Below, in pieces: positions 1-64,000 of a DNA stretch of 64,000 nt (its first letter is position 1; the number at the start of each line of letters is the position of its first letter). The DNA comes from Pristiophorus japonicus (Eukaryota). The stretch is from positions 219,728,001-219,792,000 of the forward strand of contig NC_091987.1 of the NCBI RefSeq assembly GCF_044704955.1, written 5' to 3'. The notes beneath the pieces were generated by a model. The model was not told the DNA's origin, did no database searches, and saw nothing but the letters and a program-made list of their open reading frames with translations. A program made the position numbers and the translations under genes.

Positions 1-1002
1 CGCCCGTCCCCACCGTTACACCGCCCGTCCCCACCGTTACACCGCCCGTCCCCACCGTTACACCGCCCGTCCCCACCGTTACACCGCCCGTCCCCACCGT
101 TACACCGCCCGTCCCCACCGTTACACCGCCCGTCCCCACCGTTACACCGCCCGTCCCCACCGTTACACCGCCCGTCCCCACCGTTACACCGCCCGTCCCC
201 ACCGTTACACCGCCCGTCCCCACCGTTACACCGCCCGTCCCCACCGTTACACCGCCCGTCCCCACCGTTACACCGCCCGTCCCCACCGTTACACCGCCCG
301 TCCCCACCGTTACACCGCCCGTCCCCACCGTTACACCTGCCCTCCCCACCGTTACACCTGCCCTCCCCACCGTTACACCTGCCCTCCCCACCGTTACACC
401 TGCCCTCCCCACCGTTACACCTGCCCTCCCCACCGTTACACCTGCCCTCCCCACCGTTACACCTGCCCTCCCCACCGTTACACCTGCCCTCCCCACCGTT
501 ACACCTGCCCTCCCCACCGTTACACCTGCCCTCCCCACCGTTACACCTGCCCTCCCCACCGTTACATCGCCCGTCCCTACCGTTACACCTGCCCTCCCCA
601 CCGTTACACCTGCCCTCCCCACCGTTACACCTGCCCTCCCCACCGTTACACCTGCCCTCCCCACCGTTACACCTGCCCTCCCCACCGTTACACCTGCCCT
701 CCCCACCGTTACACCTGCCCTCCCCACCGTTACATCGCCCGTCCCTACCGTTACATCGCCCATCCCCACCGTTACACCTGCCCTCCCCACCGTTACACCT
801 GCCCTCCCCACCGTTACACCTGCCCTCCCCACCGTTACATCGCCCGTCCCCACCGTTACATCGCCCGTCCCCACCGTTACATCGCCCGTCCCCACCGTTA
901 CACCTGCCCTCCCCACCGTTACACCTGCCCTCCCCACCGTTACACCTGCCCTCCCCACCGTTACATCGCCCGTCCCCACCGTTACACCGTCCGTACCCAC
1001 CG
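1..1002. repeat. 21-bp minisatellite (CGCCCGTCCCCACCGTTACAC / CTGCCCTCCCCACCGTTACAC), truncated by window start
   Basis: Direct tandem repeat of about 47 units. The two unit variants occur in blocks, with a switch near 337. Confidence 0.97.
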
Positions 1003-1003
1003 A

Positions 1004-2320
1004 TTTGTATATTTGTACTCCGAGATCCCTTTGTTCCTCTACCCCACTTCGATTCTTATTTTCCAAGTATTATGTGACCTCTCTACTTTTCTTACGAAAA
1101 TGTAATACCTCACATTTATCTGTGTTGAATTTAATTTGCCAATTGTATGCCCATTCTGCAAGTTTATTAATGTTCTCCTGTAATTTTTGCAATCCTCCTC
1201 AGTGTTGGCTCCCCCCACCCACCAATTTGGTGTCGTTTGCAAATTTAGAAATTGTGTTTTTGATTCCAAGGTCTAAATCATTAATATAAATTGTGAACAG
1301 TGGTCCCAGCACTGATCCTTGTAGAACACCACTACCTACCTTCTGTCCTTGCTCTCTGCTTTCTGTCTTGAGCCAGCTAGCTTTCCATTCTGCTACTTGT
1401 CCCCTGACTCCACATTCATTAGTCTTATTATGTGGTACTTTATTGAAGGCCATTTGAAAAGCTAGATAAATTACATCTACTGCAATACCCTTGTCTATTC
1501 TATTACCTCTTCAGAAAGTCAATTAGCTCAGTCAAATCCATGCTGACTATTAAATTTTTCATTTGTACATGTTTTTTTTTCCGTTAGGAGGCATTCCATT
1601 ATTTTTTTCCTACCTCTGATGTTAAGCTGACTATTTCCTGGACAGGTTCTATCTGTTAAATATAGGTGGTCCGTCAGCTATCCACCAGTCCTCTGGCACT
1701 ACGCTGTTTTCTGACGAATTACTAAATATGTGTAGTAATGCCTCTGCTATTTCTTCCCTAGATTCTTTTAAAATGCGCGGATGTAATCCGTTTAGGACCA
1801 GGGGTTTTATCCTCTTTGAGCTTGATCAGTTTATTTAGCATATCCCCTTGTTTTATTTTAAATGCAGTTAACTCATTACTAATCTTATCATCCAATGTAA
1901 ATACTGAAGCAAAGTAATTATTTAATATCTCTGCTATCTCTCTATTGCTGCCTGTGGCAACATTCTGTCTATCCAATAGCCATCCCAACCTTTTGTCAAT
2001 TGATACATCTGTAAAATATTATACTATTTTGTTTTATATGCCTTGATAATTTAATTTAATAGTTTCTCTTTGCCTTCCTAATTGTTTTTTTGACTTCTCT
2101 CCTCATCCCTTCATATTCTCCCTTATCATGCTTACCCCTGCTGTCCATGTACTCAGTATCTGCCTCTTTCCTTGCCCTCATTGTTCCCTTATGGCTTTAT
2201 TCATCCATGGAGTTTCATTAGTGTTTAGCTTGTTCTTGTTTATCAGCGGAATATATTTTTCTTGGACTCTGTTGAACACCGTTTTAAACTTAGAGTAAAT
2301 ATTTTTGAAGGACACATGCG
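1004..2320 (-). mobile_element. Decayed CR1 LINE ORF2 (RT) fragment
   Basis: Minus-strand peptides [23 protein letters not shown] and LNNYFASVFT, with frameshifts. Confidence 0.88.
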
Positions 2321-2644
2321 CAGATTCCAAGCCCTTCAAAACCTTTGACCCTGGTCCGTGCCTGTGCAAAGGGACTCGGGCCATATTATGGAGCAGCATC
2401 TGTTGGGTACAGTTCCGATTATAATCAAGGTGAAGAAGCAGTTCAGCCTTTGCTGTTCCTCCCTCTGCGAACGCTGTCTAACATCCCAGGACCATACCAT
2501 TGTATTAGTTTCCCTCTTTTCCACATTCTCTGCCTGTTGCATCGGCAGCTGCCATTCACTGGCCCATTACATGGTACAGCTCAACAGTGGAGAGGTGACA
2601 CCAATCAGGAACGGGGCTCTGAATCGCACCCAGTGGGGTACTGG

Positions 2645-2996
2645 GAGAGCTCCCTCCACACTGTCCCATCAAACACTCGCAGGACAGGTACAGCATGGGG
2701 TTAGATACAGAGTAAAGCTCCCTCTACACTGTCCCATCAAACACTCCCAGGGCAGGTACAACACGGGTTAGATACAGAGTGTAGCTTCCTCTACACTGTC
2801 CCATCAAACACTCCCAGGGCAGGTATAGCGCGGGGTTAGATACAGAGTAAAGCTTCCCCTACACTGTCCCATCAAACACTCCCAGGGCAGGTACAGGGGG
2901 TTAGATACAGAGTAAAGCTCCCTCTACACTGTCCCATCAAACACTCCCAGGGCAGGTACAGGGGGTTAGATACAGAGTAAAGCTTCCCCTACACTG
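2645..2996. repeat. 65-68-bp minisatellite, copy 1 (reverse orientation relative to the other two)
   Basis: About 5 units of ...CTCTACACTGTCCCATCAAACACTCCCAGGGCAGGTACAG...TTAGATACAGAGTAAAG. The same unit occurs at 27605 and 44012. Confidence 0.93.
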
Positions 2997-3087
2997 TTGT
3001 TGCGGTTCACCTATTGCTGGTCTGTTGTCTGCTTTGGCAGAATCTCTATTTATAGGATTTAATTCTGTGGAAATCTTTGCTGCCTAG

Positions 3088-3365
3088 GTTTGTCGCCCAT
3101 GAGACAAAGGGACCGAAGAGCAGCAGGGTCTCCGCGGAGACGACAAGACCCCGATTCTGACCTTTCGCCCCCACGAAAGGGGGGTGAACGTTTTTCTGAC
3201 TCTGACTTGTCACCGCCACGGAAGAAGAAGGCAGAGCGTGATTGGGATCCCAGGCCGGGCTCGGGGAGCTCAGACCCGTCGCCCGCTCGCCAGAAACTGC
3301 CCTCCCGTAAGCTGGCTCCCTCGGGAGGGAGAGGCCTCAGTCGGGACTCCAGTCCAAACACAACG
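3088..3365 (+). CDS. BUD13: BUD13 internal coding exon (DSDLSPPR repeat region)
   Basis: Acceptor cctag|G and donor ACG|gtaagg. Encodes two DSDLSPPR motifs typical of BUD13. The phase-0 end fits the next exon. Confidence 0.9.
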
Positions 3366-3916
3366 GTAAGGCTAGGCGCGGGCTTTGGGCAGGGTCTCGG
3401 GCGATGCAGTCATTGGCTGGAGAGCTGAGGCTACACAGGAGGTATGCTCGGCACACTGCCGCTCACATGGAGGCTGGGGGCTCGAATCCTGATCTCGGGA
3501 CATTACCGCCTGGGATTCTCGGGATTCTGTCGGAGTACTCTCCTGTGAAGCACCTTGGGGTGTTTTGCCATGTTACAGGCGCCATCTAATGGCACCATGT
3601 TGGTGATGGGGTGGATTGCTGGTTTTTCTGCTGGTTGAAGCTGCTCTTTACCTTTGGCTTCTCAAGGGCCAGTGATGGTCGACATGAGACTGACTGAGGC
3701 AGAGTGCACATAGCAACCAAAAAACCTCCGGTCATAAGCTTTTGCTAAGTGTTGCCTTTATTTTTCCTTGTTTTTGTAAGTGGTATTTCCCATGTTCGGT
3801 TCCCAGGACCCCATGACCATGCATCCTGCCTGTGCTCCATCTGACTGATAAATGACAGTCTGGCGGTGAAACTTCGAAAATACTTACTCCTCCAATTCTC
3901 CCTCCTCTCCTGAAGG

Positions 3917-6900
3917 TACTGGGTACAGTCCCGTGGTTACCGGGTACAGCCCCCCCGTGGTTACCGGGTACAGCCCCCCCGTGATTACCGGGTACAGCCC
4001 CCCCCGTGGTTACCGGGTACAGCCCCCCCGGTTACCGGGTACAGTCCCGTGGTTACCGGATACAGTCCCCCCGGTTACCGGGTACAGCTCCCCATGGTCA
4101 CCGGGTACAGCCCCCCGTGGTCACCGGGTACAGCTCCTCGTGGTTACCCCCGTGGTTACCGGGTACAGCTCCCCCGGTTACCGGGTACAGTCCCGTGGTT
4201 ACCGGATACAGCCCCCCCGGTCACCGGGTACAGTCCCGTGGTTACCTGGTACAGCTCCCCATGGTCACCGGGTACAGCCCCCACGGTTACCGGGTACAGT
4301 CCCGTGGTTACCGGATACAGCCCCCCCCGGTTACCGGGTACAGTCCCGTGGTTACCGGGTACAGCTCCCCATGGTCACCGGGTACAGCCCCCCGTGGTTA
4401 CCGGGTACAGCTCCTCGTGGTTACCCCCGTGGTTACCGGGTACAGCTCCCCCAGTTACCGGGTACAGCTCCCCCGGTTACCGGGTACAGCTCCCCCATGG
4501 TTACCGGGTACAGCCCCCCCCCGTGGTTACCGGGTACAGCCCCCCGGTTACTGGGTACAGTCCCGTGGTTACCGGATACAGCCCCCCCGGTTACCGGGTA
4601 CAGTCCCATGGTTACCCGGTACAGCTCCCCATGGTCACCGGGTACAGCCCCCCCGGTTACCGGGTACAGTCCCGTGGTTACCGGATACAGCCCCCCCGGT
4701 TACCGGGTACAGTCCCGTGGTTACCTGGTACAGCTCCCCATGGTCACCGGTTACAGCCCCCTGTGGTTACCGGGTACAGCTCCTCGTGGTTACCCCCGTG
4801 GTTACCGGGTACAGCTCCCCCGGTTACCGGGTACAGCTCCCCCGGTTACCGAGTACAGCTCCCCCGTGGTTACCGGGTACAGCCCCCCCGTGGTTACCGG
4901 GTACAGCCCCCCCGTGATTACCGGGTACAGCCCCCCCCCCCCCTGGTTACCGGGTACAGCCCTCCCGGTTACCGGGTACAGTCCCGTGGTTACCGGATAC
5001 AGCCCCCCCGGTTACCGGGTACAGTCCCGTGGTTACCGGGTACAGCTCCCCATGGTCACCGAGTACAGCCCCCCGTGGTTACCGGGTACAGCTCCTCGTG
5101 GTTACCCCCGTGGTTACCGGGTACAGCTCCCCCAGTTACCGGGTACAGCTCCCCCGGTTACCGGGTACAGCTCCCCCGTGGTTACCGGGTACAGCCCCCC
5201 AGTTACTGGGTACAGTCCTGTGGTTACCAGATACAGCCCCCCTGGTTACCGGGTACAGTCCCGTGGTTACCTGGTGCAGCTCCCCATGGTCACCGGGTAC
5301 AGCCCCCCCGGTTACCGGGTACAGTCCCGTGGTTACCGGATACAGCCCCCCCGGTTACCGGGTACAGTCCCGTGGTCAACGGGTACAGCTCCCCATGGTC
5401 ACCGGGTACAGCCCCCCCGTGGTTACCGGGTACAGCCCCTCGTGGTTACCCCCGTGGTTACCGGGTACAGCTCCCCCGGTTACCGGGTACAGCTCCCCCG
5501 ATTACCGGGTACAGCTCCCCCATGGTTACCGGGTACAGCCCCCCCCGTGGTTACCGGGTACAGCCCCCCCGTGGTTACCGGGTACAACCCCCCGGTTACC
5601 GGGTACAGTCCCGTGGTTACCGGATACAGCCCCCCCGGTTACCGGGTACAGTCCCGTGGTTACCTGGTACAGCTCCCCATGGTCACCGGGTATAGCCCCC
5701 CGTGGTTACCGGGTACAGCTCCTCATGGTTACCCCCGTGGTTACCGGGTACAGCCCCCCGTGGTTACCGGGTACAGCTCCCCCGTGGTTACCAGGTACAG
5801 CTCCCCATGGTTACCGGGTACAGCTCCCCCGTGGTTACCGGGTTCAGCCCCCGTGGTTACCGGGTACAGCCCCCCCGTGGTTACCGGGTACAGCTCTCCC
5901 GGTTACCGGGTACAGTCCCGTGGTTACCAGGTACAGCTCCCCATGGTCACCGGGTACAGCCCCCCGTGGTTACCGGGTACAGCTCCTCGTGGTTACCCCC
6001 GTGGTTACCGGGTACAGCCCCCCGGTTATCGGGTAGAGCTCCCCCGTGATTACCGGGTACAGCCCCCCCCCCCCCCTGGTTACCGGGTACAGCCCCCCCG
6101 TTTACCGGGTACAGCTCCCCCGGTTACCGAGTACAGCTCCCCCGTGGTTACCGGGTACAGCACCCCCGTGGTTACCGGGTACAGCCCCCCCGTGATTACC
6201 GGGTACAGCCCCCCCCCCTGGTTACCGGGTACAGCCCCCCCGGTTACCGGGTACAGTCCCGTGGTTACCGGATACAGCCCCCCCGGTTACCGGGTACAGT
6301 CCCGTAGTTACCGGGTACAGCTCCCCATGGTCACCGGGTACAGCCCCCCGTGGTTACCGGGTACAGCTCCTCGTAGTTACCCCCGTGGTTACCGGGTACA
6401 GCTCCCCCAGTTACCGGGTACAGCTCCCCCGGTTACCGGGTACAGCTCCCCCGTGGTTACCGGGTACAGCCCCCCAGTTACTGGGTACAGTCCCGTGGTT
6501 ACCGGATACAGCCCCCCCGGTTACCGGGTACAGTCCCGTGGTTACCTGGTACAGCTCCCCATGGTCACCGGGTACAGCCCCCCCGGTTACCGGGTACAGT
6601 CCCGTGGTTACCGGATACAGCCCCCCCGGTTACCGGGTACAGTCCCGTGGTTACCGGGTACAGCTCCCCATGGTCACCGGGTACAGCCCCCCGTGGTTAC
6701 CGGGTACAGCTCCTCGTGGTTACCCCCGTGGTTACCGGGTACAGCTCCCCCGGTTACCGGGTACAGCTCCCCCGGTTACCGGGTACAGCCCCCCCGTGGT
6801 TACCGGGTACAGCCCCCCCGTGGTTACCGGGTACAGCCCCCCGGTTACTGGGTACAGTCCCGTGGTTACCGGATACAGCCCCCCCGGTTACCGGGTACAG

Positions 6901-7600
6901 TCCCGTGGTTACCTGGTACAGCTCCCCATGGTCACCGGGTACAGCCCCCCGTGGTTACCGGGTACAGCTCCTCATGGTTACCCCCGTGGTTACCGGGTAC
7001 AGCCCCCCGTGGTTACCGGGTACAGCTCCCCCGTGGTTACCAGGTACAGCTCCCCGTGGTTACCGGGTACAGCTCCCCCGTGGTTACCGGGTACAGCTCC
7101 TCGTGGTTACCCCCGTGGTTACCGGGTACAGCCCCCCCGTGATTACCGGGTACAGCTCTCCCGGTTACCGGGTATAGTCCCGTGGTTACCAGGTACAGCT
7201 CCCCATGGTCACCGGGTACAGCCCCCCGTGGTTACCGGGTACAGCTCCTCGTGGTTACCCCCGTGGTTACCGGGTACAGCCCCCCGGTTATCGGGTAGAG
7301 CTCCCCCGTGGTTACCGGGTACAGCTCCCCGTGGTTACCGGGTACAGCCCCCCGTGGTTACCGGGTATAGCCCCCCATGGTTACCGGGTACTTATCCCCG
7401 TGGTTACCGGGTACAGCCCCCCAACCCCGTGGTTACCGGGTACAGTCCCCCCCTCCCCCCATGGTTACTGGGTACAGTTCCCCGTGGTTGTCGGGCACAG
7501 CCCCCCTCTGTGGTTACCGGGTACACACTCCCCACCCCCCCGCCCCCCCCCCCCCCCCCCCCGTGGTTACCGGGTACAGCCCCCATGATTACCGGGTACG
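3917..7600. repeat. ~3.7-kb minisatellite with core GGTTACCGGGTACAG and 20-25-bp units, intronic in BUD13
   Basis: Direct tandem repeat with variable C-run spacers. Confidence 0.97.
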
Positions 7601-7922
7601 GAAACTCCAAGTGCCAGCAATCCCATCCAAAAGGTCAATGCAGTTCTATTTGCTGTTGTATTTCTCACTTGCTGGTTTGTCCTGTTCCAATGCTGTGGGT
7701 CTGGAGTTTTGGAAAAGGCTGTTCTTAGCGCTGTTATCCCATTATTGGATTAATCGTCAGTCAGAACACCGAGATCTGTCCGTATCAGCAACTGGAGATA
7801 TCGGGGAATTACAGGCTTTACATTTTCTAAGGGTCCTCTCCTCCCCCTCCCCACTCGAAACCAACACAAAAACAGATTTGCGAAATCTTGATGGGTTGAC
7901 AACTTCTTTAAATCTGTTTCAG

Positions 7923-8037
7923 TTACAAGGGAATGAGATGCTGTCTGGGGGTCAGGCTGGTCTGGTATCGACAGATATACTGAGGAAAGAGAAAGCGGAC
8001 CGGAAAAAGAGGGAGCGAGCGGCCGAGCACTTGGCAG
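7923..8037 (+). CDS. BUD13: BUD13 coding exon (LQGNEMLSGGQAGLVSTDILRKE...)
   Basis: Acceptor tttcag| and donor GCAG|gtataa. Resembles human MYSGAKTGLVLTDIQRE (recalled). Phases 0/1 fit the neighbouring exons. Confidence 0.9.
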
Positions 8038-9810
8038 GTATAAGAACATAAGAAATAGGAGTAGGCCGTACGGCCCCACAAGCCTGCTCCACCATTCAAT
8101 AAGATCATGGCTCCACTTTCCTGCCTGTTCCCCATGACACTTGACTCCCCTGTAGTTCAAGAATCTGTCTATCTCAGCCTTGAATATATTCAATGACTCA
8201 GCTTCCACAGCTCTCTGGGGTAGAGAATTCCAAAGATTCACGACCCTCTGGGAGAAGAAATTCCTCCTCATCTTCGTCTTAAATGGGCGAACCCTTATTC
8301 TGAAACTATGTCCCCTAATTCCAGACTCCCCCAAGAGGGGAAAAACCCTCTCAGCTTCTACCCTGCCTAGCCCCCTCAGAATCTTACATGTTTCATAAGA
8401 TCACCTCTCATTCTTCTAAACGCCAATGAGTATAAGCCCAACCTGCTCAGCTTTTCCTCATAAGACAACCCCCTCATCCCAGGAATCAACCGAATGAACC
8501 TTCTCTGAACTGCCTCTAATGCAAATATATCCCTCCTTATTTAAGGAGACCAAAACTGTACGCAGTACTCCAGGTGTGGTCTCACCAACAATTGTAGCAA
8601 GACTTCCCTACTTTTATACTCTATCCCCCTTGCAATAAAGGCCAACATTCCATTTGTCTTCCTAATTACTTGCTGTACCTGCATACTAACTTTTATGTTT
8701 CATATACGAGGATCCCCAGATCCCTCTGTACCGCAGCATTCTGTAGTCTCTCCATTTATATATTTTGCTTTTCTATTCTTGCTACCAAAATGGATAACCT
8801 CACATTTTCCCACAATATATTCCATCAGCCAAATTTTTGCCCACTCACTCAGCCTATCTATATCCCTTTGCAGACTCTTTGTGTCTTCCTCACAACTTGC
8901 TTTCCCACCCATCTTTGTATTATCAGCAAATGTGGCTACATTACACTCAGTCCCTTCATCCAAGTCATTAATATAGATTGGAAATAGTTGAGGCCCCTGC
9001 ACTGATCCCACTAGTCACTGTTTGCCAACCGGAAAATGACCTATTTATCCTGACTCTCTGTTTTCTATTCGTTAGCCAATCCTCTATCCACGCTAATATA
9101 TTACCCCAGCACCGTGTGCAGTAATCTGGTTTTATGTGGCACCTTATCAAATGCCATTTGGAAATCCAAATACACTACATCCACTGGTTCCCCTTTATCC
9201 ATCCTGCTTGTTAGATCCTCAAAGAAATCTAATAACTTTATTAACCAGGATTTCTCTTTCATAAAACCATGTTGACTCTGCTTATGATTATGATTTTCTA
9301 AATGTCCGGCTACTACTTGCTTAATAATGGATTCCAGCATTTTCCCAATGGCAGATGTTAGACTAACTGGTCTATAGTTTCCTGCTTTCTGTCTCCCTCC
9401 TTTCTTAAATAGGGCCGTTACATTTGCAGTTTTCCAATCTGCTGGAACCTATCCAGAATCCAGGGAATTTTGGTAGATTACAACCAATGCATCCACTGTC
9501 TCTGCAGCTACTTTTAAGACCCTAGGATGCAGGCCATCGGGTCCAGGGGACTTGTCCACCTTTAGTCCCATTAGTTTGCCTTGTACTTTTTCTCTAGTGA
9601 TAGTGATTGTTTTAATTTCCTCCCTCCCTTTTGCCCCCTGATTTTCTAATATTATTGGGATGTTTTTAGTGTCTTCTACCATGAAGACCAATACAAAATA
9701 TTTGTTCAAAGTCTCTGCCATTTCCTTGTTTCCCATTATTAATTCCCCAGTCTCATCCTCTAAGGGACCAACATTTACTTTAGCTATTTTTTTTCCTTTT
9801 AGTTGTATAG

Positions 9811-11516
9811 TATTAGGCAGTCCCTCGTATCGCGGATGACCCGCTTTCACACCAAAAAGGGATGAGTTCACAGGTGTTTCCCGAGCTACATCCTGAAGGA
9901 TGGAAGATGCCTGTGTGTGGATTCTTTTAACGTGGGGTGGCCGTTGCACACCAGCCACCACACGGGCTTGACAGAGCTCGGTCTTGGTCCAGTGGCAAGG
10001 ATTAACCAAGAGACTGGAGACCTGCTCTGCTGCACAGACCCAGTGTGTACACATATCGCAGTGTGGGCTGGGCCTGTGCTGCACCTTCCCTGGGCCCCGA
10101 CCCTTCTGTTATATGCTGCGCCGCTCCTGGGCCTCTGCCTCGCTGCTGGGATTCTGGACCCTGACGTTGCCGCTCCTGGGCCACGACCCCGCCGCTCCTG
10201 GGCCACGACCCCACCGCTCCCGGGCCACGACCCCTCCGCTCCCGGGCCACGACCCCTCCGCTCCCGGGCCACGACCCCACCGCTCCCGGGCCACGACCCC
10301 ACCGCTCCCGGGCCACGACCCCACCGCTCCCGGGCCACGACCCCGCCGCTCCTGGGCCACGACCCCACCGCTCCTGGGCCACGACCCCTCCGCTCCCGGG
10401 CCACGACCCCACCGCTCCCGGGCCACGACCCCACCGCTCCCGGGCCACGACCCCGCCGCTCCCGGGCCACGACCCCGCCGCTCCCGGGCCACGACCCCGC
10501 CGCTCCCGGGCCACGACCCCGCCGCTCCCGGGCCACGACCCCGCCGCTCCTGGGCCACGACCCCACCGCTCCTGGGCCACGACCCTTCCGCTCCCGGGCC
10601 ACGACCCCTCCGCTCCCGGGCCACGACCCCGCCGCTCCTGGGCCACGACCCCTCCGCTCCCGGGCCACGACCCCACCGCTCCTGGGCCACGACCCCTCCG
10701 CTCCCGGGCCACGACCCCTCCGCTCCCGGGCCACGACCCCGCCGCTCCCGGGCCACGACCCCACCGCTCCTGGGCCTCTGGCCACGACCCCGCCGCTCCT
10801 GGGCCACGACCCCGCCGCTCCTGGGCCACGACCCCACCGCTCCCGGGCCACGACCCCACCGCTCCTGGGCCTCTGGCCACGACCCCACCGCTCCTGGGCC
10901 TCTGGTCACGACCCCACCGCTCCTGGGCCTCTGGCCATGACCCCGCCGCTCCCGGGCCACGACCCCACCGCTCCTGGGCCACGACCCCACCGCTCCTGGG
11001 CCACGACCCCGCCGCTCCTGGGCCACGACCCCGCCGCTCCTGGGCCACGACCCCGCCGCTCCCGGGCCACGACCCCACCGCTCCCGGGCCACGACCCCGC
11101 CGCTCCTGGGCCACGACCCCACCGCTCCTGGGCCACGACCCCGCCGCTCCTGGGCCACGACCCCGCCGCTCCTGGGCCACGACCCCGCCGCTCCAGGGCC
11201 ACGACCCCACCGCTCCCGGGCCACGACCCCTCCGCTCCCGGGCCACGACCCCACCGCTCCCGGGCCACGACCCCACCGCTCCCGGGCCACGACCCCACCG
11301 CTCCCGGGCCACGACCCCACCGCTCCCGGGCCACGACCCCACCGCTCCCGGGCCACGACCCCACCGCTCCCGGGCCACGACCCCACCGCTCCCGGGCCAC
11401 GACCCCTCCGCTCCTGGGCCACGACCCCTCCGCTCCTGGGCCACGACCCCTCCGCTCCTGGGCCACGACCCCTCCGCTCCTGGGCCACGACCCCACCGCT
11501 CCTGGGCCACGACCTC
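9811..11516 (-). mobile_element. RTE-related non-autonomous element/SINE nested in CR1, carrying a 22-bp array
   Basis: 8-bp TSD TTGTATAG at 9803-9810 and 11517-11524. The terminus (GGCAGTCCCTCGTATCGCGGATGAC) resembles the RTE 3' end at 59186. Confidence 0.7.
10168..11514. repeat. 22-bp CpG-rich minisatellite (CGCTCCYGGGCCACGACCCCRC), about 60 units
   Basis: Direct tandem repeat. Confidence 0.97.
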
Positions 11517-13290
11517 TTGTATAGATGTAGAGACTCTTACTGTCTGTTTTTATATTTCTTGCTGTTTACTGGCATAATCTATTTTCTCCCTCTTTATTAT
11601 TTTTTAGTCATCCTTTGCTGGTTTCTAAAATGTTTCGAATCTTCTGGCCTATTACTAATCTTCACAACATTGTCTGCCTTTTCTTTCAATTTGATGCCAT
11701 CCTTAACTTCCTTAGTTAGCCACGGATGGTTCATCCTTCTTGTAGACTCTTTCTCAGTGGAATATATCTTTGTTGAGAATAATTAAATATCTCCTTAAAT
11801 GTCTGCCACTGCTTATCTACCACCTGACCTTTTGATCTATTTTCCCAGTCCACTTTAGCCAACTCTGTCTTCATACCTTTTTAATTGCCTTTATTTAGGT
11901 TTAAGACACGAGTTTCTCACTCTCAAACTAAATGTGAAATTCTAACATGTTATGATCACTCTTCCCTAGAGGATCCTTTTCTAAGAGATCATTAATTAAT
12001 CCTGTCTCATTACACATTACCAGATCTAAAATAGCCTGTTCTCTGGTTGATTCCACAACGTATTGTTGTAAGAAACTGCAAGACACTCTATGAACTTGTC
12101 TTCGAGGCTACCTTTCCAATTTGATTTGTCCAATCTATATGAAAATTTAAATTGCTATTTCTTTTATCTCCACCCAAATTAATTCTACATCTTGATTTTC
12201 CAAGCTAAGAGAATTTCACATGACTGCACTGATCTCATCCTTTATTCACAGAACCACTTCACTTTCTGCCTATCTTTCTGAAATACCAAGTACCCCTGAA
12301 TATTTAGTTCCCAGCCTTGGTCACCTTGCAACCACGTCTCTGTAATGGCTATCAGATCATACCCATTTATATCTATTTGTACCATCAATTCATCCATCGT
12401 GTTACAAATGCTGCGTGCATTCAGATAAAGAGCCTTTAATTATGTCCTTTTACTATTTTCCCTCCTCTGACTCTATTTTCTGGTGCACTCTTCTGCTTGT
12501 ACGTTCTGTCCCTTCCTGTCACACTCTGGTTATCATTAACCCTATCGCTACCCTGCGCTATTGTCTTGTCCGTTCTCTTTAACTTTCTAAATTTCCCCTC
12601 ACTTGAACCCCCTCCCCCCCACTATTTAGTTTAAAAGCCCTCGTTATTCAATTCGCCAGGACACCGGTCCCAGCACGGTTCAAGTGAAGCCATCCTAACA
12701 AAAGCGCTCCCACTTTCCCCAGTACTGGTCAGTGCCCCATGAGTTGAAACCCATTTCTCCCACACCAATCTTTGAGACACTTTTGGATCTTATTGACCCT
12801 ATGCCAATTTGCTTGTGGCTCAGATATTAATCAGAGATTATTACCTTTCTGGTTCTGCTTTGTAATTTAGCCCCTAGCCTGCTCATACTCCCTCAGCAGA
12901 ACCTTTCTTAGTCCTACCGATGTTGTTGGTATCAACGCAGCACACGCAGGCAGTCCCAGCATGTGATTTTTTTCCCTGATGAAGCTGACTCTGTGGCCTC
13001 GCTATTCCCACCGCCCCCCCCCCCTTTTTACCCTGCTTAAATGCCTATTCTTCATGTGGGAACCTGAACAGAGTATTTAACCGGGATGGGGGGGGCATCA
13101 CTACAGGCTCTGATCTGCCCATACCTGATGGTCAAATACCTGCACGTTCCAGCAGGGTGAGTGTATAGGGGTCAGGAGCAGTATTGTTAGCTGTTCTCAG
13201 TGACACTGACATCTATTGTAGCTCCTCCAGTCCCGCCACTACTGGCTCAGCACAGACCTGCTTTCTCTAGCTCAGTAATATGAAGTGGTG

Positions 13291-15547
13291 CATAGAAACA
13301 TAGAAAATAGGAGCAGGAGTAGGCCATTCGGCCCCTCGAGCCTGCTCTGCCATTCAATATGATCATGGCTGATCCTCTATCTCAACACCATATTCCCGCT
13401 TTTCCCCCATACCCCTTGATGCCTTTTGTGTCTAGAAATCTATCTATCTTCCTCTTAAATATATTCAGTGACCTGGCCTCCACAGCCTTCTGTGGTAGAG
13501 AATTCCACAGGTTCACCACCCTCTGAGTGAAAACATTTCTCCTCATCTCGCTCCTAAATTTCCTACCCCGTATCCTGAGACTGTGACCCCTTGTTCTAGA
13601 CTTCCCAGCCCCGGGGAAACATTCTCCCCGCATCCAGTCTGTCCAATCCAGTCAGAATTTTATATATTTCAATGAGATCCCCTCTCATTCTTCTAAACTC
13701 CAGTGAATACAGGCCCAGTCGACCCAATCTCTCCTCATACGACAGTCCTGCCATCCCAGGAATCAGTCTGGTGAATCTTTGCTGCACTCCCTCTATGGCA
13801 AGTATATCCTTTCTTGGGTAAAGAGACCAAAATTGCACACAATACTCCAGGTGCGGTCTAACCAAGGCCCTGTATAACTGTAGTAAGACATCCTTGCTCC
13901 TGTACTCAAATCCTCTTGCAATGAAGGCCAACATTCCATTTGCCTTCCTAACTGCTTGCTGCATCTGCATGTTTGTGTTCAATGACTGATGTACAAGGAC
14001 ACCCAGGTCCCTCTGTACATCCACACTTTCCAAGCCATCACCATTTAAATAATGCTTTGTCCTTATGTTTTTCCTACCAAGTAGATAACTTCACATTTAT
14101 CCACGTTATACTGCATCTGCCACTCACTCAACCTATCTAAATCGCCTTGCAGCATCTTTGCATCCTCCTCACAACTCACAATCCCATCTAGATTTGTGTC
14201 ACAGCAAACTTGGAAATATTACATTTGGTTCCCTCATCCAAATCATTTATATATATATTGTGAATAGCTGGGGCCCCAGCACTGATCCCTGTGGTACCCC
14301 ACTAGTCACTGTCCGCCACCCCGAAAAAGACCCGTTTATTCCTACTCTCTCTTTCCTGTCAGTTAACCAATTTTCAATCCATGACAATACTTTACCCCCA
14401 ATCCTATGTGCTTTAATTTTGCACACTAACCTCTTATGTGGGACTTTATCAAAGGCCTTCTGAAAATCCAAATGCACTACATCCACTGGTTCTCCCTTAT
14501 CTATTCTATCAGTTACATCCTCAAAAAACTCCCGTAGGTTTGTCAAACATGATTTTCCTTTCATAAATCCATGTTGCCTTTGTCTAATCCCGTTGATATT
14601 ATCTAAGTATGCCGTTATCACATCCTTTTATAATAGACTCCAGCATTTTCCCTACTACTGATGTCAGGCTAACCGGTCTGTAGTTCCCCGTTTTCTCTCT
14701 CCCTCCTTTTTTTAAATAGTGGGGTTACATTTGCCAACCTCCAATCTGCAGGAACTGATCCATAATCTATAGAATTTTGGAAGATGACAACCAATGCATT
14801 TACTATTTCCATGACTACCTTGTTTAGTACTCTGGGATGCAGATCATCAGGCCCTGGGGATTTATCTGCCTTCAGTCCCATTAGTTTCTCCAGCACTATT
14901 TTTTTACTAATAATCATTTCCTTTAATTCTTCTTGCTCTCTAGACCCTTGGTTCCCTAGCATTTCTGGGACGTTATTTGTGTCCTCTTCTGTGAAGACAG
15001 AACCAAAGTATTTAATTTTTCTGCCATTTCCTTGTTCCCCATTATAAATTCTCCCGTTTCTGTCTGTAAAGGACCTACATTTGTCTTCACTAATCTTTTT
15101 CTTTTTACATACTTGTAGAAACTTTTGCAATCGGTTTTTATGTTCCTTGCAAGTTTACTCTCATATCTATTTTTCCCCTCTTAATCAATCTCTTGGTCCT
15201 TTTTTGCTGAATTCTAAACTGCTCCCAATCCTCAGGCTACTTTTTCTGGCAACTTTGTATAACTCCTCTTTGGATCTAATAATATCCTTAATTTTTTTTT
15301 GTTAGCCATGGTTGAGCCACTTTTCCTTTTGTGTTTTTACACTAGAAAGGAATGTATAACTGTTGCAATTCATGCATTCGTTCCTTAAATATTAGCCATT
15401 GCTTATCCACTGTCATGCCTTTTAATGAATCTTCCCAATTTATCATAGCCAATTTATTCCTCAATACCTTCGTAGTTTCCTTTGTTTAGATTTAGATCCC
15501 TAGTTTTGGATTGGACTACTTCACTTTCCATCTTAATAAGAAATTCA
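13291..15547 (-). mobile_element. 5'-truncated CR1 LINE
   Basis: Tail CATAGAAACATAGAA. Peptides HGFMKGKSCLTNL, SGVPQGSVLGP and RPHLEYCVQFWS. Confidence 0.93.
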
Positions 15548-15619
15548 ACCCCTGACATTTAACCCCTGACATTTAACCCCTGACTCAACAACTCAGTGGC
15601 TTTGCTGATGTTAATAAGG

Positions 15620-16460
15620 CTGATGTTTTAATTCATTAATATTGAAGAAGGGTTGGAATTGGGTATACCCTAGGGGTCAGGGCTGAGTTGTTCTTACTCT
15701 CACTCTTTTTCTCTCTCCCCCTCTCTAATTATATGATTTAGAATTGGGTATAAACAGTTTCTTTTAAATCAAAATTTACGAAGGCATAAAATTCGGGGTC
15801 TGGCAAACAGTGAGGACTGTTAAAGACTTCAGAAGGACATGGCCAGGTGAGCAGAATGGGCAGAGAGGTGGCGGCTGCAGTTTAACATGGTGGAGTGTGA
15901 GGAAAAATAACGAATGGGAATGTGCACGCAACGCAAAGGGGCTGCAGGATGTGGGGGGAACAGAGAGACCCTGGGGATTTAAATTCACAATTCTCTGAAA
16001 GTGTGTGTGCAGGTTGATAAAGACATTTTAAAAAGCCAATAGCAATTTGTGTTTTATAAGTAGCAGCATAGAGTGCAAGAGGAATGAGGTAATAAACTTA
16101 TACAAAACATTGGTTAGACCACAGTTAGAGTGTGTGTAGTTTTGGAGCCATAGAGAGGATTGATTCATCCAGGTAATGGCAGGGATGAGAGGAGACTTGA
16201 GGCACTGCAACTATTCCCACCGTAACAGAAGAGTATGAGGAGATTTAATCAAGGATTTTAAAATGATGAAGGGTTCTGATAGTGAATGGGAAAAGTGTTT
16301 ACCTCCTGGTTGTGGAGCTGCTGACAAGCGGTCATTGAGTTGGAACTGTCACTAAGTGAGTGAGAGGGCGGGTTGGGAGACAGAGGGTTGCTTGGGTGTG
16401 GAATGCTGTAGAGCGAGGAAAACTCCATCGCTCCTTTGATGGGAAAATTTAATAAATATT
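15620..16460 (+). mobile_element. Old, decayed CR1 RT fragment
   Basis: Degenerate similarity to the CR1 3' region (TATAAAACATTGGTTAGACCACAG...). Confidence 0.6.
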
Positions 16461-16697
16461 TTCAGCCAGCTGTTGGCAAACACCCTAAAGCCAATCAGCT
16501 GTTCACTCCCCCAGTTAAGGAATAGTGTGTCCAGTGCGTAGTGCGGAGATATGAAAGGAAGAAGATGGCAAAATGTTTTAGGAAAGGATTACTGTATTTC
16601 TGGAATTAAAAAAACAGATTTGGAAAAAGGCCTGGATTTATTTCCAGTCGAGTTAAACTTGAGATAAACAAGGTGGTGCGTTATTGTTAGAAATATA

Positions 16698-18014
16698 GGG
16701 CCCAAGTTTCCACACGTGCCTAGAACGGCGCAGTCCCGACCTGGACGCCCGTTTTTCGCGCCACAAAGTGCGCCTAAAAAAATCCTCCGTATTCTCCACC
16801 TACCTGCAGGTCCTCTGGCCCTCGGCGCAGCGCAGCAGGAGCTGTAGGGGGCGGAGCCAGCTCCCTGCGCTGAAAACAGTGCCGGGACCTCTGCACATGC
16901 GCGCTACAGTGGGCGCGCATGTGCAGTAGCTCCAGGCGCCCGAAACTGTGTGGGAGGGGCCCGAAGCACGCAGCCCCTAGCCCTGGCCGAATGGCCTCAC
17001 TGGGGCTGCGTGAATAAGGCTCCTCCCACGGCCAGCTCCTGCTTCCTCCCGACTCGACTCCCGCTTCCCACACACCCCCCCCCCCCCCCCCCGACCCGAC
17101 ACCGACCCCCGCCCCTGACACCGACCCGATTTCCCCCCCCCCCCCCCCCCCCCCGGACCGGACCCAACCTGACTCCAGCTCCCCCCCCCTGACTGGACCC
17201 GACCCGACTCCCGCCCCCCCAACTGGACCCGACCCGTCTCCCGCTCCCGCCTCCCCCCCCCCCCCCCTCGACTGGACCCGACCTGACTCCCGCTCCTCCC
17301 CCCACCCCCGACTCCCGCCCTCCGACTGGACCCGACCCGACCCGACTCGACTCGACTCCCGCTCCCCCCCCCCCCCGCCCCCGGACTGGATCCGACCTGA
17401 CCTCCCCCTCCCTCTCCCTCCCTCCCCCCCCCCTCCCTCCCTCCCTCCCCCCGACCCGAACCAACCTGACCCGACCCAACGCCACCTACCTGTAAATCTG
17501 GTGCTGGGGACGGTCTCGGGCCCGAAAGGCCTGCCTGAAGCAATTTCACACAGGTAGGAAGATGGTTTATTTAATCTTTTCTTTGCTTATAAATGTTTAT
17601 TCCGGTTGGATTTATTTGTATAATATTTGTAGAAGTATAAATAAGGAATTATTGTAGAATTTAATGACTTCCCTTTCCCCCCCCCCCCCCCCCCCACCTC
17701 GTTCTGGACGCCTAATTTGTAACCTGCGCCTGATTTTTTAATGTGTAGAACAGGTTTTTTCAGTTCTACAAAAATCTTCACTTGCTCCATTCTAAGTTAG
17801 TTTGGAGTACGTTTTCACTGTGGAAACTTTGAAATCAGGCGTCAGTGGCCGGACACGCCCCCTTTTGAAGAAAAAATTCTGTTCCAAAGTGGAACTGTTC
17901 TAACTGACTAGAACTGCAGAAAAAAAAATGTGGAGAATTGCGATTTCTAAGATAGTCCGTTCTCCACCAGTTGCTCCTAAAAATCAGGCGCAAATCATGT
18001 GGAAACTTGGGCCC
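16698..18014. mobile_element. Non-autonomous DNA transposon (MITE, PIF/Harbinger-like termini)
   Basis: Perfect 17-bp TIRs GGGCCCAAGTTTCCACA...TGTGGAAACTTGGGCCC. Flanks ATA/TTA form an imperfect 3-bp TSD. No transposase; internal (CCCGA)n/C-rich tract. Confidence 0.8.
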
Positions 18015-18422
18015 TTAGTTTGTCATCTTCGTCTCCCTCAGTATGTCTGACTGCACATCCTCCCTTTTACACTCCAGCCATTGCTGTGGGGAAATGTGAG
18101 TAAGTTCTCCCCCTCTTAGGCTGTCTGCACCCAAACCCTCGTGCTTCATCACATTCCCCAACGAAGAGGACCAACAGACAACTTGCTCCTACCCAACTGT
18201 CCGAGTGCCTCTCTCGCTGGGTGTTAGGGACTGTGCAGAGCAATCTGTGAGCGCGTGTCCCGCCCTGTGTCCGAGGAGCTGCCCCACTGCCGTTCTGTGG
18301 TCCTGCCTCTGTTGTAATGGCTGAGGATGTGAAATTCCCTGGTTGTCACGGGGAGCTGTTTTAGAAATTCCCAGTGATAACCGCCCAACGATGCTGAGAT
18401 CTATTTTTCTCCTGTTTTAAAG

Positions 18423-18561
18423 ATGATTCCAGAAATGCCACAACCGTGTTCCGAGACAAATGCGGGAGAAAGAGGGACTTGGATCAGGAGCGGATCGATC
18501 ACAAGAAGAAGGAAGCGGAGAAAGCGGCAAAACAAGAAAAATATGCCCAGTGGGGCAAAGG
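18423..18561 (+). CDS. BUD13: BUD13 coding exon (DDSRNATTVFRDKCGRKR...YAQWGKG)
   Basis: Acceptor ttttaaag| and donor AGG|gtgaga. Conserved TVFRDKxGRKR and YAQWGKG motifs. Phases 1/2. Confidence 0.95.
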
Positions 18562-18694
18562 GTGAGAGTGACGGAACATTCATCAGTCTGCAGCATCAGC
18601 AGCGCAGGGGACGGGCAGTACTTCACTGCAACAGTCCCTTTACACAGGGCTCAGGGCTGCTACAACTGTCTCACACACTCATTTTATTATGCTC

Positions 18695-19133
18695 CGTTTC
18701 CCCCTTCACCCCTTCTGTTCCCCCCTTCCACTCCCCCCTCCGCCCCCCCTTCCCCTCTAGCTCCCAACACCCCATCCCCCCACTCTCCCTTCTCCCTCCA
18801 CCCACCCACTCCTCCCCCGCCCTCTCCCTCCCCGCTCCCGCCCTTGCCCCCCACGCCCTCGCCCCCCCACGCCCTCGCCCCCCACGCCCTCGCCCCCCCA
18901 GGCCCTCGCCCCCCACGCCCTCGCCGCCCGCCCCCTCCTCTCTCCCGCCCCCTCCTCTCTCCCGCCCCCTCCTCTCTCCCGCCCCCTCCTCTCTCCCGCC
19001 TCTCTCCTGCCCCCTCACCCCGCCTCCCTTCTCCCCTGCCTCCTCTTCCCTTACCCTTCCCCCTTCCCCCTCCCCTCCCCCCTTCCCCTTCCCCTTCCCC
19101 TTCCCCTCTACCCCCACTCCTCCCCCCACCCCC
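18695..19133. repeat. C/T-rich low-complexity tract with short tandem units
   Basis: Near-pure polypyrimidine with repeated CCCTCGCCCCCCACG and CCCCTCCTCTCTCCCG units. Confidence 0.9.
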
Positions 19134-19134
19134 A

Positions 19135-21310
19135 AAAGTGGTAAAACATTTGGCAGATGGAGTATAATGTAGAAAATTGAGAGATTATCCACTATGGCAA
19201 AAAACCAAGAGAAAAGCAGATTTTAATTTAAATGGAGAAAAATTGCAAAGTGCCGCAGTACAATGGGACCTGAGGTTACTTGTGCACAAGTAATCCGGAA
19301 GTCAAATGTAATATTGGCCTTTATTTTTGGGATGGAATATAAAGAGCATAAGAACATAAGAAATAGGAGCAGGAGTCATCCATAGGGCCCCTCGAGCCTG
19401 CTCCGCCATTTAATACGATCATGGCTGATCCAATCATGGACTCAGGTCAACTTCCCTGCCCGCTCCCCATAACCCCTTATTCCCTTATCAGTTAAGAAAC
19501 TGTCTATCTCCGTCTTAAATTTATTCAATGTCCCAGCTTCCACAGCTCTCTGAAGCAGCAAATTCCACAGACTTACAACCCGCTGAGAGAAGAAATTCCT
19601 CCTCATCTCAGTTTTAAATGGGCGGCCCCTTATTCTAAGATTATGCCCCCTAGTCTCTCCCATCAGTGGAAACATCCTCTCTGCATCCACCTTGTCAAGC
19701 CCCCTCAGAATCTTATTCGTTTCGATAGGACCACCTCTCATTCTTCTGAACTCCAATGAATAAAGGCTGAACCTTTCCTCATAAGTCAACCCCCTCATCT
19801 CCAGAATCAACCTAGTGAACTTTCTCTGAACTGCCTCCAAAGCAAGTATATCCTTTCTTAAATATGAAAACCAAAACTGTACACAGTACTCCAGGTGTGG
19901 CCTCACCAATACCCTGTATAGCTGTAGCAAGACTTCCTTGCTTTTATACTCCATCCCCTTTGTAATAAAGACCAAGATACCATTGGCCTTCCTGATCACT
20001 TGCTGTACCTGCATACTAACCTTTTGTGTTTCATGCACAAGTACCCCCAGGTCCCGCTGTACTGCAGCACTTTGCAATTTTTCTCCATTTAAATAATAAC
20101 TTGCTCTTTCATTTTTTCTGCCAAAGTGCATGACCTCACACTTTCCAACATTATACTCCATCTGACAAATTCTTGCCCACTCACTTAGCCTGTCTATGTC
20201 CTTTTGCAGATTTTTTGTGGCCTCCTCACACATTGCTTTTCCTCCCATCTTTGTATCGTCAGCAAACTTGGCTACGTTACACTCAGTCCCTTCTTCCATG
20301 TCGTTAATGTAGATTGTAAATAGTTGGGGTCCCAGCACTGATCCTTGTGGCACCCCACTAGTTACTGATTGCCAACCAGAGAATGAACCATTTATCCCGA
20401 CTCTCTGTTTTCTGTTAGATAGTCCATCCTCTATCCATGCTAATATATTACCCCCAACCCCGTGAAGTTTTATCTTGTGCAGTAACCTTTTATGTGGCAA
20501 CTTGTCAAATGCCTTCTGGAAGTCCAAATACACCACATTTACTGGTTCCCCTTTATCCACCCTGTTCATTACATCCTCAAAGAACTCCAGCAAATTTGTC
20601 AAACATGACTTCCCCTTCATAAATCCATGCTGACTCTGCCTGACCGAATTTTGCTTTTCCAAATGTCCTGCTACTGCTTCTTTAATAATGGACTCCAACA
20701 TTTTCCCAACCACAGATGTTAGGCTAACTGGTCTATAGTTTCCTGCTTTTTGTCTGCCTCCTTTTTTAAAAGCAGAGAAGTTTTGCTACAACTGTACAGG
20801 GTATTGGTGAGGCCACACCTGGAGTACTGCGTACAGTTTTGGTCTCCGTGTTTAAGGAAGGATGTACTTGCATTGGAGGCTGTTCAGAGAAGTTTCACTA
20901 GGTTGAAGATAGGTTGAGTAGGTTGGGTCTATACTCATTGGAGTTCAGAAGAATGAGAGGTGATCTTATCGAAACATATAAGATAATGAGGGGGCTGGAC
21001 AAGGTAGATGCAGAGAGGATATTTCTACTCATAGGGTAACTAAAACTACGGGGCATAATCTCAGAATAAGGTGCTGCCCATTTATAACTGAGATGAGGAA
21101 TTTCTTCTCTGAGGGTTGTAAATCTGTGGAATTCGCTGCCTCAGAGTGTGGTAGAGGCTGCACCTTTGAATATATTTAAGGCTAGATAGACAGATTTTTG
21201 AGAGATAAGGGAATAAAGGATTATGGGAGTGGGCAGGGAAGTGGAGCTGAATTCACGATGGAGCCGGCTCGAGGGGTCAAATGGCCTACTCCTGCTCTTA
21301 TTTTGTGTGT
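19135..21310 (+). mobile_element. CR1 3' fragment split by a nested opposite-strand CR1
   Basis: The plus-strand RT tail stops at GGAATATAAAAG (~19345) and resumes at AAAAGCAGAGAAG (~20768). Confidence 0.85.
19347..20767 (-). mobile_element. Young 5'-truncated CR1 with an uninterrupted 423-aa RT ORF (19442-20713)
   Basis: Motifs YLDFQKAFD, GVPQGSVLGP and FADDTK; TTCTTATG tail. Confidence 0.95.
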
Positions 21311-21354
21311 TCTCTGTCCCCTCTCATTCTTTCTCTCTGGGACCTATGTTTCAG

Positions 21355-21539
21355 GGTGGCTCAGGAGGAGCAGCAGAGAAAGAACGTTGAAGATGCTCTT
21401 CACGAGATGCAGAAACCGCTCGCTCGACACATCGATGATGAAGATCTGGACCGTTTCCTGCGTGAGAGGGAGCGAGACGGAGACCCCATGGCTGGGCTGA
21501 TCAGGAAGAAGAAGGAAAAAGAGGCCAAGAATAAAAATG
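21355..21539 (+). CDS. BUD13: BUD13 coding exon (VAQEEQQRKNVEDALHEMQKPLARHIDDEDLD...GDPM), ending at a probable GC donor
   Basis: Acceptor tttcag|. Conserved KPLARxIDDEDLD and GDPM motifs. Donor ATG|gcaagt. Confidence 0.92.
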
Positions 21540-21584
21540 GCAAGTTTAAACATGGTGAAATGAAGGGGCCCAATACTGAGGGGG

Positions 21585-22455
21585 GTTTAGACATGGTAAG
21601 GTCCAATAGTGCTGGGATAGGAATTTAGACATGGTACAGCCTGATAGTGCACGGCGGGGGGAGGAGATAAAGGTTAGACATGGTATGGTCTGATGGTATT
21701 GGGGAGGTGGGAGGGGTTACAGATGGTACGGTCCACTGGTTCTGGGTGGGGATGTTAGACATGGCACGGTCCAATGGTACTGGGAGTGGGGGAGGGTTAG
21801 ACATGGTACGGTCCAGTAGTGCTGGGTGGGGGATTTAGACATGATGTGGTCTGATGATGCGAGGTAGGGAGGCGGGGGCAGTTTAGACATGGTTTGGGCC
21901 TACAGTATTGGGAGGTGAGGGTTTAGATATGGTACCGTTTGATAGTACTGGTATTGGTGGTGGGGGGGGGTGTTTAGACATGGTACGGTCTGATGGTGGG
22001 GGGAGGAGTACACATGGTAGGGTCCGATGGTACTGAGAGGGTGGGTAGACATAGTACGGTCTGATGGTATGGTCCGATGGTACTGGGGTGGGGGGTAGAC
22101 ATGGTACAGGGGGTGGGGGAGAGAGAGACATGGTACGGTCCGATGGTATTGGGGTGGGTGGTAGACTTGGTACGGTCCGATGGTATTGGGGTGGGTGGTA
22201 GACTTGGTACAGTCCGATGGTACTGGGGTGGGGGGGTAGACATGGTACGGTCCGATGGTACGGGGGGTGGGGGGAGGGAGTAGACATGGTACGGTCCGAT
22301 GGTACTGGGGGGGGAGTAGACATGGTATGGTCTGATGGTACTGGGATGGGGGGTAGACTTGGTATGGTATAGGGGTGGGGGGTAGACTTGGTACAGTCCG
22401 ATGGTACTGGGGTGGGGGAGAAGAGGTAGACATGGTACGGTCCGATGGTACTGAG
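21585..22455. repeat. Degenerate ~36-42-bp G-rich minisatellite (TAGACATGGTACGGTCCGATGGTACTGGGG...)
   Basis: Recurrent core with variable G-runs; fills most of the intron. Confidence 0.9.
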
Positions 22456-22521
22456 AGAAGGTTGTTTCAGACTAACGCAAGACAGAGCCTCGGCTGAATG
22501 TGTGTTTGTTTCCCTTTGTAG

Positions 22522-22603
22522 AAAAGCCGATGTACAAAGGACCAGCACCCCCTCCCAACAGGTTTAACCTTTACCCCGGGTATCGCTGGGATGGAGTGGA
22601 CAG
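22522..22603 (+). CDS. BUD13: BUD13 penultimate coding exon ([27 protein letters not shown])
   Basis: Acceptor tttgtag| and donor CAG|gtaatg. Hallmark Bud13-domain motif [17 protein letters not shown]. Confidence 0.97.
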
Positions 22604-23664
22604 GTAATGTACTACTACAACTTTAAAAAAACATGAAAATGTTTATAATTGGAATAAAACATGGTATTGATCGTAAATGGGATATTAAACAACTTGCAGG
22701 GTATAGAGATAGTATCAGCAGGGATTGCTGCGTAAAAAGGTGGGACCAGGAGCAGCTGGAGGTTATTGAATTAAAAATGTAAATATTAAAACTTGCAAAG
22801 ATTTGTGGAAGTGAAAGAAATAGCAAGGGATACGGAGCAAAGGTAGGTAAATGGTGGAGCGGGTTCGAGGGGCTGAATGGCCTCCTCCTGTCCCTAGAAA
22901 GTGGGAAAATAGAATGAGTGGGAATGGCTGTGATGAGGAGAGGGAATGGTTTCCGAGCTGGGCAGGGGAAGCAGGTACACGGTGCTGTATGTGGCCTTAA
23001 ACAGCAAGGCATACAGCTTCTCTGCTGTATCCCAGCCTTAGGGACTGTTCCTGTCACTACAGGAATATCAGGACCATAGTATTCCTGCACCAATCCTGCA
23101 GAAGGTTTGAAATATCCTGCTCTAGTCACGCTTCAATCAGGGTGGGTTCCCAGTTTTGGAGCGATTGATCAGGAGTGCCAGTTGGAGAGTGTCAGACCTG
23201 TGACTGGGTCATTTCATTTGCTGATGATTTGTGGGGAGCGGGCGGGCGGGCAGGAGAGGTGGCTGCTGTCACCACTGGAGCTTGTTCAGGTCGTTCGATC
23301 AGCAGCCTGCTCACCTGTGGCTTTGGGCCATTCTAACCTCACAATCTAGGCACAAGGTTCATTCAGAATCATGTATGTGGACTCGGTGACTCATTACTGG
23401 TGCCTCAGAGCCTCAGGCAACTGAGTGCCCAATAAATGGCCTATTTCGAGGTTGCAACTATCTGTCAATGGATAAATGGCAGGTAGTTGTTTGAGTGAGA
23501 AGCTGAGATCTTTGGGCAATCTCACTGATCCAATCTCTGTCACCAACCTTCCTCACCTGGATGAGAAGGAAGTTCACAAAAATAATCCAGTAATTACATA
23601 TAGTCGCTCACATCGCACGTTTGAAGTCACTGCACCAGCAAGAGAATGTTTTTTAAACTTGCAG

Positions 23665-23758
23665 GTCGAATGGGTTTGAACAGAAGCGGTATTCCAGACT
23701 GGCAGATAAGAAGGCGGTGCAGGAGATAGCGTACAAATGGAGCGTGGAGGATATGTAA
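23665..23758 (+). CDS. BUD13: BUD13 last coding exon (SNGFEQKRYSRLADKKAVQEIAYKWSVEDM*)
   Basis: Acceptor ttgcag|, TAA at 23756-23758, conserved C-terminus. Confidence 0.97.
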
Positions 23759-23903
23759 ACCGCTCTCCGCACATAAACACTGGGACCTTTGTGCTGGACC
23801 TTATTCTCTAACCTGTTCTGTGCAATGTGGGGTCTGAATACCTGAGACTATCGAGAGAAGACACAACTCTTTTTATTCATGTTAATATTTTGTCCTTTTT
23901 AAA

Positions 23904-23909
23904 TATAAA
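23904..23909 (+). terminator. Possible variant poly(A) signal (TATAAA) of BUD13
   Basis: About 145 nt after the stop and followed by GT-rich sequence. No canonical AATAAA seen nearby. Confidence 0.3.
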
Positions 23910-25589
23910 GTTTGTACTGTGCGATTACAGGTCTATTTGGTCTGGTGACAGTCTATCTGGCAAACTGTGGCTCAAGCTGATGGTGGGACTTTTCCCATCA
24001 TTGCCTCGTTTTGGATTTAATCGAAATTCATTTATTTTTGAACTTTGTATAGCTGAAAATCTGGATGATTGAACACAGTTTGGAATTGAGTTTATGCTTT
24101 GAATACAAACCACCCTCAGAGAATGCAGTTCGACTAGGATCAATCTCAGACGTGAACAGATCGTGTCCTGCAATCCCCAACACTGCTAGTGCATCACAGA
24201 ACCAGCAAATCACAAGGCAAAGATACCAGGGTCCGCAGGCCCCGTGTATAAACACCGTGACTACTCTTTGAAGAAGTGGTTCCTGACATCACCGTGAAAT
24301 GCCTGGCTCTAATTTTAAGATTATTCCCCCTTGTTCTGGACTCGCTCCACCAGAGGAAATAGTTTCTACCCTATCATCAAGTCCTTTAATCATCTCTTCG
24401 ATACTCGAGGGACTAAAAGCTCAGTTTATGCAACCTATCCTCATAATTGAACCCTTTCAGCCCAGTGTCATTCTGCTGTGACAGCACTGCAACCCCTCCA
24501 GAGCCAACATAGCCTTGCGGTGCCCAGAACTGAACGCACTTACTCCAGATGCGAAGTATTCTCTGTCAGAGGGCAGCTTTACACTCTGGGTGCTGGCTTG
24601 CAGTATTGCAGCTGGTGTGCTGCCAGCGGGCCGCATTGTCCTGCGTGGGTTGTGTAGACAGGGGGTTTTCCTGCAGCACTAGGAGTTAGTGCAGCTGCTA
24701 TGGGATCCTCCTGGATCATCTGCAGGTCGCCCTATTGGTGTTGGAGGAACATTGTCAATAACAGCAGATACACTTCCCAACAGGATCAATCAGACAGTAA
24801 CTGACTCTTACCCAAGTCCCATTATACACAGGGAACATTCAATACCATTACCGGGTTCTGCTACATTCCTTAAAAAGTGAATGCATGGTAAGGATTTTCT
24901 GGAACCTACCAACAGGGATGTCCCTTTCTGCCAGATCAGCTCCACTTACCCACCATGTCTCTCTCAAGCTGACTGAACATTGTCCCCTGGTAACATATTC
25001 CACAACTCCTTCCGTGCTCCTGAATGTGTAACTAGTGTCCCCCGTGGTTTGAATGATTCATGTCTTGCCCAAAGAAAGCCAAAGTGTTCCACCCAGAAAA
25101 TAACCAAACTATCCCAGAATTGCACCAATGCCAGTGTAGTTCCCCCGGGGCTGCCAAGGGTTCAGTAAATATATCAGCAGCTTTGCGGTTTTAAATTCTG
25201 CAACCAGAACACCAGCAAGTTGTGGTCAATTAGAGAATGCTTCAGTTGATAGTGTTCAGGAACTGGGCACCGTCAAGATTCACTCTCAGGGCGGCCTGGG
25301 AAATTAAAGGACGAGAAAAAATGTTTTTCTTTGAACGGTACAAAATCATGGTAACTTTTCTTTTTAATTAGCTATCAGGAAGTGAGCGAATAGAACAGTA
25401 ACACACCGAGCTCACAGACACTGAGTGTCAGTGAAGCGGCTAGTCTTTGGTTGCAAAGAATCACAAGACAGAGTACATCGATTAGCCAACCAGGCAGTCA
25501 AACAGCTACACGACAAAATTCCTCAATACACGGCATTCACCATTCTCAGCGGGAAATCCCGGACTCTGCTTTCGCCCACAAACGTCACT

Positions 25590-25710
25590 GACAAGGCTGC
25601 CGTTTATTGCCCATCGCTAGTGGCCCCGAGAAGGTGGTGAACCTTCCTGAACCTCTGCAGTCCTCAGGTGAAGCTGCTCCCACAGTACTGTTAGGTCAGG
25701 ATTTTCCTTT
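25590..25710 (-). mobile_element. LINE 3'-end fragment containing AATAAA (25608-25603)
   Basis: Minus strand reads ...GATGGGCAATAAA. A related terminus lies near 28940-28985 (+). Confidence 0.55.
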
Positions 25711-25780
25711 GAATAGGCCTTGGTGCTGTGACGGCTGCTTTGGCGTCTGGTGTTGCAGCGTCACGGTGACTCCGGTGGTT

Positions 25781-25859
25781 TCATTGTGTGGCGACGGGCG
25801 ATGGTCTGGAGCAGAGCTTCAGCTCCTTGAGCCGCTGATGGATTAGGTAGGCTTGTAAT
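25781..25859 (-). CDS. SAXO-like gene, candidate terminal exon (LQAYLIHQRLKELKLCSRPSPVATQ*)
   Basis: Acceptor ccccaagtgcag|. Phase 2 matches the GC donor at 27244. AATAAA lies about 175 nt downstream. Confidence 0.5.
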
Positions 25860-25964
25860 CTGCACTTGGGGAGGGGGGTTAGACTGGGAAAGTGGGAGAG
25901 ATGTACCATTCAAGACATTGTAGGTATTTCAGAAGAAAACTGAAGCAGAATATATACATTGTAG

Positions 25965-26420
25965 AATCATACAGTCTCGAAGGAGTCCTCTCGTCCCATC
26001 GTGCTCTTTGAAAGAGCGATCCAGTTAGTCCCCATCCCCCACAGCCCTGCACACTTTATATTTTCAAGTATTTATCCAATTCCCTTTTATAAACGATCAC
26101 TGAATCTGCTCCCACCGCCCGCTCAGTCAGCACCTTCCAGATCATCATAACTCGTTAAAAAATATCTCATCTCCCCTCTGGTTTTTGTGCCAACTGTATT
26201 ACCGTGTCCTCTGGTTATCGACCCTTCAACATGCAAACAGCTTCTCATTTAATCGATCAGATTTCCCCTGAACCTTCTCTACTCGAGGGGAACATTCCCA
26301 GCTTCTCCAGTCTCCATGTATCTGAAGTCCCTGATACCATTCTAGTAAATCTCCTCTGCAAGGCCTTGACATCCTTCCTGGGGTCAGCCATTGGACACAC
26401 GACTCCAGCATTTTATAAAA
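25965..26420 (-). mobile_element. Decayed CR1 3' fragment
   Basis: Degenerate RT C-terminus and 3' UTR. Confidence 0.65.
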
Positions 26421-26514
26421 GGACTCTCATAACTTTGTACTTTTTGTCTGGAATTAGTGCCTTTGTACTGATTCCCGTACACCAGTATCTATCGCTCAGT
26501 TCTATACACCTTAT

Positions 26515-26820
26515 TCCACCTCAGCAATGTTTCAAAGTACTTCACAGCAGTGAACTATCTTAGAGTGCAGCAGCTGTTTTGTGGGCAGACATGGCACGAT
26601 GCACATAGGAACTTCCAGAACAGCAAACAATGGCCAGTTCATCTGTTCGTAGTGCTGCTGGCAGGATCAATGGCCAAGACATCGGGAGAATTCCTTGCTT
26701 TTCACTGAGTACCATCAGATTTATAATGGCCACCTGGGTCAGCTGAGCAGTCTTGATTAACCAGGAGCAGTACTTGAACCCAATCTCATCCAGAGACAAG
26801 ACTATTACCAATTGAGCCAA
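26515..26820 (-). mobile_element. Decayed SINE (SacSINE1/DeuSINE-like)
   Basis: Similar to the copies near 46900, 53700 and 60470. Confidence 0.5.
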
Positions 26821-27244
26821 ACATCCCAAATTACCTTGGTACAGTGCTATGGAAGATATAAAGTGACCAGAACAGTAATAGTGTGGTCAGCATTTAACAG
26901 AAAAGTTCAGCTTCTGTCACCTGTTGCTCAAACACGCCTCAGCACGGGGTCACATGTGTTGCAATATTTAATCGAGCCTGGTGCCCTCCACACATGTGCT
27001 CTTGATTTCAGCCTGGCTGCTCAGCGAGAGCAGACTTTGTACTCCCACCCACAGGGAGTGTAGGTGAGCAGGACCATCGCCCTTGCTCACTCTTGTTCTC
27101 CAAGTGTTGGCCACTGCCCTGATGATGCCCATCTCGGAAAATATATTGCCAAATCAAACTGTTGGGAAACGAGTATATTTCACAGGAGGCTTTGGCAGTT
27201 CCTGTGGAAGCAAAGCAAGAACAGATGAATGGTGTGGTGCTTGC

Positions 27245-27348
27245 CTGTTGTTGGGGGTGATCTTTTGCTGGAAAACTGGCTTCATTGGCTTGTAGTCACA
27301 TTTCGGGGTGAAATCTTGTCTGGTGATTGATAAATTGTCGATCTTCCC
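27245..27348 (-). CDS. SAXO-like gene exon 8 (GKIDNLSITRQDFTPK...); 3' boundary uncertain
   Basis: Acceptor gtaacag|, phase 0, Mn-like motif SITRQDF. Ends at CAG|gcaagc or reads through to TGA at 27156-27154. Confidence 0.75.
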
Positions 27349-27604
27349 CTGTTACACAGACACCGGACCGAGAGTTATAGCCCCAGTGGAGACACTGCCA
27401 CAGCAGCAAAATGTATTGGCCGACCAAAATCACTACGGTTTTGTCTCGAGGTTGCTACTGGAGATAACTTGGGGACAACAACATAGAGAACAGAGTACGA
27501 CACAACACAAAATCAGTAACCTCACAAGGCCAAGATACCTGTTGTGGGAAATGTAAGGATAGCATTAATGCAGTGAGGAATCGTTCCCTGACATGGGAAT
27601 CAAT

Positions 27605-27993
27605 GCTGTACCTGCCCTGGGAGTGTTTGATAGGACAGTATAGAGGGAGCTTTACTCTGTATCTAACCCCGTGCTGTACCTGCCCTGGGAGTGTTTAATG
27701 GGACAGTGTAGAGGGAGCTTTACTCTGTATCTAACCCCGTGCTGTACCTGCCCTGGGAGTGTTTGACGGGACAGTGTAGAGGGAGCTTTACTCTGTATCT
27801 AACCCCCTGTACCTGCCCTGGGAGTGTTTGATGGGACAGTGTAGAGGGAGCTTTACTCTGTATCTAACCCCCTGTACCTGCCCTGGGAGTGTTTGATGGG
27901 ACAGTGTAGAGGGAGCTTTACTCTGTATCTAACCCCGTGCTGTACCTGCCCTGGGAGTGTTTGATGGGACAATGTAGAGGGAGCGTTACTCTG
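27605..27993. repeat. 65-68-bp minisatellite, copy 2
   Basis: About 6 units of CTGTACCTGCCCTGGGAGTGTTTGATGGGACAGTGTAGAGGGAGCTTTACTCTGTATCTAACCCCGTG. Confidence 0.95.
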
Positions 27994-27998
27994 CTTAC

Positions 27999-28178
27999 CG
28001 GTGCCGGGTCGTAGGTTCCTTCGTAAGCGTCGCCATGGCGCACTCTGGCCTTCGGCCCCCAGTCCTTGAAGGAGTTTCTATAGGCTGTTTCGTCGTCAAA
28101 TTTGCCACCTCTTGAACTCTGCATCGTCCTGGGCCGGGCGAGCTGTGTGTGTTTAGTTAACGGTGTTTGATACGCAAG
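27999..28178 (-). CDS. SAXO-like gene exon 7 (LAYQTP...KFDDETAYRNSFKDW...YDPAP)
   Basis: Acceptor ctctcag| and donor CCG|gtaagc. 180 nt, phases 0/0, Mn-like motif. Confidence 0.88.
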
Positions 28179-29084
28179 CTGAGAGGAGATAAAGTGCAGA
28201 AAGATGATGCTGGCCACACCAGGAAAATGTTGCTGTTGCAAAGTGGGGAAGGAAAGCAGGCCCTCCGTTTCCACCAATGAACTTTCAAAGGGGAGCTGGA
28301 CAGATTGCTGGTTAAGTTTGAGGGTGGAGGTGACAATGAAGCGATGAAATAAGCCACAGGGCACTATAGCTCCTGTACAGCTGGTGCATGGAAAGGAAGG
28401 TCCCCTGTGGCGGGAGGGGGAATACAGATCAATGTTGGCAAGGTATGGATTGATTCTGGGCTTGTACTCAGATTCACTAGGATTAAATGGCTGCGATAGC
28501 GTCTATGACCAGGGAGATTGTCCACGGGCTATAGGAGGAGTGAGATTCATTGCTGATATTTTCAAAGTGCATCTAAAAAGGAGACCACTGGCTTACAATT
28601 TCCAGATTGGTGAATTCGGGGACTGACCTGAAATGGGTGCAGTCCATGTTCACTGTCTCTAAATAATCTCAGAGATAGAAGAAACCAGCAAGAAAAATAC
28701 CAGATTTCACCCTCCCTGCAGACGATGGGGGTAAACATCGCCACCTCTGAGGTGGGTGTGAATGCAGGTCCCGGAGATTAAATGTCCAACACACTGCGGT
28801 CCGGTAGGGCAGGAACCTGCCATCCTCACCCAGTCTGGTCTATACGTGACCCCAGTCTGCACCAATGTGCTGCTAACCATTCTCGCAACCATTCTGCCGT
28901 ATCAAGCCAACACTGATTCAAGGAGCAGGCCCATCACCACCACCTTGGGGCAACTAAGAATGGGTAATACATACCAGCCTTGCCTTTAGGTGGTCAGTGA
29001 ACTGCATGCTGTGAAAAATACAACGCAATAGGCAGCCGTTCGGGAGAGCCAGGCAGCGGCGGCAGCGAGCGGGCAGAGGATAAC

Positions 29085-31490
29085 GAGCGGGCAGAGGATA
29101 ACGAGCGGAAGGAGCAGAGAGAGCACAGTGCGGGAGGAGCAGAGAGAGCACAGTGCGGGAGGAGCAGAGAGCACAGTGCGGGAGGAGCAGAGAGCACAGT
29201 GCGGGAGGAGCAGAGAGAGCACAGTGCGGGAGGAGCAGAGAGAGCACAGTGCGGGGCAGTGAGCGGGAGGACCAGAGAGAGCACAGTGCGGGGCAGTGAG
29301 CGGGAGGACCAGAGAGAGTACAGTGCGGGAGGAGCAGAGAGAGTACAGTGCGGGAGGAGCAGAGAGAGCACAGTGAGCGGGAGGAGCAGAGAGAGCACAG
29401 TGAGCGGGAGGAGCAGAGAGAGCACAGTGAGCGGGAGGAGCAGAGAGAGCACAGTGAGCGGGAGGAGCAGAGAGAGCACAGTGAGCGGGAGGAGCAGAGA
29501 GCACAGTGCGGGAGGAGCACAGTGCGGGAGGAACAGAGAGCACAGTGCGGGAGGAGCAGAGAGAGCACAGTGCGGGGCAGTGAGCGGGAGGACCAGAGAG
29601 AGCACAGTGCGGGGCAGTGAGCGGGAGGACCAGAGAGAGTACAGTGCGGGAGGAGCAGAGAGAGCACAGTGAGCGGGAGGAGCAGAGAGAGCACAGTGAG
29701 CGGGAGGAGCAGAGAGAGCACAGTGAGCGGGAGGAGCAGAGAGAGCACAGTGAGCGGGAGGAGCAGAGAGAGCACAGTGAGCGGGAGGAGCAGAGAGAGC
29801 ACAGTGAGCGGGAGGAGCAGAGAGAGCACAGTGAGCGGGAGGAGCAGAGAGAGCACAGTGAGCGGGAGGAGCAGAAAGAGCACAGTGAGCGGGAGGAGCA
29901 GAGAGAGCACAGTGAGCGGGAGGAGCAGAGAGAGCACAGTGAGCGGGAGGAGCAGAGAGAGCACAGTGAGCGGGAGGAGCAGAGAGAGCACAGTGAGCGG
30001 GAGGAGCAGAGAGAGCACAGTGAGCGGGAGGAGCAGAGAGAGCACAGTGAGCGGGAGGAGCAGAGAGAGCACAGTGAGCGGGAGGAGCAGAGAGAGCACA
30101 GTGAGCGGGAGGAGCAGAGAGAGCACAGTGAGCGGGAGGACCAGAGAGAGCACAGTGAGCGGGAGGAGCAGAGAGAGCACAGTGAGCGGGAGGAGCAGAG
30201 AGAGCACAGTGAGCGGGAGGAGCAGAGAGAGCACAGTGCGGGAGGAGCAGAGAGCACAGTGCGGGGCAGTGAGCGGGAGGACCAGAGAGCACAGTGCGGG
30301 AGGAGCAGACAGCACAGTGCGGGAGGAGCAGAGAGAGCACAGTGCGGGACGAGCAGAGAGCACAGTGCGGGGCAGTGAGCGGGAGGACCAGAGAGAGCAC
30401 AGTGCGGGAGGACCAGAGAGAGCACAGTGCGGGAGGAGCAGAGAGAGCACAGTGAGCGGGAGGAGCAGAGAGAGCGCAGTGCGGGGCAGTGAGCGGTAGA
30501 CCAGAGAGAGCACAGTGCGGGAGGACCAGAGAGAGCACAGTGCGGGGCAGTGAGCGGGAGACCAGAGAGAGCGCAGTGCGGGAGGAGCAGAGAGCACAGT
30601 GCGGGGCAGCGAGCGGGAGGACCAGAGAGAGCACAGTGCGGGAGGAGCAGAGAGCACAGTGCGGGGCAGCGAGCGGGAGGACCAGAGAGAGCACAGTGCG
30701 GGAGGACCAGAGAGAGCACAGTGCGGGAGGACCAGAGAGAGCACAGTGCGGGAGGAGCAGAGAGCACAGTGCGGGGCAGCGAGCGGGATGACCAGAGAGA
30801 GCACAGTGCGGGAGGAGCAGAGAGAGCACAGTGCGGGAGGACCAGAGAGAGCACAGTGCGGGGCAGTGAGCGGGAGACCAGAGCGCACAGTGCGGGGCAG
30901 TGAGCGGGAGACCAGAGAGCACAGTGCGGGGCAGTGAGCGGGAGGAGCAGAGAGCACAGTGCGGGGCAGAGAGCGGGAGGAGCAGAGAGCACAGTGCGGG
31001 AGGAGCAGAGAGCGCAGTGAGCGGGAGGAGCAGAGAGCGCAGTGCGGGAGGAGCAGAGAGCGCAGTGAGCGGGAGGAGCAGAGAGAGCACAGTGCGGGAG
31101 GAGCAGAGAGAGCACAGTGCGGGAGGAGCAGAGAGAGCACAGTGCGGGAGGAGCAGAGAGAGCACAGTGCGGGAGGAGCAGAGAGAGCACAGTGCGGGAG
31201 GAGCAGAGAGAGCACAGTGCGGGAGGAGCAGAGAGAGCACAGTGCGGGAGGAGCAGAGAGAGCACAGTGCGGGAGGAGCAGAGAGAGCACAGTGCGGGAG
31301 GAGCAGAGAGAGCACAGTGCGGGAGGAGCAGAGAGAGCACAGTGCGGGAGGAGCAGAGAGAGCACAGTGCGGGAGGAGCAGAGAGAGCACAGTGCGGGAG
31401 GAGCAGAGAGAGCACAGTGCGGGAGGAGCAGAGAGAGCACAGTGCGGGAGGAGCAGAGAGCACAGTGCGGGGCAGCGAGCGGGAGGAGCA
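29085..31490. repeat. ~2.4-kb purine-rich minisatellite with 23/25/27-bp units (GCACAGTG[AG]CGGGAGGAGCAGAGAGA)
   Basis: Homogeneous 27-mer block (~29660-30235) and 25-mer block (~31085-31450). Confidence 0.97.
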
Positions 31491-31544
31491 CCTCCAGTGA
31501 AAACAAAAAAAAAAGTGTCAGGAGTTAGGTTCTAAATTAAAAAA

Positions 31545-32152
31545 CTGAAAAGTCGGGAAGTTATGCTAAACCTGTATGGAACCTGGATTAGACCACACGT
31601 GGAGCACTGCGTACAGTTCTGGTCGCCATATTATAAAAAGGATGTAGAGACACTGGAGAGGGTGCAGAGAAGATTTACAAGGATGATACCAGAAATGCGA
31701 GCGTATACGTATCTGGAAAGGTTGAACAGGCTGGGTCTCTTTTCTCTTGAAAAAAGGCTGAGGGGTGACCTATTAGAGGTATTTAAAATTATAAAAGGTT
31801 TTAATAGGGTGGATACAAAGAGAATGTTTCCACTTGTCGGGAAGAGCATAACTAGAGGCCATCGATATAAGATAGTCACCAAGAAATCCAAGAGGGAATT
31901 CAGAAGAAACTTCTTTACCCAGAGAGGAGTGAGAATGTGGAACTCGCTGCCACAGGGAGGGGTTGAGGCAAATAGTATCGATGCATTTAAGGGGAGGCTG
32001 GACAAGAATATGAGGGAGAGGGAATAGAGGGTTATGCTGATAGATTTAGATGAGGAAAAATGGGAGGAGGCTCGAGTGGAGCATAAACGCCGGCATGGAC
32101 TGGTTGGGCCGAATGGTCTGTTTGTGTGTCATATCATGTGTGATCCTCTGTA
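31545..32152 (+). mobile_element. CR1 3' fragment
   Basis: Peptides RPHVEHCVQFWSP and RRNFFTQR, followed by a 3' UTR. Confidence 0.9.
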
Positions 32153-34217
32153 AAACAACAACTAAAGCAACAACTGCAAAATGGCTATAGTGACATCACA
32201 ACCAGAGAAGGAGCTGATTGGTGAGGAGCTGATAAGTATTTCTAGTTAATAGTCTATGATGTAAAGACATGGCAGGGCAGCTCAGTCCTGTGAAATGCAC
32301 ATCCCGTGTCCTGGACAACCACATGTGCAGGAAGTGTTGTCGGCTGGAGGAGCTCGAGCTCCGGGTTCGGAGTTTGAGCAGTAGCTGGCATCACTGCGGT
32401 GCATCCATCAGGCTGAGAAGTTCATTGATGGCACGCTTCAGGAGGTGGTCACCCCGCAGTTTAAGAATGTGAGGAAATGGGTGACTGCCAGACAGAAGAG
32501 GACGACCACGCAGGTAGTGTAGGAGTCCCCTGAGTGCATCTTGCTCTCCAATCAGTATTCTGTTCTGACTACTGGTGAGGGCGCTAGTGCCTCTGGGGAG
32601 TACAGCCAGAGCCAAATCCACGGCACCACGGGTGGCTCAGCTGTACAAAGGGGGAGGAAGAGGAGTGAAAGAGCAATAGTAGTAGGAGATTCAATAGTTA
32701 GGGGAGCAGACAGGCGTTTCTGCGGCCGAAGACGTGATTCCAGGATGGGATGTTGCCTCTGGTGCCAGGGTTAAGGATGACGCTGAGCGGCTGCAGAACA
32801 TTCTGAGGGGGGAGGGTGAACAGCCAGAGATAATGATCCATATCGATACCAACGACCTAGGTAGTAAGAGGGATGAGGTCCTGCAGACAGTGTTTAGGGA
32901 GCTAGGAAAAATATTAAAAAGCTGGACCTCAAAAGGTAGTAATCTCCGGATTACTCCCGGTGCCATGCACAAGTGAGTACAGAAATAGGAGGATAGAGCA
33001 GATGAGTGCGTGGCTGGAGGGATGGTGCAGGAAGGCTTTAGATTCCTGGGGCATTGGGACCGATTCTGGGGGAGGTGGGACCTGTACAGGCCGGACAGGT
33101 TGCACCTCAGCAGGACCGGAATCAATATCCTTGCGGGAGGGTTTGCTCGTGCTGTTGGGGAGGGTTTAAACTAATTTGGCAGGGGTATGGGCACCAGGAT
33201 GTAACATTAGAAAGGGTAAATAAAGTGCTCAAAGGATTGGGAGAGGCATAGAGCAAGGTATTAGGTGGGGTCAAACTAAGAGAGAATACAGGATGGTTTA
33301 CAGTGTGCGTGTGTGAATGCATGAAGCATAGTAAACAAGGTACAAATAGCCACATGGGAATATGATGTTGTGGCAATAACTGAGACCTGGCTCAAAAAAG
33401 GGTAGGATTGGGTATTAAATATTCCTGGTTGTAAGGTGTTCATGAAAGATAAGGGAGGAAAGTTAGGAGGTGGTGTGGCAGTATTTGTTAAGGAAAATAT
33501 TACAGTGCTGGAGAGGGAGGATGTCCTGGAAGGGAGTTCAGAAATAATAGAAGGGCCATCACACCGCTGGGCCATCACACTACTAAGTGTATTCTATAGA
33601 TCACCAAATAGTGGGAAAGATATGGAGGAGCAAATTTCAGAGAAATTACAGAGAGGTGCAAGAATCATCGAGTAGGGATAATGGGGGACTTCAACTATCC
33701 GAATATAGACTGGGATAGTAATAGGGTAAAGGGCAGAGAGGGGGACGGATTTCTGAAGTGTGTTCAGGAGAACTTTCTTGATCAGTATGTTTCCAGGGGG
33801 GAGGCATTGCTGGATCTGGTTCTGGGGAATGAGGTGGGTCAGTCGGGGAACATTTAGGGAACAGTGATCATAGTATCATAAGGTTTAGATTAGCTATGGA
33901 AAAGGTTAGAGAGCAATCTAGAGTAAAAATGTTAAATGGAGGAAGGCCAATTTCGGTGGGATGAGAACAGGTCTGGCCCGAGTAAACTGGAATCAAAGAT
34001 TGGCAGGTAAAACTGTAATGGAACAATGGGCTGCCTTTAAATAGTTCAGGTACAGTCAAGGTACATTCCCACTAGGGGGAGGCGGGGGGGGGGGGAAGGC
34101 AGGGCAGCTAAAGTCAGGGTTCCCTGGATGACGAAACAGATAGAGAGAGTATGAAGAATGAGAAAAAGAGTGCGTATGACAGACGTCAGGTTGCTAATAC
34201 ATCTGTTAATAAGGCTA

Positions 34218-34440
34218 CAGGTGCGCCGTCCAAAATTCCCAGTTCCGGAATTCAGAATCCGGACCGATCAGTGGCAAGGTCGTCCAGAAACCAGAAAATG
34301 TTCCGAAATCCGACTCCCCCGGCCCGACCTCTCCCCCCCCCCCCCAGTGGCCCTGGCCTGACCTCCCCCCCACACGGGCAAATACATTCCGGAATGATCC
34401 GGAATGGCCTCGGTCCCGAGGTTTCCGGACCTCGCACCTG
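34218..34440. mobile_element. Tc1/mariner-pogo-type MITE nested in CR1
   Basis: TA TSDs at 34216-34217 and 34441-34442; TIRs CAGGTGCG..GTCC. Confidence 0.82.
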
Positions 34441-35124
34441 TATACATAGAAAGGTCAGACGAGGTGAAAAAGAAAATCAGAGGGGCAAAGAGAGGGTATG
34501 AGAATAGAATGGCAGCCAACATAATCCAAAAGTCTTCTCCAGGCATATAAATAGTAAAAGGGTAGTACGGGAGGGGTGGGGCCGATTAGGGACCAAGAAG
34601 GAGACCTACACACGGAGGCAGAGGTTACAGCTGAGGTACTAAATGAGAACTTTGCATCTGTCTTCACCAAGGAAGAGGTCATTGCCACAGACATAGTGAG
34701 GGAGGAGATAGTGGAGACATTGGATAGGATAAAAATTGATAAAGAGGAGGTATTATAAAAGGCTGGCTGAACTTAAAATCGCTAACTCACCAGGACCGAA
34801 TGGGATGCATCCTAGGATGCTGAGGGAATTGAGGGCGGAAATCACAGAGGTACTGGCCTTAATATTCCAATTCTCCATAGATACAGGGATGGTGCCAGAT
34901 AACTGGAAAATTACAAATATTACACCACTGTTCAAAAAAAGTGTGTAAAGATAAATCCAGCAACTACAGGCCGTGGGGAAGCATTGAGAAACAGTAATCA
35001 GGGACAAAATTAACAGTCACTTGGATAGGGGTGGATTAATTAAGGAAAGCAGCATAGATTTGTTGAAGGCAAATAGTGTTTAACCAACGAGATAAAGTTT
35101 TTTGATGAGGTAACAGAGAAGGTC

Positions 35125-35549
35125 GTACTCGTTAGAGTTCAGAAGGATGAGGGGTGATCTTATAGAAACATTTAAAATAATGAAAGGGATAGACAAGATA
35201 GAGGCAGAGAGGTTGTTTCCACTGGTCGGGGAGACTAGAACTAGGGGGCACAGCCTCAAAATACGGGGGAGCCAATTTAAAACCGAGTTAAGAAGGAATT
35301 TCTTCTCCCAGAGGGTTGTGAATCTGTGGAATTCTCTGCCCAAGGAAACAGTTGAGGCTAGCTCATTGAATGTATTCAAGTCACAGATAGATTTTTAACC
35401 AATAAGGGAATTAAGGGTTACGGGGAGCGGGCGGGTAAGTGGAGCTGAGTCCACGGCCAGATCAGCCATGATCTTATTGAATGGCGGAGCAGGCTCGAGG
35501 GGCTAGATGGCCTACTCCTGTTCCTAATTCTTATGTTCTTATGTTCTTA
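35125..35549 (+). mobile_element. Young CR1 3' fragment nested in an older CR1
   Basis: Near-identical to the 3' ends at 37132 and 38695; TTCTTATG tail. Confidence 0.92.
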
Positions 35550-36640
35550 GGGGTAATACAGTTGTCATAGTGTACATGGATTTACAAAAGACTTTTGATG
35601 AAAGAAAGACTTGGATTTATAAAGTGCCACATAATAGGCTTGCAGCAAAGTTGAAGCCCATGGAATAAAAGGGACAGTGGCAGCATGGATACAGGATTGG
35701 CTCAGTGACAGGAAACAGAGAGTAGTGGGGAACGGTTGTTTTTCGGACTGGAGGAAGGTAGACAGTGGTGTTCCCCAGGGGTTGGTACTGGGACCACTGC
35801 TTTTATTGATAGAGGCATAGAGTACAAAAGGGTGGCGATGATGATGAACCTGTATAAACTATTGGTTCAGCCCCAACTGGAGTATTGTGTCCAATTCTGG
35901 GCACCACACTTTAGGAAGGATGTGAAGGCCTTGGAGAAGTTGCAGAAAAGATTTCCGAGAATGATTCCAGGGATGAGGGACTTCAATTACATGGATAGAC
36001 TGGAGAAGCTGGGATTGTTCACCTTAGAGCAGAGAAGATTGAGAGGAGATTTGATAGAGCTGTTCAAAATCATGAAGGGTCTGGACAAGGTAGATAGAGA
36101 GAAACTGTTCCCATTGGTGGAAGGGTGGAGAACCAGAGGACACAGATTTAAGGTGATTGGCCAAAGAACCAAAGACGAAGGAAGAAAAGTATTTTTTTTA
36201 CACAACGAGTGGTTAGGATCTGGAATGCGCTGCCCGAGAGGGTGGTGGAGGCAGACTCAATCACTGCTTTCAAAAGGGAATTGGATAAGTACCTGAAGGA
36301 AAAACATTTGCAGAGCTCGGGGGAAAGGGCGGGGGAGTGGGACTGGCCAAGAGTTGGCATGGGCCGAATGGCCTTCCGTGCTGTAAGTATTCTATGATTC
36401 TATGTTCAGCCCATTGAGAATGTGCTGGTGATGGCTCTTTACTGGAGTCGTTCCTTTCCTCATGTCTTTATAGACCCTTCCCATCCTTGTGCTGCATTAG
36501 CAGGTCTCAGTCAGCTGGCGCAGGCTGGGGAGAATAAGTCAGTGTGGGATTCCCACCCTCATCACCGCCCAGTGGCCCCTGCTGGTAAGAGGGATCTTCA
36601 CATCGCCCGCCCTGTGCGCTGGCAGACCGAGAGCAGTTAC

Positions 36641-36776
36641 CTTGCTCATTGTGTCGGAATCAATGGTGCCTTCTGTTTCTGACAGATTGTCCCTGTATTT
36701 GATCAGATCGGGGCGGGGGTACACAGTGGGGTCCCAGCCGATGTATGATTCTTTCTGAGTCGTGTTGAAGTCCGTA
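36641..36776 (-). CDS. SAXO-like gene exon 6 (TDFNTTQKESYIGWDP...DSDTMSK)
   Basis: Acceptor ctccacag| and donor AAG|gtaact. Phases 2/0 match both neighbours. Confidence 0.88.
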
Positions 36777-37131
36777 CTGTGGAGTTAAGGACATCAGATC
36801 TATAGTCTTTCTACAACAACAATTTGAATTTACATCATGCCTTTAGCCCAGGGTGCTTCACAAAGCAGAGCCACCAAAGCTGCCCACACACCCCAACAGT
36901 GAAACCCAGGCCCTGCCTCGGAACAGCCACTAACTCCTCAAAATAAAAAGCTACTGCCAATTTCAGGAAAACTCGCGGAAATTGGTCTTCGACTCCCTCA
37001 GGCAAATTGAGCAACTCCAGAAGTCAGGGTCACCCATGGTGTATCGGTCGCTAAGTAACTCACTTCTTCCCTCCCATAGGTTCCAATGTTGTCAGGACTG
37101 GAACATACCACCTCTACCCCAAGCTCACTCA

Positions 37132-38368
37132 CATAAGAACATAAGAATTAGGAACAGGAGTAGGCCATCCAGCCCCTCGAGCCTGCTCCGCCATTCAACA
37201 AGATCATGGCTGATCTGGCCGTGGACTCAGCTCCACTTACCTGCCCGTTCCCCGTAACCCTTAATTCCCTTATTGGTTAAAAATCTATCTTTGTGATTTG
37301 AATACATTCAATGAGCTAGCCTCAACTGCTTCCTTGGGCAGAGAATTCCACAGATTCACAACCCTCTGGGAGAAGAAATTCCTTCTCAACTCGGTTTTAA
37401 ATTGGCTCCCCTGTATTGTGCCCCCTAGTTCTAGTCTCCCCGACCAGTGGAAACAACCTCTCTGCCTCTATCTTGTCTATCCCTTTCATTATTTTAAATG
37501 TTTCTATAAGATCACCCCTCATCCTTCTGAACTCCAATGAGTAAAGATCCAGTCTACTCAATCTATCATCATAAGGTAACCCCCTCATCTCCGGAATCAG
37601 CCTAGTGAATCGTCTCTGTACCCCCTCCAAAGCTAGTATATCCTTCCTTAAGTAAGGTGACAAAAACTGCACACAGTACTCCAGGTGCAGCCTTACCAAT
37701 ACCCTGTACAGTTGCAGCAGGACCTCCCTGCTTTTGTACTCCATCCCTCTTGCAATGAAGGCCAACATTCCATTCGCCTTCCTGATTACCTGCTGCACCT
37801 GCAAACTAACTTTTTTTTGGGATTCATGCACAAGGGCCCCCAGGTCCCTCTGCACCTCAGCATGTTGTAATTTCTCCCCATTCAAATAATATTCCCTTTT
37901 ATTTTTTTTCCCTCCCAAGGTGGATGACCTCACACTTTCCGACATTGTATTCCATTTGCCAAACCTTAGCCCATTCGCTTAACCTATCTAAATCTCTTTG
38001 CAGCCTCTCTTTGTCCTCTACACAACCCGCTGTCCCACTAATCTTTGTGTCATCTGCAAATTTTGTTACACTACACTCTGTCCCCTCTTCCAGGTCATCT
38101 ATGTATATTGTAAACAGTTGTGGTCCCAGCACCGATCCCTGTGGCATCCACTAACCACCGATATCCAACCCGAAAAGGACCCATTTATCCCGACTCTCTG
38201 CTTTCTGTTAGCCAGCCAATTCTCTATCCATGCTAATACATTTCCTCTGACTCCGCGTACCTTTATCTTCTGCAGTAACCTTTTGTGTGGCACCTTATCG
38301 AATGCCTTTTGAAAATCTAAATACACCACATCCATCAGTACACCTCTATCCACCATGCTCGTTATATC
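37132..38368 (-). mobile_element. 5'-truncated young CR1
   Basis: RT motifs and tail; same family as 38695-42290. Confidence 0.93.
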
Positions 38369-38694
38369 CCCACCTCCCACCTCCCACCTCTTCCCAAAGC
38401 TCACATACCATTCAGGTTCAGTAGTCTATAAACAGGCTCAATGCCCTGATCTATGGTAGAGAGGCAAGAATTAGCTAGGGTCCCTGCTCCTGATCACTAT
38501 TCCTTGACTCCTCATGGAAACTACATGCGCGAAGACAGGTTAGGGGCTTCGCTGTGATTCCCCCAGCCCATCATCTAGGTCTGCATTGATTATTTGTGAG
38601 AAAAAGCTACTGGTGAAATATGGAAGGCTGGCCAACATTTATTGACGCTGTACCCTAGGTAGAGTCAGCACCTTCAGGAACTGTACCCCAGGTA

Positions 38695-41600
38695 TAAGAA
38701 CATAAGAATTAGGAACAGGAGTAGGCCATCTAGCCCCTCGAGCCTGCTCCGCCATTCAATAAGATCATGGCTGATCTGGCCGTGGACTCAGCTCCACTTA
38801 CCCGCCCGCTCCCCATAACCCTTAATTCCCTTATTGGTTAAAAATCTATCGATCTGTGACTTAAATACATTCAATGAGCTAGCCTCAACTGCTTCCTTGG
38901 GCAGAGAATTCCACAGATTCACAACCCTCTGGGAGAAGAAATTCCTTCTCAACTCGGTTTTAAATTGGCTACCCCGTATTTTGAGGCTGTGCCCCCTAGT
39001 TCTAGTCTCCCCGACCAGTGGAAACAACCTCTCTGCCTCTATCTTGTCTATCCCTTTCATTATTTTAAATGTTTCTATAAGATCACCCCTCATCCTTCTG
39101 AACTCCAACGAGTAAAGACCCAGTCTACTCAATCTATCATCATAAGGTAACCCCCTCATCTCCGAAATCAACCTAGTGAATCGTCTCTATACCCCCTCCA
39201 AAGCCAGTATATCCTTCCTTAAGTAAGGCGACCAAAACTGCATGCAGTACTCCAGGTGCGGCCTCACCAATACCCTATACAGTTGCAGCAGGACCTCCCT
39301 GCTTTTGTACTCCATCCCTCTCGCAATGAAGGCCAACATTACATTCGCCTTCCTGATTACCTGCTGCACCTGCAAACTAACTTTTTGGGATTCATGCACG
39401 GGGCTGACTCAAAAGAGTTTCATGCACGGGGCTGCTCCTGAAATTCTGGCTGCACTTCAGTCCCACTCTCCTGATCTTTGGGCACCCTGTGCGGAGGGGA
39501 GCGGGTAGGTCCGAGGGCCTCCTTGTAGGACTGCTCCTGGGCACGGCCAAGGGTGCCATCAGCCGGTCCAGGCAGCGGGCGGTCGAGGGGGTCGTTCAAC
39601 CTGACTGCCTGCCTCTCTTCCGCTCTTGCATCCGGTCCAGGGTGTCCTTGGAGATGGAGCACGCGGTGTCCACCGGTACGCTCGCGGCCTTCCGCGAGAG
39701 GTGGGCACCGGAGGGACTGGAGTGCATCATCACGCCCGGCAACCAAATTTTAATTTGATTTTACGTTTTAAAGTTTAATTTGTTTTAATTGCCGGTGCTT
39801 TTAGTGTCCCCTTCCCTTTTATAGGGGGCACTGGGGAAAAAAGGTGATTTTAGTGCCCAAAAAAACAACAACAAAAAAAAACAAAAAAAAAAAAAAAAAG
39901 AGGGCCTTGTAAATGTCTGGTGTCATATCCAGGTCGGGTGGCACCGATTAATGTTTTTGTTTTGCAGATAAACTCCAAAAAGAGTTTCATGCACAAGGAC
40001 CCCCAGGTCCCTCTGCACCGCAGCATGTTGTAATTTCTCCCCATTCAAAAAGTATTCCCTTTTTTTGTTTTTTTTCCCCCAAGGTGGATGACCTCACACT
40101 TTCCGACATTGTATTCCATCTGCCAAACCTTAGCCCATTCGCTTAACCTATCTGAATCTCTGCAGCCTTTCTGTGTCCTCTACACAACCCGCTTTCCCAC
40201 TAATCTTTGCGTCATCTGCAAATTTTGTTACACTACACTCTGTCCCCTCTTCCAGATCATCTATGTATATTGTAAACAGTTGTGGTCCCAGCACTGATCC
40301 CTGTGGCACACCACTAACCACCGATTTCCAACCCGAAAAGGACCCATTTATCCCGACTCTCTTCTTTCTGTTCGCCAGCCAATTGTCTATCCATGCTAAT
40401 ACATTTCCTCTGACTCCGCGTACCTCTATCTTCTGCAGTAACCTTTTGTTTGGCACCTTATCGAATGCCTTTTGAAAATCTAAATACACCACATCCATCG
40501 GTACACCTCTATCCACCATGCTCGTTATATCCTCAAAGAATTCCAGTAAATTAGTTAAACATGATTTCCCCTTCATGAATCCATGCTGCGTCTGCTTGAT
40601 TGCACTATTCCTATCTAGATGTCCCGCTATTTCTTCCTTAATGATAGTTTCAAGCATTTTCCCCACAACAGATGTTAAACTAACCGGCCTATAGTTACCT
40701 GCCTTTTGTCTGCCCCCTTTTTTAAACAGAGGCGTTTCATTAGCTGCTTTCCAATCCGCTGGTACCTCCCCAGAGTCCAGAGAATTTTGGTAGATTATAA
40801 CGAATGTATCTGCTATAACTTCCGCCATCTCTTTTAATACCCAGGGATGCATTTCATCAGGACCAGGGGACTTGTCTACCTTGAGTCCCATTAGCCTGTC
40901 CAGCACTCCCTCCCTAGTGATAGTGATTGTCTACAGGTCCTCCCTTCCCACATTCCTGTGACCAGCAATTTCTGGCATGGTTTTTGTGTCTTCCACTGTG
41001 AAGACCGAAGCAAAATAATTGTTTAAGGTCTCAGCCATTTCCACATTTCCCATTATTAAATCCCCCTTCTCATCTTCTAAGGGACCAACATTTACTTTAG
41101 TCACTTTTTCCGTTTTATATATCTGTAAAAGCTTTTACTATCCGTTTTTATGTTTTGCGCAAGTTTACCTTCGTAATCTATCTTTCCTTTCTTTATTGCT
41201 TTCTTAGTCATTCTTTGCTGTCGTTTAAAATTTTCCCAATCTTCTATTTTCCCACTACCCTTGGCCACCTTATACCCATTGGTTTTTAATTTGATACTCT
41301 CCTTTATTTCCTTGGTTATCCACGGCTGGTTATCCCTTCTCTTACCGCCCTTCTTTTTCACTGGAATATATTTTTGTTGAGCACTATGAAAGGGCTCCTT
41401 AAAAGTCCTCCACTGTTCCTCAGTTGTGCCACTGTTTAGCCTGTGTTTCCAGTCTACTTTAGCCAACTCTGCCCTCATCCCACTGTAGTCCCCTTTGTTT
41501 AAGCATAGTACGCTCGTTTGAGACACTACTTCCTCACCTTCAATCTGTATTACAAATTCAGCCATACTGTGATCACTCATTCCGAGAGGATCTTTTACTT

Positions 41601-42290
41601 GGAGATCGTTTATTTTTCCTGTCTCATTACACAGGACCAGATCTAAGATAGCTTGCTCCCTTGTAGGTTCTGTAACATACTGTTCTAAGAAACAATCCTG
41701 TATGCATTCTATGAATTCCTCCTCCAGACTACCCTGTGCGATGAGTTGACCAATCGATATGTAGGTTAAAATCCCCCATGATTACTGCCATTCCTTTTTC
41801 ACATGCCTCCATTATTTCCTTATTGCCCGCCCCACCGTGAAGTTATTATTTGGGGGCCTATAAACTACGCCCACCAGTGACTTTTTCCCCTTACTATCTC
41901 TAATCTCCACCCACAATGATTCAACATTTTGTTCATTAGAACCAATATCGTCTCTCACAACTGCCCTGATATCATCCTTTATTAACAGAGCTACCCCACC
42001 TCCTTTCCCTTCTGGTCTATCTTTCCGAATCGTCAGATACCCCTGTATGTTTAATTCCCAGTCTTGGCCACCCTGCAACCACGTTTCTGTAATGGCTACC
42101 AAATCATACCCATTTGTAATGATTTGTGCCGTCAACTTATTTACTTTATTTTGAATGCTGCGTGTGTTTAGGTAGAGTGTTTTAATCCTAGTTTTTAATC
42201 CATGATTTTTAGTTTTGACCCCTCCTTCAGCCCCTTTACATTCAGTGGCCCTTTTTGTTTTTTGCCTTGGGTTTCTCTGCCCTCCACTTT
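38695..42290 (-). mobile_element. CR1 covering nearly all of ORF2 (EN+RT), with a nested Tx1-like fragment
   Basis: Peptides YDLVAITETWL, GGGVALLIK, YRPVSLTSVVGK and FADDAK. Flanked by a 33-bp direct repeat (38662-38694 / 42291-42323). Confidence 0.93.
39400..39985 (+). mobile_element. Tx1-clade (L1-like) retrotransposon 3' fragment
   Basis: C-terminal peptide LLIFG...LLLGTAKGAISRSR...FRERW plus a 3' UTR; TSD TTCATGCAC. Confidence 0.78.
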
Positions 42291-42489
42291 GAGTCAGCAC
42301 CTTCAGGAACTGTACCCCAGGTAGAGTCAGCACCTTCAGGGGAGGAGGGGACTTGTACCCCAGTTCAAATTCTTCACAAAACTATTTAGAAATCAAAAAA
42401 ATAAAGTCCCCGAATTTGCCACAACATTTGTCACCAGCGAGCAGGGTGAAAGTGCTCCCTGCAGTGTGGGGTGCAGGAGCGGTTACTTG

Positions 42490-43665
42490 ATTTAATTTTT
42501 TGAGGCGGTCACAATGAGGGTCGTTGAGGGTAATGCGTTTGATGTAGTGTATATGGATTTCAGCAAGGCAGATTGGTCACGAAAGTAAAAGCCCATGGGA
42601 TCCAGGGCAAAGTGGTAAGTTGGATCCAAAATTGGCTCAAAGGCAGAAAGCAGAGGGTAATGGTTGAAGGCTGTATCCAGTGGGGTTCTGTAGGGCTCAA
42701 TCCCTTGCTTTTTGTGATATATATCAATAATCTAGACTTGAATATAGGGGGTATGATTAAGACGTTTGCAGATGATACTAAAGTTGGCCGTGTGGTTGAT
42801 AATGAAGAAGAAAGCTGTAGACTGCAGGAAGATACCAATCAACTGGTCAGGTGGGCAGAGCAGTGGCAAATGGAATTCAATCCGGAGAGAAGTGTGAGGT
42901 AATGCATTTGGGGAGAGCTAACAAGGCAAGGGAATACACATTAAATGGTAGGACACAGACATGTAGAGGAACAAAGGGACCTGGGAGTGCAGGTCCACAG
43001 ATCCCTGAAAGTAGCAGGCCAGGTAGATAAGGTGGTTAAGGCGGCATATGGAATGCTTGCCTTTATTAGCCGAGGCATAGAATATAAGAGCAGGGGGGGT
43101 TATGCTTGAACTGTATAAAACACTAGTTAGGCCACAGCTGGAGTACTGTGTGCAGTTCTGGTCACCACATTACAGGAAGGATGTGATTGCACTGGAGAGG
43201 GTACAGAGGGGATTTACGAGAATGTTGCTGGGAGTGGAGAATCTTAGCTACGAGGACAGATTGGATAGGCTGGCTTTGTTTTCCTTGGAACAGAGAAGGC
43301 GGAGGGGAAACCTCATTGAGGTATATTTAAAATTATGAGCGGCCCAGATAGAGTGGATAGGAAGGACCTATTTCCCTTAGCAGAGGGGCATAAATTTAAA
43401 TCATTGGTAGGAGGTTCAGAGGGGATTTGAGAGGAAATGTCTTGACCCAGAGGGTGGGGGTCTGGAACTCACTGGCTGAAAGGGTGGTGGAGGCAGAAAC
43501 CCTCACATTTAAAAAATACTTGGATGTGCTCCTGAAGTGCCGTAACCTGCAGGGCTACGGAGGAGCTGGAAAGTGGGATTAGGCTGGGTAGCTCTTTGTT
43601 GGCCGGTGTGGACACGATGGGCCGAATGGCCTTCTCCTGTGCTGTAACTTTCTATCATTCTGTGA
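42490..43665 (+). mobile_element. 5'-truncated CR1
   Basis: Peptides FADDTK and RPQLEYCVQFWSP, followed by a 3' UTR. Confidence 0.9.
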
Positions 43666-43678
43666 TCAGCATGCTTAC

Positions 43679-43892
43679 GGCAGGTTGCGGTTAATTTGCA
43701 GGTTGCCCGCAGTCCATGCTCCCACGATGGGCCTATGCCACAGGTGTTTGTATTCCGGGAAATCCTTGCGATAGGTGCTGAGCAAATCCATGGGAGGGCG
43801 CTTGTCCTCTGCTCGTTTCTTCGACGTGGGCTTTCTCTCGATTGGTAAAGGCTGAAACGTGACTTGGTAAGTGGTATTCAAATCATGAACAC
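43679..43892 (-). CDS. SAXO-like gene exon 5 (VHDLNTTYQVTF...MDLLSTYRKDF...)
   Basis: Acceptor ttactaaag| and donor GCC|gtaagc. Phases 1/2; two Mn-like motifs. Confidence 0.9.
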
Positions 43893-44011
43893 CTTTAGTA
43901 ACAGAGTAACACATTGTAAATCATTTCATTCAAATACAGCAACTTCTCAAACTCCTGAAATACTGCCACAAAGTTTACCCTTTTTGTCTCCCAGCCCACA
44001 CACCATTCCTT

Positions 44012-44311
44012 ACCTCTGTATCTAACCCGTGCTGTACCTGCCCTGGGAGTGTTTGATGGGACAGTGTAGAGGGAGCTTTACTCTGTATCTAACCCCCTGT
44101 ACCTGCCCTGGGAGTGTTTGATGGGACAGTGTAGAGGGAGCTTTACTCTGTATCTAACCCCCTGTACCTGCCCTGGGAGTGTTTGATGGGACAGTATAGA
44201 GGGAGCTTTACTCTGTATCTAACCCCGTGCTGTACCTGCCCTGGGAGTGTTTGATGGGACAGTGTAGAGGGAGCTTTACTCTGTATCCAACCCCCTGTAC
44301 CTGCCCTGGGA
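44012..44311. repeat. 65-68-bp minisatellite, copy 3
   Basis: Same unit as at 27605. Confidence 0.95.
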
Positions 44312-44639
44312 ATACGTTTTGATGAATAAGGGACTATTGTCCATCTCTGACCTCCCTGACCTTTAATCACTGTGGAAGTACAGAGTCCCACAGGACACTC
44401 GTGAGCATTGGCTCTGCCTCACCATACCTTCGAACTTTAAGTTGTCTGGCATGGATTTTGCCTTTTTTTGCCCTTTGCAGGCATTGTCAGACTTTTCTGC
44501 TTGTATTGTGGTCTGCTGGATTTTGTTCTGGTTTTGGGTGCTGTGACATCCTGGAGAACAGAAACAGAATGTTACAGGTCTGGTTGCATTGTCGTGTGTC
44601 TGCGGCGTACACGGAACCTGTTACACACACAGCAACAGG

Positions 44640-45260
44640 AGAAGGCCGTACTCCAGACGGGGTCTGACCAAGGCTCTGTACAACTGAAGTCTCCCCTTTG
44701 TATTCTAGACCCTTGCGATACAGGCCAATATTCCATTCGCCTTTTAGATTGCTTTCTGTACTTGTCCCCTGGCATTTAATGTACTTGGACTTGCAAATCT
44801 CAATGCTCCTCATCACTCATCATTGAGAAAATATTCCGATTTATCTTTCTTGGGTTCAAAATGGATGACTTCACACTTGCTCAGATCAAACTCCATTTGC
44901 CACAGTTCTGCCCCCTCACTTAGTCTGTTTTTGTCCCTTTGCAACTTTCCACTCCCCTCTGCCCTTGGTACTTCCTAATTTAGTGTTGTCTGCAACTTCT
45001 TCCAACCTTTACTAAATATAGTTATAAGTTGTGGCTCCAGAACCAATCCCTGGCGAGCACCACTTTGCACAAGTGCCCATTTATAGTACATGCCCTCCCT
45101 GCCCACTCTCGCAACCCATGTGCAAAGACTACCTCCAGTTCTATCTGCTCTCGTGCCTTCCGAATGTCCATGGTGACTATCCATGGACACTCCCTCATCC
45201 ACCTTATTAGTGACGTCAAAAAATCCAAGCACATTAGGCAAACATGACTTATCCTGAACG
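44640..45260 (-). mobile_element. Old CR1 RT fragment
   Basis: Degenerate KSCLxN and SGxxQGxVL motifs. Confidence 0.65.
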
Positions 45261-45492
45261 TTCATCCTTCTTCAATGTTATGGCTAAATCCTAGCTCTCT
45301 CCACCTCCTCACCCCTGCCCCAGGATTGGGATCATGCCTGATGCCCCACCGGTGGACTGCTCACCTGCAGAGGCCCCATGGGGGAGGTACTGGAGTGCAA
45401 TGACTAAGCGTCACCTGGTGAGAGCCAATACCTTTAGGAGAAGAGAGAAAAGTTGAGGAAAAAGGAAAAGGCAAGGGCTGTCAGAGCTTCAC

Positions 45493-45661
45493 CTGCAGTG
45501 GCTGGAGCGTCCCTGCATCCCCCTCGAGGGTTCGGCTTCTGGTGGTGGCTGACATTGGCAGTGCTGCCACAGGTGTTCAACCCAGTGCAGGGCCTACTGG
45601 TGGGGAGACCATCTTTCAGGGTCATCCCCTTCGTCTGGATGTATTTAGAGCAAAGTGGTTC
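45493..45661 (-). CDS. SAXO-like gene exon 4 (EPLCSKYIQTK...DAPATA)
   Basis: Acceptor ttttgtgcag| and donor CAG|gtgaag. Phases 0/1 bridge exons 3 and 5. No clear Mn motif. Confidence 0.72.
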
Positions 45662-45747
45662 CTGCACAAAATAACTCGGGTCAGCAGAGAACGAGAAGCA
45701 AGTCATTATTACACAGCACAGTCACCCCGACACATTCCACAAAACAG

Positions 45748-46582
45748 GCTGCCCTGTGGGACCTTTCCTCCCGGCGCCCTGCCCTGTGGGACCGGGCTCT
45801 CCCCCCCCCCCCCGGTGCCCTGTGGGACCAGGCCCTTCCCCCTCCCCCCCACCCCCCGGTGCCCTGTGGGACCGGGCTCTCCCCCCCCCCGGCATCCTGT
45901 GCGACCGGGCCCTCCCCTTTCACCCCCAGGTGCCCTGCCCTGTGGGACCGGACCCTTTTCCCCCACCCCCCCCCGGTGCCCTGTGGGACCGGGCCCTTCC
46001 CCATTCTCCCCCCCACCCCCTGTGCGACCGGGCCCTCCCCTTTCACCCCCAGGTGCCCTGCCCTGTGGGACCGGGCCCTTTTCCCCCACCCCCCCCCGGT
46101 GCCCTGTGGGACCGGGCCCTTCCCCATTCTCCCCCCCACCCCCTGTGGGACCGGGCCCTTTCCCCCCCGGTGCCCTGTGGGACTGGGCTCTCCCCACCCC
46201 CCGGTGCCCTGTGGGACTGGGCCCTTCCCTCCCCCCCCCCCCCCCCCGGTGCCCTGTGGGACCGGGCCCTTTCCCCCCCGGTGCCCTGTGGGACCGGGCC
46301 CTTTCCCCCCCGGTGCCCTGTGGGACCGGGCCCTTCCCCATTCTCCCCCCCACCCCCTGTGGGACCGGGCCCTTTCCCCCCCGGTGCCCTGTGGGACCGG
46401 GCCCTTTTCCCCCGCCCCCCCGGTGCCCTGTGGGACCGGACCCTTTTCCCCCGCCCCCCCGGTGCCCTGTGGGACTGGGCCCTCCCCACCCCCCGGTGCC
46501 CTGTGGGACTGGGCCCTTCCCTTCCCCCCCAGGTGCCCTGCCCCCCCCCCCCACCCCCCCCGGTGCCCTGTGGGCCCTTCCC
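45748..46582. repeat. C-rich minisatellite (GGTGCCCTGTGGGACCGGGCCCT + C-run)
   Basis: Variable-length tandem units filling most of intron 3. Confidence 0.95.
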
Positions 46583-46650
46583 GCGATGTTTCCCAGCAAT
46601 GAAAAGTAAACACAGTGACACGTCAGCTGGGAGCTGCCCTTTGCCCGTAC

Positions 46651-46763
46651 CTTCTGCGTTTTGGGCCCAAATTCAGCGCACTGCGTGGTTTCGCACTGCA
46701 TGACTGGCGGGTTGCGGTATGGTGGAGTGCGTAAGGGCCTCTTGCTGCTGCGGGGCTGGATAT
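46651..46763 (-). CDS. SAXO-like gene exon 3 (IQPRSSKRP...MQCETTQCAEFGPKTQK)
   Basis: Acceptor tgtttcag| and donor AAG|gtacgg. Phases 1/0. Resembles SAXO1 PRESFKP...MEGLTTSRRDFGP (recalled). Confidence 0.88.
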
Positions 46764-46869
46764 CTGAAACAGGATCGACAGGGGGTTCATTGTGCACCAA
46801 TCTCAGACTTGCCAATCCATGTACCAGCCTCCCGCACTGCTCACCTCGCACCAGTGAAAGGAGAGATGA

Positions 46870-47040
46870 CAATGGGGTTTATATGGTACCTCAGGATGGC
46901 CAAAAGCACTTTACAGCCAATGAAGTACTTTTGAAGTGTTGTCACTGTTGTAATGGAGGAATCGTGGCAGCCAAATTGCGCACAGCAAGCTCCCACAACC
47001 AGGTAATCTGTTTTAGTGATGTTGGTTGAGGGATAAATGC
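46870..47040 (-). mobile_element. SINE fragment (SacSINE1/DeuSINE-like)
   Basis: Reverse complement of the sequence at ~53810-53990. Confidence 0.75.
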
Positions 47041-47149
47041 ATTACACGTCCAGTAAAGTGACAGCATTGCCGGGACAGGAGGAAATTCGTGCTTCAGTTA
47101 CCGCAGCACTAATGCACTGCCCAAAACCACCAACAATTTCAAACTTCAG

Positions 47150-47482
47150 TGTAACTTCCTCCAGCCCTTCGGGGAACTCTGCGCTTTCCAATTCTGGCCT
47201 CTTGCCCATTTTAAATCGCCCCACCATTGGTGGCTATGCCTTCAGCTGCTGAGGCCCCAGGCTCTGGAGTTCTCCACCTCTCCACCTCTCCACCTCTCCA
47301 CCTCTCCACCTCTCCACCTCTCCACCTCTCCACAAAACCTATCTTTTTGACCAAGTTCTTGGTCACCTGTCCTAACTTCTCCTTATGTGGCTCAGAGCCA
47401 ACTTTTATTTGATAACGCTCCTGTGAATCGCCTTTGGACATTTTACCATATTAAAAAGACACTATATAAATGCAGGTATTTG
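47150..47482 (+). mobile_element. L2-like LINE 3' end containing a (CTCCACCT)n microsatellite at ~47271-47332
   Basis: AAAACCTATCTTTTTGACCAAG...CTATATAAATGCA, a typical L2-type terminus. Confidence 0.6.
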
Positions 47483-47864
47483 TTGTAAAGAAGCTCACCT
47501 TTAGAAAGAAATCAAATTTGCAATTAGAACTGGGATTTTTTTCTACACAGCTTAGTTTATACAAAATGAACACACGCAATTTTCTTTAATGCCTGTATGA
47601 TTTTCAACTGGGTTTTGCTCACAGCAGTGTCCAGATTAATCGTGAATTCCTGGACAATCCTGGAGGGTTGCTGACCTGAAGCTCGGCAGTGTAAAGGGGA
47701 CGATGCTACTGAGCAACCGGTATAATGCTTGCAGTGGACCCCACGTGAGGCATGGCAGAGGGGAGGGGCAAGTCTGGACCTGGAGGGCACCGTGAGCATT
47801 GGCATTCTGGGTTTACCAATCTGCCGGTCATTCAGAGGCAGAGTGCGGGAAGTATAGAGCGCTT

Positions 47865-48340
47865 TCCCCCCACCGCAATCTCCAAGACCCAAACCCCCCC
47901 CCCGCATCACCCAAACCCCCCTGCTATCACCCACAACCCCCCCCCGCATCACCCCAACCCCCCTATCACCCCAGCCCCCCCCCCGCATCACCCCAACCCC
48001 CTGCTATCACCCACAACCCCCCCCCGCATCACCCCAACCCCCCTATCACCCTAACCACTGTGCTATCACCCACAACCCCCCCCCCCGCATCACCCCAACC
48101 CCCCTGCTATCACCCACAACCCCCCCCCGCATCACCCCAACCCCCCTATCACCCCAACCACTGTGCTATCACCCACAACCCCCCCCCCGCATCACCCCAG
48201 CCCCCCCCCCGCATCACCCCAACCCCCTGCTATCACCCACAACCCCCCCCCCGCATCACCCCAACCCCCTGCTATCACCCACAACCCCCCCCCGCATCAC
48301 CCCAACCCCCCTGCTATCACCCACAACCCCTCCCCCCCCA
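47865..48340. repeat. C-rich minisatellite (GCATCACCCCAACCCCCTGCTATCACCCACAACCCC...)
   Basis: Direct tandem units with variable C-runs. Confidence 0.93.
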
Positions 48341-48547
48341 TAATCCCCTGCACCTGCACCCCCAAAGATCCTCCTGCACCAACAACTCCCCACACCCCCA
48401 CCCAGTCACATCTCCAGGCACAAATGTCAGTTCAGCAACCCTCCTGAGACCAGCACTCGACGGTAAACCCAAGCAGGAAAGAGGGGAGGCGGAAGTGACT
48501 GCCCCGAGAGCAGACGAGTGGGATACTGTGGTACATCCGGCTCTTAC

Positions 48548-48657
48548 TCAGAGGCTGTACGAAGGCGGACTGGTAGTGGGTCAGCAGGCAGTCTCCGTTA
48601 ATTGAGCGTGGTTGAATCGATTGCTTCTTCTTACAGTTCTGATGGTGTTTGTGTTGT
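48548..48657 (-). CDS. SAXO-like gene exon 2 (QHKHHQNC...DCLLTHYQSAFVQPL)
   Basis: Strong acceptor ctactcctgcag| and donor TGA|gtaaga. Phases 2/1. Confidence 0.9.
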
Positions 48658-49279
48658 CTGCAGGAGTAGAGGAGAGAGAGTTGATCAGGGAGTTGTGACC
48701 GGGAGCAACCGTTAACTAACCAGTGCTGTCGGGTACAACTTGATCCATGTTTTCCCTGGACTGTATATCGGGTTTCCAACCCTCCAGGATTGTCCCAGAG
48801 TCTCCAGGAACTCCTGGACATTGCAACTCGGCAACAAAATCAGAGGGGTAGGAAACAAACTGTGTTTTTGTTTCCATTTTCTTTGCATAATTTAGTTTAT
48901 TAAATATTGGAGATGGGGAATGGGTGTTTGTCCAGGTGGCGTGGTGAGAGACCATGTGATAAAACCTCCAGGAATACACCCCTGTGAAATGTGTCATTAT
49001 ACTGCTCGTCTAGTACGGTTTGACCTTTATTAATTTTACAATAATTGTCTTGCATAAGCAAGAAAAAGCAGTTCAAACTGTTCTGTGATGTTATTCCCCA
49101 TGGTTATCAGAGACCAACGGTGAACCGCTAACATGGACCAATAACAGAAGAGATTTTTCAGCTGGGCTGTTGCTACAGACCAATCGCAAAGCTCAAAAGG
49201 CACTGAGCCAATGCTTGCACTGTTACTGGGAGCCAATGAAACATCACTGTCAAACTTCACAGGCATTGGTCCAGAGCAA

Positions 49280-50070
49280 AGGAACACGAGGCCATTCAAC
49301 CCCTCGAGCCTGTTCCGCTATTCAATTAGATCATGACTGATCTGTATCTTAACTCCATTTACCTTCCTTTGTTTCCTTACTCTTAATAACTTTACCCAAC
49401 AAAAATCTCAGTCTCAGATTTGACGTTTCCAATTGACCCCCGGCCTCAGCAGCTTTTTGGGGGAGGAAGTTCCAGATTCCCACCACCCTTTGTGTGAAGA
49501 AGTGCTCCCTGACATCAGCCCTGAACAGCCGGGCTCTAACTTTAAGGTTCTGCCCCTTGTTCTGGACTCCCCCAACCAGAGGAAATTGTTTCTCTCTCTC
49601 TACCCCATCAACTCCTTTAAGTCATCTTAAACACTTCAATTAGATCGCCCCTTAATTTTACTCTCAGGAATACAAGCTTAGTCTATGCAACCCGTCGTCA
49701 TAATTTAACCCTTTCAGCCCCAGTATCATTCTGGTGATGCTGCACTGCTCCCCCTCAGAGGCCAATATATCCCCCCCGAGGGGTCCAGGACTGGACACAG
49801 TGTTCAGACAGGGTCTGAACGAGGCTCTGCACATTGGAGCATCACTTCCTCCCGTTGTATTCCAGACCCTTTTAAAGTTATTTTCATACCTGTCCACTAG
49901 CTGTTAGTGATTTCTGTACTTAGGCCCCTAAATCCCCAAGTTCCCAGCTTCTCACCATTTGGAAAATACTCTAAATCGATCTTCCTTGGGTCCAGAGTGG
50001 GTGACCTGACACTTCTGTATATCGACCTCCATCTAGTACAGTTTTGCCTGCTCACTGAATCCATCAATGT
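49280..50070 (-). mobile_element. Decayed CR1 3' fragment
   Basis: GGCCATTCAACCCCTCGAGCCTG 3'-UTR motif and a degenerate RT C-terminus. Confidence 0.75.
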
Positions 50071-50306
50071 TAGTCAATATGTGACGTGCTGACCAGCAAC
50101 CAATGAGATTCCAGGAAAGAACACACCACAGACCGCTACCAATAGGCATCCGGGCCATTGATTATTGTAATGCCCAGGATAATGGGACAAAACTTACACA
50201 GAAAATACTCCTTGCTTTGCCCCAGGGAGTGAGTGAAGCAGAAACCATTGGATCTTCTAGGGGAAAAAGGGATAAATATTTGAAGCAGAGGAAGATATGG
50301 GGCCAT

Positions 50307-51395
50307 GGGATTAGTTTGGGATTGATACAGGGCTATGGGGAGAGAGTGGGGCAGTGGGATTAGTTTGGGATTGATACAGGGCTATGGGGGGGAAGAGTGG
50401 GGCAGTGGGATTCATTTGGGATTGATACAGGGCTATGGGGGGGGGGGGGAAGAGTGGGGCAGTGGGATTCGTTTGGGATTGATACAGGGCTATGGGGGGA
50501 GAGCGGGGCAGTGGGATTAGTTTGGGATTGATACAGGACTATGGGGAAGAGAGCGGGGCAGTGGGATTAGTTTGGGATTGATACAGGGCTATGGGGAAGA
50601 GAGCGGGACAGTGGGATTAGTTTGGGATTGATACAGGGCTATGGGGAGAGAGCAGGACAGTGGGATTAGTTTGGGATTGATACAGGGCTATGGGGAAGAG
50701 AGCAGGACAGTGGGATTAGTTTGGGATTGATACAGGGCTATGGGGAAGAGAGCGGGACAGTGGGATTAGTTTGGGATTGATACAGGGCTATGGGGAAGAG
50801 AGCAGGACAGTGGGATTAGTTTGGGATTGATACAGGGCTATGGGGAAGAGAGCGGGGCAGTGGGATTAGTTTGGGGATTGATACAGGGCTATGGGGAAGA
50901 GAGCGGGACAGTGGGATTAGTTTGGGATTGATACAGGACTATGGGGAAGAGAGCGGGGCAGTGGGATTAGTTTGGGATTGATACAGGGCTATGGGGAAGA
51001 GAGCGGGACAGTGGGATTGATACAGGACTATGGGGAAGAGAGCGGGGCAGTGGGATTAGTTTGGGATTGATACAGAGCTATGGGGAAGAGAGCGGGACAG
51101 TGGGATTAGTTTGGGATTGATACAGGGCTATGGGGAGAGAGCAGGACAGTGGGATTAGTTTGGGATTGATACAGGGCTATGGGGAGAGAGCGGGACAGTG
51201 GGATTAGTTTGGGATTGATACAGGGTTATGGGGAGAGAGCAGGACAGTGGGATTAGTTTGGGATTGATACAGGGCTATGGGGAAGAGAGCGGGACAGTGG
51301 GATTAGTTTGGGATTGATACAGGGCTATGGGAGGAGAGTGGGGCAGTGGGATTAGTTTGGGATTGATACAGGGCTATGGGGGGGGGGGGGGGGGA
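50307..51395. repeat. 49-50-bp minisatellite (GGGATTAGTTTGGGATTGATACAGGGCTATGGGGAAGAGAGCGGGGCAGT), about 21 units
   Basis: Tandem repeat embedded in a CR1 3' terminus (~50215-51440). Confidence 0.96.
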
Positions 51396-52189
51396 AAGAG
51401 TAGACAGAATGGGATGGCTGGCCTCCTGTGCTGGAAACATCGGTTACTAATTAAACAGAATCACATCTGCAAAACAGCTAAAATAAAATTATTCATCTGG
51501 TAGTTTCATCCCGTGCATAACTTTACCAAAGTCTGTGGGTGTCGGTATGAGCCACCGATTATCCGGTCCATTACTTCCCCAGGTGTGATTGCAAAGTCCC
51601 GGGGGCTTTTACCAACCAGCCGCCTTTATACTAAGCACAGGGCGAGAGGGGGAGGGAGTCTTTGAATATTGATCACAAACCTTCATCTCCAGCACCGGGA
51701 ACATACGCTGCGTCTCACAAACCACGGCTCGGAACGGTCAACTCTGCTGACATACAATCTTCTCACAGAACTCGACACACAGCTTCAAACCAATCACATG
51801 ATATCTTCCAGAGTCTGAGGCAACACTCGTGAGAAAGAACCGGGCTTTAAATATCCCACACAAGGTCCCAAAGCGTTTCACGGCAGTTTGTGAGCTCTCT
51901 CCCCGCTTCTCCTGAAGGGATTGACCAAACAACACCCTCACTCCGGGGGCCCGTGTTCAAATGTAAGACCAGTCAATGAGTATTGCAGGACATTCAACCA
52001 TGGGGGGGATCACAGTCCAGCCTGAAATACTCTCCAGCAGTGATTGGTGGGTAGTGATCAGGAGCGGGACCTGTGGCTGAATTAACCCCGACCCTAACCC
52101 GGGGTGCTGAGGCTAATTGTTATTGTGATGCCATTTGTTAGTTATCAGTCACTCAGCACTGACTGGGGGGTGGGAGGCCAGGCACTAGG

Positions 52190-52365
52190 GGAGGGGGAGA
52201 AGGGGTACCGGTGGTGGGGAGGGAAGTGTGGGTGGGGGGCGGGGGGAGAAGGGGTACCGGTGGTGGGGAGGGAAGTGTGGGTGTGGGGTGTGTGGGGGGC
52301 GGGGGGAGAAGGGGTACCGGTGGTGGGGAGGGAAGTGGGGTGTGTAGGGGGCGGGGGGCGATAGG
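52190..52365. repeat. Short G-rich tandem repeat (about 3 units of 50-60 bp)
   Basis: GGGGGAGAAGGGGTACCGGTGGTGGGGAGGGAAGTG occurs three times. Confidence 0.85.
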
Positions 52366-52467
52366 GGAAATGAAGCCATGTTGAGGCGAGGGCAGTATAT
52401 ACGGGATGTAATGATGCTCCTTGAACCAGTCGTTGCCACAACACAGGCCACACTGGGAGCCTCTTAC

Positions 52468-52547
52468 CCGCAGTCACACAGCTCGCACAGGCACGAAAAC
52501 TCCGGGAACTCCAAGTCCTCTAGTCTCCCCACATCTCTCAGGGCCAT
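52468..52547 (-). CDS. SAXO-like gene first coding exon (MALRDVGRLEDLEFPEFSCLCELCDCG)
   Basis: Kozak-like context acaATGG and donor CGG|gtaaga. CxCELCxCG motif as in the SAXO1/2 N-terminus (recalled). Confidence 0.88.
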
Positions 52548-52681
52548 TGTAAATAAATGTTTCTTGTTGAAAAGCGTTCCTACAGGACAAGCGCTCAGAA
52601 AGCGACGATTGCTGTCTCGAGTGCACGGCGTGTGTGCGAGCAGCTCCTGCAATGATGCTCTGAGCCCTTCAGTGTATGTCT

Positions 52682-52695
52682 GTTACCATAGCGCT
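52682..52695. promoter_or_regulatory. RFX X-box-like motif GTTACCATAGCGCT
   Basis: Partial match to GTTRCCATRGYAAC, 135 bp upstream of the ATG of a probable ciliary gene. Confidence 0.45.
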
Positions 52696-52806
52696 TCCCC
52701 ACTCGCTGGGAGATCATTCCAGTGTGAAAGCGATAATGAGGTCTGCAGGTGGCGCTAACCACAGGCTCACCTGTCAGGTGACACTTTAAACACAACCCTC
52801 AGCCAA

Positions 52807-52976
52807 GAGGTGGGCACCGGAGGGACTGGAGTGCATCATCACGCCCGGCAACCAAATTTTAATTTGATTTTACGTTTTTAAGTTTAATTTGTTTTAATTG
52901 CCGGTGCTTTTAGTGTCCCCCGCTCCTTTTATAGGGGGCACTGGAAAAATTTGATTTTAGTGCCCAAAAAAAAAAC
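52807..52976 (+). mobile_element. Short Tx1-like 3' fragment
   Basis: Near-identical to ~39698-39865. 14-bp TSD CAACCCTCAGCCAA at 52793-52806 and 52977-52990; ends in an A-run. Confidence 0.88.
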
Positions 52977-53044
52977 CAACCCTCAGCCAATCCGCATTGG
53001 CCCAGCCCAAAGCCTTAAAATAGCAACCTTCCAACTGCAATTCC

Positions 53045-54010
53045 TTTCAGTGGGGTAGCACTCCCGCCTCTTGAGGGAGTGCCGCACTGTCGGAGGGGCA
53101 GTACTGAGGGAGTGCCGCACTGTCGGAGGGGCAGTACTGAGGGAGTGCCGCACTGTCGGAGGGGCAATACTGAGGGAGTGCTGCACTGTCGGAGGGGCAG
53201 TACTGAGGGAGTGCCGCACTGTCAGAGGGGCAATACTGAGGGAGCGCCGCACTGTCGGAGGGGCAATACTGAGGGAGTGCCGCACTGTCGGAAGGGCAAT
53301 ACTGAGGGAGTGCTGCACTGTCGGAGGGGCAGTACTGAGGGAGTGCCGCACTGTCAGAGGGGCAATACTGAGGGAGCGCCGCACTGTCGGAGGGGCAATA
53401 CTGAGGGAGTGCTGCACTGTCGGAGGGGCAGTACTGAGGGAGTGCCGCACTGTCGGAGGGGCAATACTGAGGGAGCGCCGCACTGTCGGAGGGGCAGTAC
53501 TGAGGGAGCGCCACACTGTCGGAGGGGCAGTACTGAGGGAGCGCCGCACTGTCGGAGAGGCAGTACTGAGGGAGTGCCGCACTGTCGGAGAGGCAGTACT
53601 GAGGGAGTGCCGCACTGTCGGAGGGGCAGTACTGAGGGAGCGCCGCACTGTCGGAGAGGCAGTACTGAGGGAGCACCGCACTGTCAGAGGCGCTGTCTTT
53701 TGGATGAGACGTTAAACTGTCGCCCCACTTACCTTCTCAGGACGTAAAAGATCCCATGGTCCTATTTCAAAGAGCAGCAGATTTATTTTCGGTGTCCTGG
53801 CCAAGATTTAACCCCCAATCAACATCACTAAAAGAGATTATCTGTTCATTATCACATTGCTGTTTGTGGGAGCTTGCTGTACACAAATTGGCTGCCCTGT
53901 TTCCTACATTACAACAGTGACCACACTTTAAAAGTACTTCGTTGGCTGTACAGCGTTTTGGAACATCCTGAGGTTGTGAACGGCGCTCTAGAAATTCAAG
54001 TATTTTTAGT
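53045..54010 (+). mobile_element. SacSINE1/DeuSINE-like SINE with an internal 33-bp array
   Basis: tRNA-like head (TCAGTGGGGTAGCACTCCCGCCTC), then the array, then SINE body and tail. Confidence 0.78.
53073..53690. repeat. 33-bp minisatellite (GAGGGAGTGCCGCACTGTCGGAGGGGCAGTACT), about 19 units
   Basis: Direct tandem repeat. Confidence 0.97.
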
Positions 54011-54169
54011 TTTTAATACCTAATTGTTCTGTCGTAGTCTCCTGAACGGGGTGAATGGTCCTAAGGGGTAGACTCTCACGTTTAGTGTCCTATGGTTCCT
54101 CGCTCAAATGGCCACTCTCCTTATGTGAGCTTAGACAGTGAATGATGGCGGGATCTTCGGCTGTGACAG

Positions 54170-57100
54170 GCAGAATAAAAAAACAAATTATTATTTAAAG
54201 GGGGAGAGATTACAAAATGCTCCAGAACAGAGAGACCTGGGGGTCCTTGTACATGAAACACAAACAGTTAGTATGCAGGTACAGCAAGTAATCAGGAAGG
54301 CAAATGGAATGTTGGCCTTTATTGCAAGGGGGATAGAGTATAAAAGTAGGGAAGTCTTGTTACAACTGTTCAGGGCATTGTTGAGACCACACCTGGAGTA
54401 CTGCGTACAGTTTTGGTCTTCTTATTTAAGGAGGGATATACTTGCATTGGAGGCAGTTCAGAGAAGGTTCACTCGGTTGATTCCTGAGATGATAGCACAT
54501 TTCAGGAGGCAGTCACCCCGCAGCTTAAAGGTGTGCACGTAGAGGGGTCGTGGGTGACCACCAGACTCAGTAAGTGTGCGAAGCAGGTAACGCAGGAGTC
54601 CCTCCGTGAGTCCATTTCACTTTCAAACCAATATTCAGTCTGAGTATCGGTAAGGGCGATGGTGCCTCTGGGGAGTGCAGCCAGAGCCAATTCCAAGGCA
54701 CCACGGGTGGCTCAGCTGCACAGGGGGGAGGGACAAAGAACAAAAGGGCCCTAGTGATAGGGGAGTCTATAGTTAGGGGAACAGACAGGCGTTTCTGTGG
54801 TCGCAGACATGACTCCCGAATGGTTTTGTGCCTCCCTGGTGTCAGGGTCAAGGATGTCACAGAGCAGACACAGGGCATCCTGGGGGGGTGGGGGGGGGCG
54901 GGGGGGAGGGTAAACAGCTAGAGGTCGTGGTCCATATCGGGACCAACGACATCGGTAAAATGAGGGATGAGGTCCTACAGGAAGAATTCTGGGAGCTAGT
55001 AAGAAAATTAAAGGATAGGACCTCAAAGGTAGTAATCTCCGGGTTACTACCGATGCCGCGTGCTAATGAGTACAAGAATAGAAGGATAGAGAGGATGAAC
55101 ATGTGGCTGGAAAGTTGGTGTAGGAGGGAGGGCTTTAAATTCTTGAGGCATTGGGACCGCTTCTGGGGAGATGGGACCTGTACAAACCGGCCGGGTTACA
55201 CCTCAACAGCGCGGGGACCAATATCCTCACGGGGAGTTTTGCTAGTGCTGTTGGGGAGAGTTTAAACTGGCTTGGCAGGGGGATGGGAACCTGAGAACAA
55301 ATTCAATAGGGAAAGAAGTAAAGCAGAAATTGGATAGCCAGAATCTAGAAAGTGAATCTGTAAGATAGAGGAAACAGGGCTTAGTATGTAGTAAGCAAGG
55401 AGGTCTTCCTATGCTGAATGGTCTATACTTTAATGCAAGGAGTATAGCGAATAAAGCAAATGAGCTAAGAGCACAGGTAGACACTGGGGAGTAGGACATT
55501 ATAGCTATTACAGAAACATGGCTGAAAGAGGGGCAGGTTTGGGAGATCAATATTCCTGGCTACAGGATTTTTAGACAAGATAGAGAGGGGGATAAAAAGG
55601 TGGGGAGTCGCGGTACTGATTAAAGAAACTATTACAGCAGTGAGGAGGGATGATATGTTAGAGGGATCAGCAAATGAGGCCATATGGGTCGAATTGAAAA
55701 ATAAAAAAGGACCGATGACACTGCTGGGCGTGTATTATAGACCCCCAGTGGGAGGGAGATAGAGCAGCAAATATGTCGGCAAATTGCTGTGATGTCCAAA
55801 AACCATAGTGTAGTAATAGTAGGGGATTTTAACTATCCAAATATTGATTGGGACAAATTTAGTGTGAAGGGTACAGAGAGTGTGGAATTCTTGAAATACA
55901 TTCAAGAGAATTTTTTTAGTCAGTATATAGCAAGCCCAACATGAGAGGGGGCAGTCTTGGATTTAGTTTTGGGGAATGAAGCTGGGCAGGTTGAAGGGGT
56001 ATTAGTGGGGGAGCATTTGGGTGCCAGTGACCATAATTCAGTCAGATTCAAGTTAGTTATGGATAAGGACAAGAATAGGTCTGGAATAAAAGGTCCGAAT
56101 TGGGGAAAAACTAATTTTGCTAAGTTGTGGAATGATTTGGCCCTAGTGGACAGGAACCAGCTACTTGTGGGTAAATCGGTGTCGGAACAGTGGGAGGCAT
56201 TCAAGGAGGAGATCCGGAAGGCTCAGACCAAACATGTGCCCTTAAAGATAACGGCTGGGAAAAATAATTCTAGAGCCCGCTGGATATCTAGGGACTTACA
56301 GAGGAGGATTAAGAAAAAAGGGACACTTATGTCATATATCAATGGCTAAATACTTTAGAATCTTTAGAGAATATAGAAAGTTAAGAGGTAAAATTAAAAA
56401 GTATATTAGGAATGCTAAGAGAGAGCACGAGAAATTCTCGGCCAGTAAAATTAAGTACAACCCTAAGATGTTCTATAAATATATTAAGAGTAAGAGAGTA
56501 ACTAAAGAAAGAGTAGGGGCTATTAGAGACCATGAGGGTAATCTTTGTGTGGAGGTAGAAGATGTTGGTAGGGTTCTTAACGAATACTTTGCATCTGTTT
56601 TCACAAAGGAAAGGAGTAATGCAGATACTGCTATCGAGGTGGAGTGTGATATTCTGGATGAAATAAATATAGTGAGAGAGGAAGTATTAAGGGATTTAGC
56701 AGCTTTGAAAGTAGATAAGTCCCCAGGCCCGGATGAAATGCATCCCAGGTTGTTGAACGAAGTAAAAGAGGAAATAGCAGAAGCCTTGACCATCATTTTC
56801 CAGTCCTCTTTGGATCTGGGCATGATGCCGGAGGATTGGAGGACTGCTAATGTAGTACCCTTGTTTAACAAGGGAGAAAGGAATAGGCCGAGTAATTACT
56901 GGCCTGTCAGCCTAACCTCAGTGGTGGGAAAATTATTGGAAAAAATCCTGAAAGACAGGATAAATCTGCATTTGGAAAGGTAAGGATTAATTAGAGACAG
57001 TCAGCACGGATTTGTTAAGGGAAGATCATGTTTGACTAACCTGATTGAATTTTTTGAGGAGGTAACCAAGAGGGTCGATGAGGGTAGTGCATACGATGAA

Positions 57101-59045
57101 GTATATATGGACTTTAGCAAAGCTTTTGATAAGGTCCCACATGGTCGACTGGTCACGAAGGTTAAAGCCCATGGGATACAGGGAAAGTGGCAAGTTGGAT
57201 CCAAAATTGGCTTGGAGGTAGGAAGCAAAGGGAAATGATTGATGGATGTTTTTGTGACTGGAAGGATATTTCCAGTGGGGTTCCGCAGGGGTGGTATATA
57301 TCAACGATTTAGATTTGAATATAGGGAGTATGATTAAGAGGTTTGCAGACGACACTAAAATTGGCTGTGTGGTTGATAATGAAGAGGAAAGTCATGGGCT
57401 GCAGGAGGATATCAATCTACTGGTCAGGTGGGCAGAGCAGTGGCAAATGGAATTTAATTCAGAGAAGTGTGAGGTGATGCACTTTGGGAGGGCTAATAAG
57501 GAAAGGGTATACACATTAAGTGGTAGGCCACTTAATAGTGTAGATGAACAAAGGGACCTTGGAGTGCTTGTCCACAGATCCCTGAAAGTAGCAGGCCAGG
57601 TGGATAAGGTGGTTAAGAAGGCATACGGAATGCTTGCCTTTATTGGCCGAGGCATAGAATATAAGAGCAGGGTGGTTATGCTTAAATTGTATAATACTTT
57701 AGTAAGGCCACAGCTAGAGTACTGCGTGCAGTTCTGGTCGCCGTATTATAGGAAGGACATGATTGCACTAGAGAGGGTGCAGAGGAGATTTACTAGGATG
57801 CTGCCTGGAATGGAGAATCTTAGTTATGAGGACAGATTGGTTCTCATTGGACCAGAGGAGGTTGAGAGGAGACCTCATTGAGGTGTACAAAATATTGAGG
57901 GGCCTGGATATAGTGGATAGTAAGGGTCTATTTCCATTGGTGGAGGGGTCTATTACGAGGGGGCATAGTTTTAAGGTGGTTGGTGGAAGGTTTAGAGGGG
58001 ATTTGAGGGGGGGCTTCTTTACGCAGAGGGTTGTGGGGATCTGGAACTCGCTGCCTGGAAGAGTGGTGGATGCAGAAACCCTCACCACTTTTAAGAGATA
58101 GTTGGATGGGCACTTAAAGTGCAGTAACCTGCAGGGTTACGGACCTAGAGCTGGTAATTGGGATTAGACTGGATGACCTTTTGTTGGACGGAGCAGATAT
58201 AATGGTAAGTACTGCAGGGAACAGAATACGGCCATGAATCTCCTGGACAAGTGTCAATCGCCTGGATGGGTCGGAGAGGAATTTTCCCAGATTTTTTCTC
58301 CCTAAATTGGCCTGGGTTTTTATCTGGTTTTTGCCTCTCCCAGGAGATCACATGGCTCCGGTTGGGGTGGAGTGTAGAATGTTTCAGTATAAGGGGTGTC
58401 ACAGTTGTGTGAGGCGGACTGGTTGGGCTGGGTGCTCTTTGCCTTTTCGTCATTTTCATTGGTTTATATGTAACCTTTAGGGCTGCTGACCGAGGGCCGT
58501 GCGGCTCTTTGTCGGCCGGTGTGGACACGATGGGCCGGAATGGCCTCCTTCTGCATTGTAAATTTCTGTGTTTCTATGAAGGGGTTGTCGTATGAAGAAA
58601 GGTTGAGCAGGTTGGGCCTGTACTCATTGAAGTTTAGGAGAATGAGAGGTGATCTTATTAAAACGTATAAGATTCTAAGGGGGCTAGAGATGGTAGATGC
58701 AGAGAGGATGTTTCCCCTCATGGGGAAATCTAGAACTAGGGGGCATAGTTTTAGAATAAGGGGCCGCCCATTTAAAACTGAGATGAGGAGGAATTTCTTC
58801 TCTCAGAGGGTCGTGAATCTTTGGAATTCTCAACCCCGGAGAGCTGTGGAGGCTGGGACATTGAATATATTTAAGGTGGATATAGACAGATTTTTGAACG
58901 ATAAGGGAGTGAAGGGTTATGGGGAACGGGCAGGAAGTGGAGCTGAGCCCAAGATCAGATCAGCCATGAATTATTGAATGGCGGAGCAGGCTCGAGGGGC
59001 CAAATGGCCTACTCCTGCTTCTATTTCTTAAGTTCTTATGTTATG
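54170..59045 (+). mobile_element. CR1 3' fragment split at ATGA (54489-54492 / 58576-58579) by a nested long CR1
   Basis: The peptide RLIPEM is continued by MKGLSYEERL after the insert. Confidence 0.9.
54493..58575 (+). mobile_element. Near full-length CR1 (ORF1 SGNH esterase, ORF2 EN/RT, long 3' UTR), frameshifted
   Basis: Peptides VVVHIGTNDIG, VVISGLLP, DLVLGNE..SDHNSV, YMDFSKAFDKVPH and FADDTK. Confidence 0.93.
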
Positions 59046-59185
59046 TAACCTGATGCGTTACACTGAGCTTAAAGCTCAATTAAAGAAACAATGGTGTGTG
59101 TGCACGTACTGCTGCCTGGGCACTGCAGCTCCAGGCCTGGCCAGCAGGGTGTGCTCGGGGGCTGCTGGGTTACCGAGTGGGATTT

Positions 59186-60196
59186 CATCATCATCAGCAA
59201 TCCCTTAAAATCGAGGAAGACTTGCTTCCACTCTAAAAAGCGAGTTCTTAGCTGACTGAACAGTCCAATACGGGAATTACAATCTGTCACAGGTGGGACA
59301 GACAGTGGTTGAAGGAAAGGGAGGGTGGGACTGGTTTGCCGCACGCCCCTTCCGCTGCCTGCGCTTGGTTTCTGCATGCTCTCGGCGACGAGACTCGAGG
59401 TGCTCAGTGCCCTCCCGGATGCTCTTCCTCCATTTAGGGCGGTCCTGGGCCAGGGACTCCCAGGTGCCGGTGGGGATGTTGCATTTTATCAAGGAGGCTT
59501 TGAGGGTGTCCTTGAAACGTTTCCTCTGCCCACCTGGGGCTCGCTTGCCGTGTAGGAGTTCCGAGTAGAGCGCTTGCTTTGGGAGTCTTGTGTCAGGCAT
59601 GCGAACAATATGGCCCACCCAGCGGAGCTGGTTGAGTGTGGTCAGTGCTTCAATGCTGGGGATGTTGGCCTGATCGAGAACACTAACGTTGGTGCGTCTG
59701 TCCTCCCAGGGAATTTGCAGGATCTTGCGGAGACAGTGTTGGTGGTATTTCTCCAGCGACTTGAGGTGTCTACTGTATATGGACCACACCTCAGCCATTC
59801 AGGAGGGCGGGTATCACTGCAGCCCTGTAGACCATGAGCTAGGTGCCAAATTTAGTACGCCAGAGCCAGAGCTACAGTACGCAGACAACGCTTGTGTCTG
59901 CGCACATTCAAAGGCTGAACTCCAAGCCGTCGTCAACATCTTCACTGAGGTGTATGAAAGCATGGGCCTTACACTAAACGTCCGTAAGACAAAGGTCCTC
60001 CACCAACCTGACCCTGCCACACAGCACTGCCCCCCAGTCATCAAGATCCTTGGCGTGGCCATGGACAACGTGGCCCACTTTCCATACCTCGGGAGCCTAT
60101 TATCAGCAAGGGCAGACATCAACAGCGAGGTCCGACACCCCCTCCAGTGCACCGGTGCAGCCTTCGGCCGCCTGAGGAAGAGAGTGTTTGAAGATT
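59186..60196 (-). mobile_element. RTE-clade LINE insertion with an inverted 5' segment
   Basis: (ATG)n tail. Minus-strand QLRWVGHIVRMPDTRLPK and plus-strand LQYADN...FPYLGS. 11-bp TSD GAGTGGGATTT. Confidence 0.9.
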
Positions 60197-60354
60197 GAGT
60201 GGGATTTATAGCGTGCGAGGCTTTCACAAGGAATAAAATGTTAAAAAGGCACAAACATTTTTTGAACAGACAGAATATCCAAGGAGAAGTTTTCTGCCCA
60301 AAACCTTCTCTTGGATCCATGTTGGAATTCCACCGGTGGCTGCAGCCCCAAGAA

Positions 60355-60815
60355 AGAACAACAACAACTTGTATTTATATAGCGCCTTTAAAGTCCCAAG
60401 GCGCTTCACAGGACTATTAGGCAATAAAAATGTGAAAGAAAGTTAGAACTACTTGGATTTCACGGCCACCTAACATCTCAAAGCACTTTACAGCCAATGA
60501 AGTGCTTTGGAGTGTGGTAATGTGGGAAATTCGCGCACAAGCAAGTTCCCACAAACAGCAATGTGACAGTGACCAGATAATCTGTTTTTGTGATGTTGAT
60601 TGAGGGATAAATGTTGAGCAGGACACCAGGAGGACTCCCCTGCTCTTCGAAATAATGCCATGGGATTCTTTATGTCCACTTGAAAGATGGCAACTGAAAG
60701 ACTGCCCCTCCGACAGTGCGGCACTGGAGTGTCAGCCGAGATTATAAACTCAGTCCCAGGACTGAGACCTTCCAGACTCGGACTGAGCCGCGGCTGACCC
60801 AAGGTCCCCAAGTGA
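60355..60815 (-). mobile_element. SacSINE1/DeuSINE-like SINE
   Basis: Reverse complement of the SINE at 53045. Carries a single copy of the 33-bp unit core (CCCCTCCGACAGTGCGGCACT, ~60705-60725). Confidence 0.78.
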
Positions 60816-62019
60816 CCGCCAGTGTCTGGTATCGGGGCGCTGAGTGTCCCCACAGTACTCGGCCTATCTTTAAATGAAGACTCTTGTGAATTAAAGGCGA
60901 TCAGTACAAGATTTACCCCCGCGGACAGAGTCCCTGAGGCGACACAATGACATGTGCTGCAGAGCGACAATCCGTCAAACCACCTCTTTCCTGTTTGTGT
61001 GTGTGAGGCAGCACCTCCCCAACTCGCTGCAAACATCTACTCGGTCTCTTCATCACATTTCAATCGGCTTCCTTCAACTCAATTGAAGATTATTCAGCCG
61101 TTTAAAACAAACCTTTTACTTTTTCCGCTTTGTATAAAGGGTGGAAAGATGCTATTTCACAAACTCCTGCTGATCCTCACCATCCTGCTGTTCGGTAAGA
61201 TGCCCTTTTGGGGCAAAGTTTGATATTTAGCAAAAAAATGAGTCAAACGGCGCCGCTAGTTTTCCGCGATCAGCGAGCGGCTCATAAATCCCATTGAATT
61301 AATTCCCCCCAAATTAAAGTTGCTGCATTCACCGCCTCTGGCTTGTTGGCTGAGACTCTGTTCATGATTATTTACAAGAATAATTTTTATTGATCTCTAC
61401 CTTGGAAATGTTTAAATAAAAATCGCAGCGGAGGGGGGGGGGGGGATTGGTTGTGAAATATATTTATTACAATGGAAAAAGAATAGAAATAAGATGAAAG
61501 CACCTCGCCGTTTATAGGGGACAGTTACTGCGGCCAATTCATTTCCGATAAAACCCATCTTTATGATCAACGGAATTTATTTTTTTTGAGGAAGGGAACG
61601 AAACATTTTTGCCAAAAGTGTTTGAAGTGTTATATCTGGCTGCGCTGCTGTGTTAGAATATTCACAGTCAGAATGTTTGGAGCAAGGTCCAATAAAACTG
61701 CAAAATCCTGGGGATTATAAATTCATGACTTTTTAAAGCCTGGATGTGATTAAAGTTGATAACAACTGTTAATCTATTTCTTTAAAGGTTGAATAATTTA
61801 AAACTAAAGTTGTAGATTGAACAGAAGTAGTTTCCCAACTTTTGAGAATGTAACTGAGATAAATTATTATTTGCAAAGTGCAATTGTTTAATGCCATGTT
61901 ATCCTCTCAGTCTGAACTTCAATACCGAATTATTATATTGCAAAGTTCTTGGGTGGAAAGTTGTTAAGTAGGTCAGTGAGTGAAACCCGGTGTTATTCAC
62001 AATTTAGTATAACCCTTAC

Positions 62020-62220
62020 CGCGCGCACGCGCTCCGCACCGCCCCGCGCCGCGCGCTCCGGGTCCGCCCGCGCGCTCGAGACCCCGCGCGCTCCTGAGGG
62101 CGGCCGCCCGGCACGCATGCGCAGGACCCGCTCCAGCCAATTTCTAGTTTTATATCATTTGTATTTTTCACTTATCATTAAGTAGAAAAGTCTGGTTCAT
62201 ATCCAGCATAACGTCATCAA
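62020..62220 (-). promoter_or_regulatory. Small CpG-rich promoter-like patch with a candidate non-coding first exon
   Basis: Dense non-repetitive CpG, NRF1-like GCATGCGC, CCAAT, CRE-like TGACGTTA, and a donor GCG|GTAAGG at 62019. Confidence 0.45.
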
Positions 62221-62497
62221 GTGTCACACTTCATTACAGATGCAAAACAATCTTTAAAAATGCATCTAAGTAAAAGAAAGCCAGTAATATTGCAGCTGTT
62301 TTTCTGACCTGGAGAATGGATCATTTGCCCCAGTGCCAGCACAGGTCAGGATGGTGGCAGTATCACATCTCAGGTCCGTGAGTGGCCTTAGCTCCAGTCC
62401 CCGAGCCTTTGATCGCTTGCCTCGGCTCCTTCTATAATTACCGCTTGAATGTGGTGTTTGACTGGGCTTGTAATAAATGGGAATATTCATGGCGAAA

Positions 62498-63901
62498 GGG
62501 GTAAAAATTCAGCTGCCAAGGGATATAGATAGACTGAGTGAGTGGGCAGTGAGGTGACAGATGGAGGATAACGTGGGGAAATGTCAGGTTAGTCACTTTG
62601 TTCGGAGAAATAGAAAAACAGAATCTTTTTTAAATGGTGAAAAACTTTTAAATATCGGTGTTCAGAGGGATGTGGGTGTCCCTTGGGCAAGAAATGCAGA
62701 AAGCAAGTGTGCAGGTACAGCGAGGGGGTTGGATAAGGAATAAGGAAGTCCTGCTCCAATTGTACAAGGACCACGCCTGGAGTACTGTGCACAGTTTGAT
62801 CTCCTGATCTAAGGAAGGATATACTTGCCTTGGAGGCTGTACAACGGAGGTTCACTAGATTGATTCCTTGGGTGAGAGGGCTGTCTTATGAGGAGAGAGT
62901 GTAGAATGGGCCGATACTCTCTGGAGTTTAGAAGAATGAGAGGTGATCTCATTGAAACATACAAGATTCTGAGGGGGATTGCCAGAGTAGATGCAGGGAG
63001 GATGTTTCCCCCGGGCTGGGGACTCTAGAATCAGGGGGCACAGTCTTAGGATAAGGGGTCAACCATTTAGGACTGAGATGAGGAGGAATTTCTTCACTCA
63101 GAGGGTTGTGAATCTTTGGAATTCTCTGCCCCAGAGGGCTGTGGATGCTGAGTCATTCAGTATATTCAAGGCTGAGATCGATAGATTTTTGGAGTTTAGG
63201 GGAATCGAGGGATAAGAGGATTGGGCAGGAAAGTGGATTTGAGGTAGAAGATCAGCCATGATCTTATTGAATGACGGAGCAGGCTCGAGGGGCCATATGG
63301 GCTACTCCTGTTCCTAATTCTTATGTTCTTATGTTTAGCGCCATCCATTAGCACCAGAGAGGGGCACTAAGGTGTTGCTAAGCCCCTCCTGCCCGAGCAT
63401 TAGTGAAGGTTTAGCGGCGGTGCTGACAGATTGCGCTGCGCTCGCTAGCCCCGCCCGCTGGGTGACGTCACCGTGTGTGCCACGCCCCCTGTAGTTCCGC
63501 CTGCCGGCGCTAAGACCGGCTGGGGAAAGCTGTCGGTACAGCAGCGATCCCGGCGGGGGTGATTTCGTCCAAAGTACAAGGCAAGGGCTGAAATTTAAGT
63601 TTTTAAACTATTATTTATTTGTTGCAGTAGTGGGGCAGTGTGGGTGAAGTTCATTGAAATTTTCACCAAGATTTTATTTTCACCCTTCGGTGCTAGGATG
63701 CCGGCACCCTCATGCCAAAACATTGAGCCGGCCTCCTGCGCTATCGCTCCGTTAGAGCCTGAGGAGGATTGTGGACCACTTCCCTTAGCATTCGACTCTC
63801 CTCTTGGGCCAAACAACTGAATATCGCACTTTGAGGCAGTAGACATCGCCTGGCGCTAAAGGTATCGCCACCTCAATGTGGGCGGTACCGAATTTCGACC
63901 C
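62498..63901. mobile_element. Probable old MITE (Harbinger-like termini) interrupted by CR1
   Basis: Imperfect TIRs GGGTAAAAATTC / GAATTTCGACCC; CpG-rich body at 63335-63900. Confidence 0.45.
62515..63334 (+). mobile_element. CR1 3' fragment
   Basis: Peptide RRNFFTQRVVNLWNSLP and TTCTTATG tail. Confidence 0.92.
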
Positions 63902-64000
63902 TGGATCTGTGGAGGAGCGAAGGGATTTAGGGGTCCAGGTAGATACCACACTAGAGCTGGCGCAGGTACAGAAAGCAATCAAAGACACAACGAGCTGTAA

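Follow-up and report, generated by a model that had tools for sequence, protein, structure and literature searches.

Does the stretch of Pristiophorus japonicus DNA analysed here (the window, 64,000 nucleotides) encode a protein of the SAXO/FAM154 family, and, if so, is it SAXO1, SAXO2 or a member of some other lineage? An initial annotation had proposed a hidden minus-strand gene, possibly an ohnolog retained in cartilaginous fishes and absent from mammals. As set out below, the gene is intact, spliced and single-copy, and it belongs to a separate clade that ranges widely among animals.

Gene structure and transcript support

All eight minus-strand exons of the initial annotation are present in the window sequence at the coordinates given there, the seven introns joining exons 1 to 8 are GT-AG, and their phases chain. 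Missing from that exon list were a cassette exon (44550-44428), a second acceptor of exon 5 (43862) and a ninth exon. The features are as follows.

52468..52547, minus strand: exon 1, coding part; ATG and start of the N-terminal Cys motif (CLCELCDCG)
48548..48657, minus strand: exon 2; remainder of the Cys/His motif and Mn motif 1; AG/GT; conserved
46651..46763, minus strand: exon 3; subfamily motif PRSSKRP and Mn motif 2; spliced to exon 4 in contig X4
45493..45661, minus strand: exon 4; degenerate Ser/Thr-rich linker replacing ancestral Mn motifs 3 and 4; in the spliced contig
44428..44550, minus strand: cassette exon 4b; 123 nt, in frame; AG/GT, open frame; 100% match to public model P0002
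43679..43892, minus strand: exon 5; Mn motifs 6 and 7
36641..36776, minus strand: exon 6; Mn motif 8 and first half of motif 9
27999..28178, minus strand: exon 7; end of motif 9, Mn motif 10 and subfamily motif RVRHGD; joint to exon 8 seen
27245..27348, minus strand: exon 8; Mn motif 11; non-canonical GC donor; joint 25883-27245 with GC..AG ends
25781..25883, minus strand: exon 9, coding part; conserved C-terminal motif PxCxLQxYL and stop
25244..25780, minus strand: 3' UTR, minimum length; unbroken cover by the spliced contig
3063..23758 (start approximate), plus strand: part of BUD13 within the window; PF09736 match, E=5e-13; terminal exons and stop

The product had been put at about 394-398 aa, and an open 398-aa frame does exist when exon 8 is read through to 27154. 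The supported end is nevertheless that of exon 9: exon 8 stops at base 27245, where a GC donor follows, and the nine-exon product is 402 aa long. In the alignment the exon 9 tail is common to the relatives and the read-through tail is absent from them, and the public contig contains the GC-AG splice; the read-through was therefore rejected as the main product.

A public contig of 1530 nt (X4) joins exons 3-4-5 and exons 7-8-9, each piece showing 0-2 mismatches. An unplaced stretch of 134 nt, situated in the contig between the pieces from exons 7 and 5, fits exon 6. The other contigs (X1-X3) covered repeats only, and the run search returned, among the matches listed, no run recorded as RNA. The run behind X4 may also underlie the public models of P. 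japonicus, so that its support need not be independent of them. A strict first-pass search of the assembly found no intronless copy, and a retrocopy was on that ground rejected as the origin of the spliced contig.

A public protein agrees in full with the C-terminal 318 aa of the nine-exon product and matches exon 7, an exon missing from several ortholog models, at 100% identity. The gene is thus not hidden: public protein models exist, machine-annotated as an uncharacterized protein, and its orthologs are named si:dkeyp-69c1.9 or 'SAXO1/2-like'. Both public models of P. japonicus begin in exon 3 (Met85) and lack exons 1 and 2. Exon 2 is partly covered by a public contig that continues into intron 1, while the contig pieces do not reach exon 1. 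Exon 1 itself has a GT donor with A at -3, an in-frame stop upstream and 81% identity to Heptranchias; we infer the exon 1-2 junction from this kind of conservation, and since exon 1 is missing from both models and contig, the isoform with the Cys motif is a presumed one in P. japonicus.

Splicing appears variable at two places. Cassette exon 4b, which is present in catshark, skate and bamboo-shark models and skipped in contig X4, aligns with the Mn motif 5 stretch of bony vertebrates and has lost the aromatic residue. Use of the acceptor at 43862 shortens exon 5 by 10 aa and breaks motif 6; the long form is found in public model P0001 and the short form in P0002 and contig X4.

Genomic neighbourhood

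As had been claimed, the gene lies tail-to-tail with BUD13, which is on the plus strand and whose stop (ending at 23758) is about 2 kb from the stop of the SAXO-family gene. ZPR1 lies on the same strand as BUD13, 35-53 kb before the window. THY1 is located on human 11q23. The gene si:dkeyp-69c1.7 is described as Thy1-like in the available text of PMC6280125; this likeness is a hint only toward vertebrate synteny beside BUD13.

Mn motifs and family membership

The N-terminal Cys motif and the eight spaced motifs noted earlier are all there. A Mn motif is a short helix with Thr/Ser on one side and Tyr/Phe on the other. The eight motifs follow the pattern [ST]x5[FY] and stand at positions 53, 89, 164, 196, 234, 271, 305 and 341, with one gap of 75 aa at the site of the lost motifs 3-5; in the urchin member, nine of ten intervals measure 35-38 aa. 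The form CxCExCxCG of the Cys motif is common to SAXO1/2-type proteins and bovine SAXO1. With a motif matrix trained solely on SAXO1/2-type proteins, six of the eight motifs exceeded the threshold, whereas 200 shuffles gave 0.05 on average and never more than 2; the other two motifs fell below the threshold, at 2.6 and -2.0 bits.

In its ancestral form the subfamily protein carries 12 Mn motifs at intervals of about 36 aa. These twelve positions are each kept in 23-24 of 24 full-length bony-vertebrate members and in 14-15 of 15 invertebrate members. Among 11 chondrichthyan rows, motifs 3, 4, 5 and 12 are kept in none and the remaining eight in 8-11. The subfamily further has four signature motifs (PRSSKRP, GELP..G, RxRxGD and a C-terminal CxxQxYL), three of which occur in 27-31 of 36 members; the window protein has three of the four, GELP..G being degenerate, and all four are missing from 16 SAXO1/2-type proteins. 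Its composition is basic and Pro-rich (pI 9.35), and the protein is predicted to be disordered, which fits the pTM of 0.11 of the atlas model.

Membership of the SAXO/FAM154 family, as first proposed, is borne out by profile searches. The shark profile matches bovine SAXO1 (8OU0_D) at E=8.6e-9, and a 43-sequence profile matches it at E=7.6e-30, with STOP-family and SPM1 chains as its sole other matches at E<=1. Bovine SAXO1 was unmatched at E<=10 by the single shark sequences P0002 and P0004, and single-sequence PDB searches (P0002, P0004 and the urchin member) gave no relevant match. For the urchin member no PDB relative was found, and the solved doublet structures hold no member of the subfamily. 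PF05217 matched 21 of the 43 members at E<=0.001, with no other Pfam family matching, and PF15373 (SAXO5/TEX45) matched 0/43 at the same threshold. A SAXO Pfam match was found in 5 of 12 shark members at E<=0.1, in none of the window's own eight exons and in neither public model of P. japonicus. Judged by its sequence, the window protein is a member of the SAXO/STOP Mn-repeat family.

Relationship to SAXO1 and SAXO2

The genome has SAXO1/2-type loci of its own on C1, C17 and C3, each scoring above 200 bits and matching bovine SAXO1 at 1e-66 to 1e-70; the window locus is not among the SAXO1/2-profile matches listed in a strict first-pass search. In a reciprocal search with the lungfish protein, all five genome matches were the window locus.

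We built a tree of 52 rows (18 redundant rows left out) by a quick LG+G4 search, rooted on three insect-like rows and drawn without SAXO5/TEX45, MAP6, MAP6D1, TEX26, C2orf73 and MDM1/SAXO6. In this tree of repeat proteins, whose register between subfamilies is ambiguous, 17 vertebrate members fall on one side of a branch (SH-aLRT 99) and are nested in a 34-row group with invertebrates (SH-aLRT 99); the shark branch is long. The gene clusters with proteins of a coral, flatworms, molluscs, sea urchin and amphioxus, apart from vertebrate SAXO1/2, and forcing the vertebrate members together with the latter was rejected (p-AU 5e-41). The window protein shares a reciprocal best match and one clade with named si:dkeyp-69c1.9 members. 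An identity as SAXO1 or SAXO2 ortholog was rejected on the genome's own SAXO1/2-type loci and the AU test. The earlier view of a separate paralog, neither SAXO1 nor SAXO2, holds; its further suggestion of an ohnolog fails because of the grouping with invertebrate proteins.

Distribution across animals

The first single-sequence search returned sharks and rays alone (13 of 474 candidates); besides P. japonicus, 11 species among them have open frames, and a later search added more. The subfamily is, however, far from confined to cartilaginous fishes as the initial annotation had it: members occur in bony fishes, amphibians, reptiles, marsupials (opossum, wallaby and dunnart), amphioxus, sea urchin, lophotrochozoans and one coral. 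Short or partial models exist in teleosts, lizards, crocodilians and marsupials. The three marsupials show that some mammals do have the gene, and what is left of the claim of absence is a possible loss in placental mammals: neither these nor birds yielded a named member, in a search whose sensitivity is too low to prove loss. One degenerate, mammal-like protein was among the search results. Five gene names were unmatched in the tables of lost coding genes of PMC5577775, which are keyed largely by identifiers.

Possible function and competing explanations

We think it probable that the gene represents an ancient animal SAXO/STOP subfamily distinct from SAXO1/SAXO2, whose product would bind tubulin inside ciliary or sperm microtubules and stabilise them from the lumen. 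Within this explanation a microtubule role is likely by analogy of sequence, and the mechanism is expected to be the known SAXO one. In sharks and rays, two plus six of the 12 motifs are left, with the degenerate linker between them, and alternative splicing would vary motif number further.

The same subfamily might instead act mainly on non-axonemal microtubules (manchette-like arrays or neurons) or, like MAP6, on the outer surface, an option that we consider unlikely while giving it some weight. Mn-motif proteins do occur beyond axonemes, as Saxo2 does in Xenopus spermatid microtubules (10.64898/2026.08.28.747525, available text), MAP6 is described in the available text of PMC10299642 as binding inside or outside the microtubule, and the solved doublets lack the subfamily. 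However, the closest characterised relative, SAXO1, is a sperm-tail protein, and as far as the available text of the Xenopus spermatid proteomics goes (10.64898/2026.08.28.747525), its SAXO proteins are Saxo2 and Saxo4 only, although the Xenopus member of the subfamily is called 'SAXO1' in NCBI.

It seems to us improbable that selection on the shark gene has relaxed and that this copy is decaying, its microtubule binding no longer effective. The four motifs gone from all 11 chondrichthyan rows, the long shark branch, the contig isoform with motif 6 broken and the short or partial models in other vertebrates would all suit decay, but the reading frames remain open in the other sharks and rays, the other eight motifs are largely kept, and exon 1 is conserved in Heptranchias. 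Least credible, to the point of being very nearly dismissed, is an ohnolog or plain ortholog of SAXO1/2 that is limited to cartilaginous fishes and missing from all mammals. The yield of the first search and some database names reading SAXO1 or SAXO2 speak for it; against it stand the separate SAXO1/2-type loci, the AU test, the difference in exon structure (nine or ten small exons against one terminal exon of about 310 codons) and the members outside cartilaginous fishes, the named marsupial and invertebrate ones refuting it.

The preferred explanation of an ancient, luminal subfamily has a bolder extension, which we offer as speculative and rather doubtful: a second, so far unrecognised SAXO lineage of animals would date back to the cnidarian-bilaterian split and have a C-terminal partner-binding motif and a site in the ciliary or sperm microtubule lumen of its own. 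Sharks, teleosts and marsupials would have lost its repeats one after another, and placentals and birds the whole gene. If true, it would explain inner-protein densities in non-mammalian axonemes that lie beyond human and mouse gene lists.

Microtubule inner proteins have been catalogued chiefly in human, mouse, bovine, urchin and protist material. Where Mn-helix density in the axonemes of fishes, amphibians, reptiles or invertebrates is unassigned, the subfamily is a candidate. The labels 'SAXO1' or 'SAXO2' carried in databases by the Xenopus, bichir, bowfin, gar and urchin members are a naming hazard that can mislead orthology-based work. The loss of four of 12 repeats in sharks and rays offers a natural test of repeat number against periodicity.

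Comparison with known systems

Protist STOP-family microtubule inner proteins (Toxoplasma SPM1, Chlamydomonas 8GLV_zj and DMIP1/STOP chains) match the subfamily profile at E=6e-6 to 6e-3; they are far more distant, and the likeness is confined to the repeat stretches. Mn repeats bind along protofilaments, and bovine SAXO1 provides the Mn binding mode and 12 motifs (10.1101/2022.09.29.510157, available text). A genome search for tubulin gave, among the matches listed, only intron-split genes.

SAXO5/TEX45, MAP6, MAP6D1, TEX26, C2orf73 and MDM1/SAXO6 are listed as human Mn-repeat proteins in Table 1 of PMC10973386, which, in its available part, does not include the subfamily. SAXO5 clusters are feature look-alikes of the window protein (0.90-0.92), from which the subfamily differs in having no PF15373 match.

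By database name, the counterparts of zebrafish si:dkeyp-69c1.9 in Heterodontus, Mobula, Leucoraja, Anguilla and Tachysurus are the same gene, and for the eel and Mobula rows also by the tree. These entries and the NCBI models called 'SAXO1-like', 'SAXO2-like' or 'uncharacterized' are machine annotations, many of the teleost ones short, and our literature search found no paper on the subfamily or naming the si:dkeyp-69c1.9 gene.

SAXO1 and SAXO2 (FAM154A/B; PF05217; 8OU0 chain D) share with the subfamily the CxCExCxCG motif, 12 ancestral motifs of the form [ST]x5[FY] spaced at 33-38 aa, a basic, Pro-rich composition and low predicted order. In contrast, the subfamily forms a separate clade that includes a coral member and has its own signature motifs. 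The window gene adjoins BUD13-ZPR1 and consists of nine or ten small exons, whereas the SAXO1/2-type loci have one large terminal exon of about 310 codons, and the shark proteins have eight motifs only.

Gene Structure and Transcripts

The eight minus-strand exons proposed in the initial annotation join with GT-AG borders at every intron and leave the frame open for 398 aa, ending at 27154. The gene was, however, not hidden, as had been supposed, since public Pristiophorus japonicus isoform models X1 and X2 exist. Among six candidates retrieved with exon 7 as query, the sole match was the public "uncharacterized protein isoform X2" of this species, 100% identical to that exon, and isoform X1 is its sister. 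When the public isoforms were mapped back, exon 8 proved to stop at a GC donor (last base 27245) and to splice into a ninth exon (25883-25781); the product of all nine exons has 402 aa, and its end matches the public protein at every residue. The exon-9 tail is kept across sharks and rays, and the read-through tail of exon 8 is not. The gene is real and already machine-annotated. Isoform X1 has two further features:

44550-44428, minus strand, cassette exon of 123 nt, present in isoform X1
43862, minus strand, second exon-5 acceptor, used by isoform X1

Four sequencing runs are listed for the gene, none of them (0/4) on record as RNA. One of them, X4, possibly gave rise to the public models. 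A 1530-nt contig of X4 contains exons 3 and 4 spliced to the shorter exon 5 with 0 mismatches, as well as exons 7, 8, and 9 joined and followed by a 3' UTR to 25244. The intron at its exon 8-exon 9 joint ends GC..AG, and a 134-nt gap fits exon 6, which itself was not placed there. Because the exon 1-2 and exon 2-3 junctions were not seen in contigs of the listed runs and both public models begin in exon 3, we infer the isoform with the N-terminal Cys motif from conservation: exon 1 shows 81% identity to Heptranchias, and six of the remaining models from sharks and rays begin with the same Cys motif. Most of exon 2 is also spanned by a 1049-nt X4 contig that runs on into intron 1 (48560-48750 and beyond); with the models starting in exon 3, it may reflect an alternative 5' end without the Cys motif.

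BUD13 lies on the plus strand (PF09736 match) with its stop at 23758, and ZPR1 is found on the same strand, 35-53 kb before the window. On human 11q23.3, ZPR1 adjoins BUD13 and no SAXO-like gene is known to be annotated beyond BUD13; human SAXO1 maps to 9p and SAXO2 to 15q. The window introns contain long GC-rich tandem arrays (3870-7700, 9900-11550, 28950-31530, 45700-46600, and 52980-53750) that yield spurious ORFs, the longest reaching 1090 aa. Many window fragments resemble CR1-type LINE reverse transcriptases.

Family Assignment and Separation from SAXO1 and SAXO2

Window pieces alone gave no SAXO match against Pfam (0/8 exons, 0/2 public proteins). A 12-sequence shark profile searched against the PDB matched only bovine SAXO1 (E=8.6e-9), and a 43-sequence profile matched it at 7.6e-30, along with five chains of STOP-family, SPM1 or flagellar proteins. 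Of the 43 members, 21 matched PF05217, the sole family to be matched. These matches, and a clade of its own apart from SAXO1/2, uphold the SAXO membership and separate paralogy proposed initially. When scored with a matrix trained on 104 sites of SAXO1/2-type proteins (threshold 5 bits, 200 shuffles), six of the eight Mn motifs originally named exceeded 5 bits (shuffle mean 0.05); the other two reached only 2.6 and -2.0, yet lie at conserved positions.

SAXO1/2-type terminal exons are present elsewhere in the shark genome, on contigs C1, C17, and C3, each at > 200 bits. Bovine SAXO1 is matched by the C17 exon at 1e-70 and by the C1 exon at 2e-66; the assignment of one to SAXO1 and the other to SAXO2 is provisional. 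All five matches of the lungfish member in a strict first-pass search of this genome fell at the window locus. The C3 locus (L003, G000:C3:252091402-252095295) is a DNA-level duplicate of the C17 terminal exon and flanks, about 90% identical to L001 over 3.5 kb. It carries a TAG close to where the exon begins, C3 has no listed upstream exons, and the locus is probably a pseudogenic segmental copy.

A 52-row tree was made by a quick search under a simple model, with the repeat register ambiguous from one subfamily to another and insect-like rows as the root. In it, 17 vertebrate members are split off together by one branch (SH-aLRT 99) and sit inside a 34-row group (support 99) that also takes in amphioxus, urchin, annelid, brachiopod, mollusc, flatworm, and coral proteins; the SAXO1/2-type rows fall outside it. 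The suggestion that the gene is an ohnolog of SAXO1/2 fails on this grouping with invertebrates, and constraining vertebrate members to join vertebrate SAXO1/2 cost 277 log-likelihood units (p-AU 5e-41). Four signature patterns, selected visually in the alignment, are present in 23-31 of 36 members but in 0 of 16 SAXO1/2-type proteins. Tree, constraint test, and signatures therefore suggest that the split from SAXO1/2 most likely predates the cnidarian-bilaterian split. Members from Xenopus (P0226), bichir (P0224), bowfin (P0221), gar (P0217), and urchin (P0024) carry the bare names SAXO1 or SAXO2 in databases, although the ones included in the tree group with this subfamily.

Distribution across Animals

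An exhaustive profile search returned 159 proteins at E<=0.001, of which 150 were listed and 20 had names looked up, giving 19 clusters with a name or named member. Named members included proteins from turtles, crocodilians, lizards, sturgeon, and teleosts, from three marsupials (Monodelphis, Notamacropus, and Sminthopsis; short models of 205-249 aa), and from amphioxus, urchins, Owenia, Lingula, Macrostomum, and Pocillopora. The final search for named proteins, which yielded 57 from 6735 candidates, added lungfish, coelacanth, caecilians, axolotl, frogs, gar, bowfin, bichir, and molluscs. Neither restriction to sharks nor absence from all mammals, both raised in the initial annotation, survives this distribution. 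No bird, monotreme, or placental member appeared by name among those 57 proteins (3 without a name), which is weak evidence of absence since that search missed its own query's three marsupial proteins.

A further 122 representatives fall outside the reference set of named proteins; where these look vertebrate, they are mostly closest to eel, catfish, or frog rows. P0140 (398 aa) is a degenerate member with an unrelated N-terminus and local features common to the marsupial rows, which it joins at support 86 on long branches in the 52-row tree; it may represent a placental remnant, or else a mammalian member that is still intact. Six further divergent members (P0065, P0071, P0120, P0106, P0124, and P0126) have RxRxGD and lack the Cys motif, and the two included in the 52-row tree form long branches near the subfamily base; they are possibly an extra invertebrate paralog group. 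Eleven very short models of 72-233 aa (P0104, P0110, P0111, P0114, P0121, P0128, P0131, P0135, P0138, P0141, and P0148) retain only the stretch around motifs 7-8; they are probably teleost, which suggests strong truncation in that lineage.

Repeat Architecture and Comparison with Known SAXO Proteins

Counted without partial and short models (those of crocodilians, lizards, coelacanth, and marsupials, and short ones of teleosts), each of twelve Mn positions is retained by 23-24 of 24 full-length proteins from bony vertebrates and by 14-15 of 15 from invertebrates. In chondrichthyan rows, positions 3, 4, 5, and 12 are kept in 0/11 and each other position in 8-11/11. Where the cassette exon is present, motif 5 has an aromatic residue in none of four rows and Ile in three. 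Sharks are not alone in having an eroded middle, since some of the middle motifs are likewise missing from models of alligator, lizard, and eel. Use of the short exon-5 acceptor disrupts motif 6. Several ortholog models are without exon 7, which encodes motif 10 together with the second half of motif 9.

No paper was found under si:dkeyp-69c1.9, the name of several orthologs, and the accessible literature on clone dkeyp-69c1 treats only a neighbouring clone gene. No title or abstract retrieved for SAXO paralogs, FAM154 evolution, or SAXO-like names concerned the subfamily, though subscription papers and most supplements may mention the gene; the PMC5577775 supplements yielded no match. PMC10973386 lists as human Mn-repeat proteins MAP6, MAP6D1, SAXO1, SAXO2, TEX45, TEX26, C2ORF73, and MDM1. 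The window gene belongs to an unstudied SAXO subfamily that, judging from sequence comparison, is very old.

Two results count against a luminal mechanism for the subfamily: PDB searches with an urchin member and the 43-sequence profile found no member in solved structures, and the accessible part of a Xenopus spermatid microtubule study reports, of SAXO proteins, only Saxo2 and Saxo4 (10.64898/2026.08.28.747525). By analogy with SAXO1, the window protein would bind tubulin in the microtubule lumen, the shark form working with a two-motif block and a six-motif block, and its conserved C-terminal motif would be a candidate for binding a partner. MAP6 requires its N-terminal Cys-rich domain for luminal entry (PMC10299642), SAXO repeats span about 8 nm per 40 aa (PMC13087473), and bovine SAXO1 runs along protofilaments with 12 Mn motifs, each a short helix between Thr/Ser and Tyr/Phe that binds the alpha/beta intradimer interface on the lumen side (10.1101/2022.09.29.510157).
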